DNA of 64,000 nucleotides from Nitrososphaeria archaeon (lineage in GTDB: Archaea > Thermoproteota > Nitrososphaeria > JACIWG01): contig CAVVXT010000007.1 in assembly GCA_963752255.1 (NCBI GenBank), positions 32,001 to 96,000 on the forward strand. Reading direction: 5' to 3'. The position numbers and the translations under genes are program-made. How positions within the stretch are numbered: position 1 is the first letter of the stretch; every line of letters begins with the position of its first letter. The notes beneath the pieces are model-generated. The model did no database searches. It was not told the DNA's origin and saw only the letters and a list, made by a program, of their open reading frames with translations. Below are positions 1-64,000 of the stretch, piece after piece.

Positions 1-576
1 GTCGAGCTTGCGTTAATTTATGGCGGAAAGATGTCAGACAAGGGTATAAAGCTGTATAGGTTTGCGAACAGGATACCCTTGCTATATGATGAAGCATCAG
101 ACGTTTCTTGGAAGGTGATCAACGAGGAAATAGATTGGAAAAGATACAAGATACCTCAAGAAGCGCCGATTGCAGTTGTGGTCAACATAAGCTCGACAAG
201 AATCCCATACAAAACCGTTGGCAAAGAATATCTGGCCGATAGACCAGAACTTGAGAAGGAACTTAAGAACGCGTTAAGAGAGACGTTAAGGAAGCTCTCA
301 GCATACCTCTCAAGAAGAACATCAGAAGAGCATGAAAAAAGAAAGACGAACCTATACATGAAGTACCTGCCATTAATCGCAAACTTTTCAAGAGAACTAG
401 CAAATAAGGAGAAGCTTCCAAACTATAAAAGGCTTCTAAAGGAGGGACAGGGTGAAATAGCAGTTGAAAAGGAGGCTGAAAAGATAGTTGAAAAAGAAGT
501 AGCTGAAGAGGATAATGAGAAAGTTGAAGTTATAAAAGGGGGTCAGAAAAAAATTGAAGAATTCACCGTCGACTAG
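1..576 (+). CDS. top6B: DNA topoisomerase VI subunit B, C-terminal part (runs off the window)
   Basis: Frame open from base 1; RFANRIPLLY and STRIPYKTVGKE transducer motifs; directly upstream of top6A. Confidence 0.93.
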   Translation, partial: VELALIYGGKMSDKGIKLYRFANRIPLLYDEASDVSWKVINEEIDWKRYKIPQEAPIAVVVNISSTRIPYKTVGKEYLADRPELEKELKNALRETLRKLSAYLSRRTSEEHEKRKTNLYMKYLPLIANFSRELANKEKLPNYKRLLKEGQGEIAVEKEAEKIVEKEVAEEDNEKVEVIKGGQKKIEEFTVD

Positions 577-1636
577 AAAAAAGGAAGTTAAAGAGCTTCT
601 TGAAAGGTTGGGAGAGAAGATATATCAGCAGATAGAACAAGGAAATTTTCCGGAAGTAGAAATGCCGAGCAGATCCGTTAAGAACATCGTCTATGACAAG
701 GAACTCAAACAGTATGTTGTAGGAGGGAATATGGTTAAGAGAAATGCGAAGAACATCAAACACCTAAGACCATTCACACAGACTATATGGCTAGCCTTCT
801 TTGTAAATAAGCTGATAAACGAAGGAAAGACGTCAACTCTGAGGGATGTCTACTATTCCGCGCAGGCGTTTAATATCGAGTTCACGGACCAAGCAGAATC
901 CGATGAAATAATAACCGACTTGGAAGCGTTACTGAGAAAGGCAAGGGAAGAGTACAACGTCTATCCAGAAGAGAGAAGTGCGATATACGGCGATCTGACA
1001 ATAACGTACACGGTTCCAGGACACGAGGGGAAAAAGCTTAACTTAGCATCACACCCGGACGGCTATCTTATAGGATCCAGCCTGAGCACAGCGGAGTTCA
1101 CTAAAACTTCAGCAAAGCTTGTATTCGCGGTAGAAAAGGGAGGACTATTTACAAGGTTCGTGGAAAACAATGTCCACGAAAAATATAGAGCGCTTATAGT
1201 CGATACAGCAGGGCAGCCACCGAGATCAACAAGGTACTTCTTGAAACGACTAAACCAAGAACTGGGGCTGCCGGTCTATGTTTTAACAGACGCAGACCCT
1301 TACGGAATGCATATCTTTATGGTCATAGCATCAGGCTCAGCCAACGCGGCACATCTTACAGAGCTAACCGTGCCAACAGCGAAATGGCTAGGTGTAACGG
1401 CAACGGACATAGAAACATACAAGCTGCCATATGTGAAGCTTAAAGACGAAGATGTGAAGAGAGCCTACGAACTTAAAAATGACCCGAGGTACAAGGATGC
1501 AAGGTTCCAGAAGGAACTTGATGTATTCATAAAAAAGCAGAAGAAGGCAGAGCTGGAAGCGTTTGCAAAATACTCTCTAGATTACATTGTAGAAAAGTAT
1601 CTTCCAGACAAACTTAAAGAAATCAACAGTAAGTAG
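554..1636 (+). CDS. top6A: DNA topoisomerase VI subunit A
   Basis: TLRDVYY catalytic Tyr motif; VEK and DADPYG Toprim motifs; KAELEA. Confidence 0.96.
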   Translation: MKNSPSTRKKEVKELLERLGEKIYQQIEQGNFPEVEMPSRSVKNIVYDKELKQYVVGGNMVKRNAKNIKHLRPFTQTIWLAFFVNKLINEGKTSTLRDVYYSAQAFNIEFTDQAESDEIITDLEALLRKAREEYNVYPEERSAIYGDLTITYTVPGHEGKKLNLASHPDGYLIGSSLSTAEFTKTSAKLVFAVEKGGLFTRFVENNVHEKYRALIVDTAGQPPRSTRYFLKRLNQELGLPVYVLTDADPYGMHIFMVIASGSANAAHLTELTVPTAKWLGVTATDIETYKLPYVKLKDEDVKRAYELKNDPRYKDARFQKELDVFIKKQKKAELEAFAKYSLDYIVEKYLPDKLKEINSK

Positions 1637-1667
1637 AAAAAGTTATATCCATATCACTAAACCAAGA

Positions 1668-1871
1668 GTGAGCATGAACGACCAAAACATAGATACAAGG
1701 CTTAACTTTATAACAAAGATCATCGGCATAGTTTTTTTAATAATTGGATTATTTATGGAGTTTATGATAGCTACAACATCACTCTATCCACCATTAGCAG
1801 GAATGTTCCAGATACTCGCTATTATAATGATAGTCGTTGGAGCGGTATCACTTATAGCTAAGATAAGCTGA
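1668..1871 (+). CDS. Small two-TM membrane protein
   Basis: Two hydrophobic helices; TTATAT box ~25 bp upstream. Confidence 0.6.
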   Translation: MSMNDQNIDTRLNFITKIIGIVFLIIGLFMEFMIATTSLYPPLAGMFQILAIIMIVVGAVSLIAKIS

Positions 1872-1916
1872 AAAGGTCAAAAGTTATATATTGAGAAGTA
1901 CGACCTCCAAAAACGT

Positions 1917-1990
1917 GCCGCTGTAGCTTAACCCGGTAAAGCGGCTGGCTGTTAACCAGTAGAGTGGAGGTTCAAATCCTCCCAGCGGCG
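1917..1990 (+). tRNA. tRNA-Asn(GTT)
   Basis: GCCGCTG/CAGCGGC acceptor stem; anticodon arm GCTGG-CT-GTT-AA-CCAGT; GGTTCAAATCC T arm. Confidence 0.95.
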
Positions 1991-2042
1991 CACCAAATTT
2001 AGTGCACATCCATTATATGCCAAGACGTGCTATGTCATATCG

Positions 2043-2264
2043 ATGAGAGTTAGGAAGGTGGACAAGCTTCTTGAAGATGGGAATGTCCGTAGATGATTTG
2101 AGAATGTAAGAAGGGGAAGCCTGATCAGCTCAGAGAACATGCTACGCTCTTTGAACCTATTCTGTGAGCGGAACTCCGTTACTCCAAATGAGCTTATTGG
2201 AATGCAGAAAAAGCGAATTGAGGACCTGCGTCATTACAATACGATACAGGGCCTTCAGTGCTAA
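2043..2264 (+). pseudogene. N-terminal relic of an archaeal tyrosine integrase
   Basis: Translates MRVRKVDKLLEDGNVRR*FENVRRGSLISSENMLRSLNLFCERNSVTPNEL; resembles the LLED..VRRW.EN..RGS....LF....TP..L N-terminus of archaeal integrases; internal TGA at 2094; 52 bp downstream of tRNA-Asn. Confidence 0.7.
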
Positions 2265-2525
2265 AACCAAGTATTTGCTTTTGTGCCCCCCTTTGAGCCC
2301 TAGCATTCACCAAAAAGTCTATAGATTTTAGTAATTTTTTACCACTTCAATATTCTTTTATCCTATTATTATCATTTTATCAATAATTTTATTATTATTT
2401 TTTTCCAAAGATTTTTACAAAATAAAAAGCAAGCTAGGAAGAACATTTCTCTAATCTTCAAGGTGTTATTAAGGTAAGAAAGGTCCAAATGGCCAACCTC
2501 CTTGAAAACAGAAGATATAAGGATG

Positions 2526-2632
2526 TGGGCCCAATGGGATTTGAACCCACGGCTGACCGGTGTCTCAAGGGAGTTTAGATATGTTATGCCCTATATGAGC
2601 CGGTCACTCTGACCAAACTGAGTTATGGGCCC
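2526..2632 (-). tRNA. tRNA with CAT anticodon (probably Ile2), 32-nt intron at 37/38 (2562-2593)
   Basis: GGGCCCA/TGGGCCC acceptor; ACCGG-CT-CAT-A[intron]A-CCGGT; the GGGCCC start fits archaeal Ile2 better than Met. Confidence 0.88.
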
Positions 2633-2742
2633 ATTTTTATATAGGTCTGTACTTTAGGGCTGTTTAAATAATTTTTGTTTTGGACATAAAGTAACTTATT
2701 TAACCGGAAACGGGAATGCAATAAAAAAAAGTAGGTTTTCTC

Positions 2743-3513
2743 TTATACTCCCTTCTTTAGTTCATTAAGCCATTCTTTTGCAGCGTTCACCATAATCGCA
2801 AGTTCGCCTGAGCAGTCTATCATCTTGAAACCCTGCTTTATCCTCTTTACCGCTGTCTTCGGGTCGTCAGTCCAGATTCCTCCCGGTTTGTCAGCCTGCT
2901 TAGAAGCCCTCAAAACTGCATCAATTGCGCTCTTGAACTTTTCACTTTCAAAATCTCCTGGACAACCAAGAGACCAGGATAAATCGTACGGGCCAATAAA
3001 GAAGGCGTCGATACCATCTATCAACAGCATGTCTTTTATGTTCTTTATCGCCTGTTCTGTTTCGATCTGGATAATGGTCACAATGCTATCATTAGCTCTT
3101 TTACCATATGTGGGGTCAAAACCGTAGGCAGATGCTCTCCTAGGGCCGAAACCTCTAATGCCCTTCGGGGGATATCTGCAGGCTTTAACAGCTTTCTCCG
3201 CTTCTTCAACTGTGTTTACCCAAGGCACAACGACACCTTCAGAACCGACGTCTAGAGCCAATTTTATGAGAACCGGGTCGTTCCATGCTACACGCACAAG
3301 GGGGGAAGTAGTGCTACTGCTCATAGGCTGAATAAGTTTCTGTACTATTCCCGCGTTCAGAGGAGAGTGTTCCGTGTCAAATACGAACCAGTCAAAACCA
3401 ACTCTAGAAAGAGCGTCGACGACGTCGGAATCGGTCAATGTTATCCAAGTGCCAAAATTTACTTTTTGCTCAGCCAGAATCTTCTTCATTCTATTAGAAA
3501 CAAATTCGGGCAT
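2743..3513 (-). CDS. HpcH/HpaI family aldolase
   Basis: FDTEH, QIET and FIGPYDLS motifs. Confidence 0.92.
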   Translation of the reverse strand: MPEFVSNRMKKILAEQKVNFGTWITLTDSDVVDALSRVGFDWFVFDTEHSPLNAGIVQKLIQPMSSSTTSPLVRVAWNDPVLIKLALDVGSEGVVVPWVNTVEEAEKAVKACRYPPKGIRGFGPRRASAYGFDPTYGKRANDSIVTIIQIETEQAIKNIKDMLLIDGIDAFFIGPYDLSWSLGCPGDFESEKFKSAIDAVLRASKQADKPGGIWTDDPKTAVKRIKQGFKMIDCSGELAIMVNAAKEWLNELKKGV

Positions 3514-3608
3514 ATTCCCTCAATTATGTGTTTGAAGTGCAGGGTATAAAGTCTTCGACCTAAAACTATATGGTTCAATAAATAGTTTAAAATCTTGTTA
3601 TGAATTCC

Positions 3609-4634
3609 TTATAAGTTTGTAAATGTTGTTTTGGACAGTATTGTCTTCCCCTGCTCAGCGATTATCCTATTAACCCTCTCTATCGTGACGCCGGTCGTTG
3701 TCCCTATCTCCCCAACGCATGCAGCGCCAGCAGCTTGCGCGAACAGCAGGATCTCAGCAGCTTCCTGCACGTTCAGATCCTCCAGCTTTCTTCCGGCTTC
3801 TATAATATCGAGAAGCTTCCTTGCGGTTCCAGCGCACATAGAGTCCCCAGCACCTGTAGGATCGATGGCCTCAACGTTAAACGCCGGTTGTTTGATGAAC
3901 CTGTTCTTAAATAGCACAGTTGAACCGTACTTTCCGTCACTTACAATCGTAAACTTGACCCCTCTATCAGCAGCCCACCTAAGGCCGTCTAGTGGATCGG
4001 ACTGGCCTGTTATACCTTGAAGTTCCTGAACATTACTATGTAAAATGTCAACGTAAGGCAGTGCAGGATGGCTGTAGCTCCACTCTTTCCCATAGGGTCT
4101 AGCCAAATCTAGAATAGTGCGGATATTATTGTTAAAGCAGTACTTAAGAAGATCTTTGAGCCTGAAGTCAAAGTTGCCCAGTATACCGGATGCGACGTAA
4201 AGTATTTTGGGCTCAGATTTTTTGACCACACGCATTACATATTCGAAGTCTAAGAACAGATTGGCACCCAACATTCCAACATTAGCTTTATCCTCGCCTT
4301 TTTTTACAAGGAGTATCGATATGCCCGTCGGTGCATTTTCTACGCGTTGGAGTCTTCCAACTACACCCCTAGATCTCAGGAAATCTTGTACAAAATCGCC
4401 TAACATATCTCTGCCTGCTGCTAAGGCAACTCTAACATCGCCCTTCTTAAGGTTCAGCTGTTTTAAATCCACTGAAACATTGGCAGGATGTCCACCGAGA
4501 GAGATTTTGATTCCTTGAGGAGTTGTAATCGCTTCCCCCGGTCCTGGGATCTTAGGCAGCTCGGGGGCCAATATGTCCACGAAGACAAACCCGCACGTTA
4601 ATATCTTAGCCAACAAAATCACTACATGATTCAA
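3609..4634 (-). CDS. PfkB family carbohydrate kinase
   Basis: GGHPANVS and DPTGAGDS signatures. Confidence 0.92.
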   Translation of the reverse strand: MNHVVILLAKILTCGFVFVDILAPELPKIPGPGEAITTPQGIKISLGGHPANVSVDLKQLNLKKGDVRVALAAGRDMLGDFVQDFLRSRGVVGRLQRVENAPTGISILLVKKGEDKANVGMLGANLFLDFEYVMRVVKKSEPKILYVASGILGNFDFRLKDLLKYCFNNNIRTILDLARPYGKEWSYSHPALPYVDILHSNVQELQGITGQSDPLDGLRWAADRGVKFTIVSDGKYGSTVLFKNRFIKQPAFNVEAIDPTGAGDSMCAGTARKLLDIIEAGRKLEDLNVQEAAEILLFAQAAGAACVGEIGTTTGVTIERVNRIIAEQGKTILSKTTFTNL

Positions 4635-4670
4635 TTTATAAAATGCATATTTAAATCTTGTTTCAGAAGA

Positions 4671-5915
4671 CTATTCTTCTAGGATCATCCCTTCAAACAG
4701 GTGCTCCATAAGTAGCCGCATGTTTTCCTCCGTTATCTTTCTTGGATTGAATGTTGGCAGCCCATAAATGTACTGCCGCTCATTGACTATATAGTCAGAG
4801 AACTCGGGGAGCTCATTCTTAGGAACACTAAACTCCTTTAGTGTCAAAGGCAAGTCTAGATCTTTCATTAGAGTTACTACCTCACGTATGGCGGCCTTTG
4901 CCGCTTCCCTAGTGGAAAGCGCATGGACATCTGCACCCGTCATCCAAGAAAATCTGGCAATCTTCTCAAAACATGCTGGAAGGTTAAATCCTAAAACATA
5001 TGGCAGGGTCATCCCACACGCGGCACCATGTGGTATATTCCATCTAGGCCCAGCCGCTTCAGCTATGCAGTGACCTAGGATTGCCGGCCCACCGATCCAG
5101 GTGTAACCTATTACAATCCCTCCAAGCATAGACGCACATGACATACCCCATCGAGCTTCAAGATCCTTACCATTGTGGTAAGCACGTCTCGCGTACTTGA
5201 ATATAAGTCTAACAGCTTCAAGAGCCTGGCTATCTGAAATCGGATTAGAATAGTTGCTGATTAATGCTTCAACACAATGGCTTAGTGCATCCATGGCACT
5301 GCCAGCCGTCTGTTTTTGAGGACAACTCATCGCCATAAGCGGATCCACTATTGCGGTTTCAGCGTAGAGGCTTGGACTTGCAGCCCAAGTCTTGTACACG
5401 CCTTCAATAATCACCGAATATGGAGACACCTCGCTCCCCGTTCCTGAAGTCGTCGGTATCAAAATTTTTGCTTTGGGTGGGAACTTTATCATATCCTGCG
5501 CCGGATTAACATATGTCATCAGATCGTCTGGATTAGTTAGGCATGTAGCGACCATCTTTGCTGTGTCCATCACCGCCCCTCCGCCTAGGCCTACCACTGC
5601 ATCATACTTTCCCTCTCTCCCGAATGCGACAGCCTTTCTTACGCTGTCAGAATCTGGCTCGCTAGCAATATCGTCATAGACATCGACACCAACACTTTCT
5701 CTCTTTATTAGGTCAACAACCTTGCCAACTATGCCCACTTTCTGTATTCCTTTATCTGTAATTAATCCAACTCTCTGACCAAAGCGTTTGACTTCAGGTC
5801 CTATAAAAGATTCGACAGACCCAGTACCAAATATAACCTTCTTTGCACCCTGATATTCTGATATTCGAGCCAGAGGCAGATTTGTTTCAAAAGATCTTAA
5901 ACTCAAATCATACAC
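4671..5915 (-). CDS. Iron-containing alcohol dehydrogenase
   Basis: GLGGGAVMD, PTTSGTGSE, DALSHCVE, PHG. Confidence 0.92.
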   Translation of the reverse strand: MYDLSLRSFETNLPLARISEYQGAKKVIFGTGSVESFIGPEVKRFGQRVGLITDKGIQKVGIVGKVVDLIKRESVGVDVYDDIASEPDSDSVRKAVAFGREGKYDAVVGLGGGAVMDTAKMVATCLTNPDDLMTYVNPAQDMIKFPPKAKILIPTTSGTGSEVSPYSVIIEGVYKTWAASPSLYAETAIVDPLMAMSCPQKQTAGSAMDALSHCVEALISNYSNPISDSQALEAVRLIFKYARRAYHNGKDLEARWGMSCASMLGGIVIGYTWIGGPAILGHCIAEAAGPRWNIPHGAACGMTLPYVLGFNLPACFEKIARFSWMTGADVHALSTREAAKAAIREVVTLMKDLDLPLTLKEFSVPKNELPEFSDYIVNERQYIYGLPTFNPRKITEENMRLLMEHLFEGMILEE

Positions 5916-6269
5916 CTTAAGTATACTATCAAGCCATGCTTTTAATAATTTTTAATCTAACAGAAGAACATCGTGTCCATACCTTTAGAATCAAACGGTG
6001 CCAAACAGTCCCCACCATTGAGGGTTAATTGAACTATAGTGCAAAGTAACCAATCATGTGCTTTTAAAAAAGAAGAATAGGTAGATATGTTAAATAATTA
6101 AGAAAGGTGATAGCCGAAACCCTGATGATTTAAGATATGTTGACCATAGCACCACGTACAACCAAAGAAAGGCTGTTTGTTTCGTTCACAAATTATCAGA
6201 GCGATATATGTGATCCGACTCATTTCCTTCTTTCATAATGAAGATAAAGATTTTAGCGTATGGTTTATG

Positions 6270-6293
6270 GTGCTCCGGCCGGGATTTAAACCC
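6270..6293 (-). repeat. Duplicated tRNA-Glu 3' end (att site or target duplication), followed by CA completing CCA
   Basis: Minus strand GGGTTTAAATCCCGGCCGGAGCAC-CA. Confidence 0.88.
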
Positions 6294-6368
6294 TAATTTA
6301 CTAGTAAATTATTAGGAGGATAACTGCTTTCGAATTCGGTGGGATTTGAACTAATTTGGGTTTAAGTC
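6294..6368 (+). repeat. 75-bp element-end sequence beginning with palindrome TAATTTACTAGTAAATTA; inverted copy at 16146-16220
   Basis: Ungapped manual alignment 54/75 identical, first 26 bp 22/26. Confidence 0.75.
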
Positions 6369-6500
6369 TGCATCGTTATACAACTGTACTCCATAAATTC
6401 GTTGAATATGTCGCAGGCTCTATAAATGTTTTAAATTTTTGGATATTTAGAAAGGTTTAAAACCGTCCAATCATTCAATCAGATTTAAAATGGTGACCGT

Positions 6501-6908
6501 TTGAAAAGGACAATTGCATTAGTTGCACATGATAATAAAAAAAATGATTTAGTGGAGTGGGTTGAATATAACAAAGGGACATTAACCCCCCATAATTTAT
6601 ATGCAACTGGACAAACCGGAAGAAAGATAATCGAGAACACAGGGTTAGAAATAAATCTCCTCAAGGATGGCTCTAGAGGAGGAGACATGGAAATTGGCGC
6701 TCTAATAGCAAACGGGAAATTAGATTACCTGATCTTCTTTTGGGATCCTTTGGAATCTCTTCCCCATGATGTGGACGTTAAAGCACTTCTTAGGATAGCT
6801 GTTCTATATAATATACCCACTGCATGTAATAGGGCAACAGCCGATTTGATAATTTCAAGCCCACTATTTAAGAGCGAAGAATATATGCCAAAAAAGGCGA
6901 CAGAATAA
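6501..6908 (+). CDS. mgsA: Methylglyoxal synthase
   Basis: IALVAHDNKK, ATGQTG, GGDMEIG, DPL..PHDVDVKALLR, ACNRATAD. Confidence 0.95.
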   Translation: MKRTIALVAHDNKKNDLVEWVEYNKGTLTPHNLYATGQTGRKIIENTGLEINLLKDGSRGGDMEIGALIANGKLDYLIFFWDPLESLPHDVDVKALLRIAVLYNIPTACNRATADLIISSPLFKSEEYMPKKATE

Positions 6909-7241
6909 AAATTAATTTAACGATCCCAAGTCTTTTAGTTTTAATCCTAGAGTGCCCTTCAATATCATATCTTATCTCCAATCACTCTCTAGGAAGACAT
7001 TACACAGATTATAGCTCCACAAAGACTAAAAGGGATATAAGATAAAGCTGAGCTAAAAATATTAATTATTGATTAGGTTAGATAGTCTATTCATATACTC
7101 GGAAGCATATTAAAGAAATAGCCATAAGATTCAATTTTAATCTTTATGAAATATCTATTTCCCTTTACTAATAATGTTACCAGTTCAAATTCTTGATCTC
7201 TTTTTTTTAATTGTATATTTCCAGAAAATAGTCCAAACCTT

Positions 7242-7676
7242 TTAACTTCGATTTATTGCACTTTCGTCCACATATATTCTTTTTCTGCATTCGGGACAGA
7301 ATTTTTGCTTGAATCCTCTTCTCCGTAAAGGTTTGAACAGTTTTCTGCAAACACTGCATTCGACCTGATTAGCACTAGGAGATTTAATTATCTTCAATCT
7401 TCTTCCAATTTCAGCTTTAGTTTCAACATCAATCTCAGCCTCAAGCGCATCAGTCAACAGTTGACTAGCCAGTTCTACGCTTTTGTCTCCAAAAAGTTTC
7501 ACAAAAACACTATGCTTATCCGAGCCTATTTGCGCTGGCAACATGCAAACAAAGTTTGAGGGATACTTTTCAGGCCTATCCAAATCAACTACTGCACAGC
7601 GATAGCGTTGCGCCAAAGAAGTTCCACTTGCTCCTTTCATCTTGAATATTTTCAGCTTAACATTCATGTCCATCAA
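7242..7676 (-). CDS. Hypothetical protein with C-terminal Zn finger
   Basis: CSVC...FCPEC. Confidence 0.65.
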   Translation of the reverse strand: MMDMNVKLKIFKMKGASGTSLAQRYRCAVVDLDRPEKYPSNFVCMLPAQIGSDKHSVFVKLFGDKSVELASQLLTDALEAEIDVETKAEIGRRLKIIKSPSANQVECSVCRKLFKPLRRRGFKQKFCPECRKRIYVDESAINRS

Positions 7677-7907
7677 CTAGTTTTTTATGATATAAGATAG
7701 GAAGAGCTAGGATCACAACTAAGATTAGTTAGCTGTTTCTATAGCTTCTCAGTTGTCTAAGCCATTGATAGCTTATGCTCTTAGTGAGATAGCCTCCTTT
7801 AACGGTGTAAAATCTGTTAGGACACATATCTATCAGTTTTTAATAGTGGTCCTCCTATTTAAAGAAGCCCTTATTCTTCAATCAAATAGAGATTTCTTAA
7901 TTTCTAT

Positions 7908-7955
7908 GCCCTTGATCTTGATATAGAGTTCGTCTGCTCTCCATGTGTCGCCAAT
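7908..7955 (-). pseudogene. Fragment of a second IS6-type transposase
   Basis: Encodes IGDTWRADELYIKIKG versus VGDTWRADELYVKIKG in 12815-13927. Confidence 0.8.
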
Positions 7956-8020
7956 AATGCATTTTTATTCTCTTACGCCCATGAAGACAAAACTGAGGAA
8001 CGGATTCTGAGAACTGTTCT

Positions 8021-8299
8021 CTATCTTCTGATTGATGCAATTATCTTCCCGTTCGCATTGTCTCTCACGTTTATCTGCTGGGGGTGCACCTCAAAGTTGA
8101 CATAGCTTAGACAGTCCATAGATTCTTGACTTACCTCTCCATCTGGGCTTCCTGTCGCACCTATTGCAATCAGAACTTTAGAAGCACGCCTGCTCTTTGG
8201 CACACCATTCTTCGAAAGGTATCTTACTACTTCTCTCCTCGTGTAGAACTTCACTCTTTGTTCACACTGTTCGTTGGATGACATACCATTTCCTAACAT
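8021..8299 (-). CDS. Hypothetical protein
   Basis: 92-aa ORF with TTTATATA box upstream; no family recognised. Confidence 0.55.
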   Translation of the reverse strand: MLGNGMSSNEQCEQRVKFYTRREVVRYLSKNGVPKSRRASKVLIAIGATGSPDGEVSQESMDCLSYVNFEVHPQQINVRDNANGKIIASIRR

Positions 8300-8336
8300 T
8301 TATCGAGTGGAGTACTATATAAAGGAAGCTCGGTCT

Positions 8337-8388
8337 GGTTCTGTTAACTTATCGGCTCGTCAATCTTGGTGTTAACCGTCGGCTCATG
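8337..8388 (+). repeat. Left terminal inverted repeat
   Basis: GGTTCTGTTAACTTATCGGCTCGTCAATCTTGGTGTTAACCGTCGGCTCATG, exact reverse complement of 14476-14527. Confidence 0.95.
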
Positions 8389-8404
8389 TCATTTTGTCGG
8401 AGGG

Positions 8405-8815
8405 CTAACCATGAATGTCTTTCAATCTTGTCTTTAGCAATATTTTCTTTCCATCCTTGAAAACAATCTTAGCGTTGTCATCTTCCTTTCCAGCGGGTAT
8501 TCGATATAATCCTGTTCCGTTTTCAAGGATATACTTGGCATGCTCCCTGTTGTTTTCACAAAGGAGACTTTCTCCATTGTAAAGGACAATAAAATCTGCG
8601 ATTGCCTTAGTCGGGCGAACTTCTATCGCTTTGTTACTTGCAATAGGTTCTGTAACTATCGACTTCCTTATGGTAGGATTAATCAGAATTTTCTCTTTCT
8701 GTTTCTCCCTTCTCATTTTTATAGTCTCAAAAATTATGCCTACCCAAATCCCAATAGCTGTAATAATACTTGCTATAATCCCAATAGATGTAAGGTCAAG
8801 ACTTACCATAGGCAC
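8405..8815 (-). CDS. Hypothetical protein with N-terminal TM helix (transposon passenger)
   Basis: Hydrophobic N-terminus followed by a basic stretch. Confidence 0.65.
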   Translation of the reverse strand: MPMVSLDLTSIGIIASIITAIGIWVGIIFETIKMRREKQKEKILINPTIRKSIVTEPIASNKAIEVRPTKAIADFIVLYNGESLLCENNREHAKYILENGTGLYRIPAGKEDDNAKIVFKDGKKILLKTRLKDIHG

Positions 8816-9028
8816 ACCTAATTAAGATACAGAACCCAATGGTTAAAAGGCTTAACTCACACACAAATTTTATATTACGGCTTACCAATTAATATTTGAA
8901 CAATTTGGAAAAAAAAGAAGTTGAACCCCCAGATAAAGAAGTAAAAGAGGTCAAACTCCCAGATAAAGAAGTCAATTTAATGATTCCGCACTTATTCGAT
9001 TGAGTTTTTCCTTCTAATGCTTAAATAT

Positions 9029-9499
9029 TTAAAAATGGAAGATTAATTTTATTATTTCTTGATAGATAACAATAATTAAGAGTGAAATATAGAATAGTAT
9101 AAGCCAATTTTCAGCTTTTGGAAAAAGTGAGAATTTAAGATAATAATAGATGGGTATAGTCAGAAGGAAACTAATGGAAATAACAATTAGCTGTATAGAC
9201 GCAGGAAGATTAGCAAGGTTAGGTATTTTAAGGATTAATGAGGAAATGAAGATTAATGTATAAATCATTAAAGTGAACCAAGATAATAATTTTAAAAATG
9301 CCTCATTATATGAATAGCTCATAAAATGTCCGAAAGACCAGAAAGAAAAAGAGAAGATTATCATAACTGAATAGATTACGAAACTAATCCAATATTGTTG
9401 ATAATCTTTTAGAAGCCCTATTGAGATAGTAAGTATTATTGTTGTAACCAAAAACAATAATTCAAAAACCTTATCAAACTTCTCAATTGGTTTCGGCAA
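9029..9499 (-). CDS. AT-rich multi-pass membrane protein (transposon passenger)
   Basis: About five hydrophobic helices; very AT-rich coding sequence. Confidence 0.6.
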   Translation of the reverse strand: MPKPIEKFDKVFELLFLVTTIILTISIGLLKDYQQYWISFVIYSVMIIFSFSFWSFGHFMSYSYNEAFLKLLSWFTLMIYTLIFISSLILKIPNLANLPASIQLIVISISFLLTIPIYYYLKFSLFPKAENWLILFYISLLIIVIYQEIIKLIFHF

Positions 9500-9550
9500 C
9501 TAAAATCAACATTAAAGTTGATAATCTTATAATCATTTAAACTTTATAGA

Positions 9551-10570
9551 CTAACAAACTTCATTGCCTTGCTTTCGCAAGTAATCCCAATAGCTTGTGT
9601 TTGATACAATCTTCTCAATGGCTTCTTCATCAATGTCTCCATGTTCATCTATTGGCACATGAATTTGTAACTTTGACAATTTTTCTCTGAAACATTTCCT
9701 ACCATAGGAGTAACGCCATATCTGTCGGTTGATGATGTATTGGATAAAAATAAGGGTGCTGGTTTTTAACAGTTTTTTTGGGATGCATACTGCAACATCA
9801 TCTTTAGCTGCAAATCTATAAGGATGATATTTTGTCGTCAATGGACGACCATTATAAGCTATGGTGAGAGTATTAGCGTATATCATATTTTTCGGAACAG
9901 AACAATACTTCACCAAACCATTGCCAGTTTCACCGCAAGAAATCAATGGAATCTTGCCATCAGGCAATTCAGAAGCATTATGATAATCACCACTGTGAAG
10001 TTCAAACACATCCGTGATACCAACATGAGCATACTTTAATTTTGGCTCGGGTATCTCCACCTTGTTAGTTTTGGAAGGTAAAAACTTTTGAATTGTCGCA
10101 TTTTTAAGGACATCTGCGATTTTATCCTGATCAATTTTTCCTTCATTATTTATCGGAAATAAAACGGAAAGTTTCTTGACTTTGTTCATGTAACTTTTTC
10201 TACCATACGAGAACCGCCAACGTTCCCTATTCAAATACGCAATTGTATAAAAAATTGTGGACAACTTTACACCTTCTCTTGGAATACATACCAAAACATT
10301 ATCTTTTGCAGCAAATCTATAAGGATGATAGAAACTTGTTAAAGGTGTACCATCACAAGCAATTGTAACGCAATTCTCATAAGTCTTTGGCAAAGGAATT
10401 TTGAAATATCCTTCTACTCCATGTTCTTCCGTCTTGCATGATATTAACGGTACATCACCTGATTCAAGATGAGAAGAGGCATGATAGTCGCCTGTTTTCA
10501 CTTGAGAAAAAACAGCGTCCACACTAAATCTTGAAAACTTAACTTCACTCATTCTAAGCCCCCCCTTCAT
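9551..10570 (-). CDS. Restriction-modification specificity subunit (BcgIB/HsdS-like, two TRD repeats)
   Basis: Two homologous halves (GDYH..PLISC..YHPYRFAAKD..CIP..WR.SYGRK); overlaps the MTase gene end. Confidence 0.85.
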   Translation of the reverse strand: MKGGLRMSEVKFSRFSVDAVFSQVKTGDYHASSHLESGDVPLISCKTEEHGVEGYFKIPLPKTYENCVTIACDGTPLTSFYHPYRFAAKDNVLVCIPREGVKLSTIFYTIAYLNRERWRFSYGRKSYMNKVKKLSVLFPINNEGKIDQDKIADVLKNATIQKFLPSKTNKVEIPEPKLKYAHVGITDVFELHSGDYHNASELPDGKIPLISCGETGNGLVKYCSVPKNMIYANTLTIAYNGRPLTTKYHPYRFAAKDDVAVCIPKKLLKTSTLIFIQYIINRQIWRYSYGRKCFREKLSKLQIHVPIDEHGDIDEEAIEKIVSNTSYWDYLRKQGNEVC

Positions 10571-12398
10571 GTGAAGTGCGAATCAAATAGGCTACAACAT
10601 CTCGCACAGTTTCCTCAACGCCTTTTTGAATATCATTCAGTGTTGGAACATTCTCATCTAAATAAGCCTCTGAAATCAACTCAAGCTCGGTATCATCGAA
10701 ATCAATTTTTGAGATTTTTTGAGACTCTGGAATACTCTCAACTTGAATATGTGGGTTCATGATGAAGGACTGTACCAAACCTTTAACTCTTTCAAGGTCA
10801 GTGGGGACGTTAGGATCGGCTTTGAGATCAGGAAGACGCTTTCCTTTGATTTTCCGATACCCATCATTTGTTATCTTAATCCAGAGAACACCTTGTTCAT
10901 GAGGGTGTGGATAACCCTTTCTGACGATTATGCCAAGAGAGGGCGGTTGTGATTGTGGGTAAAAGAGGTCTTCAGCGAAAGTAATTACAGAGAGAAGCGT
11001 GTTTCCAGCTAACAGATTTGACCTCCATGACTTGTATACACTTCCTTTGACCATTGTAGAACATGGCAATATAGAGAAAAGCAATCCCCCATCTTCCATT
11101 TGTTCTAATGCATGTTCTATGAAATCGAACTCTTTCTCATTACTTTTTTTCAATGCGAAAGGTGGATTCATCAAAACTTTTGTAATTGCCCTTTGTTCAT
11201 TCTTAACATCTCGTGAAACGAACTTTGCGGACGGTTCAGAATTGATGGTTGTAGCCACAATGCCTCGTGCAAAACAGTTGTCATTAATAATATTGTTTTT
11301 TCCATCTCCTCGAAATATCATGTTGGTTATTGCAAGTGTTGCAACACTTGACTGCAAGTCTACACCGAATATTCGATAAAGCCTAAATGCGTCAAGTTGT
11401 GATTGATTTGAGTTATTTTTCACATGATAAAAACTTGATACCAGAAATCCCCCTGTCCCGCATGTCGGATCGTAAATAACATCTTTGTGCGTGATATTCA
11501 AAACATCAGAAGCAAACTCCGTTATATGTCTTGGAGTTAGAACTATGCCCAAATCCTTTGCACCATTTCCGTATTTTAAGAATGCTTCGTAGAATCTACC
11601 TAATACATCAGAACCTGTCCTCATGGCTGCTTTTATGTTAACTTTCCGTAGTATAAAGAAACCTTGCACCAAAGCCTCTTTGAACCTATTCTTGGCATCC
11701 TGCTTTTCTGGCAATTGTATTTCTATATACTTAAAAAAGTCTTCCTTTCCATTCTTTTTTAATACTTCTTTTGCTCGAACGTTAATATCATTCACGAAAA
11801 CATCAGGGTTGTCATTATAATTCGGTTCAGTTTCCCCTAAGAGTGAAAGAAGCATTGTGGCAACTATGGTTGCTCTTTTATCCTTTCTTATTCCTGCCTC
11901 ATGAAATTTTTTGTTAATGTCATCAGCAGCTTTCAGCAATAGGTCGTCAAGAATATCAAATTCCTTTAAGATTGACGTTTTCTCATACATCAACCTCTTA
12001 GCAATCTCAGGAGTGAGAAGGCTCGTTATTTCCTTTCCTTCATATATTATAGGATGAAACTCCTTTTTTTCTTCAACCCAAAAAGCGTTTCTTACAAGAT
12101 ATTTGTCAATGTCATTTCCTGCTATACCAGTAACAATCATTGCCTTCACAAATTTATGATCATTAAGCAATGTGCCATACCATTTCGCTTCGCTGAACGC
12201 TTTTTCTATTTCCTCAAGAGTTGGCTTTGCTTCAATTACCCAAAAGGCATCTTCAGCTAATTTTACTACATATTCAGGGTGCAGTTTTACCCATTTGCTC
12301 GCAATCTCTCTGTTTTGATGACATTCGTTTTGTGTGTATACTTGCCCATTTGGATCTCTGTTAGGGTTGTTAACATTCCATCCTTTGTCTAAGCTCAT
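10554..12398 (-). CDS. Fused endonuclease/N6-adenine methyltransferase (BcgIA-like, type IIB); probable true start 12498 with a frameshift near 12390
   Basis: PE..VIEAK nuclease-like motif; LTPRH, DPTCGTGGFL and MNPPF gamma-class MTase motifs. Confidence 0.88.
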   Translation of the reverse strand: MSLDKGWNVNNPNRDPNGQVYTQNECHQNREIASKWVKLHPEYVVKLAEDAFWVIEAKPTLEEIEKAFSEAKWYGTLLNDHKFVKAMIVTGIAGNDIDKYLVRNAFWVEEKKEFHPIIYEGKEITSLLTPEIAKRLMYEKTSILKEFDILDDLLLKAADDINKKFHEAGIRKDKRATIVATMLLSLLGETEPNYNDNPDVFVNDINVRAKEVLKKNGKEDFFKYIEIQLPEKQDAKNRFKEALVQGFFILRKVNIKAAMRTGSDVLGRFYEAFLKYGNGAKDLGIVLTPRHITEFASDVLNITHKDVIYDPTCGTGGFLVSSFYHVKNNSNQSQLDAFRLYRIFGVDLQSSVATLAITNMIFRGDGKNNIINDNCFARGIVATTINSEPSAKFVSRDVKNEQRAITKVLMNPPFALKKSNEKEFDFIEHALEQMEDGGLLFSILPCSTMVKGSVYKSWRSNLLAGNTLLSVITFAEDLFYPQSQPPSLGIIVRKGYPHPHEQGVLWIKITNDGYRKIKGKRLPDLKADPNVPTDLERVKGLVQSFIMNPHIQVESIPESQKISKIDFDDTELELISEAYLDENVPTLNDIQKGVEETVRDVVAYLIRTSHEGGA

Positions 12399-12498
12399 TC
12401 TTGATGTAAGTGTAGGATTGAAATTCAGAATCTAAAGATTTTCTTCTCTTTTTTATTACTGCATCCTGTCCTTCAAAAGTTTTTTGGGATTCAACCAT
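12370..12498 (-). pseudogene. Out-of-frame N-terminal segment of the R-M subunit (42 aa)
   Basis: MVESQKTF...SEFQSYTYIKNELR joins DKGW in another frame; ATG lies 6 bp after the abrB-like stop. Confidence 0.7.
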
Positions 12499-12504
12499 AA
12501 CTTT

Positions 12505-12705
12505 TCATCCTTCCCTTAACGGTTCTACTATAATAGCCATTTTTCCGTTTATTACGTTGATTTGCCATTTAAGTTTATCCCCTTCTCTTAAATGAAACTG
12601 TCTCACAAAACCTATGGGAATTGTAGTTCGCAGAGATTTACTTTTTGTGGTTGCTACCGCTATTGTTGTGATTTCTCCTTCTTGGTCTTTTGATTGGTTC
12701 GCCAT
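12505..12705 (-). CDS. AbrB/SpoVT-like DNA-binding protein
   Basis: SLRTTIP..FV....LREGDKLKW swapped-hairpin pattern. Confidence 0.85.
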   Translation of the reverse strand: MANQSKDQEGEITTIAVATTKSKSLRTTIPIGFVRQFHLREGDKLKWQINVINGKMAIIVEPLREG

Positions 12706-12709
12706 CGCT

Positions 12710-12813
12710 TACCTATGGATAGGTGCCTACCTATAAACTTACCTATTAGATTACCAATAGATTTACCTAAAAATTTATATAGTTAGGTAATCATATAGGT
12801 ATGGCGATAGGTA
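12710..12813. promoter_or_regulatory. Divergent promoter with 12-bp-phased TACCTA/TAGGTA repeat array around a TATA box
   Basis: TACC(T/A)A at 12728, 12740, 12752, 12764; TTTATATA at 12774; TAGGTA at 12784, 12796, 12808; palindrome at 12710-12725. Confidence 0.75.
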
Positions 12814-12814
12814 A

Positions 12815-13927
12815 ATGATTAACAATCTGCGTGAACAAAAAGGAAAGGAAATAGCCCAACTTGAAGGGCAAATAAAAAGGATTGACGGTCATTTATACAA
12901 AGTTAACTCCCAAAGTGGTAACGGTGTCTATGATGTTTTCAGCACAGAGTTAGGCTGGAAATGCTCTTGCCTCGACCACCAGTTTCGTGGCGTGAAGTGC
13001 AAGCATATATTCGGGGTTGAGTTCTCACTTGAATTAAGACGAGAGGTCGAAAACTCTATCATAATCAAGCCAGTAAGCATTCAAATATGTCCTGAATGCC
13101 AATCTAATGATATTGTAAAGCATGGTATAAGACACAATGAATCAGTTGACATTCAGAGATACTACTGCAAGGCTTGTGGTAAATGGTTCGTCATTAACTT
13201 AGGATTCGAAAAGATGCACGCCACCCCTCAAATGATAACCTCTGCCATGCAACTCTATTTCACGGGAGAATCATTAAGAAGTGTGCAGAAGTTCTTAAGA
13301 TTACAAGGCGTAAACATATCCCATGTAGCCGTCTATAAGTGGATAAGAAAATATGTAGGTCTAATGGAGAAATATCTTGACCAAATAAAGCCCAACGTTG
13401 GCGATACTTGGAGAGCCGATGAACTTTATGTTAAGATCAAAGGAAATATGAAATATCTCTTTGCACTTATGGACGACGACACACGCTTTTGGATAGCTCA
13501 AGAGGTAGCGGACACAAAATACACCCATGACGCAAGAAGACTATTCCAATTAGGCAAAGAAGCAACTGGAAAGAGACCAGAGACCTTAATCACCGATGGT
13601 CTACCAACTTACCACGACGCATACAAGAAAGAGTTTTACACCAACTATAAGCCGAGAACCGAGCATGTAAAAGAAATTCGTTTAAGCGGGGAAATCCACA
13701 ACAACAAGATGGAGAGGATGAACGGTGAAATCAGGGATAGGGAGAAGGTTATGAGGGGATTAAAGAAGGGCAATACACCAATCCTGAAAGGCTATCAGAT
13801 TTTCCACAACTATCTAAGACCGCATGAGGCGTTAGATGGACAAACCCCTGCTGACAAGTGTGGAATCAAAGTCGAGGGAGATAACAAGTGGATAACATTA
13901 ATACAGAACGCAAGTAAGAATATTTGA
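12815..13927 (+). CDS. IS6-family DDE transposase with N-terminal SWIM finger and Zn ribbon
   Basis: CSC....CKH SWIM; CPEC/CKAC ribbon; WRADELYVK, ITDG..Y, NNKMER catalytic motifs. Confidence 0.92.
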   Translation: MINNLREQKGKEIAQLEGQIKRIDGHLYKVNSQSGNGVYDVFSTELGWKCSCLDHQFRGVKCKHIFGVEFSLELRREVENSIIIKPVSIQICPECQSNDIVKHGIRHNESVDIQRYYCKACGKWFVINLGFEKMHATPQMITSAMQLYFTGESLRSVQKFLRLQGVNISHVAVYKWIRKYVGLMEKYLDQIKPNVGDTWRADELYVKIKGNMKYLFALMDDDTRFWIAQEVADTKYTHDARRLFQLGKEATGKRPETLITDGLPTYHDAYKKEFYTNYKPRTEHVKEIRLSGEIHNNKMERMNGEIRDREKVMRGLKKGNTPILKGYQIFHNYLRPHEALDGQTPADKCGIKVEGDNKWITLIQNASKNI

Positions 13928-13984
13928 CAATCCTCTAATTTTTTTATTGTGGACTAAAGTAAAAAAAATTTATATATTAATTTA

Positions 13985-14356
13985 TTGAATTTACAGAAAA
14001 TGGCACTCAGTTCCGATATTATAACTGTGTTTTTACTCTTTCTTTTTATTTTTATTCCTGTTGCGGTGATATTGCTCTCTAATATTATTTATAATAAATT
14101 AGCAAGAACAGAAGAAGAAGTTGCAGTAGATTATACGGGACAGTTGGTTTCTGGGCTTGTAGCAGGTATAATAGTTGCATCTGCAACATCCTTTACAGAA
14201 CTTAGTCAAATGAACCTTAGCTTTGAAGCAAAAATAACAGTTGGTTTAGTAATTGTGGCAATCATTTTTGCTGTTATGACATTTGGATTGTATATATTTA
14301 CCAAAACCAAATCAAAAAATAAAAAACAAGAGCACACGATTTATCAGTATGACTGA
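13985..14356 (+). CDS. Three-TM membrane protein (transposon passenger)
   Basis: Three hydrophobic helices, basic tail, own TATA box. Confidence 0.6.
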   Translation: MNLQKMALSSDIITVFLLFLFIFIPVAVILLSNIIYNKLARTEEEVAVDYTGQLVSGLVAGIIVASATSFTELSQMNLSFEAKITVGLVIVAIIFAVMTFGLYIFTKTKSKNKKQEHTIYQYD

Positions 14357-14475
14357 TATTCATAGGTTGTATAAGATTTACCCTAACCTTTTGAACCATG
14401 CACAACGAACGCAACACCAATATTTTCCTAAATCGCATGCACAATGGATACATAAGAACCGACCAAAGATTTGAG

Positions 14476-14527
14476 CATGAGCCGACGGTTAACACCAAGA
14501 TTGACGAGCCGATAAGTTAACAGAACC
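14476..14527 (-). repeat. Right terminal inverted repeat
   Basis: Exact reverse complement of 8337-8388. Confidence 0.95.
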
Positions 14528-14954
14528 TGGAAACGGACGTTGACAGAAGTTTATCAATGAAGCCAAAACGTCGATCTAGAACAACCGATGTGGAACTATA
14601 AGTGGTTGCAAGGAGTGTTATGAAAATAACAATACCGCAAGCTAAGAAAGAGAAGTAATCAGTTACGCCAAATACATTCGTCATTATGTGCGATTGCAGA
14701 CCACTAAAATATGTGCTTATTTGCAGGAGTTGTTGTTGAGTGGCTGGTGGAGTAATTATTAAAGCAGGAAATTGGCCAGCTGTGAATATTCCGTTTATGT
14801 TTATGCCTTTTCCAAGCAGACCCATCCATATAATAGGCTGGGCAACAGTGAGAACGAATACAACGGGATTTTTGAACCATTTTATGAGTTCACGACCCGT
14901 TAGCGCTCCCAAACCATGTAGGGGATTGTTCGAATCTCTGGCGTTGCCCGTCAT
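14517..14954 (-). pseudogene. ABC-2 permease truncated by the transposon right end
   Basis: RELIKW..P, DRRFGFIDKLLSTSVSR, then the frame stops inside the TIR; about half the expected length. Confidence 0.85.
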
Positions 14955-14957
14955 ACA

Positions 14958-15878
14958 TCATCGCATCCTTCTTCCTTCTGCTCTTTGCATAGTCTCCCTT
15001 TGCCGAAAAACCGTAACTTTAGATCCTTCCTCTTCCCGCAAACTCTTGCCCGTGAACTCAATGTAAACTTCATCCAGCGTGGGTTTCGCCAATGAAAACC
15101 TTGCCACCTTATATCCTTCCGTTCTCACTGCATCTATTATGTCTGGAGCAGCTTCCTCTCCGTCTTCTACCTTTATCCTATAAGTGCTATCCTGCCTTTT
15201 CACTTCCTTAACTCTTGGAACTCTTTCAATTATGCCAGAAATATCTGTGGCATCTTGGATGCTTAACATTATAATGTCTCCGCCGAGACCTTTTTTCAAA
15301 TCATTTGGAGTGCCAATGGTAACTATTTTTCCATGGTCAATGATGGCAATACGGTCGCAGATCGAGTCAGCCTCTTCCATATAATGCGTTGTCAGAAATA
15401 GAGTCATTAAAAATTCTTTTTTCAACGTTTTGAGGTAATTCCAAGTGGCTGCTCTTGTTTGGACATCTAATCCCAAGGTGGGTTCGTCTAGAAAGAGCAC
15501 TTTAGGGCTGTTAATTAAACTGCAAACAACTTCTAACCTTCTGCGCATTCCTCTCGAGTAAGTTTGAACTTCTTTGTCTTTGAATGCGGTTAACTCAACT
15601 AGGTTCAAGAGTTCCAAGGCACGTTTCTTCGAAATATCCTTTGGAACTCCGTAAAGGGCTGCGCATAACAATATGTTCTGATAGCCTGTTAGATCTTCGT
15701 CGGCAGTATATTCCTGTGGCAACATACCGATCGAGTTCTTGACGCTTGAATTCTGTTTGGCAACATCTTTGCCAAGTATCAAGGCCCTACCTTCTGTTGG
15801 CTTTAGTATTGTGGTGAGCATTTTGATAGTTGTTGTTTTTCCAGCACCATTTGGCCCTAAAAAACCAAAATTCTCGCC
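14958..15878 (-). pseudogene. DrrA-type ABC ATPase lacking its native 5' end
   Basis: GPNGAGKTT, LFLDEPT, TTHYMEEA; sequence upstream of GENFG is the antisense of an HTH gene. Confidence 0.85.
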
Positions 15879-16074
15879 TGATTCGCCGCTTAATGCTTTG
15901 ACTGAAAAGCAAAGACGAGTCCTCATTACGGCGTACAAGTTAGGGTATTATGACTTGCCAAGAAAAATCAGTTCTGAACAATTATCAAGAAAACTCAACC
16001 TTCACAAATCCGCTTTGGCGACGCACCGCAGAAAAGCAGAACTACGCATACTCACTCAGATGCTAAAAGAATAA
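15877..16074 (+). pseudogene. C-terminal HTH_10 (bacterio-opsin activator type) regulator fragment
   Basis: LTEKQRRVL..AY.LGYYD.PRKIS..L...L...K.....H.RKAE. Confidence 0.85.
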
Positions 16075-16145
16075 TGCCGAGGTAGCCACTTGACCAATCA
16101 AAGGGATTTCCCGCATTTTCTCTTAGAAATAACTAATGGAAAAAG

Positions 16146-16244
16146 GACTTAAACCCTTTTGGGTATAGGTCCCACCGAACTTGAACCTAATTGCCCTTCT
16201 AATAATTTACCAGTAGATTTATGCCGAAATCCCACCCCCCACAC
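16146..16244 (+). repeat. Second copy of the 75-bp element end plus a degenerate tRNA-Leu 3' fragment
   Basis: ...TAATTTACCAGTAGATTT then AATCCCACCCCCCACAC-TAAT versus tRNA-Leu AATCCCACCCCCCGCAC-TAAT. Confidence 0.7.
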
Positions 16245-16471
16245 TAATAGACCGAACACGCGATCTCATCTTCAATTAAAACTTTTAGAAAGGTGAATCC
16301 ACACTTTTCGTAGAGTTTCTGCAGTGTTTGAGTTCTTGCAGGACTTTCCACAGACGTTTATTCCAGATAGATGGAAAGGTGATATTTAGGGTTTATTGTC
16401 TCAATCAGTCAAAAGATTACTTCATCCGTCTAATAAAAGGTTAAAAATGTACAAACAATTATAAATTTTAA

Positions 16472-17557
16472 ATGGCAAAAAACATCAAATGGATAGGAAT
16501 CATCATAGGTTTGATCTTAATTGGAATGATACTAGGGATTTCACTTTTCCAAAATGTTACAACGACTTCGCCTTCCACAGTAACATCAACAACCACAGAA
16601 CATTCCACTTATACATCGACCTTTACAACTACATTTCTAACTATGTCGGCAATAACATCGACTCAGACTTTAACTACGACACTGCCAGTAACCATTACAG
16701 CAACTTCTCCGCAATATACTACAGTTACGACAACAGCAACTTCAGTTCAGCCTTCGGGCGAAGTTGTTGGCGTCTATTTTTCCCCCAACGGTGGCTGTGC
16801 GGATAAGGTAGCATATTGGATAAGCCGAGCAAATTCTTCCATACACGTTCTGATATATAGTTTTACGCTCACAAATATCGGTGATTCGTTGATACAGGCA
16901 AAGAATAAGGGTGTAGACGTTAAAGTTGTCTTTGAAAAGAGTCAGGTCAGTCAGGACTCTCAGTATTTCAGGCTCGCAAACGCAGGCTTGGATGTAAGAA
17001 ATGACACTAACCCAGACCTAATGCACAATAAGGTCGCGATAATAGACGGATACATCATAATAACGGGGAGCTTCAACTGGTCCAGTGCTGCAGAGAGTGA
17101 CAACAACGAAAACATGATCATCATAAACAGCAGCAACCTTGCGGTCAGATATGAGGCAGTGTTCCAGCAGATCTGGAGCCTTAGCATATCTACATCAAGT
17201 CAGACCACTAAAACCTCTACAACACTGCCCAGTGCAGTCACCATCTACGAAGCACATTATGATGCTGCAGGAGACGACTGGAACAACTTAAACGATGAAT
17301 ACATTATAATTAAGAACTTTGGAAATGCTGTTGTATCTTTGACAGGATGGCAGCTTGTAGATTCGATTGGGCATACTTTCACATTCCCAGAGTTCTCCTT
17401 GTATCCTGGAGGTACTGTAACTGTTTACACTGGCTCCGGCATGAACACGGTGACTGCGCTTTACTGGGGGTCGGCAAGTCCGATATGGAACAACGACCAT
17501 GATACAGCGTACCTTTACGACCAAAATAGGAACTTGATCGATAAGAAGATCTGGTAA
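16472..17557 (+). CDS. Membrane-anchored or secreted PLD-family (Nuc-like) nuclease with lamin-tail domain
   Basis: Signal anchor; Thr-rich linker; FSPNGG; HNKVAIID..TGSFNW..N.EN; C-terminal DEYIIIKN..LTGW..IWNN..D lamin-tail pattern. Confidence 0.88.
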   Translation: MAKNIKWIGIIIGLILIGMILGISLFQNVTTTSPSTVTSTTTEHSTYTSTFTTTFLTMSAITSTQTLTTTLPVTITATSPQYTTVTTTATSVQPSGEVVGVYFSPNGGCADKVAYWISRANSSIHVLIYSFTLTNIGDSLIQAKNKGVDVKVVFEKSQVSQDSQYFRLANAGLDVRNDTNPDLMHNKVAIIDGYIIITGSFNWSSAAESDNNENMIIINSSNLAVRYEAVFQQIWSLSISTSSQTTKTSTTLPSAVTIYEAHYDAAGDDWNNLNDEYIIIKNFGNAVVSLTGWQLVDSIGHTFTFPEFSLYPGGTVTVYTGSGMNTVTALYWGSASPIWNNDHDTAYLYDQNRNLIDKKIW

Positions 17558-17739
17558 CTCAAAATTTCTCTTACTCAATAATGATTAATGTAGTATAAAG
17601 TATCAATACGCTGCATAAAGAGAGTTAAACTAAAATTTCAGAATCAATTGTCGAGTTTAATTTATGTTAGCCTTTTTTTGTTCTATCTCCAAAAATGCTT
17701 TATATCATAATAATCATTTGATTTCCATCAACTTTTTTT

Positions 17740-17949
17740 CTAAAGTCTGACTTTTCTGTGTCTTGTGTAGTCTAATATCAGTGCACCAATAATAGCCAGC
17801 GTCCCAACGACAGAAAGTGGGAGAAGAAGAATTGGAAGATTTCCTGACTCTGGCAATCCCTGTTGCCCGTTTCTAAGCGTGTAGCTGGAAACTGGTGTAC
17901 TTGTGCCCTGTTCGTAAAGTGTTGAAAGCTTCCTGAGTTTGAAAAGACA
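17740..17949 (-). pseudogene. Orphan C-terminal tail of a surface protein (LPESG, TM helix, basic tail)
   Basis: ...GLPESGNLPILLLPLSVVGTLAIIGALILDYTRHRKVRL*, no suitable start in frame. Confidence 0.45.
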
Positions 17950-18023
17950 TCATGAAGCCCTTATATCCAGTTAAATAGAGAGCTTTTATTCTCAAGTGCT
18001 CAAATAATTTAGAAAAGTTGCTT

Positions 18024-18323
18024 CTAAAGAAAACGTGCTTTCTTTAACTCTCCGTTGACTTTGTTAAATTCTTTGAAGGTGTCTTTTAGTGAAATCGGCG
18101 CCTTTCTCTGCATATATTTACCTGAAATAAAAAGGGCCCATCCAACCGCATCTGATATTGTCGGATCGGGCAACGCTACCAAAGCGATGCCGAAGTTAGA
18201 AATTTTTTTGCCAACATTTGTTGAATGAGTAATGTTATACACTCTGGGCTTTAGAGAATTCGAGTCTATACAAGAACCTGTTTTTTTTAAAAAAGAATAA
18301 TGTTCATCATATTCAGTAGACAC
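18024..18323 (-). CDS. Hypothetical protein
   Basis: 99-aa ORF with GIALVALPDPTISD.VG hydrophobic segment. Confidence 0.5.
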   Translation of the reverse strand: MSTEYDEHYSFLKKTGSCIDSNSLKPRVYNITHSTNVGKKISNFGIALVALPDPTISDAVGWALFISGKYMQRKAPISLKDTFKEFNKVNGELKKARFL

Positions 18324-18450
18324 TTTTTATTTCGTCAACTTTATTTGAATGTTTATTCATTGCTGTTTCTGACTTGTTGGTCTGCTAATTAAATCACTAA
18401 AGGTGCCAAAAATATGGTTCAAAGTTAAAAAATTTTTACCAGTAAAAAAG

Positions 18451-18526
18451 TGCTCCGGCCGGGATTTGAACCCGGGATCTTCGGCTCGAAAGGCCGGAAT
18501 GCTTGACCGGACTACACCACCGGAGC
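18451..18526 (-). tRNA. tRNA-Glu(TTC)
   Basis: GCTCCGG/CCGGAGC acceptor; loop CT-TTC-GA; GGTTCAAATCC. Confidence 0.95.
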
Positions 18527-18636
18527 ACGTTTATCTGTGGAGTTTTTAATGTGTTTATATTGTTTTTGTTTTCGTTGACATTTCGATCGCGTTTACCTTA
18601 AAGTTATATAAATTACGTTTTATACGTCCTAGGCAA

Positions 18637-19008
18637 ATGGAAAAGATAGGGCATATCATTTGTCATGTTAAAATTTCAACAAACAATGTCGGACAATCAG
18701 GCAAGTTCTATAAAGAGGTATTTGGCTGGAAAATCGTCTGTGACCCGGCAAATTCGAACTATGCCACATTTGATCCGGGTTCGGGTGTTGGGGGAGGAAT
18801 TGTAAAGTCAAAGAACATTATTCCACCGCACACCGTTGTTTATGTTTTGACTGACGATATAGCGGAAACTTTAAAGAAGGTGGTAGAAAAAGGAGGAAAA
18901 ATTATTTTAGACAAAACGAAGTTAGGACAAAACGAAAAAAGAGGATGGTTTGCATTCTTCCCAGATCCCGATGGAAATCTGATCGGATTATTTGAACCTA
19001 AGCTGTAG
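18637..19008 (+). CDS. VOC/glyoxalase family protein
   Basis: FYKEVFGW, GGKI, F.DPDGN.IGL. Confidence 0.9.
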   Translation: MEKIGHIICHVKISTNNVGQSGKFYKEVFGWKIVCDPANSNYATFDPGSGVGGGIVKSKNIIPPHTVVYVLTDDIAETLKKVVEKGGKIILDKTKLGQNEKRGWFAFFPDPDGNLIGLFEPKL

Positions 19009-19382
19009 GTTCTGGACGGTAAAATTCTACCTTACACTTTGTTAGAAGGTTGTTTTTGAAGACGATATATAATATTTCTACTTGGGAGTAAAGTTTGATG
19101 TCGGCTGTAAACATGATTTTGGCTTTAGACCTATAAAATTGGCGCTGCCCATGTTAATGTTTCTTTTTTGGCTTATGCAGGACGGCAAGCCGCTAGTTCA
19201 CTTAATTAAAGCTATAGAAATTTAAATATTTGCTGAATAAAAGGAACTCATGAGGTAATAGAAGTCAAAACGAAAGCCTTTTAGATCGTCGAAAAGGGTC
19301 CTCAGTCTAACTGTGTGTATGGTTTGAAATAGTTACCCAAGATGAAAGTGCTTCATGTTCAAACTCTATTAAAGGTTACCTT

Positions 19383-19775
19383 TCACGTTACACATATTTT
19401 GCAGTCTGACGGCACGCCACTGACATTCCTGTGAATTTCACAGAGGAGACCCTTTCTCCTAAGTTCTTTACATAGGGCGCAGAAGTATTCCATGCTTTCA
19501 ACTGAGGGATTATTTGTGATTTCTTCCGCATAAGAGTGGGCATAGTGATCAATGACATCCAAATCAAAAAATGATCTGAACTTCTGGCTAAACCCCCTCT
19601 TTTGTCCCACATAGAGACTTACGGTTGCCTGTGAAATACTCAGCAGTTTCGCTACTTCGATCTGGGTTAAGCCTCTTTCATTTATCAGTATATTGACCAC
19701 CTTAGATCTAAAGACAGGTAATACATACTTGGAAGAAATTTCGCAAACGGGATGCATAATACCAAAATATAACAA
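19383..19775 (-). CDS. Archaeal XRE-like HTH regulator with Cys-rich C-terminus
   Basis: PVCE..LP..R, GLTQ.EVA.LL.ISQ.TVS.Y, C..C. Confidence 0.85.
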   Translation of the reverse strand: MLYFGIMHPVCEISSKYVLPVFRSKVVNILINERGLTQIEVAKLLSISQATVSLYVGQKRGFSQKFRSFFDLDVIDHYAHSYAEEITNNPSVESMEYFCALCKELRRKGLLCEIHRNVSGVPSDCKICVT

Positions 19776-19878
19776 AGGTTAAATAAAGATATAAATGTTT
19801 TCTAAAATACCCTAGTCCGATAATAAAAAATAATTTAATAATTAAAGTTTTATATTTGACTATTAAGGGTGTGGATTC

Positions 19879-20301
19879 GTGCCGGACAAGGAATTGGACA
19901 AAATTATGGAGAAGAAGTACGGGGAAATGCTCAAAAATGAGCATAGCGCAGATGCTGATGTTGCAGTAACATCAGGAAAAATACTTTATCAAATAGGAGA
20001 CAGCGACTTTGATCAGTTTTTAAAAGCCAAAAAGGACATGGCTGTAGACTTCTATGCTGACTGGTGTGGTCCGTGCAAGATAATGTCTCCAATCTTCGAT
20101 GAAGTCGCAAATGAAATTTCCCCAAAGGTTTCGTTTGCAAAGGTCAACGTCGACGATAGTCCTAACACAGCGGAAAAGTTCTCTATAATGGGCGTACCAA
20201 CTGTTTTATACTTTAAGAGCGGTAGTCTAGTTGATAAAACCGTCGGAGCAATTCCAAAAAACGCCTTCAGGAACAAGATAAAAGAAATTTACGGAATCTA
20301 A
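19879..20301 (+). CDS. trxA: Thioredoxin
   Basis: WCGPC active site. Confidence 0.93.
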   Translation: MPDKELDKIMEKKYGEMLKNEHSADADVAVTSGKILYQIGDSDFDQFLKAKKDMAVDFYADWCGPCKIMSPIFDEVANEISPKVSFAKVNVDDSPNTAEKFSIMGVPTVLYFKSGSLVDKTVGAIPKNAFRNKIKEIYGI

Positions 20302-20341
20302 AAATCATTCTGTATTAACAGAATTATCTGTTTAAAAATTG

Positions 20342-21523
20342 TCATCCTTTTGAAAGCATAAACTCTAGACCCAAAATTTGATATACATCAGACAGAACTT
20401 CCAAATTCGAACCGTCTCTCATGGTTGTATCTGTCACTTTGAAAAACAAATTCAACGCATTACCTGTATCCATGTTGGAGTACAGTTCTTCAAAAAATTT
20501 GTTCTTTAAATCTAGAACCTCCTTTGACGGAGCAGAAACACCTCTATAATTGTGGAGACGTCTCTGCATGTCTCCTAAAATTTCCTTATACCTGAGCAGA
20601 TCTTCCATCTTAAAGTCGAGTTCTTCTTCTCTGCTCTTTGAGAGAAAATACGCTCTTAAAGCTTCAGGAGGACATTCACTTAGTATCTTGTCAGCGTAAA
20701 TAATGTTTCCCTCAGACTTCGACATCTTTTTACCTTCAATCAACAGAACACACGTGTGAACCCAATAAGGTACGTAAGGCGATGTATCTTCAACAGCTAT
20801 CCCCAAGCATTCTAGACAATCATGGTGGGGGTAAACGAGTTCAACGGCTCCACCGTGCAAATCGTGCGGGCCTTTGAAAACATCGTTAGCTATAACGACG
20901 TCTTGCAGATGCCACCCGGGCCTGCCCATGCCCCAGGGAGAGTCCCAATAGGGTTTTTCATCGCTTTTGAACCACAGGAGGAAATCAAGCGGCCCCTTTT
21001 TCCCATCATAGGAGTCAAGCCTGAGATCGTAAAGCCTTTCCCTGCTAAGACCGGAAACCAGTCCATGATCAACAATTTTATCATAGTCAAGGAAGATGTT
21101 ACTATTCAGTTGGTAGGCAAGTCCTTTAGAGATAAGTTTTTTCACAACGTCTATACTCATTTGGACGTATTCTGAAGCTCTTGGATAGTATGTGGGTGTT
21201 CGGATGTTCAGTTTAGATAAGGTCTTTAACGTCTTCCTGTAGAACTTATCAGATATTTCCTTATACGAGACGCCTTCTCTTCTTGCCTTTTTAAAGACGT
21301 CTTCGTCTACGTCTGTAAAGTTCAGGGCGAAATCAACCTTGTACCCTGAACGCCGTAGTGTTCTTGCGAGTACATCAAAAAAGACGAAAGTTCTAACATG
21401 TCCTAGGTGCAGCCCGTCGTACACTGTTGGACCACAGACCTGCATCTGAAGTCGATCGGCGTGCCTCGACCTGATTTCAACAATCGAATTAGTGTTTGTG
21501 GTGTAGATGCGCATGTACGCCAA
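20342..21523 (-). CDS. Cysteinyl-tRNA synthetase-like protein, short and divergent
   Basis: CGPTVY, HLGH, TDVD, SPWG.GRPGWH, KMSKS; no C-terminal anticodon domain. Confidence 0.85.
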   Translation of the reverse strand: MAYMRIYTTNTNSIVEIRSRHADRLQMQVCGPTVYDGLHLGHVRTFVFFDVLARTLRRSGYKVDFALNFTDVDEDVFKKARREGVSYKEISDKFYRKTLKTLSKLNIRTPTYYPRASEYVQMSIDVVKKLISKGLAYQLNSNIFLDYDKIVDHGLVSGLSRERLYDLRLDSYDGKKGPLDFLLWFKSDEKPYWDSPWGMGRPGWHLQDVVIANDVFKGPHDLHGGAVELVYPHHDCLECLGIAVEDTSPYVPYWVHTCVLLIEGKKMSKSEGNIIYADKILSECPPEALRAYFLSKSREEELDFKMEDLLRYKEILGDMQRRLHNYRGVSAPSKEVLDLKNKFFEELYSNMDTGNALNLFFKVTDTTMRDGSNLEVLSDVYQILGLEFMLSKG

Positions 21524-21563
21524 AACTTAAATTTCCAATCCTATTTAAGTAGTACGCGATATA

Positions 21564-21860
21564 ATGAAAAAAGATGACAGATGCTACATATATTATATAC
21601 CTTGGGAAAGAGAGCTGCCAGAAAACGAACTGGAGAAGAAAGTCCTCACACTTGGACCAGATGAGGGAATAAGGATATCAGCTGAACTAAATGATGGAAG
21701 GATGGTAAAAATTTTTGTAAACAAAACTGGTCTTGAATATGTTATCACACTAACTTATGATAATGGAAAAGAGCACATATCCAGCTTCAAAAGTGGTATC
21801 GAAGCTTACAATGCACTATTTAAACAAATAAAGAGGATAAGAAATATCATTCTATACTAA
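21564..21860 (+). CDS. Hypothetical protein
   Basis: 98-aa ORF filling the gap, TTTAAG box upstream. Confidence 0.6.
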   Translation: MKKDDRCYIYYIPWERELPENELEKKVLTLGPDEGIRISAELNDGRMVKIFVNKTGLEYVITLTYDNGKEHISSFKSGIEAYNALFKQIKRIRNIILY

Positions 21861-21892
21861 GCTAAGTCTACGGAAAAACGTTTCGATGGAGA

Positions 21893-22921
21893 TTAGTAAA
21901 ACAGCTCTTTTAATGCGCTAAGTATCGCAGGATCTAAGGTCTTCGTCTTTGAGGCTGATTCATCAATGCTTACAGAAACAATCTGAGTTCCTTTTAGTGC
22001 GACCATCATGCCAAACTTTTCTTCTTTTATTAGGTCGACAGCTGCGAGGCCGAAACGGCTCGAGAGGACCCTATCAAACGCTGTCGGCTGTCCACCTCTA
22101 ATAGTGTGACCAAGAGATGTAGCCCTAATTTCACCTCCGATTCTCTTCTCAAGTTCTTCAGCCAAGAATTGTCCTACTCCACCGAGTTTCACGTGACCGA
22201 AATCGTCAACTTTTCCGTCTCTGGCGAATGTTTTAGGCATGTTCTTCAAAATCGCACCTTCAGATACGACTATAAGAGCTGCCTTGTCCCCCTTCAGGCG
22301 TCTTTTCTTAATAAAGGATGCGATATCTTCTATATCGAACGGCTCTTCCGGAACTAGAGTTAAGTTAGCGCCTGCCGCTATCCCAGCGTATGCTGCGACC
22401 CATCCCGAATTGCGGCCCATTATTTCAGCGATCATTACGCGATCGTGGGATTCACCTGTCTGTAGAAGATTATCCAACGCATACATCGCTTCGTTAACTG
22501 CAGAATCGAAGCCAAACGTATAATCGGTAAAAGACAAATCATTATCCATCGTCTTAGGAACGCCGACAACCTTTAACCCCATTTTATAGAATCTTGCTGC
22601 AGCACCAAGAGTGTCGTCGCCGCCGATGGCAATAAGGCCGCCTAAGCCAAGTTTCTCCACATTATCCATCACCTTTTCAGGGCCTTCAGGATACTTGAAG
22701 GGATTAGTTCTAGTAGTTTTCAGTATGGTTCCACCCCACTTATGAATATTTGATATGTTTTTGAAGGAGAGGTCAATAGAATCTGGCTCAAGAAGACCCT
22801 TCCAGCCGTATCTAATTCCCACAGCCTCCCAACCGTATTCCTCCGCACGTTTAACAGCAGCCCTTATTACAGCATTTAAGCCAGCGCAGTCCCCACCGCC
22901 AGTAAGGAGACCTATCTTCAA
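21893..22921 (-). CDS. 6-phosphofructokinase, PfkA family (PPi-type signature)
   Basis: TGGGD, GGDDT, PKTMDND, MGR. Confidence 0.92.
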   Translation of the reverse strand: MKIGLLTGGGDCAGLNAVIRAAVKRAEEYGWEAVGIRYGWKGLLEPDSIDLSFKNISNIHKWGGTILKTTRTNPFKYPEGPEKVMDNVEKLGLGGLIAIGGDDTLGAAARFYKMGLKVVGVPKTMDNDLSFTDYTFGFDSAVNEAMYALDNLLQTGESHDRVMIAEIMGRNSGWVAAYAGIAAGANLTLVPEEPFDIEDIASFIKKRRLKGDKAALIVVSEGAILKNMPKTFARDGKVDDFGHVKLGGVGQFLAEELEKRIGGEIRATSLGHTIRGGQPTAFDRVLSSRFGLAAVDLIKEEKFGMMVALKGTQIVSVSIDESASKTKTLDPAILSALKELFY

Positions 22922-22934
22922 TGCAATTCGCCTT

Positions 22935-23711
22935 TTATCCTTTAACTATTTTTAATGCTTCCTCTAAACTCTTCCCTTCTATGACTAAGGCTCTTAAAGC
23001 ACCAGCCATTTTAAGAGGCTGATTATGTTGCCAAACATTTCTCCCCACCGCTACCCCATTGCCACCGGCATCTATGACCCCTTTAACATGCTGTAAGAAG
23101 ATCTCTTCAGTGGGAGCTTTTGGGCCGCCTGACATCAAGACCTTCGATTTCCCCGCGGCCTTAACAGCCCAGCTAAACGATGCAGGATCACCTGAGTACT
23201 TTATCTTCACAGCATCAGCCCCGAGCTCATGACCTATCCTCGCTGCGTAGGCAACTATTTCTTTGGTGGTATCATCCTTCACTGCTTCCCCTCTTGGATA
23301 AATCCAAACTACAACTGCCAGGTCGTGTTTCCGAGCTTCTTCCTGAATCTTCCCGAATTCTTGAATCATTAAGCTCTCATACATGCTGCCTGGGTATATG
23401 GTGTAGCCTACTGCTTTAGCGCCCAAACTTACGGCGTATTCGACAGAACAGTTTTGTCTAGCAATTGGATCACCTTTAACGATGTTTGTTTTACCATTTA
23501 CCTTCACAATCAGGGGAACTCTACCATTGTAGTAGTGCTCAGCTAATCCCTTTTGAAAAACGATACCGTTGAAATGCCCCTTTTCAGCAATCTCCATTAT
23601 GAAGCTGGGGTCTATGTTTTTTTGGTTAAAGTCTGTGGGACCGTGCTCTAAGCCTTGATCGTATGCGAGTATTATGGCTCTATCCTTTTCTAGGAACTTA
23701 TCAAAACCCAT
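22935..23711 (-). CDS. fba: Class I fructose-bisphosphate aldolase (archaeal/DhnA type)
   Basis: DQGLEHGP, YPRG, ELGADAVK, SGG, GRNVWQ. Confidence 0.92.
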   Translation of the reverse strand: MGFDKFLEKDRAIILAYDQGLEHGPTDFNQKNIDPSFIMEIAEKGHFNGIVFQKGLAEHYYNGRVPLIVKVNGKTNIVKGDPIARQNCSVEYAVSLGAKAVGYTIYPGSMYESLMIQEFGKIQEEARKHDLAVVVWIYPRGEAVKDDTTKEIVAYAARIGHELGADAVKIKYSGDPASFSWAVKAAGKSKVLMSGGPKAPTEEIFLQHVKGVIDAGGNGVAVGRNVWQHNQPLKMAGALRALVIEGKSLEEALKIVKG

Positions 23712-23825
23712 AGTTATCTAAGCAAAGAGATAGAAAGCGATATATTAACTTTTAACATAAGCCTGTTTTAAAACTGACTTGAGACGTCAAAGATTTAAAT
23801 CATATCAAATAAAATAATGCAAAAA

Positions 23826-24965
23826 TCATTTTTTGAATAAGAGGACGCTCTCAAGGGCTGATCCAATCTTGCGTCTTTCGTGATCAGTAACCGTTCTCCT
23901 GTTAACGTACAGTATCTTTTCCACTTTGAATCCAACGCTTTTGGCCAGTTCTGATATATGTAAATGAACAGGAATGATCCTATCAGGGAAGACCCCTTCG
24001 CCAACGACCATGGCAACTTTCCCTCCGTCTTTCAGAACCCTAAACTGCTCCAGGAGAATCCTTTTAATATCCTTAAGATACGCTTTTCCAACAGCTGGAA
24101 TATCCAAGTCTGAGAAATCTGAGAAATCGCCGGTTACATCAAGCCCAATATAGGATCTGATAGCTTCAGATCTTGATTCTCCGAAGAAGAGCTCATTTTC
24201 CAGAGAATACACTTTCATGTAGTCTATTATGTTAAGATAGGGGGGAGAAGTGATAACGGCATCAAAAGCCGCATCATCAAGGAAATTGAGACTCCTAGCG
24301 TCTCCTTGGAAGACCTTAACCGATGCTCTCTCAGGACCGAACTTCTTTAGATCATTAAACATTCTCTTCACCGTCCTCTTAAACAGCGGCCTGAATGGAG
24401 GAACATTTTTAATCGGACGTATCTTTATATAAGATCCATCCTTGTAAGCGAATGAAACCTTCTCTGAAGATATCATAAGCGCCAGAGTGAAAAAGTTCCG
24501 AATCGTAGGATCTTCGATGCGCGCTATAATACCCTTGAAGAAGATAATATCCTCAAGCGCATATTTTGTAAACGAACGCTTCACCATTGAACTATAAGCA
24601 CTGACATCGGTGGGAACAAATTTGTTCGCAAAGATGTTTCTGGATATCACCTTCATTTTTTCTATGTCATAGTCCATAGTTTTGACTTGGGAGAGAAAGA
24701 TCGACAAAGGCATCACATCAACCCCTATAGAGTTTATTGCACGCTCCTTGCACGAAAGAAGGGTCGTCCCTGAACCACAAAAGGGGTCCAGAACCCATTT
24801 GCCGCCTTTGATCCTAAAGCGATCTAACATAAGAAAAACAAAATCTCGTGAGAAACCTTCTTTAAAATGGAACCAGTTATATATGGGATACCGTTTGTTT
24901 GGAACAAAGGTTATAAGCGGACCCCGATCAAAGTCTTCTTCGACTCTAAAATTACCCATCTGCAA
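23826..24965 (-). CDS. Orphan amino-DNA methyltransferase (SPPY, probably N4-cytosine)
   Basis: DPFCGSGTT and TSPPY. Confidence 0.85.
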   Translation of the reverse strand: MQMGNFRVEEDFDRGPLITFVPNKRYPIYNWFHFKEGFSRDFVFLMLDRFRIKGGKWVLDPFCGSGTTLLSCKERAINSIGVDVMPLSIFLSQVKTMDYDIEKMKVISRNIFANKFVPTDVSAYSSMVKRSFTKYALEDIIFFKGIIARIEDPTIRNFFTLALMISSEKVSFAYKDGSYIKIRPIKNVPPFRPLFKRTVKRMFNDLKKFGPERASVKVFQGDARSLNFLDDAAFDAVITSPPYLNIIDYMKVYSLENELFFGESRSEAIRSYIGLDVTGDFSDFSDLDIPAVGKAYLKDIKRILLEQFRVLKDGGKVAMVVGEGVFPDRIIPVHLHISELAKSVGFKVEKILYVNRRTVTDHERRKIGSALESVLLFKK

Positions 24966-25312
24966 TCATCATTCGTCCTACGGGAGTGAATTTAACAATT
25001 GTGCACAGGCAGCCTCCGTTTACTATCCTTCTTCGCAATCCCTATTTTATTTTATAAGTGCTTGAATTCAAAGTCTATTACTTTCTTAACATAATTTCAC
25101 TATTTATCTAACTATGACAAATGACAAACCTCCTGCCTTCCAAAACCATATTAAATAAAAAATATGGCCCTCAATCTCAGAAAATCTATACCAATTTCCG
25201 CATATAGCGCTAAATATTTCACGTTTGAATACTAATTAATGAAGTGTTAGATGAATGAATATTCGTTATAGAAAGATTTAATATCTCTCCTATTATTTTT
25301 TATGGAGACTAT

Positions 25313-26326
25313 TTGAAGGCCATAATGATTGCTAAACCACATAAGATCGAAGTCGTTGACGTCGAAAGACCGATAATAAACGATACAGAGATATTGGTTA
25401 AGGTTAGGGCTGTAGGAATATGTGCTTCAGAAGTTCACGCATTCGAAGGAACACATCCCTGGAGAGTTCCTCCGGTAATTTCAGGCCATGAATTTTCAGG
25501 CTCAATAGTTGAAGTCGGAAAGGAGGTTAAAGGATTCAGTGCAGGGGATAGCGTTACAGCCTGCCCAATAGCAACATGCGACATATGTGAATACTGTCTA
25601 GCGGGAAGGGACAACATCTGCGATAATATCAGAATCCTTGGGACGCCAAAGTGGCCCGGTCCATTTGCTGAATATGTAAGAATACCTTATTCGATCGCCT
25701 ACAGGTTACCCTCTAGCCTGACCTTTGAGGAGGGAGCTCTCATAGAGCCTCTTACAGTAGGATTACATACTGTGAACAGATCTTCGATAAAGAATGGACA
25801 ATTTGTAGCCGTCTTAGGAGCTGGGGCAATAGGCCTCTGTACGTTAATTATAGCTAAACATTTGGAAATAGCGTCAATAATATCGGATATAGTTGATTTC
25901 AAACTAGATAAAGCAAAGAGTCTTGGAGCGGATTTTATTATTAACCCCAAAAGCGAGGAACTTTACAAAATCGTTAGAGATGCAACAAAGGGCAAAGGAG
26001 TTGATGTAGCGATAGACTGCGCCGGTGTATCTAAGAGTCTCACAGATTCATTGAGCCTTGTGAAGAAGGGTGGAACAGTCGTTGTGACCGCACTGTTTAA
26101 GAAGAGCGTGGAAATGGACCCGGGAACAATTACCACAAGGGAACTTGATGTTCGGGGAGCAATTTTATATACAAAGGCGGAGTTCAAGAAGGCTGTATCA
26201 GTAAGCGAGGGAGTTAGAACCGATCTAAGGCAGCTGATAACACATAGAATGCATTTTGAAGACGCAGAAGAAGCTTTTGGACTGATGCAAAGAGGGGAAG
26301 CAATCAGGATAATGTTGAGCCCATAG
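25313..26326 (+). CDS. Zn-dependent alcohol/polyol dehydrogenase
   Basis: GIC, GHE, CxxCxxC..C, GAGAIG. Confidence 0.92.
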   Translation: MKAIMIAKPHKIEVVDVERPIINDTEILVKVRAVGICASEVHAFEGTHPWRVPPVISGHEFSGSIVEVGKEVKGFSAGDSVTACPIATCDICEYCLAGRDNICDNIRILGTPKWPGPFAEYVRIPYSIAYRLPSSLTFEEGALIEPLTVGLHTVNRSSIKNGQFVAVLGAGAIGLCTLIIAKHLEIASIISDIVDFKLDKAKSLGADFIINPKSEELYKIVRDATKGKGVDVAIDCAGVSKSLTDSLSLVKKGGTVVVTALFKKSVEMDPGTITTRELDVRGAILYTKAEFKKAVSVSEGVRTDLRQLITHRMHFEDAEEAFGLMQRGEAIRIMLSP

Positions 26327-26695
26327 CGTGAAAAGATCTTGAACATTCCTTCTAAAACAGTGCTTAATCTCCTTTATTTCGACTCCATCTTAGAAATCAT
26401 CTTATACATTATTAGCTAATGCTTCTGGTTAAACTTGATGTTGGAGTTTATCTACCATTATTCCAGAATATACATATTATCGCCTAGACTTTCTCTCATT
26501 TTAGATTTTGTAAAATATTCCAGGTGCTAAAGAAAAATGTACAAGCTAAACTGTGTTTTTAGTAACCTTTGTCCACTTGATCTTTTATTAAAACCTCAAG
26601 CTCAGCGAAAAGGCTGAATGCGTGGGTATGGAATCGATAAAATTTAAATCAGTGTTTGCTACAGTCTAGTCGGATATTATCTGAGAGGCGCAATA

Positions 26696-26944
26696 GTGTT
26701 TCTTGTAGTCTTCTTCATTCTAGTCTTCGCTACTCTCGGATACGTTGAACTACCACCTGGAAGAATGATATACAACCTACTTAACGTCCCCGAAACAGAC
26801 TATTCTGTACTCGGAATTGAAGCGACAACTCTAGCTATTTCAGTGTTCAATGGGGTAGTTTATGGACTCATAGCCTGGTTAATCTATACTCTGGTAGCAG
26901 GAAGGGAGAAGAAGGACCAGACCACCAAGAAAAAGTCGAATTAG
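26696..26944 (+). CDS. Small membrane protein
   Basis: Two TM helices, LPPG and NGVVYG. Confidence 0.6.
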   Translation: MFLVVFFILVFATLGYVELPPGRMIYNLLNVPETDYSVLGIEATTLAISVFNGVVYGLIAWLIYTLVAGREKKDQTTKKKSN

Positions 26945-27336
26945 CCTTTTTTTACTATCATTATTTCTTCCAAATAGTAGGTTCACCATCACTGATTGTC
27001 TATAAGATTATATTCAAACTCTCTTAATGAATTTGCATAATCTTTATTTTGCAAAGTAAACACTCTTCATAACTCGAACATCATACTGAATGGCTCAGGT
27101 CTTCTTTATTCGAAATTCGATTACAACTACTCGGGAACTATGGTTCACAGTTCCTCCCAAGACTCGTTTAGCACGATGTCTCTAGTGACTATTCTCCTCT
27201 GTTGTTTCTTATCCAAAAAAGGTCAGAGGAACCTATTCTCTAATCCAGACTCACTAGCCTAAGCAGAAGTAAAGAGGGTGCTTTAAGGAAGATAAGGAAA
27301 CAAATTCAACCAACAGACATTTCCACACATAATAAG

Positions 27337-27353
27337 GTGCGGGGGTGGGATTC
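27337..27353 (-). repeat. Degenerate duplicate of the tRNA-Leu 3' end
   Basis: GTGCGGGGGTGGGATTC versus GTGCGGGGGGTGGGATTC at 27850-27867 (one G fewer). Confidence 0.7.
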
Positions 27354-27451
27354 CCTGACGCATATGTGGGTTCGAATTCCGCGAAGCCAGCCAAGTCGGG
27401 CGTAGAAAAACTAATTACATGCTTCGGCAGTTTCAGATTTTATGAGCGGAA

Positions 27452-27718
27452 TCAAGCACCCCCAGATGTGCCCGCGACCGCCACCTTACTTCGTTGAAGA
27501 GCAACCCGCCTTACGAGGTACAATACTGCACCTGAGAAAATTGCTATAAATGCACCCTGGCTAAATTGTAGAGTATGCTTTCTTGGTCGTACAGATTCGA
27601 AAGGAGTCCAAACGCTATGAACAGGGCGGCCATCCACACAACAATTGCGACGTTCGGGTAGTCGGACCTGCTTCTGCGCCGTACCCCAACAGACGTAGCC
27701 TTGAAAGCATACTGGCAT
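27452..27718 (-). pseudogene. Frameshifted GC-rich membrane-protein fragment
   Basis: Hydrophobic segments split across two frames (VAIVVWMAALFIAFGLL then GAFIAIFSGAVLYLV). Confidence 0.4.
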
Positions 27719-27850
27719 CTCTTAAGGCTTCGTATAGATTATGCCAGATTTATTAATATTTATTGGCTATATTACATATTTAGACATCAATTATTAGCAT
27801 AAATTTTAAGGTTCTTCAGGACATCCCATAATAATTCACTGGTAGATTAG

Positions 27851-27935
27851 TGCGGGGGGTGGGATTCGAACCCACGAACCCCTACAGGATAGACGCCTCA
27901 GGCCTACGCCTTTGACCTGGCTTGGCAACCCCCGC
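27851..27935 (-). tRNA. tRNA-Leu(GAG)
   Basis: GCGGGGG acceptor; TAGGC-CT-GAG-GC-GTCTA; long variable arm. Confidence 0.93.
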
Positions 27936-27982
27936 TTGTGGCTTATGGTTGCGTTTGGTTGCTCTTAATTTTTTTGCGTTTG

Positions 27983-28354
27983 GGTAGTCTTCCTTGAAAA
28001 TAACAGAAGTATTTGGATTAGCCAACCTTGAAGCCACCGACCCAACGTAATTTACTGCTTCCTTAGTTACCTTTTTCGTCTCAACCGCGTCTGCGGGGGA
28101 GATGATGACTAAATTAGGTATAACCCTTAGGACGACAATATCTTCGATTATCTGATGCGACCCTCCCATAAAGGTCCAAAGCGTACTTGAATTGTAGAGG
28201 ACAATCTTTACATTAGATTTATCAAAAACTAAATTTTTCCTTATCTGGTTATATGCTTACCTAAAGCAAATATGCGATGACAATGTGTTAAGGGAATCTT
28301 TCCACCAGCGGCAAGGCCTGCAGCTACCGTTATCATATTTGCTTCCGCAATTTC
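27983..28354 (-). pseudogene. Transketolase C-terminal subunit remnant
   Basis: IAEANMITVAAGLAAGGKIP and GGSHQIIEDI..LR.IPNL.IISPADAVET in broken frames. Confidence 0.85.
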
Positions 28355-28355
28355 A

Positions 28356-28445
28356 AAGCACATAAGAAGATTACCCATAATAAAGAACGATACGTTATTA
28401 GGCATTATCACGGCACGTGGCCTTGTTGAAGCGTACGCAAAGTGA
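28356..28445 (+). pseudogene. CBS-domain C-terminal fragment
   Basis: KHIRRLPIIKNDTLLGIITARGLVEAYAK*. Confidence 0.7.
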
Positions 28446-28486
28446 ATTCAAAATTCCTTCCTCTTTCTTAGATTCAAGATAGGAAC

Positions 28487-28561
28487 TGGAGCCCCGAGCG
28501 GGGATTGAACCCGCGGCCTATTGCTTACGAGGCAATCGCTCCACCGCTGAGCTACCGGGGC
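28487..28561 (-). tRNA. tRNA-Thr(CGT), CCA encoded
   Basis: GCCCCGG acceptor; ATTGC-CT-CGT-AA-GCAAT. Confidence 0.95.
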
Positions 28562-28712
28562 ACGTTTTTGCTCTAAAAGCTCAAATTATTTAAGCTTAGT
28601 GCATGAAAAACAGGTAGAACGTTACTCACCCTAGAAAATTTTTATTTACAACGGAACTGCTAGCGTAAGACAGTTGAGTGTTCATTGGTGAAAAAAAGAG
28701 TAATACAAAAGA

Positions 28713-29693
28713 GTGAAGCGGTGGATCTTAATGCTTGACGAGTGGAAAATCATAGAAATTATTATAAATACTGTAGGTCAACCTAAGAAACTTTTTTCTG
28801 AAATTGGAGACGATGTCGCCTGGACCAAAAGAGCTATGAAGAAAGAGAAGTTTGTAATTAAATGCGATATGCTCGTTGGGAAAACGGATATGCCGAAAGG
28901 TATGACACTTAGACAGGCGGCGAGAAAAAGTGTTGTAGCATGCATCAGTGACTTCGTTTGCAAAGGTGTTAAACCCTGGGGTGCACTTATTTCACTGGGT
29001 ATTCCAAGGGGGTTTACAGATGAAAACGTACTCGAGCTAGCTAATGGACTGAAGGACGCGAAGATCGAATATGGAATAGAAATTGTTGGAGGGGACACTA
29101 ATGAGACGTCAGACTTGGTCATCGACTGTGTGATGTTCGGGTGGGCCCGACGAATCGTTAGTAGAGAGGGTGCCTATAGCGATGAAGCGGTCTTAGCAAC
29201 GGGAGACTTCGGTCTGCCGCCTCTGGGGCTTGATATAATAAATGGAGTTAAGCAGATAAAGAGCCCGCGTCTAACTGAAAAAGCAATAAAGTCGGTGCTG
29301 TATCCTAATGTAAGAGTAGATTTTGGCCTAAACGCCAGCAGTAAAAAACTGATGACCTCCTCTATAGATTCTAGTGATGGCCTATCTATATCAATTTACG
29401 AAATAGCGCAGCGGAGCCATGTTGACATCTTCCTTGACGAGTTGCCAATCAATGACACTTTGAAGAATAATAACGAAGTCTCAGATAAGGAAAAGAGAGA
29501 TTACACATTATTTGGGGGGGAAGAATACGAGATAGTGTTTACATGCAAACTCAAGGACTATCCTAAGGTAACAAAAATAGCTGAAGAGACAGCAACACCT
29601 ATCAAAAAGATAGGTCGAACAGTAGAGGGGAACGGAAAAGTGTATTTTAACGACGAAATGCTCGCGAAGAAGGGCTGGGTTCACTTCAAATAA
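28713..29693 (+). CDS. thiL: Thiamine-monophosphate kinase
   Basis: IGDD, ISD, GGDT, DSSDGL, GGEEYEIVF. Confidence 0.92.
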   Translation: MKRWILMLDEWKIIEIIINTVGQPKKLFSEIGDDVAWTKRAMKKEKFVIKCDMLVGKTDMPKGMTLRQAARKSVVACISDFVCKGVKPWGALISLGIPRGFTDENVLELANGLKDAKIEYGIEIVGGDTNETSDLVIDCVMFGWARRIVSREGAYSDEAVLATGDFGLPPLGLDIINGVKQIKSPRLTEKAIKSVLYPNVRVDFGLNASSKKLMTSSIDSSDGLSISIYEIAQRSHVDIFLDELPINDTLKNNNEVSDKEKRDYTLFGGEEYEIVFTCKLKDYPKVTKIAEETATPIKKIGRTVEGNGKVYFNDEMLAKKGWVHFK

Positions 29694-29760
29694 TTTCAAA
29701 TGAGACAACGAAAAGGGAAAGGTTTTTATCTCATCCTTTGAAAGCGTATAACGAGACGAT

Positions 29761-29943
29761 ATGTCTAAGAATTTCACAACAGGACAGACTTGGGGCGCCC
29801 TAAAGAAGGCGTGGAAAGGTTACAAGATTGCTAAAGTTCAGAGTGACAAAGCTAGAATGATGGAATACGCTAAAAGGATAAGGACTTTACAGGAAGAACT
29901 AAAGGTAGAGAAAGCGAAGTTCCCAGACTTAAACCTGTACTAA
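29761..29943 (+). CDS. Small hypothetical protein
   Basis: WGALKKAWKGYKIAK helical 60-aa ORF, reminiscent of Nitrososphaerota small proteins (from memory, unverified). Confidence 0.7.
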   Translation: MSKNFTTGQTWGALKKAWKGYKIAKVQSDKARMMEYAKRIRTLQEELKVEKAKFPDLNLY

Positions 29944-30087
29944 GCTAAGCAAAGGGTGCCACCTCACTTTTTCTTTTTGTCCCAGTAAGATAACTAATGT
30001 TATATTCTATAAAATGTATTATCGTGGAAAAATATTTTTTTATTGTGAAAAAACTTAATTTAAAGGTTGTCAAGGAACCTTTATGAT

Positions 30088-30162
30088 GGGCTCGTGGCTC
30101 AGTTTGGATAGAGTACAGGCCCTCTAAGCCTGGGGTCGTGGGTTCAAATCCCACCGGGCCCG
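30088..30162 (+). tRNA. tRNA-Arg(TCT)
   Basis: GGGCTCG acceptor; CAGGC-CC-TCT-AA-GCCTG. Confidence 0.94.
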
Positions 30163-30225
30163 CTTTACCATTTTGGGATAGATTGCTATTTGGAATGATA
30201 TGCATGAGAAAGGATTGAAGATTAT

Positions 30226-30420
30226 TTAAAAGATGTCACCAATAGTTTTTGCTTTCTTAATCAGATCTATTTTTGTGTATTTTGGTGCCCTTGAAGCTTT
30301 ATTCTTGTCCTCTTTTACAAGTTTTATAGGGCCAACTTGTTCCTTCTTTCCAACAAACACTTCATATTGCAGTTTTTCATATCCAGGTCTGAATTGGGGA
30401 CATGAATTAAACGTATCCAA
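30226..30420 (-). CDS. Hypothetical protein (start uncertain)
   Basis: Lys-rich ORF downstream of 30459-30689. Confidence 0.35.
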   Translation of the reverse strand: MDTFNSCPQFRPGYEKLQYEVFVGKKEQVGPIKLVKEDKNKASRAPKYTKIDLIKKAKTIGDIF

Positions 30421-30458
30421 GAAGGCTCAAAAATATCTGCGTAGTCTATTTTAGGAGA

Positions 30459-30689
30459 TTACTTGGAGATAAAGTCGTCTAGATCGTTTGTTAGACTCCC
30501 AGTTTCCAAAATAAATTCCCTAACAATTTTGTCTATCTTCAACAGTTCTTCCATAATCTCGACCTTTATCAGCTGCCTAATCTTACCGATACCAGAATAC
30601 TTGGATTCGAGCTCCATTACTAGTTTCTCGGATTTGGCCTGAGCCTGCTTTGCAAGCGCAACTATGTTCCATGTGACTCTTGGTTGCAT
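30459..30689 (-). CDS. Hypothetical helical protein
   Basis: 76-aa ORF with ATG start. Confidence 0.55.
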   Translation of the reverse strand: MQPRVTWNIVALAKQAQAKSEKLVMELESKYSGIGKIRQLIKVEIMEELLKIDKIVREFILETGSLTNDLDDFISK

Positions 30690-30788
30690 CGTTAAAGATC
30701 CTTCGGAAGATGCAAGTTTAAGAATTGGTCTGGCTCATAAGAAAAGTTAATATCAGGTCGACATGTTCAAAGAATTAGCGGATAAGGT

Positions 30789-31934
30789 ATGACTGTTAAG
30801 AATATTGGAGTAGGAATGTTAGGTTATGCGTTTATGGGGAAAGCGCACTCTTATGCCTTCAAGAATATGCCTCTTTTCTTTCATCCTGCCCCCGCAATAC
30901 CAGAGCTGGTTTCGATCTTTGGTAGAACAGATTCTAAAGTCGCGGAAGCCGCGCAAAACTTTGGGTTCAAAAAATATACAACCGATTGGCACGAGGTAAT
31001 AGGGGATAAAGAAGTTGAAATTATCGATAACTGTCTTCCCAATGACATGCATCACGATGCATCCATAGAAGCTATTGAAGCAGGTAAACATGTGATATGC
31101 GAGAAACCTCTTGCAATGAACAGTAGGCAGGCAAAGGAAATGTGGGATGTCGCAAGAAAGAGCTCTGTAAAGTCTATGGTCGCTTTCAATTATAGATTCG
31201 TTCCAGCCGTTGGTCTAGCAAGGGAAATAGTAAGGTCAGAAAGACTGGGTAGGATCTACCATTTCAGGGCAAGATACCTTCAACAATGGCTTAGAAATCC
31301 TAACACTCCTCTAGTTTGGAGACTCGATAAAGAAAAGGCGGGAAGCGGACCTATAGGAGATCTCGGTAGCCACGTTTTTGACACCATTCGATTTGTAATG
31401 GGAGAAGTAAAAGCGGTTACAGCTATATCAAAGACGTTCGTCAAGGAAAGACCTTTGCCAACCGATAAAATGAAAAAGGGAAAGGTTTCTGTAGAAGATG
31501 CATTTGAGTCCATCGTTGAATTCGAGAATGGCGCAACAGGTACCGTTGAGGCATCGAGGATGGCAACAGGGAGAAAGAATTTTAACAACTTTGAGATCAA
31601 TGGAGAAAAGGGTTCGATAGAATTCGATATGGAAAGGCTCAACGAACTTCGTTTCTATTCAGAAGAAGGTGATGTAAGTACGATTGGCTGGAATAATATT
31701 CTTGTAACAGAAAGCGTTCACCCTTTCGTATCCCATTATTGGCCTTCGGGGCACGTAATCGGATGGGGAGATACATTCGTGAATGAGATATATCATTTTA
31801 TGGACGTTGTAGTCAACGATAAAAGAGTCGACCCTATTGGTGCGACGTTCGAGGATGGCTACAAGAATAATGTAATATTAGATGCTATCATACAATCTAC
31901 GTTAACAGGTAAAAAAATACCTATAGTGTTCTAA
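30789..31934 (+). CDS. Gfo/Idh/MocA family oxidoreductase
   Basis: GYAFMGKAH, CEKPLA, DLGSH. Confidence 0.93.
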   Translation: MTVKNIGVGMLGYAFMGKAHSYAFKNMPLFFHPAPAIPELVSIFGRTDSKVAEAAQNFGFKKYTTDWHEVIGDKEVEIIDNCLPNDMHHDASIEAIEAGKHVICEKPLAMNSRQAKEMWDVARKSSVKSMVAFNYRFVPAVGLAREIVRSERLGRIYHFRARYLQQWLRNPNTPLVWRLDKEKAGSGPIGDLGSHVFDTIRFVMGEVKAVTAISKTFVKERPLPTDKMKKGKVSVEDAFESIVEFENGATGTVEASRMATGRKNFNNFEINGEKGSIEFDMERLNELRFYSEEGDVSTIGWNNILVTESVHPFVSHYWPSGHVIGWGDTFVNEIYHFMDVVVNDKRVDPIGATFEDGYKNNVILDAIIQSTLTGKKIPIVF

Positions 31935-32052
31935 TGACGTAAACACTTTACAATAACGTATATTAAATCGCAAAAAAATATGTTTTATATATCAAATATA
32001 TTTAACGATTAATTTAAAAAATACTTAAATTAACGAGGGTCTGCTCAATACC

Positions 32053-33762
32053 TTGAAGGAGAAAGCCTTGGCGATAACACGAAAAATAGATTTATACAAG
32101 TTAGAGCTTGGAAAATTCCAGGAGAATGTAGATAGACGTCTAGAGCAATGGAATGCGATCAATTTTATGAGGAGGATTTGGGCAAGGGATCGCACACTGT
32201 GGTCCTCTGAACCGATACCTGAGGTCTCAGATCGCTTGGGTTGGCTTACTTTGCCCGAGATGATGCACGACCAGATAAAAGATTTTACTTCATTCGCCGA
32301 AGAAGTAAAATCAGAAGGAATACGACATGTAGTTCTGCTGGGAATGGGAGGATCGAGTCTAGCTCCTGAGGTCTACCAGAACGTCTTCGGAAACAAAGAC
32401 GGCTTCCCAAAGTTGATGGTCTTGGATAGCACACACCCATCAGCCATAGAAGATGTTGAGAAAAGGATTGTCTTACAGAAAACCCTGTTTTTAGTTTCAA
32501 GCAAATCAGGAACTACAATGGAGACGCTCTCCCTCTTCTATTACTTCTGGAACAGAGTAAAAGGAGCAAACTCGAATGCGTGGCGACAATTTGTAGCAAT
32601 CACGGATCAAGGCACTTTCTTGGATAAAACGGCTAAGGAACGGGGTTTCCGCAAAATTTTTCACGCACCTCCTGATGTAGGGGGAAGGTACTCCGCTTTA
32701 ACAGCCTTTGGCCTGTTGCCGGCAGCGCTTATCGGCGTCGACGTCCATAGCCTATTGGACGATGCTTGGACTATGTCAGAAAACTGCGCTTTCTGTGTGC
32801 CTGCCGATAAAGCATCCTGCTCCATATTGGGCGCGGCTCTTGGAGAGTTAGCAAAAGAAGGCCGAGATAAAGTAACTTTTATGACCTCGCCATCGATAAA
32901 GAGCTTCCCCGTATGGCTGGAGCAGCTTATCGCTGAAAGCACGGGGAAGGATGGTAGAGGAATAATACCGATTGTCGATGAACCGTTAACTGACCTAAGA
33001 AACTACGGCGAAGATCGATTCTTTGTCTTCTTTCTAAACAAGAGCGACGGCCTTGAACCCCGAGAGCTGATGAGCAGGCTCGAAGCTTCTGGACACCCCA
33101 TAATACGTATAGACTTGAACGGAAATGTCAACATATCGCAAGAAATCTTCTGCTGGGAGATGGCTGTCGCTTCGGCAGGGACAGTTTTAGGCGTTAATCC
33201 CTTTAATCAGCCCGACGTGCAGGGAGCAAAAGATCTTGCTAAAGAAATGATGGAGAAGGCGAAAAGAGGGGAACTAGGTGATACATATTCCTATGCTACA
33301 TCGCTTCAGGACCCTGATTCCCTACTTAAAGCCTTAAAGGATCTGTTTAGTCAGGCCAATAAAGGCGATTACGTTGCTATACAGGCATTCCTGCCAAGCT
33401 CTGACGAAGCTTTAAAAGCTCTTCAAAGGCTGCGTTCAGAAATCCTGAATAGATTACATCTGGCAACAATGCTGGGCTACGGCCCCAGGTATTTACATTC
33501 AACCGGCCAGCTTCATAAGGGTGGACCTAAAAGCGGAATATTTCTACAGATCGTAAACGAATTCGATGGCGACTTAGAGGTTCCGGAAACGGAATACACT
33601 TTTGGCACACTAATCCAAGCTCAAGCATTAGGCGAATATCAGACGCTAAAGCGAATGGGACGAAGAATTTTGTGCGTCAACATAAAAAAAGGTACTTTAG
33701 AAGGGCTTTCCAAATTGACTGAAATGATAGGTGAAGTCGACGTGCAAATCAAAAATGGGTGA
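32053..33762 (+). CDS. pgi: Glucose-6-phosphate isomerase (similar to the PGI moiety of bacterial Tal-Pgi)
   Basis: GMGGSSL, SKSGTT.ET, GGRYS, EQLIAESTGK, HSTGQLHKGG. Confidence 0.9.
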   Translation: MKEKALAITRKIDLYKLELGKFQENVDRRLEQWNAINFMRRIWARDRTLWSSEPIPEVSDRLGWLTLPEMMHDQIKDFTSFAEEVKSEGIRHVVLLGMGGSSLAPEVYQNVFGNKDGFPKLMVLDSTHPSAIEDVEKRIVLQKTLFLVSSKSGTTMETLSLFYYFWNRVKGANSNAWRQFVAITDQGTFLDKTAKERGFRKIFHAPPDVGGRYSALTAFGLLPAALIGVDVHSLLDDAWTMSENCAFCVPADKASCSILGAALGELAKEGRDKVTFMTSPSIKSFPVWLEQLIAESTGKDGRGIIPIVDEPLTDLRNYGEDRFFVFFLNKSDGLEPRELMSRLEASGHPIIRIDLNGNVNISQEIFCWEMAVASAGTVLGVNPFNQPDVQGAKDLAKEMMEKAKRGELGDTYSYATSLQDPDSLLKALKDLFSQANKGDYVAIQAFLPSSDEALKALQRLRSEILNRLHLATMLGYGPRYLHSTGQLHKGGPKSGIFLQIVNEFDGDLEVPETEYTFGTLIQAQALGEYQTLKRMGRRILCVNIKKGTLEGLSKLTEMIGEVDVQIKNG

Positions 33763-33820
33763 TAAATGAATGGAATCAGGGGTTACTATTAGGACTTGAC
33801 AGAGATTATACCTCAGCAGT

Positions 33821-35326
33821 TTGGTGGGCATGATGTCAAACGAAGTGGATAAGGGTTCAAGGACCTCGCTGGACCCCCACATATTCGTAATTTTTGGGGC
33901 CACCGGTAACCTCACTCGTAGAAAGCTGTTTCCCGTCATTTACAACCTATCAGCGAAGGGCACGTTGCAGAAAAAGAACATTATATTAGGTGTAGCACAC
34001 AAGCAGGATCAAAATGATCAAAGCTTTCGAATTGAGGGGCTAGAAGTTCTGAGAAACTCAGGTTTACCGACAGACGACAAATTGTATCAGGAATGGTGCA
34101 ATGAATGCCTATACTACCAATCAATAGGAAAGGAAAGCATTGAAGACTTCGAAAAACTTGCCGTGCGGATAAAGGTTCTTGAGCAGGAAAGAAAAATCCC
34201 AAGTAACAGAATATTATATATGGCGATTCCTCCCGAATCTTTTTTGAGCACTATCGAGAACTTGGCGAAGGTCGGACTTAACACTAGTGAAGGGTGGACC
34301 AGATTGGTTGTTGAGAAGCCTTTTGGAGTTAACCTTACTTCAGCCCAAGAGTTAAATAGAACTCTCCATCGTCACTTCGATGAATCACAGATATTTCGGA
34401 TAGACCATTTCCTAGGCAAGGAAACAGTTCAAAACCTAATGGTATTTCGTTTTGGAAACACACTATTCGAAGAGCTTTGGAATCGTGAGCACATAGAAAG
34501 CGTGCAGATTACGGTTGCGGAAGAGGTAGGGATTGAGGGAAGAGCAAAGCTGTACGAGCAAGTCGGAGCATTAGGGGACATAGTTCAAAACCATCTTGCT
34601 CAAATCTTGACATTTGTAGCGATGGAGAACCCTGAACTCTATGAAGCCGATGCAATTCACTACGAAAAACTGAAGGTTTTACGCCAGATCGGACCGATCA
34701 ATCCCGAAGACGTGGTATTCGGGCAGTACACTCATGGAATAGTTGAAGGTCAAGAGGTAAAAGGTTACAGAGAAGAAACTGGCATCCCTCAGAACTTGCA
34801 GACGAATACGTTTGCTTGCATGAAGTTGGAGGTCGCCAACTGGCGCTGGAAAGGTGTCCCATTCTACATTCGAGCAGGTAAACGCTTACCTAGGAGACTT
34901 ACAGAAGTGGTGATCAGATTCCGCGCTCCTCCGGTCTCTCTCTTCCGCTCCTTTGAATCGATTTCTTCCATAAAACCTAACATACTAACGATAATCCTGC
35001 AGCCGGATGAAGGTTTTGAGCTTCAGTTCCAGGTGAAAATGGTTGGGTTTCCTATCAACCTTTCAACTCAGAGATTACACTTCAGATACGCTGAATCATT
35101 TGGGCCTCTACCTGACGCCTACGAAAATCTTCTCCTTGAGATTGTGAGGGGAAATCAAACACATTTCGTAAACTCAGAGATGGTTCTAGAATCATGGAGA
35201 ATCTTTGATCCCCTAACCCGAATGAGCATCCCGGTGAATCCCTATCCCGCAGGCACATGGGGGCCATCAGAGGCAGAGGAGCTTTTAAAAAGACATAAAG
35301 AGACATGGGATAACAGATTAGATTAG
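33821..35326 (+). CDS. zwf: Glucose-6-phosphate 1-dehydrogenase, bacterial type
   Basis: GATGNL, EKPFG, RIDHFLGKE, DIVQNH, RW.GVPF. Confidence 0.95.
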   Translation: MVGMMSNEVDKGSRTSLDPHIFVIFGATGNLTRRKLFPVIYNLSAKGTLQKKNIILGVAHKQDQNDQSFRIEGLEVLRNSGLPTDDKLYQEWCNECLYYQSIGKESIEDFEKLAVRIKVLEQERKIPSNRILYMAIPPESFLSTIENLAKVGLNTSEGWTRLVVEKPFGVNLTSAQELNRTLHRHFDESQIFRIDHFLGKETVQNLMVFRFGNTLFEELWNREHIESVQITVAEEVGIEGRAKLYEQVGALGDIVQNHLAQILTFVAMENPELYEADAIHYEKLKVLRQIGPINPEDVVFGQYTHGIVEGQEVKGYREETGIPQNLQTNTFACMKLEVANWRWKGVPFYIRAGKRLPRRLTEVVIRFRAPPVSLFRSFESISSIKPNILTIILQPDEGFELQFQVKMVGFPINLSTQRLHFRYAESFGPLPDAYENLLLEIVRGNQTHFVNSEMVLESWRIFDPLTRMSIPVNPYPAGTWGPSEAEELLKRHKETWDNRLD

Positions 35327-35329
35327 ACT

Positions 35330-35909
35330 TTATACAAATTCTTGTAGAATATGCGAACAAAGCGCAGCTACGGCGTCTTCCAGTTCTTTTATCGCCCTGT
35401 CCACGTCATCACTTTTAAAAATATAAGAGCTTAAAACTAAAATTGGAGCTCCATAGCTTCTAGGCAAGAGCAGCATTCCTATAGTTCATGCAGCGGTCAA
35501 CTTCCAAAGGGATAGTGCGTAAACAGATCTTAGATTTATTATCTTTTCCAGATTTTTAGGAAGAAACTCCTTACAGTAATTCCCAGGTTAACCGGTCATT
35601 ATCTGTATGTCATCGACCATTTTTACGTAGGGCAAAACAGCGTCGACTATTGTTGAAGGCCTCAGAGACAGGTAAACCTCCCCTCTTCTATTCCTCGCAC
35701 CGTTTACCACATCTTCAGAAATCTCTATCGTTCCTATGTGAACAACGACGATTTTTACTTTCCATGCGTTCTGCTCCATATCCACTCCAAGGTTTCCTGA
35801 CCATCAAGTGAACTTCATACTCATGACTCTTAGGAAGCCTAAAAATGAATTGAAGTGAGACGTTGGGAACGAATTTGCCATACATCACATCAAGTTTAAT
35901 CTTATTCAT
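35330..35909 (-). pseudogene. rpe: Ribulose-phosphate 3-epimerase remnant
   Basis: LDVMYGKFVPN, EVHLMV..P, IMTG*PG, GAPILVLSSYIFKS spread over frameshifts and stops. Confidence 0.85.
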
Positions 35910-36046
35910 TTTGCCAATAACATAGAGTACAAATCTCTTTGCGCCTCCGCTGGTACTACAAGAGTTTCCATTAAGCTCACTCAGCCCTAGATATGCCTGC
36001 CTTTTTAGATCAGCAGAACACTAAACGATGAACGGAGGGTAAGAAG

Positions 36047-36721
36047 TTACTTCTCTATTACGATAGAGCGAGTCTTGGCTCCAAGTTGCTTCAAAAGGTT
36101 TGTCACAGCTTCAACAAATGGATCCGGCCCACATACATAAAAGTTCTGTTTGAAGTCCTTAACCTTCTCTTTTAGAAGATCTCCATTTATCCTGCCACTT
36201 TCGTATCCTGCCCTTCTTTCTCTAGTCAGAGTAAAGATCAAGTTTTCACTGTTCTCTCTGAATAACGTCCTTAACTCGTTTTCCAAAATTATGTCATCAT
36301 AAGTTTTGTTCGAGAATATGAGGGTGTTTCCAGCTATCCCTCCGTCCTTCTTCAGTCTCCTAAGTATCGCTATGAAAGGAGTGATCCCTGCGCCTCCGGC
36401 GATAAATACACCAGGACCCGCATACTGGATGGTTCCAAATGGCTCCCTTATGATCAATTCTGACCCCGGCTCTAGTTTATGCAGTTGATCGGTTACACCT
36501 TTATGTTCAGGATATCTTTTAATGGTGAACTCGAGGACAAGGTCCTCGTTTAGAGAGGTGAAGGTGAACTCTCTAAGCTTTCTCATCCATCCAGCTTTAT
36601 TTATGGATATGAGTGTGGCTTGCCCTGGAATATAATGGAGTCCTTTTGGCTTCTCCAGAACAAACCTTTTAACATTATGTGTAACGTGCTCTGTCATCAG
36701 AATTTTTACAACCTGCCTCAT
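36047..36721 (-). CDS. FNR-like FAD/NAD(P)-binding oxidoreductase
   Basis: PGQ, REFT, AGGAGITPF, YVCGP. Confidence 0.9.
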   Translation of the reverse strand: MRQVVKILMTEHVTHNVKRFVLEKPKGLHYIPGQATLISINKAGWMRKLREFTFTSLNEDLVLEFTIKRYPEHKGVTDQLHKLEPGSELIIREPFGTIQYAGPGVFIAGGAGITPFIAILRRLKKDGGIAGNTLIFSNKTYDDIILENELRTLFRENSENLIFTLTRERRAGYESGRINGDLLKEKVKDFKQNFYVCGPDPFVEAVTNLLKQLGAKTRSIVIEK

Positions 36722-36968
36722 AATTGAGTAAAGGTGTATTCTCGTTTAAAAATGTTTATCTTGAAGGCCGCAAGAGATTTCACATAAAAAGATCGCGACG
36801 GCTACCCATTGTTTGTCCTACGCTTTGGCAGACCACATGACTTGCAGGCTTGAATCTCCTTTGAGTTTATTGAGGTACTTGATCACGCTCACGATAAAGA
36901 TAATATGAGATAATAATATGAGATGACCCGATTTTTATCGTAAATCGAGTCTTTAATGTTTAAGGCCT

Positions 36969-37751
36969 TCATTCTATGATTCTTCTAATCGTTACAGAGG
37001 CTATGGCCAAGAACAGTACAGTAAAGGCCACGAGGACTACAATATCAACAAGAAGATTGGAGTAGTCTCCCGTAAGAAGCATAGATCTTACCGCGTCGAC
37101 GACGTAACTCAGCGGGTTGAATTTGGATATGAATTGCAGCCAGGCAGGCATCAAAGAAATAGGGTAGATAGCGTTACTGGCGAAGAAAAGTGGCATTGTT
37201 ATCGCCTGACCAATGCCCATCATCCGATCGCGAGTTTTAAGGAAGGAAGCAAGGATCATCGATAAACTGGAAACGCACATGGCAAATACGACGATCACCG
37301 CAAGAACGCCCAATTCATCCAATGGATCGAACCTTAGGTTAACGCCGATGATCAGAGCTAGGGCGAAAATCATAACAGCCTGGAACAACCCTCTAACACT
37401 TGCCGACAACGCCTTCCCAACAATGATCGAAGACCGAGGCGAAGGTGTCGATAACAGCTTGCTAAGTAGACCGGCGTCCCTCTCCCAGACAACAGTTATT
37501 CCATAGAAGATGGCTACGAACAAAACCGACTGCGCTAACACCCCCGGTGTAATAAATTGAGTGTAGGTGAAATTTCCTATAAACTGAGTGATCCCTCGGA
37601 TAGCACTAAACACAGTCCCGAACAACAGAAGCCAGAGGGCGGGTTGAACAAGACGTGTCCATAATTCTGTGGAGTCATGGCGTATCTTTCTAGCCTCCAT
37701 CTCTGCTATAGTCAGTGAGCTATTGATGAATTCTCTGAACATGTTTCTCAA
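36969..37751 (-). CDS. ABC-2 type permease
   Basis: QPALW, WERDAG, NPLSYVVD. Confidence 0.92.
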   Translation of the reverse strand: MRNMFREFINSSLTIAEMEARKIRHDSTELWTRLVQPALWLLLFGTVFSAIRGITQFIGNFTYTQFITPGVLAQSVLFVAIFYGITVVWERDAGLLSKLLSTPSPRSSIIVGKALSASVRGLFQAVMIFALALIIGVNLRFDPLDELGVLAVIVVFAMCVSSLSMILASFLKTRDRMMGIGQAITMPLFFASNAIYPISLMPAWLQFISKFNPLSYVVDAVRSMLLTGDYSNLLVDIVVLVAFTVLFLAIASVTIRRIIE

Positions 37752-38779
37752 CCCCCATGTCTCATGAAGCTCCGTCGAGTTTGGCGCGCCTGGCTAAAAC
37801 TCTCTGCCTCTTCTATTCTGACTTTGGCGTATTTTAGAAATACGTCATCTAAGCTCGGTTTATTCAAGGAAATAGTCTCTACATCAGACCCTTGGGACTC
37901 GAAAAATTCTACGATCTTCGGTATAGCTTCTTCCCCGCTATTGGTCAAAATATCGACTGTTCCTCCTGCATTTCGAACAACTTTCCCTATCTCGGCCGGC
38001 AGCAAAGCATTATCAAAACTTCCGCCAAGCTTAACTGCGACCATGTCGCCCCCCACACTCTTCTTCAATTCTCTTGAGGTGCCTGAGGCAACGAACTTTC
38101 CCTCGTTCATAATCACTATCCTACTACACAACTCGTCGGCTTCACTCATATCGTGGGTTGTAATGAGTACTGTCATTTTGAATTCCTTGTTCAGATTTTT
38201 GATGTTCTCCCACACCTGTCTCTTAGAAGACGGATCTAGGCCTATGCTAGGCTCATCGAGGAATAAGACGTGAGGTCTACTAACCACCGCCTCCGCAATC
38301 TCCAACCTCCGCATCATGCCACCCGAGTAGTGTTTGACCAAGTCATTAGCCCTTTCGACTAGCCCCATCTGCTCAAGTGCTTGAGCAATCCTCTCATCCC
38401 TGTCCTTCTTACTTACATAGAACAGTTTAGAGAAGATTAGAAGGTTCTCGTAGCCCGTTAAATCACCGTCAGCTGAAATAGCCTGCGGTACATAGCCCAT
38501 CATCTGCCTTGCCTTTGAAGGTGAACCTAATGCATCGATTCCACATATCCTGATAGATCCTGACGTAGTTCTCGTCAGCCCCATTATCATCTTAATAATC
38601 GTCGTCTTACCGGCGCCATTTGGCCCCAGGAGGCCGAAGATCTCTCCTTCTTGTACAGAAAAATTCACATCATCGACAGCCCTGAAATTTGGTGGATAGA
38701 CCTTAGTTAGGTCGACTACTTGTATGGCTGCATTTTGTTCAACTTGAGTGATGGGTTCCATTGTGAGTGCACCCATCAC
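37748..38779 (-). CDS. DrrA-type ABC ATP-binding protein
   Basis: GPNGAGKTT, YSGGM, LDEP. Confidence 0.94.
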   Translation of the reverse strand: MMGALTMEPITQVEQNAAIQVVDLTKVYPPNFRAVDDVNFSVQEGEIFGLLGPNGAGKTTIIKMIMGLTRTTSGSIRICGIDALGSPSKARQMMGYVPQAISADGDLTGYENLLIFSKLFYVSKKDRDERIAQALEQMGLVERANDLVKHYSGGMMRRLEIAEAVVSRPHVLFLDEPSIGLDPSSKRQVWENIKNLNKEFKMTVLITTHDMSEADELCSRIVIMNEGKFVASGTSRELKKSVGGDMVAVKLGGSFDNALLPAEIGKVVRNAGGTVDILTNSGEEAIPKIVEFFESQGSDVETISLNKPSLDDVFLKYAKVRIEEAESFSQARQTRRSFMRHGG

Positions 38780-38912
38780 ATTGTTTTATAAAAGTTATGT
38801 ATTTTTGACTAGGTCTTCTATGCAGAGAATTTTCTTGGAGGATAGACTGTAGATGAAGTAGTCCAGCTGACGGCCCTTCACTTAGACAAATATTAACCTC
38901 AAAGCGTTAAAG

Positions 38913-38987
38913 CGGGCCCGGTGGGATTTGAACCCACGACCTACAGCTTAGGAGGCTGCCGCGCTATCCATTCTGCGCTACGAGCCC
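38913..38987 (-). tRNA. tRNA-Arg(CCT)
   Basis: GGGCTCG acceptor; GCAGC-CT-CCT-AA-GCTGT. Confidence 0.94.
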
Positions 38988-39480
38988 AACGATAAACCAA
39001 CAAGTATGGTCTTAAATTCTTTGTCATTAAAGGAGTTTAGTGTGATGACATGTTATTGAATAATTCTCCAACGATCAATCTGCCTTTAACGCCTTCAAAC
39101 AATTTGAAAGAGGGTACTTTTTCCAATTTGTAGAGTTTCACCAGTTGTTCTTCACTGTTATTAGATGTTCTTAGCCAAAGCGTTTAATATATCTTTAATA
39201 AAACAATTTTGAATAAAGAAATGTAGATCATTTATTCAAATAATATAGGGTAGAATGTCATAAAATTATTCTTTGATTCCTTAACTATGCTTGAAGACGG
39301 AAAAAACTATTATTAGGGCTTGTTTAGAAAGGTCGGATTGTAGTTTTCTGCTTGAGAAATAGTAAACAGAAGACAAGCTTCTAACTTTCAATTTCTTACT
39401 TTTTATCTAACTAAACTAATCTTATTCAAATTAAGGCAAAATATAAATATTAATTTTAACAAAACACAAGTCTGATTTTA

Positions 39481-40083
39481 ATGGCTGAAGGTTGGAAGTC
39501 TAGAAGGTATAAAAGAAGAGGATGGCAGTTCTTTGGAAACTGGTTTATTGTAGATATAGACGAAATGTTCAAGGAAACAGAGAAGATCATGGAAGACGAA
39601 TTCAAAGAGCTGTCTATGAAGGCTCCTAAAAACCTTGTAAGAGAAAGGATGCTTCCAGACGGGACTAAAGTGAAAGAATGGGGGCCCTTCGTCTACGGGT
39701 ATAGTATTACAGTCGACTCCAATGGGAAGCCTAAGGTCAAGGAATTTGGTAACATAAAGGTGGAAAGAGAAGATGAAAGGCCTCTATTAGATGTAACAGA
39801 GAAAAGAGAGCCTCTACTTGATGTCATAGCTTTAGAGAAGGATGTCAGAGTTATCGCAGAGCTTCCTGGTGTGCAAAAAGAGGAAATAAAACTCAAAGTT
39901 TCTGAGAACATGTTAACTATTTCAGTTGACACACCACAGCGGAAGTTCTTCAAGGAAATAGATTTGCCTTCAAAAGTGGAACCTGAAAAGGCTAAGTTAA
40001 CATATAAAAATGGTATCTTGGAAGTTACTCTGTCAAAGAAAGGAGAAAGAGAATCAGAAGGAGTACCTATAAACATAGAATAA
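39481..40083 (+). CDS. hsp20: Archaeal small heat shock protein Hsp20
   Basis: GPFVYGYS..GKP...EFGN, AELPGV, YKNGILEV. Confidence 0.93.
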   Translation: MAEGWKSRRYKRRGWQFFGNWFIVDIDEMFKETEKIMEDEFKELSMKAPKNLVRERMLPDGTKVKEWGPFVYGYSITVDSNGKPKVKEFGNIKVEREDERPLLDVTEKREPLLDVIALEKDVRVIAELPGVQKEEIKLKVSENMLTISVDTPQRKFFKEIDLPSKVEPEKAKLTYKNGILEVTLSKKGERESEGVPINIE

Positions 40084-40147
40084 GGAACGGCCCTATTTTT
40101 TTTATAAAAAGAATTGAGAACGCTGTTATAATGTTAATTTTTTGCGT

Positions 40148-40375
40148 TTACCAAGCTTCAAGCAAGGTTTCTGTACTTCTTACACCATCTATAAGGTGAA
40201 CTCTTGCTATAACATCTAGTACATTGTCAAAGTCGTTTGCTTCTATGAACACAACCATGTCCACTCTACCGAAAGTTTGAAAAACTTTTTTGATTCCTCT
40301 GATTTTGCTTACTTCCTCTTGTATTGAGTTACCTTTAACAGGTACGGTCTTGACTAATAGACAGGCTTTAAGCAT
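40148..40375 (-). CDS. Stand-alone Lrp/AsnC ligand-binding (RAM) domain
   Basis: FGRVD, GVRSTETL. Confidence 0.85.
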   Translation of the reverse strand: MLKACLLVKTVPVKGNSIQEEVSKIRGIKKVFQTFGRVDMVVFIEANDFDNVLDVIARVHLIDGVRSTETLLEAW

Positions 40376-40605
40376 TAGTTCTCAATCTCCACAAGGGTTT
40401 CGGTAAACACTACTCCGGCTATGTTACTAATCTTGATCACATTTCTACCAAGTTCCTTTCCGTTCGAGGTTATAAGGTGGACTACGACGTCATACCTTCC
40501 GAGAACAGGGTATGTGTCTACAACGGTTTCTATGCTCTTTATTCTTTCTATGACGTCTATGAATTTGCCCTTCTCAGTCCTTATCAATATACATGCGTCT
40601 ACCAT
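40375..40605 (-). CDS. Stand-alone Lrp/AsnC ligand-binding (RAM) domain
   Basis: LGRYD, GVVFTETL; start placed at MVDACIL. Confidence 0.82.
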   Translation of the reverse strand: MVDACILIRTEKGKFIDVIERIKSIETVVDTYPVLGRYDVVVHLITSNGKELGRNVIKISNIAGVVFTETLVEIEN

Positions 40606-40702
40606 AACGTCTCCAAAAATTATAGTGTTCTGCCATATATAAGATTTTAGAACCGATCTAGAAATATTTGTGTGCACCTTTAAAAAGGTGGTTTAGACTT
40701 TC

Positions 40703-42562
40703 CTATATGTCAAGGACTGCTTGATCAAGTATTTTTTGACTTGGTTTTCCTGTGATTGGGTCTAGTTCTCTTGCGGTATAGAATTCTGGGAGCATTTCAT
40801 CTATTTGGCAAGATAGCCCTTTTGCTGCACCATCGGGCACAGACTCTTTGGTGAATCTTTTAGGTAGCCTATCATCTTCGGGTGTTAAGCCCAGTTTGAT
40901 GTTTAAAAGACGCTCCAAATACCATATTCTATCTCCGATCTTCAAGATCGTGTCCTTGTCTTCTTTTCTCCCTGTTACTGCGTTGAAAGTTTCTGCAATA
41001 TGGTTGAAGTCGGTGACGCCGAATACGCCGAACTTGCACATTCCGATCGAGTCAACGAATGTGCAGAGACTCTGGTGGATAACCTCAACCTTAGTCTTCG
41101 AATTGATATCTTTTGGAGCGGTTTCAATTCCGTATTCAGGTAAGAGTATGTTCCTTTCTACGAGCATTCCCATTCCCTGCAGATGTGAGCCACCTATACT
41201 CGATACAGCATAGAGTACACCCATCGTAGTGAAGAGCCTGGGATTATGCATAGCAACCTCTAAGCCCTTAGTATGTATGGCAAAGTTTTCGCTGCCCTTT
41301 CCAACTTTCTTCGAAGCTTCCCTGACGCCTTCAGAAAGCAAGATACCGATTCCTTCTTTATAGGCCATCATACCGATCAAGGTTATCATCGCATCTGCGT
41401 CACCCCATTTTAGGGGAAAACCTATGTCAGCATCTTTCAAGACACCCTTATCGTAAGCTTCCATGGCCCATGCAATAATGGCGCCAGCTGATATCGTGTC
41501 CAAGCCTAAATCATCACAGAGATCATTAGCTCTGATTATTGCTTCAATGTTGTCAACGAGCGTCATGGAACCAAGTGAAGCTAGAGTCTCATATTCTGGC
41601 CCTTTACCCATCGATTCACCATACCTTGAATCCTCCATTTTTATCCTTCTCTCACATTGTATTGTACAGAATACGCTTTCTCCACACGTCTTCATTCCAC
41701 CGTCAAGCTTGTACTTTTCCATAAAAACTTGAGAAGTTATCTTTTCAGCGCCGAGCCAGTTACCTAAAGACCAATTTTTGATGGGAAGATTACCATTCTG
41801 AAGACCACTGATAATGCCGCCACCGGTTCCGTATGCTTTAAGTCCACCACCTCTTGATGTAGCAGGGGCTTCGATAAGATACTTCTTATTCAATTCAATA
41901 AGCTTCTTTTCGTCAGCGACAACAACCTTTTTATTACCCGATACCGCTATAGCCTTAAGCAACTTAGAGCCCATGACAGCTCCGACGCCTGTACGTCCGA
42001 AAGCACGTCGCTCATCGGTTATTATCGAAGCTTCTTTGACGAGGTTTTCTCCAGCAGGGCCGATTACAGCAATTCTAGCCTTCTGATCGCCTAGGCTTTC
42101 CTTCACCGCTTTGCATGTATCGAACACTCCCTCGCCCCATATATTTGATGCGTCACATATTTCCGGAGAACCATCTATTATCGAGAGAAATATCGGCCTC
42201 TTCGCTTTACCCTTTATGATTATCCCATCGTATCCAGCCTTTTTTAGGACAGGACCAAAGGAGCCGCCTGCAGCTGACTTTCCTATAAAACCAGTTAGAG
42301 GCGACCTTGTCACAACAAGAATCTTTGGCGATGTAGCGGCTAGACCAGTTAAAGGTCCTGCCATAAATATCAGAGGGTTCTCTTGAGAAAGTGGATCAGT
42401 ATTCTCGTCTATAAAATCGTATAGAATCCTGGTCGCGTAGCCACCCCCTCCAACATAGAGCTCTACCCATTTACTATTCAGTTCAAGTTTTTTGAATGAC
42501 TCCTTCTCCAAATCTACCTCAAGTATTTTTCCCGCATAACCATTATGATTATGCGCTTTCAT
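40703..42562 (-). CDS. aor: Tungsten aldehyde:ferredoxin oxidoreductase family protein
   Basis: GYAGKIL, SPLTG, GPAGE, GAVMGSK, GPEYET, GLDTIS, DDRLP. Confidence 0.93.
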   Translation of the reverse strand: MKAHNHNGYAGKILEVDLEKESFKKLELNSKWVELYVGGGGYATRILYDFIDENTDPLSQENPLIFMAGPLTGLAATSPKILVVTRSPLTGFIGKSAAGGSFGPVLKKAGYDGIIIKGKAKRPIFLSIIDGSPEICDASNIWGEGVFDTCKAVKESLGDQKARIAVIGPAGENLVKEASIITDERRAFGRTGVGAVMGSKLLKAIAVSGNKKVVVADEKKLIELNKKYLIEAPATSRGGGLKAYGTGGGIISGLQNGNLPIKNWSLGNWLGAEKITSQVFMEKYKLDGGMKTCGESVFCTIQCERRIKMEDSRYGESMGKGPEYETLASLGSMTLVDNIEAIIRANDLCDDLGLDTISAGAIIAWAMEAYDKGVLKDADIGFPLKWGDADAMITLIGMMAYKEGIGILLSEGVREASKKVGKGSENFAIHTKGLEVAMHNPRLFTTMGVLYAVSSIGGSHLQGMGMLVERNILLPEYGIETAPKDINSKTKVEVIHQSLCTFVDSIGMCKFGVFGVTDFNHIAETFNAVTGRKEDKDTILKIGDRIWYLERLLNIKLGLTPEDDRLPKRFTKESVPDGAAKGLSCQIDEMLPEFYTARELDPITGKPSQKILDQAVLDI

Positions 42563-42567
42563 TCTTC

Positions 42568-42804
42568 TTAGCCGCCTTCGACTAACGGTAGAATCCAAAG
42601 CTCGTCTACGTCTGATACTTCTGCGTTTGATTTTACAATCTTCATCTTATTGATTGATAGGACATAATCGTCAAGAGGTACCCCAGACAGTTCTTTTATG
42701 TCTCTGATGCATAACTTGCCGTCTAGCTTTACTTCTTTTTCCTTAAAGCCTAACTTCTCACAAAGTGGGCTAAATACTTTAAGCTTCATTCTGTTATCCT
42801 CCAC
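42568..42804 (-). CDS. MoaD/ThiS ubiquitin-like sulfur carrier
   Basis: C-terminal GG; directly upstream of AOR. Confidence 0.85.
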   Translation of the reverse strand: MEDNRMKLKVFSPLCEKLGFKEKEVKLDGKLCIRDIKELSGVPLDDYVLSINKMKIVKSNAEVSDVDELWILPLVEGG

Positions 42805-42904
42805 ATATTAGAGATATCCAAACATGATTTTTAACCTTTAATCTTCTCGACACTAACATATACAACTTCTAATATATGCTATTCCTGAATCAAGGCAGGT
42901 TATA

Positions 42905-43327
42905 CTACTTCCTTTTACTGAAATATTCTTTAGCTTTATCAAAAGCTGGCTGAGCCTGTGCTGAAGGTTTCATGGGGGGGACGAAGACACAGTAAATAGT
43001 CATCTTTGACTTCGATGAGTTCCTAACTTGATGCTGTACACCGGCGTGTGCGTAGATCAAGGAGCCTCCGGAAACAGGAGTAACCTTTTCTTTTCCATTA
43101 ACAATCTCAATAGCATTACCTCTTCCTTTTACCACGAGTATAATTTCATCGCCTTCATGGGTGTGCAAGCTCGTTGAACCTTTAGGCTCGAAAGTGACAA
43201 ACAAAACGGTTGCCTTGTCGCTACCGTTAATGTCTGGATGAAGTGCAACCCTATACTCTCTCGGGTTCGGTGGTGCTAACGAAACTCGAGGGATATCCTT
43301 TGTATATATTACAACCATATTAATCAA
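42905..43327 (-). CDS. Cupin domain protein
   Basis: HTH..DE....G, G..H..RN. Confidence 0.88.
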   Translation of the reverse strand: MINMVVIYTKDIPRVSLAPPNPREYRVALHPDINGSDKATVLFVTFEPKGSTSLHTHEGDEIILVVKGRGNAIEIVNGKEKVTPVSGGSLIYAHAGVQHQVRNSSKSKMTIYCVFVPPMKPSAQAQPAFDKAKEYFSKRK

Positions 43328-43426
43328 ACGGAACTCTACTTTAAATGTATATAAACAATTTGATAGGTTTGCCAGCGGATAAAAGACATATTAAGTTCCT
43401 GATGATGCTGCATGCTTTAGATTTGC

Positions 43427-44752
43427 TTGAGCCAAGAAAAAGATGTGGATAAACAACTTAAAGATAAGGCTATAGAACGACACCTATTCTACCGCGGAAA
43501 GATAGAAATCGTGCCAAAATGCTGGATTTCGAGTTTAGATGATTTTTCTATATGGTATACTCCAGGAGTCGCTGCGGTATGTAACGAAATATTAAAAGAC
43601 AAGGAGAGATCCTTTGACTACACATTAAGGTGGAATACAATCGCCGTCGTATCAGACGGCACACGTGTCTTGGGTCTTGGGAACATAGGCCCAGAAGCGG
43701 CAATTCCCGTTATGGAAGGCAAGGCGCTCATCTTCAAGTACTTGGGTGGTGTTGACGCTGTGCCAATCTGTCTGAACACGCGAGATGAAGATAAGATCGT
43801 GGAGATCGTAAAGTTCATGGAACCTTCCTTTGGTGGAATAAACTTGGAGGACATCGAAAAGCCTAAATGCTTCTCAGTTCTCGAAAGGCTGAAGAAACAG
43901 CTGTCTATACCCGTTTGGCACGATGACCAGCAAGGATCAGCAACTGTAATATGCGCTGGACTAATGAACGCGCTTAAGCTTGCAGGAAAAAAAATGAAGG
44001 ATGCCAAGATAACGATGATTGGTGCTGGTGCAGCTAACTATAGCGTAGAAAGACTAATCGTCAAAGCAGGAATTGATGAAAAGGAGATCGTTATGGTTGA
44101 TAGCAAAGGAATCCTGAACGACTCAAGAAAGGATCTTGAAGCAAATGAGCCATACAAGTGGAAATTATGTTTGAAGACAAACGGTGAGAGAAAAACCGGA
44201 GATATTGCCAAGGCATTAAATGGCGCTGACGTCTGTATCGCTATGTCAAGGCCGGGACCTGGGATCATAAAGAAAGAATGGATTAAAGGGATGAACAACA
44301 AAGCTATTGTTTTCTCGTGTGCAAATCCCGTTCCAGAAATTTGGCCTCATGAATCAAAGGAAGCAGGAGCCTTTATCATAGCCACCGCTAGAGGCGACTT
44401 CCCCAATCAACTAAACAACTCCCTCGTATTTCCAGGAATCTTCAGGGGAGCTCTTGATGTTAGGGCAAAGAGCATTTCAGATGGAATGTGCTTAGCTTCA
44501 GCAAGAGAAATAGCAAAGATGGCTGAAGATAATGGGCTGACTCCGGAGTATATTGTACCAACGATGGAAGAATGGGAAGTCTACCCAAGACAGGCCGCTG
44601 CAGTGGCATACCAGGCAACAGTAGAAGGACTTGCTAGAGTCAAAATTACCCAACAAGAAGAGCTTAGAAGCGCTAAGGAGTTAATCCTTTCTTCCAGAAA
44701 GAAGCTTGAGGTGTTAAAGGAAGCTGGTCTAATCTCTAAGCCTCAAAATTAG
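43427..44752 (+). CDS. NAD(P)-dependent malic enzyme
   Basis: YTPGVA, VMEGKA, NLEDI, HDDQQG, GAGAA, ANPVPEI. Confidence 0.94.
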   Translation: MSQEKDVDKQLKDKAIERHLFYRGKIEIVPKCWISSLDDFSIWYTPGVAAVCNEILKDKERSFDYTLRWNTIAVVSDGTRVLGLGNIGPEAAIPVMEGKALIFKYLGGVDAVPICLNTRDEDKIVEIVKFMEPSFGGINLEDIEKPKCFSVLERLKKQLSIPVWHDDQQGSATVICAGLMNALKLAGKKMKDAKITMIGAGAANYSVERLIVKAGIDEKEIVMVDSKGILNDSRKDLEANEPYKWKLCLKTNGERKTGDIAKALNGADVCIAMSRPGPGIIKKEWIKGMNNKAIVFSCANPVPEIWPHESKEAGAFIIATARGDFPNQLNNSLVFPGIFRGALDVRAKSISDGMCLASAREIAKMAEDNGLTPEYIVPTMEEWEVYPRQAAAVAYQATVEGLARVKITQQEELRSAKELILSSRKKLEVLKEAGLISKPQN

Positions 44753-44770
44753 CGGCTGAGAATAATAAAG

Positions 44771-44797
44771 GAGAATTAGTCTAATTCCTCTCTTTTT
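44771..44797 (+). terminator. Hairpin plus pyrimidine tract after the malic enzyme gene
   Basis: GAATTAG-T-CTAATTC followed by CTCTCTTTTT. Confidence 0.4.
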
Positions 44798-44939
44798 CCA
44801 CATGTTAGCCTTAATTTACGACCTGATATTTTACAACATAAACTTAACGAGTTCACTCTCATCGAGATTATGCAGGAAACACGTGAAATATGTTGGAAAT
44901 GAAATGGAGACAATCAATTTTTAAAAAAATCTTCCTGTT

Positions 44940-45281
44940 TTACGTGAGCTGTTTGGAAACAGTCATCTTTTTGATTTCTTGCACGGCCGTTGCGAAATTC
45001 ATATCAGATTCCGAAATTTCCATATCTATCTTTGAAAACATTTCAGTCACGATGGCTCTTAATAAAATGTTTGACCCGTATCCGAAGAGTGCGCTTAAGA
45101 AAGATTCAAATTCTTTTGGGTGATCCGACACTTCCTCGAAAGATTTTAGATTATAGTTCTTCATAAAATGTATTATTATGGCTTTTTTAGCGTTTTCACC
45201 AAGAATTGATAGAGATGATTCAACTGACTCGGTCACCAAGCGCCTGAATTGTTGGCTATCCAAAATAAAGCACCTATTCAT
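44940..45281 (-). CDS. Hypothetical protein (DUF3227-like small helical domain)
   Basis: LSILGE..K..I, P.EF...L..LFG.G pattern. Confidence 0.6.
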   Translation of the reverse strand: MNRCFILDSQQFRRLVTESVESSLSILGENAKKAIIIHFMKNYNLKSFEEVSDHPKEFESFLSALFGYGSNILLRAIVTEMFSKIDMEISESDMNFATAVQEIKKMTVSKQLT

Positions 45282-45573
45282 CAGCTTTGAGGAGATATCG
45301 ACCTAAACATCCTCTTTTTTCTCCTCTGTAAACAAAGTGTCAACAAAGTAATAATGAAACCCAAATGTCGTCGAATTCATAGATATTTTTTTCCTCGTTT
45401 GTTGATAGTGCCTTTTTATTGTATATAAATATTTTTATAAGGAAGCAGCTAATCTAAAGCTTATTCTAACGATTTTTATCCAATTTGTTTGAGGAAAGAT
45501 TTATGGAATTATATGTGAACTATTAAAAATCTGTTGATGAAATAATAGATGATTGAAAGTTTACTTTGAAGAT

Positions 45574-45960
45574 TCAGAGATGAGTTGGTTTACCCTTCGA
45601 TATTGTCCCAGATGGAATAAACTTCTCAAACATTTTAAGGAAGTTTGTGTCTTCATTCACCTTCCTTAGATCATCTGGTAGCATGACAGGTATTTCTTCA
45701 GTTATCGGAAACCATCTACCACAATTTGTGCACAAGATCATACCCCATTTTATCTTGGCTGCAAGACACTTTTTACAGTCTTCTAATAGCAAATTTTTGT
45801 CTTTTTCGGATGATTTAATGTTGTTGTAAGAGCAAAACATTCCGCATGTTTCTTTAGGTTCTTCATATTGTGTTTGTTCAACCTTCTCGAATACATGCAG
45901 TTCTAGCGGATAGTTCTTGCACACAGGACATATGAGGATATCCATTAATCTGTACCTCAT
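45574..45960 (-). CDS. Trm112 family methyltransferase activator
   Basis: LMDILICPVCK..PL, C..CGRWFPI...IPVML. Confidence 0.9.
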   Translation of the reverse strand: MRYRLMDILICPVCKNYPLELHVFEKVEQTQYEEPKETCGMFCSYNNIKSSEKDKNLLLEDCKKCLAAKIKWGMILCTNCGRWFPITEEIPVMLPDDLRKVNEDTNFLKMFEKFIPSGTISKGKPTHL

Positions 45961-47369
45961 GTTATACTCACCGTCTTGTATGATAGAGGTTCGTCTATAG
46001 GACGTTCTTTAACCAGATTTACAGCCTCTGTAAGCGAGTTTACAACAAGGTTTTCAATTCTATCCAGACAACGTTGGTTTCTTGCTTCTGTAGTAGTCTT
46101 TATCTGCGGTAAAGTATTAGATGCCCTGATTATGAACCAACCGTCATCCAAGTCTACTCTGACACCGTCTATTGTTAAAGCGTTGTAGCCTTCTCTAACA
46201 AACTTTTCTTGCAGCTTAGCTATTGCAGCGAACTTGATTCCTTCTGGGATATCATATACCTTTCTTCTTGTAAAATATTTTGGTAAGGAATCAACAAGTG
46301 TCGAAAATTTTTCATCAGATTCCGAAAGTAATTGTGCAACCTTTAATGTAGCAAATATCGCGTCATCAGCGCCATACACATCTCTAAAATAGAGATGGCC
46401 AGAAATTTCGCCTCCCATATACGCATTCTCATTAATCATCTTCTCCAAGATGAACGAATGTCCAACCTTCGACACAATCGATATGACCCCACTTTCTCTG
46501 GCAACGTCGTCGAGTAGCTTTGAACAGCTCACCTCGTAGACGATCTTCTCACCAGGTGACTTTATGTAATGCCTAACAAAAATAGCGAGCATCTTGTCTC
46601 CTTCAATAATTCTCCCCTTATCATCCAAGAAGACCGCACGATCACCATCGCCATCGTATCCTATTCCAAAATCATAGCTTCCAGTTACCAAGGGGATCTT
46701 AAGGGGCTTTAAAGATTCATCATTTGGCTCAGGAGACCGAGAAGGAAAAGTACCATCAGGATAGTTATTCATTGCCTCAACGTCCAAACCAGCTTTTTCC
46801 AATATCTTGTCAGCAAACAGTGAGCAACAGCCATTGCCCATGTCCATGAGAATGCGAAGACGGCGAGATATCTTGACTTTGCTAAGAACGAAGTCCTGAA
46901 AATCGCGAAATATGATTTTACTCCAATCTTTAATCCTACCAGATGGAGCTTCATTGTACATGCCCTTTACGGCAATATCTTTGATTTTTTCCAGCCCCAT
47001 ACCCCAACCGCAGAGCATACTCTTCTCTTTACAAAGTTTAAGACCATTCCATTCAGGAGGATTATGGCTCGCACTAACAACAGCACCTCCATCAAGACCA
47101 TAATGCGATATCGCAAAATATACCGTTGGGGTAGGTACAAGACCAACGTCATGAACATTAACGCCAACAGAAAGCATTCCTTTTATAAAAGCTTCCTTCA
47201 GAGATGGGCTGCTTACTCTCACATCATTTCCTACAGCAACATTTTTTCCCACACCCCCTAAGTAAGTCCCATGAGCTTTACCGATAACCTCAAAAACTCC
47301 TTCGTCGAGGTCAACATCATATAAACCTCGAATGTCGTACGCTCGGAAGATCTTATCCGTTATATTCAT
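45957..47369 (-). CDS. Phosphomannomutase/phosphoglucomutase
   Basis: FRAYDIRG, SASHNP, DGDGDR, GEISGH, RASNT. Confidence 0.95.
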   Translation of the reverse strand: MNITDKIFRAYDIRGLYDVDLDEGVFEVIGKAHGTYLGGVGKNVAVGNDVRVSSPSLKEAFIKGMLSVGVNVHDVGLVPTPTVYFAISHYGLDGGAVVSASHNPPEWNGLKLCKEKSMLCGWGMGLEKIKDIAVKGMYNEAPSGRIKDWSKIIFRDFQDFVLSKVKISRRLRILMDMGNGCCSLFADKILEKAGLDVEAMNNYPDGTFPSRSPEPNDESLKPLKIPLVTGSYDFGIGYDGDGDRAVFLDDKGRIIEGDKMLAIFVRHYIKSPGEKIVYEVSCSKLLDDVARESGVISIVSKVGHSFILEKMINENAYMGGEISGHLYFRDVYGADDAIFATLKVAQLLSESDEKFSTLVDSLPKYFTRRKVYDIPEGIKFAAIAKLQEKFVREGYNALTIDGVRVDLDDGWFIIRASNTLPQIKTTTEARNQRCLDRIENLVVNSLTEAVNLVKERPIDEPLSYKTVSIT

Positions 47370-47550
47370 ATATAAAAAAATGGGTATATGATTGTATAAA
47401 AGCTTTTGCGACGCAGACGATATAAATTTGTTTTACATGTAGTCTCATCAAATGTTAGACTCTTTGCTAATAACATGTTGAAGATAGAAGTCTTAAATAG
47501 CGTACTTGGAGACCGGCTAATCTAATTAAAAGCGTTTTGGTGTTGAGATA

Positions 47551-48594
47551 ATGAAAGTTGGAATAGTCGGATATGGCGTATACATTCCTAGATGGAGAAT
47601 CAGAGCCGAAAATATTGCTAAGGTCTGGGGACAAGACGCAGAAGCCATTAAAAAAGGTTTAGGAGTTGAAGAAAAATCGGTGCCTTCAATGGACGAGGAC
47701 ACGGCAACCATAGCTGTTGAGGCGGCTAGGAACGCGATGAAAAGAGCCTGTGATTTAAAGGGCCATGAAATAGGCGCCATATACGTTGGATCTGAATCTC
47801 ATCCTTATGCTGTGAAACCCACAGCTGTGACAGTTGCTGAGGCACTTGGCCTAACACCTAATATTACTGCGGCAGACACAGAATTCGCCTGTAAGGCAGC
47901 TACCGCAGGGATGCAGGCATGTCTTGGACTTGTTAAAGGAGGGTACGTGAGATATGGCATTACAATAGGTGCTGATACAGCACAAAGTGCTCCAGGAGAT
48001 GTCCTCGAATATACAGCTGCGGCAGGCGGAGCTGCATACATAGTTGGCGAAGATAACATTCTAGCAGAAATAGAGGGAACCTGCTCTTATACTCAAGACG
48101 TCCCTGATTTTTGGAGAAGGGAGGGATCATTGTACCCCCGACATGCTGGAAGGTTTACAGGTGAACCTGCATATTTTGAGCATGTCATAAAATGTAGTAA
48201 GAACCTGATGGAGAAACTTAACACAAGCCCCAATGACTACAATTACGTAGTATTCCATATGCCAAATGGAAAGTTTCCTCTAAGAGCAGCAAGCCTCCTT
48301 GGATTTGATGTAAAGAAGGTGCTACCTGGGTTAGTGGTCCAAAATATTGGAAATACCTATTCTGGCTCATCATTACTCGGTCTAGCAGCGGTACTTGATG
48401 AGGCAAAGTCAGGTGACAGAATCCTTATGACATCATATGGCTCAGGAGCTGGATCAGACTCCTTTAGCATAACGGTCAAAGATGCGATAGAGCAAAAGAG
48501 AACCCTTGCACCTCCTGTAAAGTATTACACAAACAAAAAGAGTTACTTAAGCTACTCAATTTATGCAAAAAATAAGAAACTATTTAGAGATTGA
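47551..48594 (+). CDS. Hydroxymethylglutaryl-CoA synthase (archaeal)
   Basis: [30 protein letters not shown]. Confidence 0.95.
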
Positions 48595-49769
48595 TGGTTA
48601 TGTTCAATAAAAGAGAAGTGGCAATAATATCCGCTGCCTCAACAAAATGTGGAGAACACTGGGATAAAGGGATAAAGGATCTTGCTTGGGAAGCAGGTGT
48701 AAAAGCAGTTGATGAAGCAGGAATAAGCGGCAAGGACATAGAATACCTTGTTGTAGGAAACATGTCAGGAGGAATGTTCGTCGGACAGGAACACATAGGC
48801 GCCTTAGTAGCCGATTTCCTAGGATTAAACCCCATTCCTTCGCTTAGAGTAGAAGCAGCGTGTGCTTCAGGTGGAATCGCATTCTCGCAGGGCTGCCTTG
48901 CCGTAGCCTCAGGGCTCTATGATATAGTTGCAGTTGGAGGGGTAGAGAAAATGACAGACGTTGAACCTGAGCAGGCGACAAGCGTCCTTTCAGGAGCAAT
49001 GGACTTCGAATGGGAAGCCTATTTTGGAGCTACCTTTCCAGGGTTATATGCACTTATGGCCAAAAGATACATGTACGAGTACAATGTTAAAATCGAAACG
49101 CTAGCTAATGTCGCAGTCAAAAATCACTTTCATGGTAGCCTTAATCCTTTAGCTCACTTTAGAAACAAGATAACAGTAGAGGAGGCTTTAATATCACCAA
49201 TAGTAGCAGACCCTTTAAGAAAGTATGATTGTAGCCCGATATCTGATGGAGCAGCGGTAGCAATACTTGCGCCTTTAGAAATTGCAAAAAAGTACACGGA
49301 CACCCCAATAATTGTTAAGGCAAGTGTTCCGGCTTCAGACACACTAAGTCTTCTAAAAAGGAGGGACATTTGCACAATAGACGCGACTGTCTACGCGGCA
49401 AATAAGGCATTCCAACTTGCGCACATGGAAAGGAAAGACATTGATGCTGTAGAAGTACATGACTGCTTCACGATAGCAGAGCTTCTAGCAATTGAGGATT
49501 TAGGCTTCTGTAAGAAAGGAGAGGCGTCGAAGATGGTTAACGAAGGACAGACATACGTAGGAGGAAAGCTTCCAGTAAACATGGACGGTGGACTGAAGGC
49601 ATCAGGACATCCTGTAGGAGCAACCGGTGTCAAGCAGATAGCGGAACTTGTCAAACAATTAAGAGGAGAGGCTGAAAGGGGAAGACAGGTTAATGGGGCT
49701 GAAGTAGGACTAGCTCACAATGTCGGAGGCTCAGGAGGAACAGCTGTTGTCACAATCTTGTCGAGGTAA
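48591..49769 (+). CDS. Acetoacetyl-CoA thiolase (archaeal)
   Basis: [21 protein letters not shown]. Confidence 0.94.
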
Positions 49770-49779
49770 GGATGATTAG

Positions 49780-50199
49780 ATGAGCACTACAGCAGCGCAC
49801 TGGAGAAGAATGAGGGAGAGGTACAGGTTACTTGGGTCAAAATGTGAAACATGTAGTACAACATTCTTTCCGGCAACAAAGGTCTGCTCGAAATGCAGAA
49901 GAAAAGGAAAGATAGTTCCAATCGAATTCTCTGGGAAGGGCAAGATATTCAGCTATACGATCATACATGCGGCACCTAGGATGTTCGAACAGTACACACC
50001 GGCAATCATAGCACTGGTGGAGCTGGATGAGGGACCTAAAGTGTTATCCCAGATTGTAGACTGCGAACATAATGAACTAAGAATAGGAATGGAAGTTGAA
50101 GCATGCTTTAGAAAACTCTTCGAACAGGATAGAGGTGGAATAATAAGCTATGGCTTTAAGTTCAGACCACTAGGACAATTCTTGGACAAAATACTATGA
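49780..50199 (+). CDS. DUF35 Zn-ribbon/OB-fold scaffold protein
   Basis: CxxC..CxxC, YGFKF; third gene of the HMGCS-thiolase cluster. Confidence 0.92.
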   Translation: MSTTAAHWRRMRERYRLLGSKCETCSTTFFPATKVCSKCRRKGKIVPIEFSGKGKIFSYTIIHAAPRMFEQYTPAIIALVELDEGPKVLSQIVDCEHNELRIGMEVEACFRKLFEQDRGGIISYGFKFRPLGQFLDKIL

Positions 50200-50621
50200 G
50201 GCAAAAAAAGAATAGGAACTGTCATTTTTACATAAATTTTTATCATATAATTTTATATTGTACTGTCTTCCAAGAAAAGTCTTCTTATTGCTTTCTATAT
50301 TTAACTCAATGATAAGGACAAACAAAGAACATATAGAAAAGTTGTCAATCTTGAAAAATTCTTGCGCGTATAATGCCCCGAAATGTGAAAAATATAGTAA
50401 ATCTGTTACTACGCCAAAAATATCTTAGGTATCCTGAAACTTAAAGAGCTGTTGTAAAATAGCCCTCAACATTTTAATGAGCTAGAGTAATCAATGTGAT
50501 GTAAAATCTGGGAGAATCGAAGCATACATAATTCTTATTGAGTTATACCATCTAACTTCATTTACATGTGCAGGCTTTAATTGTTTAAGATTAAAATAAT
50601 TCATATCGCTATTCCTCAACG

Positions 50622-51437
50622 ATGGAGCCATCGTCAATTGACGTCATAATGTTAACTAAAAACAGTATCAAACCTTGTCTAATCGAATGTTTAGATTCAC
50701 TATACAAAGGCATACCTGTGAATAACCTAATAGTAGTTGATGGAGGAAGTACCGACGGAACATTAGAGCTTCTAACAAATTATCCAAGAATAAAACTTCT
50801 GATGGATGAAAAAGGAAATAGAGCGACGTCAAGACAAATTGGCATAGATAATGTTAAAACAGATTGGTTCATGTTTATAGATAGCGATGTCATATTATGT
50901 GATAAATGGTTTGACTTGGTGAAAAAGTATCTTGACAGACCATCCATTGGTGCAATCTGGGGCGCAGCGCTCCAAAGAGCAGAAGCTTACCAAATACGAT
51001 ACTCCACCATGGCAAAACTCTATGGCAAAGATGAGGAATGGATTGCCGTGAGAGCAGGACAGCTTAGAGGATTGACTCATGACACTATCATAAGAAGGAA
51101 AGCTACAGAAGGAATAAAAATTCCAACAAACCTGCATGTACTAGAAGATCATTATATCCGGTTGTACGTTGAAGGCAAAGGATATAAGTGGATTTCTACA
51201 AATAGGCCTTTTTGCTATCACGTAGCCAATGAAAGAGAACGCCCAAAAGATTGGTATATTTTTGGACAAGCCTCGAAAACACTGGGCCTAGTCAAATCTA
51301 AGAATATAATTATGTATATACTGTTAGGGCCATACAAGTCCTTATTGATATACTTAAACAGCAGAAATTGGAGTGCTGCTAAAACACAATACCTGACTTA
51401 CATATATATAATCAAAGGATGGTTTAATCCAACCTAA
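50622..51437 (+). CDS. Glycosyltransferase family 2
   Basis: VVDGGSTDGT, FIDSD, ED. Confidence 0.9.
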   Translation: MEPSSIDVIMLTKNSIKPCLIECLDSLYKGIPVNNLIVVDGGSTDGTLELLTNYPRIKLLMDEKGNRATSRQIGIDNVKTDWFMFIDSDVILCDKWFDLVKKYLDRPSIGAIWGAALQRAEAYQIRYSTMAKLYGKDEEWIAVRAGQLRGLTHDTIIRRKATEGIKIPTNLHVLEDHYIRLYVEGKGYKWISTNRPFCYHVANERERPKDWYIFGQASKTLGLVKSKNIIMYILLGPYKSLLIYLNSRNWSAAKTQYLTYIYIIKGWFNPT

Positions 51438-51525
51438 TTTTGACAGATTACCTTAAGAGTATGATAAGCTCAGGTCAATTTTAAACGCCGATTGTTCCTA
51501 TTATCAATGTCAATAAGCATAGTGG

Positions 51526-52539
51526 TTACGACTTAAAAGATTGTGGTCTTGATTCTTTTCCCGATATTTTATAGAGTATATAGCCATAAGAGATAGCCAC
51601 CCCTGGCAATAAGTAATAAACGAAACTAACGAAGCCATATAGGCGGTTACGTTTTGCCTTAAAAATGTGGTATACCAATAGAGGTGTGAAGTATAAGGGA
51701 GCAATGGGCCAATAGAAGAAAGATGCAATGAGTACGAAGGGCAGCAAGAAATAAATAATTAGCCTAAAGTAGTGTGTTCTAGAACGTGTGCCCAAGAATC
51801 CATCATAGATACGGGGCATTTGTCTAAAGCAATATTTTACATATTTAAGGTAATTGAGTCTTTTGGTTGTAGCCACATAACCCCTCGAATGCTTAAAAAC
51901 TTCGGGCTTAAGATGTATACAATGGGTTCGACTATCTGCCACCGTCTTAAGCTTTGCCCCTTTAACTCGTAAGAAGAATTCAGTATCTTCGGAATAGTCC
52001 ATTTTTTCGTCGAATCCTCCTATTTTGTCAAAAGTCTCTTTTTTTATCATGGTGAAGCCTAGTCCTAAACCAGAAACATTCGTGAAACCATCATTCAAAC
52101 GCATCATGTATATTTTCTCATCCAGCTTTTGTTCGCCTTCTAAATAGTATGGATACCCTATGGCAGCTACATCTTTCTCATTCAACAAATATTCTACTAA
52201 CCGCTTAACTGATTCACTATCCGGTGCCAGAACATCACTATCCCAGAATAAAATAAAGTCGCCAACCATATTTCTCAGACATATGTTTCTTGCCTGTGGT
52301 ATGTTTGACTTTTCCCTAAGAAGTGAAATCTCCAAATAAGCATCTCTCTCTTTCTCTGAGAAACTCTGTAGAACTTCAAATGTTCCATCTATAGAATAGT
52401 TGTCTACAAACACTAGCTTAGTACTCTTCCTAGGATAATCCTGACTTAAAATAGAACTCAATACACTTTCTATACAATATCTCCTATTAAATACAGGTAC
52501 AGCTATTGTTATTATTGGTAGAGGATCCAACTTGTTCAC
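51526..52539 (-). CDS. Glycosyltransferase family 2 with C-terminal TM helices
   Basis: VDNYSIDGT, WDSD, GGFD..YSED. Confidence 0.9.
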   Translation of the reverse strand: MNKLDPLPIITIAVPVFNRRYCIESVLSSILSQDYPRKSTKLVFVDNYSIDGTFEVLQSFSEKERDAYLEISLLREKSNIPQARNICLRNMVGDFILFWDSDVLAPDSESVKRLVEYLLNEKDVAAIGYPYYLEGEQKLDEKIYMMRLNDGFTNVSGLGLGFTMIKKETFDKIGGFDEKMDYSEDTEFFLRVKGAKLKTVADSRTHCIHLKPEVFKHSRGYVATTKRLNYLKYVKYCFRQMPRIYDGFLGTRSRTHYFRLIIYFLLPFVLIASFFYWPIAPLYFTPLLVYHIFKAKRNRLYGFVSFVYYLLPGVAISYGYILYKISGKESRPQSFKS

Positions 52540-52767
52540 TTATAAATAAAGTTTCGAATAGGATATATTATAAGGTTTGCTAACTTGAAATTAATAGTAG
52601 GTTAATAATAATATGGCCGCATTTTTTGATTACCTTGCGGAAAGTTTATACAATCAGCTATCCCCACAAATAAAAACCGATTGATTTCCATATAGTAATC
52701 TTTTTTACTATCTGATTTATGAGTAAATGAAATAGTTTAGCTTAAATTCAGCAACGGAGAGCTTCTA

Positions 52768-52992
52768 CTAGCTAAAGTGAGCTAATAGCGCTTGCATACC
52801 CTGCGGTGTCAAAAATAAGCGCCCATCAGTCAGCTCAGACACATAACCCTTTTCCTTAAAAAATTCTAGTTTATTTAACTCAGATAACAACTTTTTCTTA
52901 TCAATAGCCCCTTTTTCTGATATAGCATGATGAGTGAACATCAGCTCCTCTAATAATGCATATATCCTGTCAGACCTCAGATCTCTTGACAT
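52768..52992 (-). CDS. Small hypothetical protein (winged-helix-like)
   Basis: KGYV....LTPQG pattern. Confidence 0.55.
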   Translation of the reverse strand: MSRDLRSDRIYALLEELMFTHHAISEKGAIDKKKLLSELNKLEFFKEKGYVSELTDGRLFLTPQGMQALLAHFS

Positions 52993-53059
52993 TTTACTAC
53001 CAAATCTCTTATTACAACTTGCCCTTTATTAATCTTAGCTATTAGACAAGGCTCACCCA

Positions 53060-54646
53060 TTACTCTTTTTTGAATATTGAAATGAGCTTAGATTCATAAG
53101 TCAGCACAAGATTTATCAGAGGCTGGATTAACTTAATTCTTTTTAATAATAATCTAAAATTTTCTATGTCAGATTCTTCTATAGCCTTAACTGCAGGCAG
53201 CAGCGTTAAGTAGAGGAAAACAAATACACATGCATACAGAATTAAGCCCAAGAATCTATAGTAAAACTGCTGACTGGCCGATTGGGCATACAATGAAAGG
53301 AGCAGAGTCGGAATCGCTGACAAGATAGACGCCAAATATATTCGAGAAGACGACTTAAGATCAAATTTGACTTGAAGCTTTTTTATAATTGACAATAAAC
53401 TGTAAGCAAAAGAGCATGTAAATGAAATTATTATTGCAATAAGAAATCCAGGTACACCGTAAAATTTTGTAAGAAGAAAGGCTAGTGGTAGAAAAATAAT
53501 CATATTAATTAAACCGCTATATAGAAAAATCCTTGTCTCACCAGATCCATAAATTATGTAATTAATGACAACAGAACCAAAGCCAGCGTATAGGTTAGTT
53601 ATAACATAAAGAGAAAGAAAAAGAGGGGCTGAAGTATAGACTCGCCCATAGAGAGTAAATACGATATCTTTTGATAAGATAGCAGTAATCATCGTACCAG
53701 GAACTACAAATATGGCAGTATATTTTACAGAAAATTTGAACAGACTATTAAGTTCAGAACTACCACGCTTGACTTTAGAGAAAGCAGGAAAGAGTGCGGC
53801 AGCCGGGTAGGTCAGCACACTAATTAATGTAAGTAGTCCGGTAGCAACATTAAAGTTACCGATATCCATATTAGAAACAAAAAGTGCTAATATCAAGAGC
53901 TGAATTTGTGAAATTACAGTGCCAAGCAAATTTGAGACATATAAGGGGAACCCGTAGGATATCATCAACCTCATATTTTCAATGAATTTGTTATTAGAGG
54001 GTTTACCTAATCCTTTATAGAACTTGTAAAAGAAAATTCCACCAAGGCAACAAGCAAAGATATAGCTGATTACATGACTAGTTAATGCGCCAAACACACC
54101 AAAACCTAATACCAAAAGTAAAGCGGATAAAACAGTCTTTACCAAAGCTTGTATGTTAAGTATTATAGCATTACCCTCCATTTTATCTAATCCAATAAAA
54201 GAAGAACTCAAATAGTTGAAGGAAGTCTGAAGCAATATCATAAGAGATGAGAGCTTTATGAACAGACCCATACTTGGCCTGTTGAGAACATAAGTGGCCA
54301 ATGAATCTGAGAATAAGAAACAAAGAACAGAGAATATCACACTTGTAAAGAATATATAGAAAAAACCAGATTTTAATATGCTGGCTGCGAGGTCATTTCT
54401 ACCTTCGGCTCTGAACTTCGCGGCGAATCTCGTCAAGGCAGTTCCGACACCAAGATCAAGGAAGTAAAGTATTAGATTGGGAACCACCAAGGCTAGAACA
54501 AAAAGACCGTAGCCATCAGGCCCCAGAAGTCTAGCCACGATAATAGAACATACTGCAAGGATAACTAAGGAAAGGAAATATCCTACAAACAGAAGTATGC
54601 CTCCTCGCGCAGAACTCTGAATAGTATCAGAAAAGCTCTCCGTCAT
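53060..54646 (-). CDS. Wzx/MOP-family oligosaccharide flippase
   Basis: ARLLGPDGYG, DLGV..ALTRF; about 14 TM helices. Confidence 0.9.
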   Translation of the reverse strand: MTESFSDTIQSSARGGILLFVGYFLSLVILAVCSIIVARLLGPDGYGLFVLALVVPNLILYFLDLGVGTALTRFAAKFRAEGRNDLAASILKSGFFYIFFTSVIFSVLCFLFSDSLATYVLNRPSMGLFIKLSSLMILLQTSFNYLSSSFIGLDKMEGNAIILNIQALVKTVLSALLLVLGFGVFGALTSHVISYIFACCLGGIFFYKFYKGLGKPSNNKFIENMRLMISYGFPLYVSNLLGTVISQIQLLILALFVSNMDIGNFNVATGLLTLISVLTYPAAALFPAFSKVKRGSSELNSLFKFSVKYTAIFVVPGTMITAILSKDIVFTLYGRVYTSAPLFLSLYVITNLYAGFGSVVINYIIYGSGETRIFLYSGLINMIIFLPLAFLLTKFYGVPGFLIAIIISFTCSFAYSLLSIIKKLQVKFDLKSSSRIYLASILSAIPTLLLSLYAQSASQQFYYRFLGLILYACVFVFLYLTLLPAVKAIEESDIENFRLLLKRIKLIQPLINLVLTYESKLISIFKKE

Positions 54647-54656
54647 TATAGCACCA

Positions 54657-55391
54657 CTACTTTCTTAAATTTGAAAAATACCTTTTTGCGTTATTATAAG
54701 ATTGCATAGTACCTATATCCCACCATGCACCCTCTAGAAGATATCCGTATACAAGTTCTTTCTTGCAAAACCATTCTATGAACCTACCTGGAGAATCAGG
54801 ATTAAGCCCACCCTCAATATATTCTTCCAGTCTTGTTAAAATCCTGTTTGGAAAAATGTATAAGCAGGTGCCAATCGTGGTTGTCTTAGGATTTTCAGGT
54901 TTTTCTGTAAACTCCAAGATCCTGTTATCAGCGTTTATGATAACAGTCGAATAGTTCTTAACGACCCTAAAATCTCTTATATCATATAAGCCTACGATAG
55001 GAACTTTCAGTTGTCTGTATACTTCTATCATATCTCTCAAGCTACTAGTAAACAGGTTATCGCCAGCAACAACAAGATAGTCATCCTTCACAACAGCAGT
55101 CAAATTTGCCAGAGCCTTTACAGCTCCAACCTTCTCCCTTTCGCTTCTAGCTGCTTCTGCTATGATCATAATATCTTTTTTTCCGCTTTTTGAAAGCCAC
55201 GCATCAAAATTGGGCTTAAATTTCGTATTTGTTGATATAGTAATATCCTCGATCTCTAGCTCATCAATCTTGTCTAACAAATATTCGATTATTGGCTTAC
55301 CAGCAACATGAAGAAGAGGTTTAGGCCTGTCAATTGTCAAAGGCCAAAGTCTCCTTGCAAATCCTCCAGCCAGAATCACAGCTTTCATCAA
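54657..55391 (-). CDS. Sugar-phosphate nucleotidyltransferase
   Basis: LAGG.ARRL.P.T...PKPL, EKP, DIGT. Confidence 0.92.
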   Translation of the reverse strand: MMKAVILAGGFARRLWPLTIDRPKPLLHVAGKPIIEYLLDKIDELEIEDITISTNTKFKPNFDAWLSKSGKKDIMIIAEAARSEREKVGAVKALANLTAVVKDDYLVVAGDNLFTSSLRDMIEVYRQLKVPIVGLYDIRDFRVVKNYSTVIINADNRILEFTEKPENPKTTTIGTCLYIFPNRILTRLEEYIEGGLNPDSPGRFIEWFCKKELVYGYLLEGAWWDIGTMQSYNNAKRYFSNLRK

Positions 55392-55440
55392 GCTGGCACC
55401 AGAGTTAACCAGAGATATATACCTAGCACATTAAGCAATA

Positions 55441-57375
55441 TCAGGTTGATATTGTATTGCAATAACTAGATGAACGAGCTTCTCTAAGATGTCTTAACAG
55501 AGTAAGCATTTCAGTATAGGTTTTAGCAACTTTCTTGCTTCTTGCAGCTTTCTTCAGCTTTTCAATTATTAACTCTGGAGAACTTGTGCCTAATCTATTG
55601 AATGAAGGCTGCCTATCGACCAAAAGGTTTCCTTCATCGTCTATACCAGTTGCTTCTATACCATCGGCCCTGAAGTTAATCTTAAGATACGGAATCGTGT
55701 CACCTGCAAGATGAGTGACAAACAGGGCGAGGCTCTGTTTAGGCAGATTGTTAAGAAACGCTGCGACAATTCTAGCGATTGCCTTTGGCTCAGTAAGTGC
55801 TTCAAATTCGTCCATTAGGATAAGTTTCTTTTCCCTTCTCGCAAGTATTGGGATTGTTGATCTTAGTGCATGCTCCAAACTGCCTATCTTCTTAACAGTC
55901 CTCCTTCTGAAAAGGTATATGCTTATTATTGGAACCTCAGCTTTGTCAGCAGGAACAGGAAGGCCAAGTATAGATAATGTTACAACTTGGGCTACGGTCA
56001 TAAGAAGAGTTGTTTTACCACCGCTGTTCGCACCGGTCAGTAGGACAATGTTTGTCGTGTTGGCACCAAATATCTTCAATTCTGTACTGCCGATAGAATA
56101 GTCTATCTTTTGTATTTTGATATTTCCTTTAAGTTCGTCTTGAACTAAGAAGATATTTTTTCCACCAACAAAGCCTATACCGCCTTCTATGATCTTAGGG
56201 AAATATAGTTGGTATTCTTTCTTGAATGTAAAAAGAGATAAAATTAGATCGAATTCATAAAGTTCTTCCGCGATCTTTCCTAACATATCAAGATATTTTG
56301 ATAGTTCTCGAGAAATTCTTAGGTATTCCATGTACAAAGCCTTCGACTCACTCTTCTTTAGTCCCTCAACAATCTGATTGACCTTGTAGGTTGAGAAAGA
56401 AAATGGTGTTCTAGCATTCTCTAAAGCATCATTTGCCAGTGCTGATAAACTCTTCTCATCAAGACCTAACTTTGACCCAAGTCTTCCAATAACATCAGAA
56501 ACTAATCTTCTATACTCTTCAGCATTTGCACCTGATTCCCTCATATTTTCTATACTTTCATTGATCTCTACTTCAGCTTCTTCTATTATAGACGCAAGAT
56601 CAAGCCTGTCTATCTCCATGTCTTCAAGAAGACCTACTATATTAGCCGCATCTTCAACATGCCCGAAGAAACTCTCTAATGTAATCTCTTTTTCTTCGAA
56701 TATTCTTCTAATCGAGCAATATGCTTCTAAGATGTTCTTGAAGGACTCAAATACTTCAACGAACCTGTCTGGCACAAGTTCGTAAAGTTCAAAAGATTCC
56801 TTGAGTGATATGCATCCTTTAACTTCTCCAAAGCCAATACAGATTAGTAGATCCTTACTTTTGGAGAGCTCAGTGATATCTTTTTTATCAAAAACTTCGA
56901 TCTTCAAACCTTTGCTTAAATTCAAAAGCGATTGCTTAAGTTCCTCACTACTGACGGCTATGACAAAGCTAGATGAGGGCTTTATTGTAATTAATTTGAC
57001 ATTTCTTAGAATATCTTTGGCCTCCGAATAAATCTGCTCATCTGATTCGATAGCTGTGAAGATTTGATTGAGAAAAGAAATTCTTTCGTTCAACTTGTCA
57101 GCATTTGAATACGGTGTAAGAGAGAGAACCCTATCTTCGGTAACCTTATTTCCACAATACGGGACAACAAGCTTTAGAATGTCCTTTAAAAGCTGTTTTG
57201 AGTCAGGAGTTCTAAATACTTCCTTGATAACCAAACCAGTAAATCCACTCCTATACTGTTGAACAAGCTTTAGAGACTCTTTTCTATTAACATTTTTGGT
57301 GTATGAGATACCTTCTAAGAATGGTAGTCTAACATAGATGTCAAAGAGAATATCTTCAATACCCTTTATTGGCAT
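55441..57375 (-). CDS. Archaeal MutS-like ATPase (domain V, no mismatch-binding domain)
   Basis: TGANSGGKTT, GLPVPA, DEFEALTEP, FVTHL. Confidence 0.85.
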   Translation of the reverse strand: MPIKGIEDILFDIYVRLPFLEGISYTKNVNRKESLKLVQQYRSGFTGLVIKEVFRTPDSKQLLKDILKLVVPYCGNKVTEDRVLSLTPYSNADKLNERISFLNQIFTAIESDEQIYSEAKDILRNVKLITIKPSSSFVIAVSSEELKQSLLNLSKGLKIEVFDKKDITELSKSKDLLICIGFGEVKGCISLKESFELYELVPDRFVEVFESFKNILEAYCSIRRIFEEKEITLESFFGHVEDAANIVGLLEDMEIDRLDLASIIEEAEVEINESIENMRESGANAEEYRRLVSDVIGRLGSKLGLDEKSLSALANDALENARTPFSFSTYKVNQIVEGLKKSESKALYMEYLRISRELSKYLDMLGKIAEELYEFDLILSLFTFKKEYQLYFPKIIEGGIGFVGGKNIFLVQDELKGNIKIQKIDYSIGSTELKIFGANTTNIVLLTGANSGGKTTLLMTVAQVVTLSILGLPVPADKAEVPIISIYLFRRRTVKKIGSLEHALRSTIPILARREKKLILMDEFEALTEPKAIARIVAAFLNNLPKQSLALFVTHLAGDTIPYLKINFRADGIEATGIDDEGNLLVDRQPSFNRLGTSSPELIIEKLKKAARSKKVAKTYTEMLTLLRHLREARSSSYCNTIST

Positions 57376-57563
57376 TATTGGATTATGATCTAGGATGGTG
57401 TTTTAAGCTTTCCCACATAATATTCTTACACTTTCAATACCATAAATAATTTGGCAGGCAATTAGATGACTCCTTACCAATTTCTGTTTGCTAAATCATT
57501 CTTACTGTTCTTTAAAATATATGTCAACCAAGATTAACCGAAAAAAAGGATAGAAGGGTAGAT

Positions 57564-57890
57564 CTAAGATCTTTTTAGTTCTTTACCACATTTATAGCAG
57601 AAGCGTGAATCGAATCGGTTCTTTTCTCCACACTGTGGGCAGATTATTGGCGCCCTTCCGGTTGATTCTTGAACATTCTTTCTAGCTGTTTCGAAAGCCT
57701 TCTCTATTTCCTTAGCAGCTAGAGTGAAAGCTTTCTCCATCTCTTGGCCCATCTTGTTAAAGGCTTCCCTGAGTTCATCAGAAGGAGCTACAACACCTGC
57801 TTCAACACCTAATACAGTTCTAGCACCACATTTTGGACAAAAGTACGCATCTTCAGTAAGAGGTTGACCACATTTTGAGCAGAATCCCAT
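57564..57890 (-). CDS. Double zinc-ribbon protein
   Basis: Four CxxCG motifs flanking a helical segment. Confidence 0.8.
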   Translation of the reverse strand: MGFCSKCGQPLTEDAYFCPKCGARTVLGVEAGVVAPSDELREAFNKMGQEMEKAFTLAAKEIEKAFETARKNVQESTGRAPIICPQCGEKNRFDSRFCYKCGKELKRS

Positions 57891-58054
57891 AACAATTACC
57901 AGTTTTTATAGAATATTAGGAGTGATTTAAATTTTATTCTATCCGTCACCTTCCTGTTATAGGAGAGGGGAGGGATTGGATAAATACCCACCATTAAACT
58001 TATCTAATGTTTTTAAGTTGTTTAGCCACAGAACTCATATTAAATACTTTTTAT

Positions 58055-58309
58055 TTAGAAATCTGCTAATTCGGTGAAGGGCCTTAAGCTAGCCTTAAGA
58101 TCGTCATCAGTAACTGTTAGATTGGAAATCCTATCAAGTATTTTTCTACGAAGTTTCCTTGGTACGAATAAGGAGTTAGCCGCATAACTAAGTTTTTTTG
58201 GCATGACAATTAGAGGATTATACAAACCTTTAACTGAACGCAGCAGATATTTTTTTATATGTGCGTCGACAAAAGCTCTTGTAATTATTCTGCCCTTAAC
58301 CGTATGCAA
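58055..58309 (-). CDS. Hypothetical protein or gene remnant
   Basis: 84-aa ORF, no motif recognised. Confidence 0.3.
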   Translation of the reverse strand: MHTVKGRIITRAFVDAHIKKYLLRSVKGLYNPLIVMPKKLSYAANSLFVPRKLRRKILDRISNLTVTDDDLKASLRPFTELADF

Positions 58310-58443
58310 AAAGAGATGCTCTAATTACGATAGCTAAGTCAAATTGCATAAAAGATCCTCTTTTATTAGATTGTATTTATCTCCCTCTATGTGGTTTTAC
58401 ATATTAAAGTGCAGAATATATGGGTGTGGACCATGATAGAATT

Positions 58444-59637
58444 TTATTCGTTTACTCCACCTGATCTTGGAATCTTAACTGTAAACGTTGAACCTGTACC
58501 TACTTTACTTTCAAAATCAATCGAACCATTATGTATTTCAATGAGCCGTTTGCAGACGGAAAGCCCCAAACCTTGACCTTTAGACTTGGTTGTAAACAAA
58601 GGAGTAAAAATCTTATGGAAATTCTCCTTATCTATTCCGACGCCTGTATCTTGAACGCTGATCAGAGCCTTATCGTTCTCCACGGAACCACTGACCGAAA
58701 GTTTGCCACCGTCTGGCATCGCTTGAACGGCGTTGTTGAACAGGTTCACGAACACCCTCTTCATCATCAGCGAATCAACCATCAAAAAAGGGAAGACATC
58801 GCTGATGTCAATTGTAACCTTAACATTTTCAGGCACATTCACCATCGACAAAGCATTAACTATTAGTTGGCGCATGTTGGTGATTGTGAATACCGGCTCT
58901 ATTGGCCTGCCAAAATCTTGAAGATCCAACACGATCTTGTTCATGTAGTCTATCTGTTCGCGACAAGCTAGTATAAGTTGATCTAAGCCTTCCCTCTTAA
59001 CAACTTCTCGGGTTCCAAGGGGAAGAGTTTCAATCCTAGTCTTAGCTAGATATAGGAGGTTAACTAGAACTTGTAATGGATTACGAAGATCGTGGCCTAC
59101 CATGGTTGAGACCTGCCCTATGGCAATCATCCTTTCTGCTTCTTTAAGTTCCTTAGTTCTCTGGTCGACTATCTCTTCTAGGTGTTCAGTATGCTTTCTA
59201 AGCTTTTCCTCAACCCTCTTACGCTCTGTAATATCTCTCCCTATGCCCTCGAGGACTATTAACTTGCCAGTGTGATCAAAAACGGGGATATTAACCTGCT
59301 CTGTCCACACCAGACGACCATCTTTACGCTTCCATCTCAGCTCTGATCGAATATACCCCTTTTTGTTAGATGATTGAACCATCATTTCGGCCAATTTGGG
59401 GGCGTCATCAGGATGAATAATCTTCCACCAAAGGTTTTTATCAGTGTAATGTTCTTTAGGAGTATAGCCCAATATCTTTGTAGAAGCAGAATTAACGTAC
59501 TCAAACCCCTCCTCAGGACGATACAGAAAGATTAGGTCTTCAGCGTTTTCAGCAAGCCTACGGAAACGCTCTTCAGATATACCGCTAGGTAAGTAGGCAT
59601 CATTTTGATTCTGAAAATCTTTATTCCGAATAGACAT
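58444..59637 (-). CDS. PAS-domain sensor histidine kinase
   Basis: IHPDD PAS; HDLRNPL H-box; NAVQA, DTGVG, FTTK, GLGL. Confidence 0.94.
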   Translation of the reverse strand: MSIRNKDFQNQNDAYLPSGISEERFRRLAENAEDLIFLYRPEEGFEYVNSASTKILGYTPKEHYTDKNLWWKIIHPDDAPKLAEMMVQSSNKKGYIRSELRWKRKDGRLVWTEQVNIPVFDHTGKLIVLEGIGRDITERKRVEEKLRKHTEHLEEIVDQRTKELKEAERMIAIGQVSTMVGHDLRNPLQVLVNLLYLAKTRIETLPLGTREVVKREGLDQLILACREQIDYMNKIVLDLQDFGRPIEPVFTITNMRQLIVNALSMVNVPENVKVTIDISDVFPFLMVDSLMMKRVFVNLFNNAVQAMPDGGKLSVSGSVENDKALISVQDTGVGIDKENFHKIFTPLFTTKSKGQGLGLSVCKRLIEIHNGSIDFESKVGTGSTFTVKIPRSGGVNE

Positions 59638-59639
59638 AC

Positions 59640-59676
59640 TGTTATAGCCTATTATAGCCTGTTATAGCCAATTATA
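59640..59676 (+). repeat. 10-bp tandem repeat (T[G/A]TTATAGCC) x3.5 directly upstream of the kinase
   Basis: TGTTATAGCC TATTATAGCC TGTTATAGCC AATTATA. Confidence 0.75.
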
Positions 59677-59862
59677 ATAGATGCTGGATGCTTAAATCTA
59701 TATGTATTATAAAAAATAAGATGCATACATTGGCTGACAGGTTATATTTGCCATAGTAATCAAAATCTTGTCTCTAATACTTTATTACAAGGAAATAAGT
59801 GAACTTAAAGAATCACAGAAGATTCACCCAAAATAAATCTTCTTCCCTTAAGCTTGGTGTTA

Positions 59863-60204
59863 TCATTGGACACTAATAACAATAGAATTCTCGATTTCTC
59901 CTCTTTTGATGTTGCAGCTGTTCCCTATACCCGTATATGGACCAATATGCACGAAAGATTCTATTATGGAATTGTTTCCGATAATTGAAGGTCCTCTAAC
60001 TATAGCACCTTTTTTGACAACACTGTTTTTACCAAAGCTTATCCTTCCAGGGTAAGTTATTGACATATTGGACTGAACTATGTCTTCTCCACCGAACAAT
60101 TCCTTCCAATCCTTTCTAAAGATTTCTGTAAAGAAACCTCTTTCATCAGCAAGTTTCTTCAAAGGTTTGATTATTATTCCATCAAGTAAGGCCTTCCACC
60201 TCAA
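59863..60204 (-). pseudogene. In-frame deletion fusion of rmlC 5' part and long-form rmlA 3' part
   Basis: DERGFFTEIFR..QSNMS.TYPG joined to hexapeptide VRGPSIIG..IGPYTGIG..EIENSIV. Confidence 0.82.
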
Positions 60205-61103
60205 ACTTCAATCTTCTAACAGCTTCATCTATATTTAAGGGCTTATGCCTGAGCTGGGAAGTGGCTTTGCTAACATCTAAAGAAGAATCATTAGGTCTCA
60301 TGGCGAACCAGTTCATATCTCCCATTTTGGCAGGCCTAATCAGCAGTCTATCGAGATCAAAAATTTCCGCAGAGTTTGATAACAAAGTCAAAACGGGATA
60401 ATCGTGTGGCACCAGACATGTGATAAACGCCTGTAAACCATCTGTTAACAGCTTCCAATACCATCTCAGCTAAGCTTGAGTTCAAAGTCGGAGAAACAAA
60501 CTGATCAACAAGTATGTGAATAGTCTCCTCCTTACGGAGTTTTTCTAGAACCCACAATGCAAAGTTGACTTTACCGAGGGCAGGCCTAGAACCGTATATG
60601 ACACTAGCCCTGATAACAAGGTAGTCTAAACCAGAAGACTTAACCAGCTTTTCACCTTCGAGCTTAGAATTACCGTAATAGTTTACTGGACTACATGAAT
60701 CATCTTCTTTATACATGCCTTTATCACCTTGGAAAACATAGTCGGTCGAAATATATACGAGGTATGCGCCGAACCTTCTACACGCTTCAATAATGTTTCT
60801 TGTGCCGTCGATGTTGGTTAGATATGCAAAAACCTTGTCCCTCTCACATAAATCCACATCTGTTAATGCGGCTGCGTGAACAACTATGTCAGGACGTATC
60901 CTGCTGAAGGTATTCATTATCGCTTCCGAGTTAGTTACATTTAACTTGAGAGGATGACCAATATTTACAAGATGTTCATAGTAACCAGAGTAAACCTCAA
61001 AACCTTCTTTGTGAGCTAATTCGACCAAGCAAGAGCCAAATAAACCACTGGCGCCAGTTACGATAGCCTTCAATTTGTTAGCCCTCTTGAACATATATTC
61101 CAA
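60182..61103 (-). pseudogene. rmlD: dTDP-4-dehydrorhamnose reductase, frameshifted near 60365
   Basis: TGASG, STDYVF.G, P..YYG.SK, DQ..SPT; C-terminal RP.DSSLD in another frame. Confidence 0.85.
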
Positions 61104-61473
61104 GATAGTTATTTAATACTACTGTTTACCAATTTTAAGTTATAATTTTATCGATACTTTCACATTAACTACAATCTATGATTTCATTCCTTAAACTTAC
61201 CTAGCAAGTTTTAGTACAACAGTAGAATATCCATTTACACTAACCCTAATTAATATTTTGTCAGCCAAAAAGGTCTTTGCACTTTAAATCCAATTTGTGC
61301 CTTCTTCTGTAGAACCTTTATATGGCATCTAAAATAATAAATATTACCACACTTTTATGATAAAAAAAATAAGTGTTTAATCGATGACGATAACAAACAA
61401 CATTACTCCTTTAGCTTCACGTTCTATGTTCGAATTTATGTTCCCTTATATTTATTGATTTACCAACAGAGAT

Positions 61474-62418
61474 TTATAACCTAACCTCGACCTCTTTGCT
61501 TGAGTCGGGTGAGGCTATTGTTTTTCTAAGACCATCTTCTAGACTCATCCTAGGAACGTATTCTAGAGCTTCAACTGCCCTAGAAACGTCAGCCGTACTC
61601 TGACGTATGTCTCCTTCTTTTACCGGTTTATGTAAAGGTTCTATGTGAGACTTTTCGGACACCTTTGCGATTATCTGCGCTAATTGGTTTATTGTTGTTT
61701 TAGTTCCTGTCCCTATGTTTATCGTTTCTTGAATGTTAGACTTTATAGCCTTCGATATGTATTCAACTGCATCTCCTACGTAAATGAAGTCTCTGTATTG
61801 TTCTCCATCACCATATATTATTGGAGGCTCATCTCTACTTATTCTCCTAATGAACTGAGTTATAACTCCACTGTATTGGTTAAAGGATTGCCTTTGTCCA
61901 TACACATTAAATAAACGTAATATAATTGTACTGATCTTTCCTATCGTGTTATTTGATTTACAATATTCTTCTGCTTCTAGCTTGCTCTCTGCATATGGTG
62001 AAAGCGGTTTCGTTGGGTGGCTTTCGTTTATCGGAACTCTTGATGGATTGCCATACACAGCAGCAGATGAGATAAAGATGAACCTTTTTACTCCCGCATC
62101 CATCGACTGATTCAGAACATTAAGTGTCCCCTTTGAATTGACTTCTCGATACAAAAGAGGATTTACAATTGATTCTTGGACGCTTGTCAGAGCAGCCAAA
62201 TGTACTACCGCATTCACATCCTCAAAAGATTTCATAAGCTTACTTTTCTCTCGAATGTCCACATGCTTGAAATCTATCTTAGGAAGAACATTAGCCAAGT
62301 TATCCAACTTTCCTGACCATAGATTGTCCACCACCACAACATTTTCTCCCAAGGACACTAGCTTTTCGACGAGGTGGCTTCCAATGAAACCAGCGCCACC
62401 TGTTACAGCAATCTTCAT
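61474..62418 (-). CDS. NAD-dependent epimerase (GalE-like)
   Basis: TGGAGFIGSH, SSAAVYG, YAESK, FNVYG. Confidence 0.92.
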   Translation of the reverse strand: MKIAVTGGAGFIGSHLVEKLVSLGENVVVVDNLWSGKLDNLANVLPKIDFKHVDIREKSKLMKSFEDVNAVVHLAALTSVQESIVNPLLYREVNSKGTLNVLNQSMDAGVKRFIFISSAAVYGNPSRVPINESHPTKPLSPYAESKLEAEEYCKSNNTIGKISTIILRLFNVYGQRQSFNQYSGVITQFIRRISRDEPPIIYGDGEQYRDFIYVGDAVEYISKAIKSNIQETINIGTGTKTTINQLAQIIAKVSEKSHIEPLHKPVKEGDIRQSTADVSRAVEALEYVPRMSLEDGLRKTIASPDSSKEVEVRL

Positions 62419-62460
62419 TTTTCTTCACAAAGTGAAACAAATCATAAACATAAAAAAGAT

Positions 62461-62730
62461 TTATTGGCTCTTGCCTTGAGTGGATTCTGCCCTGTTCTCC
62501 TCCGCCTTAGGTTCTTCCTTCGTAAGCTCTTCTATCGGTTGTGGAGGTGGAGTTGTAGCGAGAGTAAATCCTATCCAGCCTAGAACCGCTAGAACGCCTC
62601 CTATTATTACAAATGCTGTTATCTGCAGAATGATTTGAGGATTCCAAAAGAAGAGAAGCCATGCATATGCAACTATTCCGATGATACCTGCGAGAAGTAA
62701 TGCTACTCCTATTAGTTGATCTCTACTCAT
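62461..62730 (-). CDS. Small archaeal membrane protein
   Basis: Two TM helices, WIGFTLATTPPP.PIEE. Confidence 0.8.
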   Translation of the reverse strand: MSRDQLIGVALLLAGIIGIVAYAWLLFFWNPQIILQITAFVIIGGVLAVLGWIGFTLATTPPPQPIEELTKEEPKAEENRAESTQGKSQ

Positions 62731-63052
62731 CTAATATCACTCATTTTGTGTGTTCGCAGGGGTTTAAAAATATTCCTTACTATACTTTATCTCATTAGAA
62801 ATCGCATTCTGTGATGGAATAAAAAATTCGTTAAAGTGCACAGTAGCGAGTTGAAGATCTATATCGCAGAAGTTCCTTAAACACCGCCTGCAGCTAAACT
62901 TAAAATGAATATATTGATTAAAATTAATTATGTTTTAGATAAGGTCTTCAGTTAAGAGGCAGGAAGAAGAATCGGGCGTACTGAAAAAGCCTTTTACGAT
63001 GTCAGTTGTAAAATATTTCGATTACAAGAAAATTATAGAATAAGCTTTTGGT

Positions 63053-63958
63053 TTAAAGCGCTAAATCAACCCGCTTTTTATTATCATTTCTATTCATTAA
63101 ATAGATGCCGGACATTATGATTATTATTGCTGCGATCTGGTAGACGCTTATCGCTTCCTGTAGAAATATTGCTGCAAAGAAGAGCCCGAATACTGCGGCT
63201 GTTGAAAATACGACTATGGTCTTTACCGTACCTATGTTTTGCAAGGCTTTCAGGAAAAAGTATAGTGACATGCCATATCCTATTGTACCTAGGAGTATCA
63301 GATCCGGAATCTGCCCTATTCCTATTTCCAAGGGTATTTTTAGAGCGATTACGACTACGGCTATCATAGAGAATCCAACGATCGATTTTACTTGAGAAAG
63401 TTTTGCCGGTTCCATTTTGTCTGTTAAGATCTTGCTTACGTTGTTGTCTATTGACCAAAACATGGTTGCACCGAGAACTAGAAGGTTACCTAATGAAATT
63501 TCTATAAATAATCGTGATGGATCAAGATTGGTTACGACGATAATTACTCCCGTCAGTATCATTAAAATGGCTACGTAATCCGTCTTTTTTGGTCTTTCTC
63601 TGAAGAATAGTATGGCGAAAACGATCGTAAATACTTGTTCCCCATTTGAGAGTATCGCTGTATCAGAGGCGGTCGTCCTCTGCAGGCCTAGAAAGTACAG
63701 TGTCGGCGCTATCGCCGCTCCACATATTGCCGATGTCGCGAATAATATGGAAGTTCTACTCTTTAGCGAGAAGAACGATTTTCTTGCAAAAGGTGTTAGT
63801 GTTATTGCTGCGAGCAGGTAGGATAGACATGATAACAATATTGGATTGATCGTCTGCATTGCTGCTTTTCCTACTGTGGAAACCGAACCAAAGCATAACG
63901 CTGCTCCTAAGGCGTATAAGTATCCCCTTGATGACGTATTTCTAGGCTGATCAGCCAT
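63053..63958 (-). CDS. EamA/DMT family transporter
   Basis: Ten TM helices in two EamA repeats. Confidence 0.9.
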   Translation of the reverse strand: MADQPRNTSSRGYLYALGAALCFGSVSTVGKAAMQTINPILLSCLSYLLAAITLTPFARKSFFSLKSRTSILFATSAICGAAIAPTLYFLGLQRTTASDTAILSNGEQVFTIVFAILFFRERPKKTDYVAILMILTGVIIVVTNLDPSRLFIEISLGNLLVLGATMFWSIDNNVSKILTDKMEPAKLSQVKSIVGFSMIAVVVIALKIPLEIGIGQIPDLILLGTIGYGMSLYFFLKALQNIGTVKTIVVFSTAAVFGLFFAAIFLQEAISVYQIAAIIIIMSGIYLMNRNDNKKRVDLAL

Positions 63959-64000
63959 CGGAGCTCAAGAGGTTCAAAGGTATCAGATATTTAGTTTTTA

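Follow-up and report, generated by a model that had tools for sequence, protein, structure and literature searches.

The analysed window, a 64-kb stretch of the 2.1-Mb genome of a peat/soil archaeon (source genome, G000), carries two blocks of DNA that lie at tRNA genes and are edged by an 18-bp palindrome (PAL); their features are collected in Table 1. All four palindromes that the first-pass annotation had placed in contact with tRNA sequence were found at its positions. Its description of the palindrome as following a tRNA 3' end holds at 18433 and 27832, whereas at 6294 and 16203 the palindrome meets a displaced fragment at its T-arm side. The larger block, at tRNA-Glu(UUC), is a 12.2-kb mosaic bearing defence genes, and no recombinase was found along its 12,156 bp. 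Its internal PAL is followed by ATGCCG and then by AAATCCCACCCCCCACAC, a tRNA-Leu 3' fragment that reads in the opposite orientation to tRNA-Leu(gag). The segment 6294-16220 ends on both sides in inverted copies of the end module, which have different outer neighbours, a Glu core in one case and a Leu core in the other.

Table 1. Features of the two tRNA-associated inserts in the window
Feature	Position	Strand	Remarks
tRNA-Glu 3' end, displaced 24-nt copy	6270-6293	-	distal direct repeat, attR-side core; 1 mismatch, in T-loop
Perfect PAL TAATTTAC-TA-GTAAATTA	6294-6311	.	distal inner end of island; abuts displaced Glu copy
Mosaic island at tRNA-Glu(UUC), 12,156 bp	6294-18449	.	orthologous G001 site without island
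Conserved subterminal end module	6312-6375	.	contains nested Arg/Pro-like core fragment 6336-6351 and GGGTTTAAGTC box 6358-6368
Nested unit in Glu island	8337-14527	.	perfect 52-bp inverted repeats, 8337-8388 / 14476-14527
Type I RM S and M genes	9551-12398	-	in nested unit
IS6-type DDE transposase	12815-13927	+	in nested unit
End module, second copy, inverted (GGACTTAAACCC ... CCCTTCTAA)	16145-16202	.	
Internal PAL copy TAATTTACCAGTAGATTT	16203-16220	.	2 mismatches
Degenerate tRNA-Leu 3' fragment	16227-16244	+ (sense)	6 nt past internal PAL
PLD-like nuclease with lamin-tail domain	16472-17557	+	cargo
440-bp repeated module	18009-18449	.	includes 99-aa ORF 18024-18323, minus strand
tRNA-proximal PAL TTTTTAC-CA-GTAAAAA	18433-18449	.	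abuts tRNA-Glu(ttc) 3' end
tRNA-Glu(UUC)	18450-18526	-	18450-18473 = proximal direct repeat
tRNA-Leu(GAG) 3' end, displaced 17-nt copy	27337-27353	-	one G less than gene
Insert at tRNA-Leu(GAG), 496 bp	27354-27849	.	missing from G001; PAL at tRNA-proximal end only
PAL TAATTCAC-TG-GTAGATTA	27832-27849	.	2 mismatches; abuts tRNA-Leu 3' end
tRNA-Leu(GAG)	27850-27935	-	

As the first-pass annotation had supposed, the palindrome is concentrated near tRNA ends. The exact motif TTTAC-NN-GTAAA (TTTACNNGTAAA) occurs ten times in G000, and for six copies a tRNA 3' end or a tRNA fragment lies within 40 bp (binomial p 2.5e-13), the independently defined targets (39 tRNA 3' ends and 46 BLAST-defined fragments) making up 0.33% of the genome. 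Allowing up to one mismatch, 10 of 107 copies do so, and the reversed control pattern gave 0/2 exact and 0/133 one-mismatch hits. By eye, eight of the ten exact copies abut a tRNA end or fragment, the exceptions being C12:26420 and C12:221979; in the retrieved loci of a genome of the same genus (G001), 10/10 PAL sites adjoin a tRNA-like 3' fragment by the same inspection. The window itself holds four matches at up to three mismatches (1.00 +/- 0.97 expected; four or more in 0/100 shuffles), of which the fourth, at 52713 with three mismatches, has no tRNA sequence nearby and is no better than chance.

Comparison with G001 provides clean empty sites at tRNA-Glu(UUC), tRNA-Leu(GAG) and tRNA-Ser(UGA), in which the flank is joined straight to the tRNA and no PAL is present. 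Therefore, the 12.2-kb and 0.5-kb blocks of the window are insertions, and PAL is part of the inserted DNA rather than of the native tRNA flank, in agreement with the earlier proposal that the palindromes end inserted DNA. Based on tRNA genes called with ARAGORN and Rfam, a tRNA is regenerated beside each insert, and direct repeats of the tRNA 3' part flank the insert, a pattern indicative of integration into tRNA genes. The repeat length depends on the tRNA, being 24 bp for Glu (6270-6293 / 18450-18473), 24-26 bp for Ser and 17/18 bp for Leu, so the length of ~24 bp suggested earlier applies to Glu and Ser and fails for Leu. In the Leu-type junctions, GGGTT is replaced by five non-tRNA bases. 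In the joined sites as reconstructed for Glu, Ser and Leu(gag), the PAL centres would be separated by 42 bp, and the end modules beside Glu, Leu and Ser cores are nearly identical; this supports the claims of a constant register and of one family acting at different tRNAs. In G000, both the Glu and the Ser inserts have PAL at both inner ends.

Element ends at different places (C7 in G000, C18 in G001) share the T-loop variant GGGTTTAAATCCC. At the Ser site, the island-adjacent tRNA-Ser of G000 has T66 and an encoded CCA, and the displaced copy has C66, as in G001. These patterns fit an element-borne core, or ordinary mutation; given flanks that themselves diverge by 5-7%, mutation might also explain why the proximal and distal repeats are not identical. 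G001 also has the Ser element's cargo, there with no PAL ends. A type I-B CRISPR-Cas block that lacks the adaptation module is carried between two PAL junctions.

The junction, composed of PAL, 5 nt and the T-loop-to-3'-end segment of a tRNA (the core), was recovered at 40 genome loci, 36 of them archaeal by label, as well as from 112 or more stretches of metagenome sequence; the cores are mostly Leu-like. In 110 unique public junctions the conserved block spans ~45 bp, (A)TATTTTACTGGTAAATTA-GGGTG-CGAATCCCACCCCCCGCACCA, with no conservation on either side of it. The junction probably needs PAL, because the 5-nt distance to the T-loop is fixed in 123 junctions and the rest of the element is unconserved. 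The PAL centre is oriented relative to the core (TG in 62 versus CA in 10 of the 123 junctions). A PAL after the core, on the tRNA-proximal side, was seen in 1/124 pattern-matched junctions, and this copy is missing at L171, L188, L203, L124 and L097; therefore, inverted ends are not general to the wider family, as the first-pass annotation had assumed them to be. Tandem arrays occur at L203 and at L123/L124 of a related metagenome-assembled genome (MAG), G041. Solo PAL sites (tRNA-Leu, PAL and core with nothing between) were identified at L181 and in G041 (L123 16301). A free joined site of the predicted form PAL-core-PAL was not found among viral or metagenome contigs.

A six-frame search of G000 (94.7% complete) returned no matches for Cas1 (PF01867) or for serine recombinases (PF00239), the same control detecting these families in 7/14 and 12/14 genomes, respectively; the lack of Cas1 noted for the window thus extends to the genome, and a serine-recombinase element is not supported. 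Tyrosine recombinases (PF00589) accompany a few junctions in related MAGs. A 1.36-kb element at L076, with tRNA-Leu(tag) on one side and PAL plus core on the other, has a PF00589 ORF inside, and integrases also lie within the elements at L204, L122 and L163. Those of L161 and L203, the latter in the tandem array at tRNA-Leu(tag), have 262 and 281 aa and are located 51-108 bp past PAL plus core, and integrase remnants directly follow the core at L074/L123, L124 and L097. The nearest solved structures of the junction-side integrase are archaeal XerA (4a8e, 5hxy), and by its sequence the enzyme is a small Xer-like tyrosine recombinase. Among the public loci the integrase link is thin (8 of ~120), and at L076 the gene is oriented differently with respect to the core than at L203. 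The L076 enzyme has no homologue in G000 by tblastn, and the matches of the L203 enzyme in genomes of the family are just 27-39% identical. Among the ORFs scanned within 5 kb inside the junction (150 of 159 eligible, 68 loci), only two matched PF00589, no gene family was present in more than four, and Cas1 was absent from the 25 most frequent families. None of the PAL-bounded islands of G000 or G001 has a recombinase gene inside or beside it, which counts against a tyrosine recombinase.

From these data we consider it probable that PAL serves as a conserved arm of attP in elements that integrate into tRNA genes by means of a tyrosine recombinase, and that the islands of the window are decayed or trans-mobilised derivatives with defence cargo. 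The palindrome marks the ends of foreign blocks in several tRNA genes and most likely belongs to the site at which a poorly known family of integrase-driven elements docks, rather than to a novel type of transposon. Integration into tRNA genes by tyrosine recombinases is already known, and what sets the present elements apart is the conserved palindrome abutting the core. Such lineage-specific elements would enter tRNA genes via conservative site-specific recombination, with the crossover placed in the T-loop-to-3'-end segment. The element would be ordered as PAL, 5 nt and the tRNA 3'-end copy, with a second PAL after the copy in this genus, and exchange with the tRNA gene would produce: i) a regenerated tRNA at one element end, and ii) PAL and a displaced tRNA fragment at the opposite end. 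The catalyst would most likely be a tyrosine recombinase, the candidate type for this genus, such as the small Xer-like one in related MAGs; PAL is a putative binding site for it or for a helper protein. The Glu and Leu inserts may be decayed remnants or cargo moved in trans like cis-mobilisable elements, a putative recombinase acting on integrase-less islands. The layout of the Glu island, with the same module in inverted orientation between a Glu and a Leu core, is not explained by an attachment arm. The other copies of the 440-bp module, at C14:143137-143578 in G000 and on C12 and C18 in G001, have no tRNA alongside and a degenerate palindrome, which also counts against such an arm.

Cis-mobilisable elements (CIMEs) are att-flanked blocks without an integrase, and IMEX are elements that exploit Xer recombinases. 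The PAL islands are likewise att-bounded without a recombinase gene, and the related integrase is Xer-like. IMEX differ in inserting at dif rather than at a tRNA gene, and mobilisation of the PAL islands in trans is putative.

An unlikely alternative is that PAL is itself a dif- or lox-like site, with inverted half-sites and a short spacer, for a small Xer-like recombinase supplied in trans; exchange between PAL copies would lead to the deletion, inversion or swapping of DNA between islands at different tRNAs, on top of integration through the core. The similarity of the junction-side integrase to XerA, the solo-PAL scars, the single end module beside Glu, Leu and Ser cores, the identical but oppositely oriented modules at 6294-16220, whose outer cores differ, and the Ser cargo without PAL ends in G001 are consistent with this. 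If true, it would add a cassette-exchange layer over tRNA integration and explain the integrase-less islands, the identical end modules beside different cores, the solo-PAL scars and the adaptation-less CRISPR-Cas block. However, PAL would be a short site for a tyrosine recombinase, whether read with a 2-bp centre or with a 6-bp ACNNGT spacer and arms of only 6 bp, the strong orientation of the centre fits descent as well as function, solo PAL is just 1 in 124 pattern-matched junctions, G000 has no recombinase to act, and no PAL-by-PAL product is directly evidenced.

It is also improbable that PAL is a regulatory or termination signal at island edges without a role in recombination, either as an operator recognised by a winged-helix protein of the ArsR/DUF7347 type or as a T-rich terminator of the regenerated tRNA and of outward transcription. 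A 166-aa ArsR/DUF7347 gene does end ~150 bp before PAL at two sites (C19:36164-36664 and C19:539187-539687) and has a relative at L038 in G001, tRNA-proximal PAL copies begin with T runs (TTTTTTAC, TTTTAC), and ordinary genes stop 14-20 nt ahead of PAL in L084, L193, L198, L105 and L162. However, the helix-turn-helix gene accompanies only 3 of the >25 G000 and G001 sites that were inspected, the tRNA trailers native to the empty sites lack a T run, and neither signal readily accounts for a spacing fixed at 5 nt with no other conservation of the element.

The target duplication of casposons is 14-15 bp, shorter than the variable repeats observed here. A casposon-like element or one with a new transposase, having palindromic inverted ends and making staggered cuts at tRNA 3' ends with a ~24-bp target duplication, a resemblance raised by the first-pass annotation, is very unlikely: PAL at both inner ends of the Glu and Ser inserts, the flanking direct repeats of the target and the use of tRNA 3' ends by family 2 casposons (as described in excerpts of PMC6563490) resemble such a system, but G000 has no Cas1, the only DDE transposase of the island belongs to the nested unit, which has separate 52-bp ends, the repeat length is not fixed, Leu-type junctions place five non-target bases between PAL and repeat, the proximal palindrome is mostly missing, the 150 ORFs inside junctions share no gene, and tyrosine recombinases lie by related junctions.

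We return to integration by a tyrosine recombinase, for which several described systems offer parallels. The 'suicidal' SSV-type integrases share archaeal hosts and tRNA targets with the PAL family, and their own gene is split upon integration (excerpts of PMC7253208). The reading frame of the integrase is, as it happens, open through core and PAL at both L161 and L203. A split integrase is not supported, since the matching frame upstream of PAL is no more open (median 11, 10 and 11 codons for the three frames, 89 junctions) and both integrases match PF00589, not PF16795; the palindromes of G000 contain an in-frame TAA. Tycheposons and the tRNA-anchored islands of Prochlorococcus (bioRxiv 10.1101/2020.12.28.424599, in excerpts) are likewise cargo elements at several tRNA genes with partial-tRNA flanks, and their larger islands similarly consist of tandem or degenerate remnants, mostly not of intact elements. 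They are bacterial and carry their own integrase (910/937 are tyrosine recombinases), whereas the PAL islands are archaeal and without the enzyme, and words in 'palindrom-' have 0 occurrences in that text.

A close resemblance is also seen to tRNA-gene islands and tyrosine-integrase elements of the Islander and pNOB8 types and of Thaumarchaeota, which likewise lie between an intact tRNA and a displaced 3' fragment, and whose thaumarchaeal repeats are reported to be short, as are those of 17-26 bp found here (PMC6563490, in excerpts). In contrast to these, the islands of G000 and G001 lack an integrase, which accompanies the junction only at L076, L161, L203, L204, L122 and L163. A flanking palindrome of the PAL type is not described in the matching passages of PMC6563490 and PMC8371274; the PAL family adds a conserved 18-bp palindrome at a fixed register, at several tRNA species and in many MAGs. 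Empty and occupied sites in close relatives and tandem arrays, here at G041 L123/L124 and L203, are common to both.

Six tRNA genes were predicted in the window by ARAGORN, and the four palindrome copies (TTTAC-NN-GTAAA and variants) that the first-pass annotation had placed beside tRNA 3' ends were all confirmed in position. They form two kinds of junction, in which either the palindrome comes directly after the 3' end of a gene, or a displaced tRNA fragment starting in the T arm comes after the palindrome. At up to three mismatches the window contains four matches versus 1.0 expected, and four or more were reached in none of 100 shuffles; no tRNA feature accompanies the fourth match, at 52713. 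The whole genome of this archaeon (G000; 2.1 Mb in 19 contigs, 41% G+C, archaeal, 94.7% complete) contains ten exact occurrences of TTTACNNGTAAA. The suggested enrichment at tRNA ends was borne out, since six of these ten lie within 40 bp of a tRNA 3' end or fragment (binomial p 2.5e-13), the reference set of 39 tRNA 3' ends and 46 BLAST-defined 3' fragments covering 0.33% of the genome. At up to one mismatch 10 of 107 sites are so placed, and the reversed control pattern gave 0 of 2 exact sites and 0 of 133 at up to one mismatch. By eye, two further exact sites adjoin degenerate tRNA fragments, and no tRNA end or fragment was seen alongside those at C12:26420 and C12:221979. The possibility that the palindrome region is a known RNA was dropped, as an Rfam scan of positions 5500-29000 (E up to 0.1) gave nothing beyond the three tRNAs.

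Coordinates of tRNA genes, palindrome copies and associated features (window, C7:32001-96000 of G000; G000, this genome; G001, same-genus genome; C, contigs of G000; L, numbered loci)
Feature	Source	Location	Strand	Remark
tRNA-Glu(ttc)	window	18450-18526	minus	ARAGORN
tRNA-Leu(gag)	window	27850-27935	minus	ARAGORN
Displaced 24-nt copy of tRNA-Glu 3' end	window	6270-6293		
Perfect palindrome	window	6294-6311		directly after the 24-nt copy
Palindrome copy	window	16203-16220		then ATGCCG, then degenerate Leu 3' fragment
Palindrome copy	window	18433-18449		adjoins true 3' end of tRNA-Glu
Palindrome copy	window	27832-27849		adjoins true 3' end of tRNA-Leu(gag)
Perfect 52-bp inverted repeats	window	8337-8388; 14476-14527		
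GACTTAAACCC box	window	6358-6368; 16145-16156		
GACTTAAACCC box	G000	C19:547204-547245; C19:181745-181790; C19:490084-490120 (box with displaced fragment)		
tRNA-Ser(tga) beside island	G000	L008 2205-2294		
Type I-B cas block	G000	C19:36005-50189 (L011 2005-16190)		
420-aa HTH protein	G000	C19:34214-35473		
420-aa HTH protein	G001	L040 11288-12568		
SSV-type integrase (PF16795) with tRNA-Cys and 45-nt copy	G000	C3:166866-168967 (L002/L007)		
Arg core-palindrome-Leu composite	G000	C12:265599-265661; C10:49448-49530; C19:77284-77350		
Arg core-palindrome-Leu composite	G001	L037 7545; L038 9972 and 16782; L040 6933		
Arg core-palindrome-Leu composite		L088		
Solo palindrome		L181 62-195		
Solo palindrome	G041 (related genome)	L123 16212-16345		

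Comparison with the same-genus genome G001, whose flanks match at 92-96% identity and are joined directly at three tRNAs, reveals the corresponding empty sites. At tRNA-Glu its left flank continues into the gene without a palindrome, which identifies 6294-18449, together with one 24-bp repeat, as an insertion. At tRNA-Leu(gag) segment 27354-27849 is absent (the repeat in G000 is 17/18 bp), and at tRNA-Ser(tga), located on contig C19 of G000, a 3.5-kb element with the palindrome at both inner ends is missing; the two genomes are collinear across 18450-27353. A motif present at empty sites, which the first-pass annotation had named as evidence against its proposal, was thus absent from all three, and the palindrome belongs to the inserted DNA. 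With flanks diverged by ~5%, this occupied-versus-empty pattern shows that islands have moved after the two lineages separated. Logan contigs of four public runs over 4800-19600 stop at 6293 and begin at 18450; they break at the island edges, and no joint across the island was among those listed, a pattern that speaks neither for nor against such a joint.

The joined site reconstructed for Glu, Ser and Leu(gag) consists of a palindrome, 24-26 bp (5 nt plus the tRNA segment from T loop to 3' end, here the core) and a second palindrome. In all three, 42 bp separate the palindrome centres, and the discriminator base precedes the proximal centre by 10 nt. Leu-type junctions have ATGCG or a similar 5-nt sequence instead of the tRNA's GGGTT, so that tRNA identity begins at CGAATCC. 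We propose that a core carried by the element would recombine with the tRNA gene by conservative site-specific exchange in the T-loop-to-acceptor segment, that the palindrome would be an adjoining arm required by the recombinase or a helper protein, and that the islands of the window may have decayed or been moved in trans. Three observations lead to this proposal: repeats differ in length between tRNAs; a T-loop variant is common to element ends in two genomes; and the tRNA-Ser(tga) gene beside the G000 island pairs A7 with T66 and encodes CCA, while its displaced copy retains the C66 of G001, whose own gene (L254) shows an A7.C66 mismatch and does not encode CCA. Mutation could alternatively be the source of these differences. 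The strict arrangement of a free joined site, palindrome-core-palindrome, had no matches in viral contigs, metagenome contigs or this genome.

The 12.2-kb tRNA-Glu insert is a mosaic comprised of an MGS-like gene, type I restriction-modification S and M genes with an IS6-type transposase, ABC transporter genes, an internal palindrome with Leu fragment, a PLD-like nuclease and a repeated module of 440 bp that contains a 99-aa ORF; the insert yielded no integrase. The S and M genes and the IS6-type DDE transposase are bracketed by the perfect 52-bp inverted repeats, and this unit (8337-14527), nested in the island, appears transposon-like. Pieces of the island are dispersed in G001 at 66-97% identity. 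At both ends of segment 6294-16220 lie identical copies, in inverted orientation, of the palindrome and an end module whose conservation extends over about 50-70 bp, and no history of simple inversions was found that would produce the structure of the window. Elsewhere in the genome, on C19, palindrome junctions bound a type I-B cas6-cas8b-cas7-cas5-cas3 block on both sides, two mini-arrays of 2.4-2.5 repeats flank it, and no counterpart of the cas region was found in G001.

A six-frame family search of this genome detected neither Cas1, in agreement with the first-pass annotation, nor a serine recombinase. The likeness to casposons noted there was abandoned, as three defining features of casposons fail. 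The same search gave six tyrosine recombinase matches, none inside the palindrome islands. Two of them (424 and 481 aa) adjoin tRNA-Arg(tcg) and tRNA-Lys(ttt), and the distal ends of their elements bear a different box, GACTTAAACCC; none of the G001 integrases adjoins a palindrome. ORFs clustered from the surroundings of 20 G000 sites, and of those in G001 and G007 (related genome), represent cargo families only, and the genes recurring near G000 and G001 palindromes were limited to ABC ATPases, enolase-superfamily enzymes, aldo-keto reductases and HTH proteins. About 0.5 kb (G000) to 1.3 kb (G001) after a Leu core, the position expected for an integrase, lies a 420-aa protein that combines an N-terminal HTH with a long coiled coil. 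It was rejected as a recombinase, having no recombinase features and no family match; in its look-alike clusters either no family was assigned or a minority of members had HTH families.

A search of 41 related genomes for the 18-mer, allowing one mismatch, showed it to be frequent in G000 (7 sites) and G001 (9) alone, the others having 0-2 sites, near control level. The junction pattern TTTACNNGTAAATTA-N5-CRAATCC was found at 40 loci in one-genome-per-species contigs, 36 of them labelled archaeal (mostly Bathyarchaeota or Thermoproteota) and four bacterial, two of which look like chance, as well as in at least 112 metagenome stretches (80 loci among the matches listed); viral contigs gave no matches. 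The cores of 123 junctions among the matches listed are Leu-like (68), Glu-like (3), Ala-like (3), Ser-like (1) or without assignment (48). Conservation in 110 unique junctions among the matches listed is confined to ~45 bp, palindrome plus core, and outside this genus a proximal palindrome is seldom present (1 of 124 junctions among the matches listed). At the public loci the recurring genes were limited to surface proteins, radical SAM and KaiC-like genes.

Several loci from related MAGs connect these junctions with tyrosine recombinases. In L076, a 1.36-kb element between tRNA-Leu(tag) and palindrome plus core encodes a 189-aa ORF that is the PF00589 catalytic domain. Integrases of 262 aa (L161; PF00589, E 1.7e-18) and 281 aa (L203, a tandem array at tRNA-Leu(tag); E 4e-20) begin 108 and 51 bp past palindrome plus core, the solved structures nearest to the latter being archaeal XerA. 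L204, L122 and L163 each have an integrase within the element, and integrase remnants directly follow the core in L074/L123, L124 and L097. The link is thin, at 8 of ~120 loci among the matches listed; of the 159 eligible ORFs inside junctions 150 were scanned, just 2 of which matched PF00589, and no family occurred in more than four. Integrases may be few because most loci stop short of the tRNA-proximal end, the expected gene position. No relatives of the L076 integrase were found in viral contigs, and the 187-199-aa tyrosine recombinases retrieved with it across the class adjoin neither tRNAs nor palindromes. A split, SSV-type integrase with the palindrome as coding sequence was considered, the frame being open through palindrome (Phe-Thr-Gly-Lys-Leu) and core in L161 and L203, and rejected: that frame is no more open than others in 89 junctions among the matches listed, and the G000 palindromes contain an in-frame TAA.

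Bathyarchaeia-like and related Thermoproteota are abundant in peat, soil and sediment, and to our knowledge their mobile elements are barely charted and no cultured model exists. If attachment-site arms are what the palindromes represent, the 45-bp signature (palindrome, 5 nt, tRNA T loop to 3' end) would provide a cheap and precise marker of mobile-DNA edges across these lineages. It would bound defence islands even where no integrase remains, here delimiting type I restriction-modification, PLD nuclease and a CRISPR-Cas I-B block that lacks adaptation genes, and a small Xer-like archaeal integrase could be assayed in vitro on DNA of this defined sequence. No recombinase is present at more than 25 junctions in the two nearly complete genomes, G000 and G001, raising the question of what moves these blocks. 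The arrangement is that of the tRNA-anchored islands and tandem arrays of bacteria and archaea, and resembles tycheposons (bioRxiv 10.1101/2020.12.28.424599) and thaumarchaeal integrated elements (PMC6563490), as far as the accessible portions of these reports describe them. A limited literature search brought up no account of such a conserved palindrome, and the accessible portions of PMC6563490 and PMC8371274 contain no description of a conserved palindrome or inverted repeat beside att cores.

Additional arrangements were observed at tRNA ends. At least four palindrome-plus-core junctions are arrayed at one tRNA-Leu in G041, and in 'solo' palindromes tRNA-Leu, palindrome and a second core follow each other with no element between. 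Composites of an Arg core, ~22 nt, a palindrome and a Leu-like core recur within and across genera. In a second junction type the GACTTAAACCC box lies 4-13 nt ahead of displaced Arg and Ala tRNA fragments, one such junction marking the far end of the element whose first gene, at tRNA-Arg(tcg), is the 424-aa integrase. The palindrome end module contains this box as well. Finally, the SSV-type integrase on C3, which has one in-frame TAA, adjoins tRNA-Cys, and a perfect 45-nt copy of the 3' part of this tRNA lies 2 kb away in opposite orientation.
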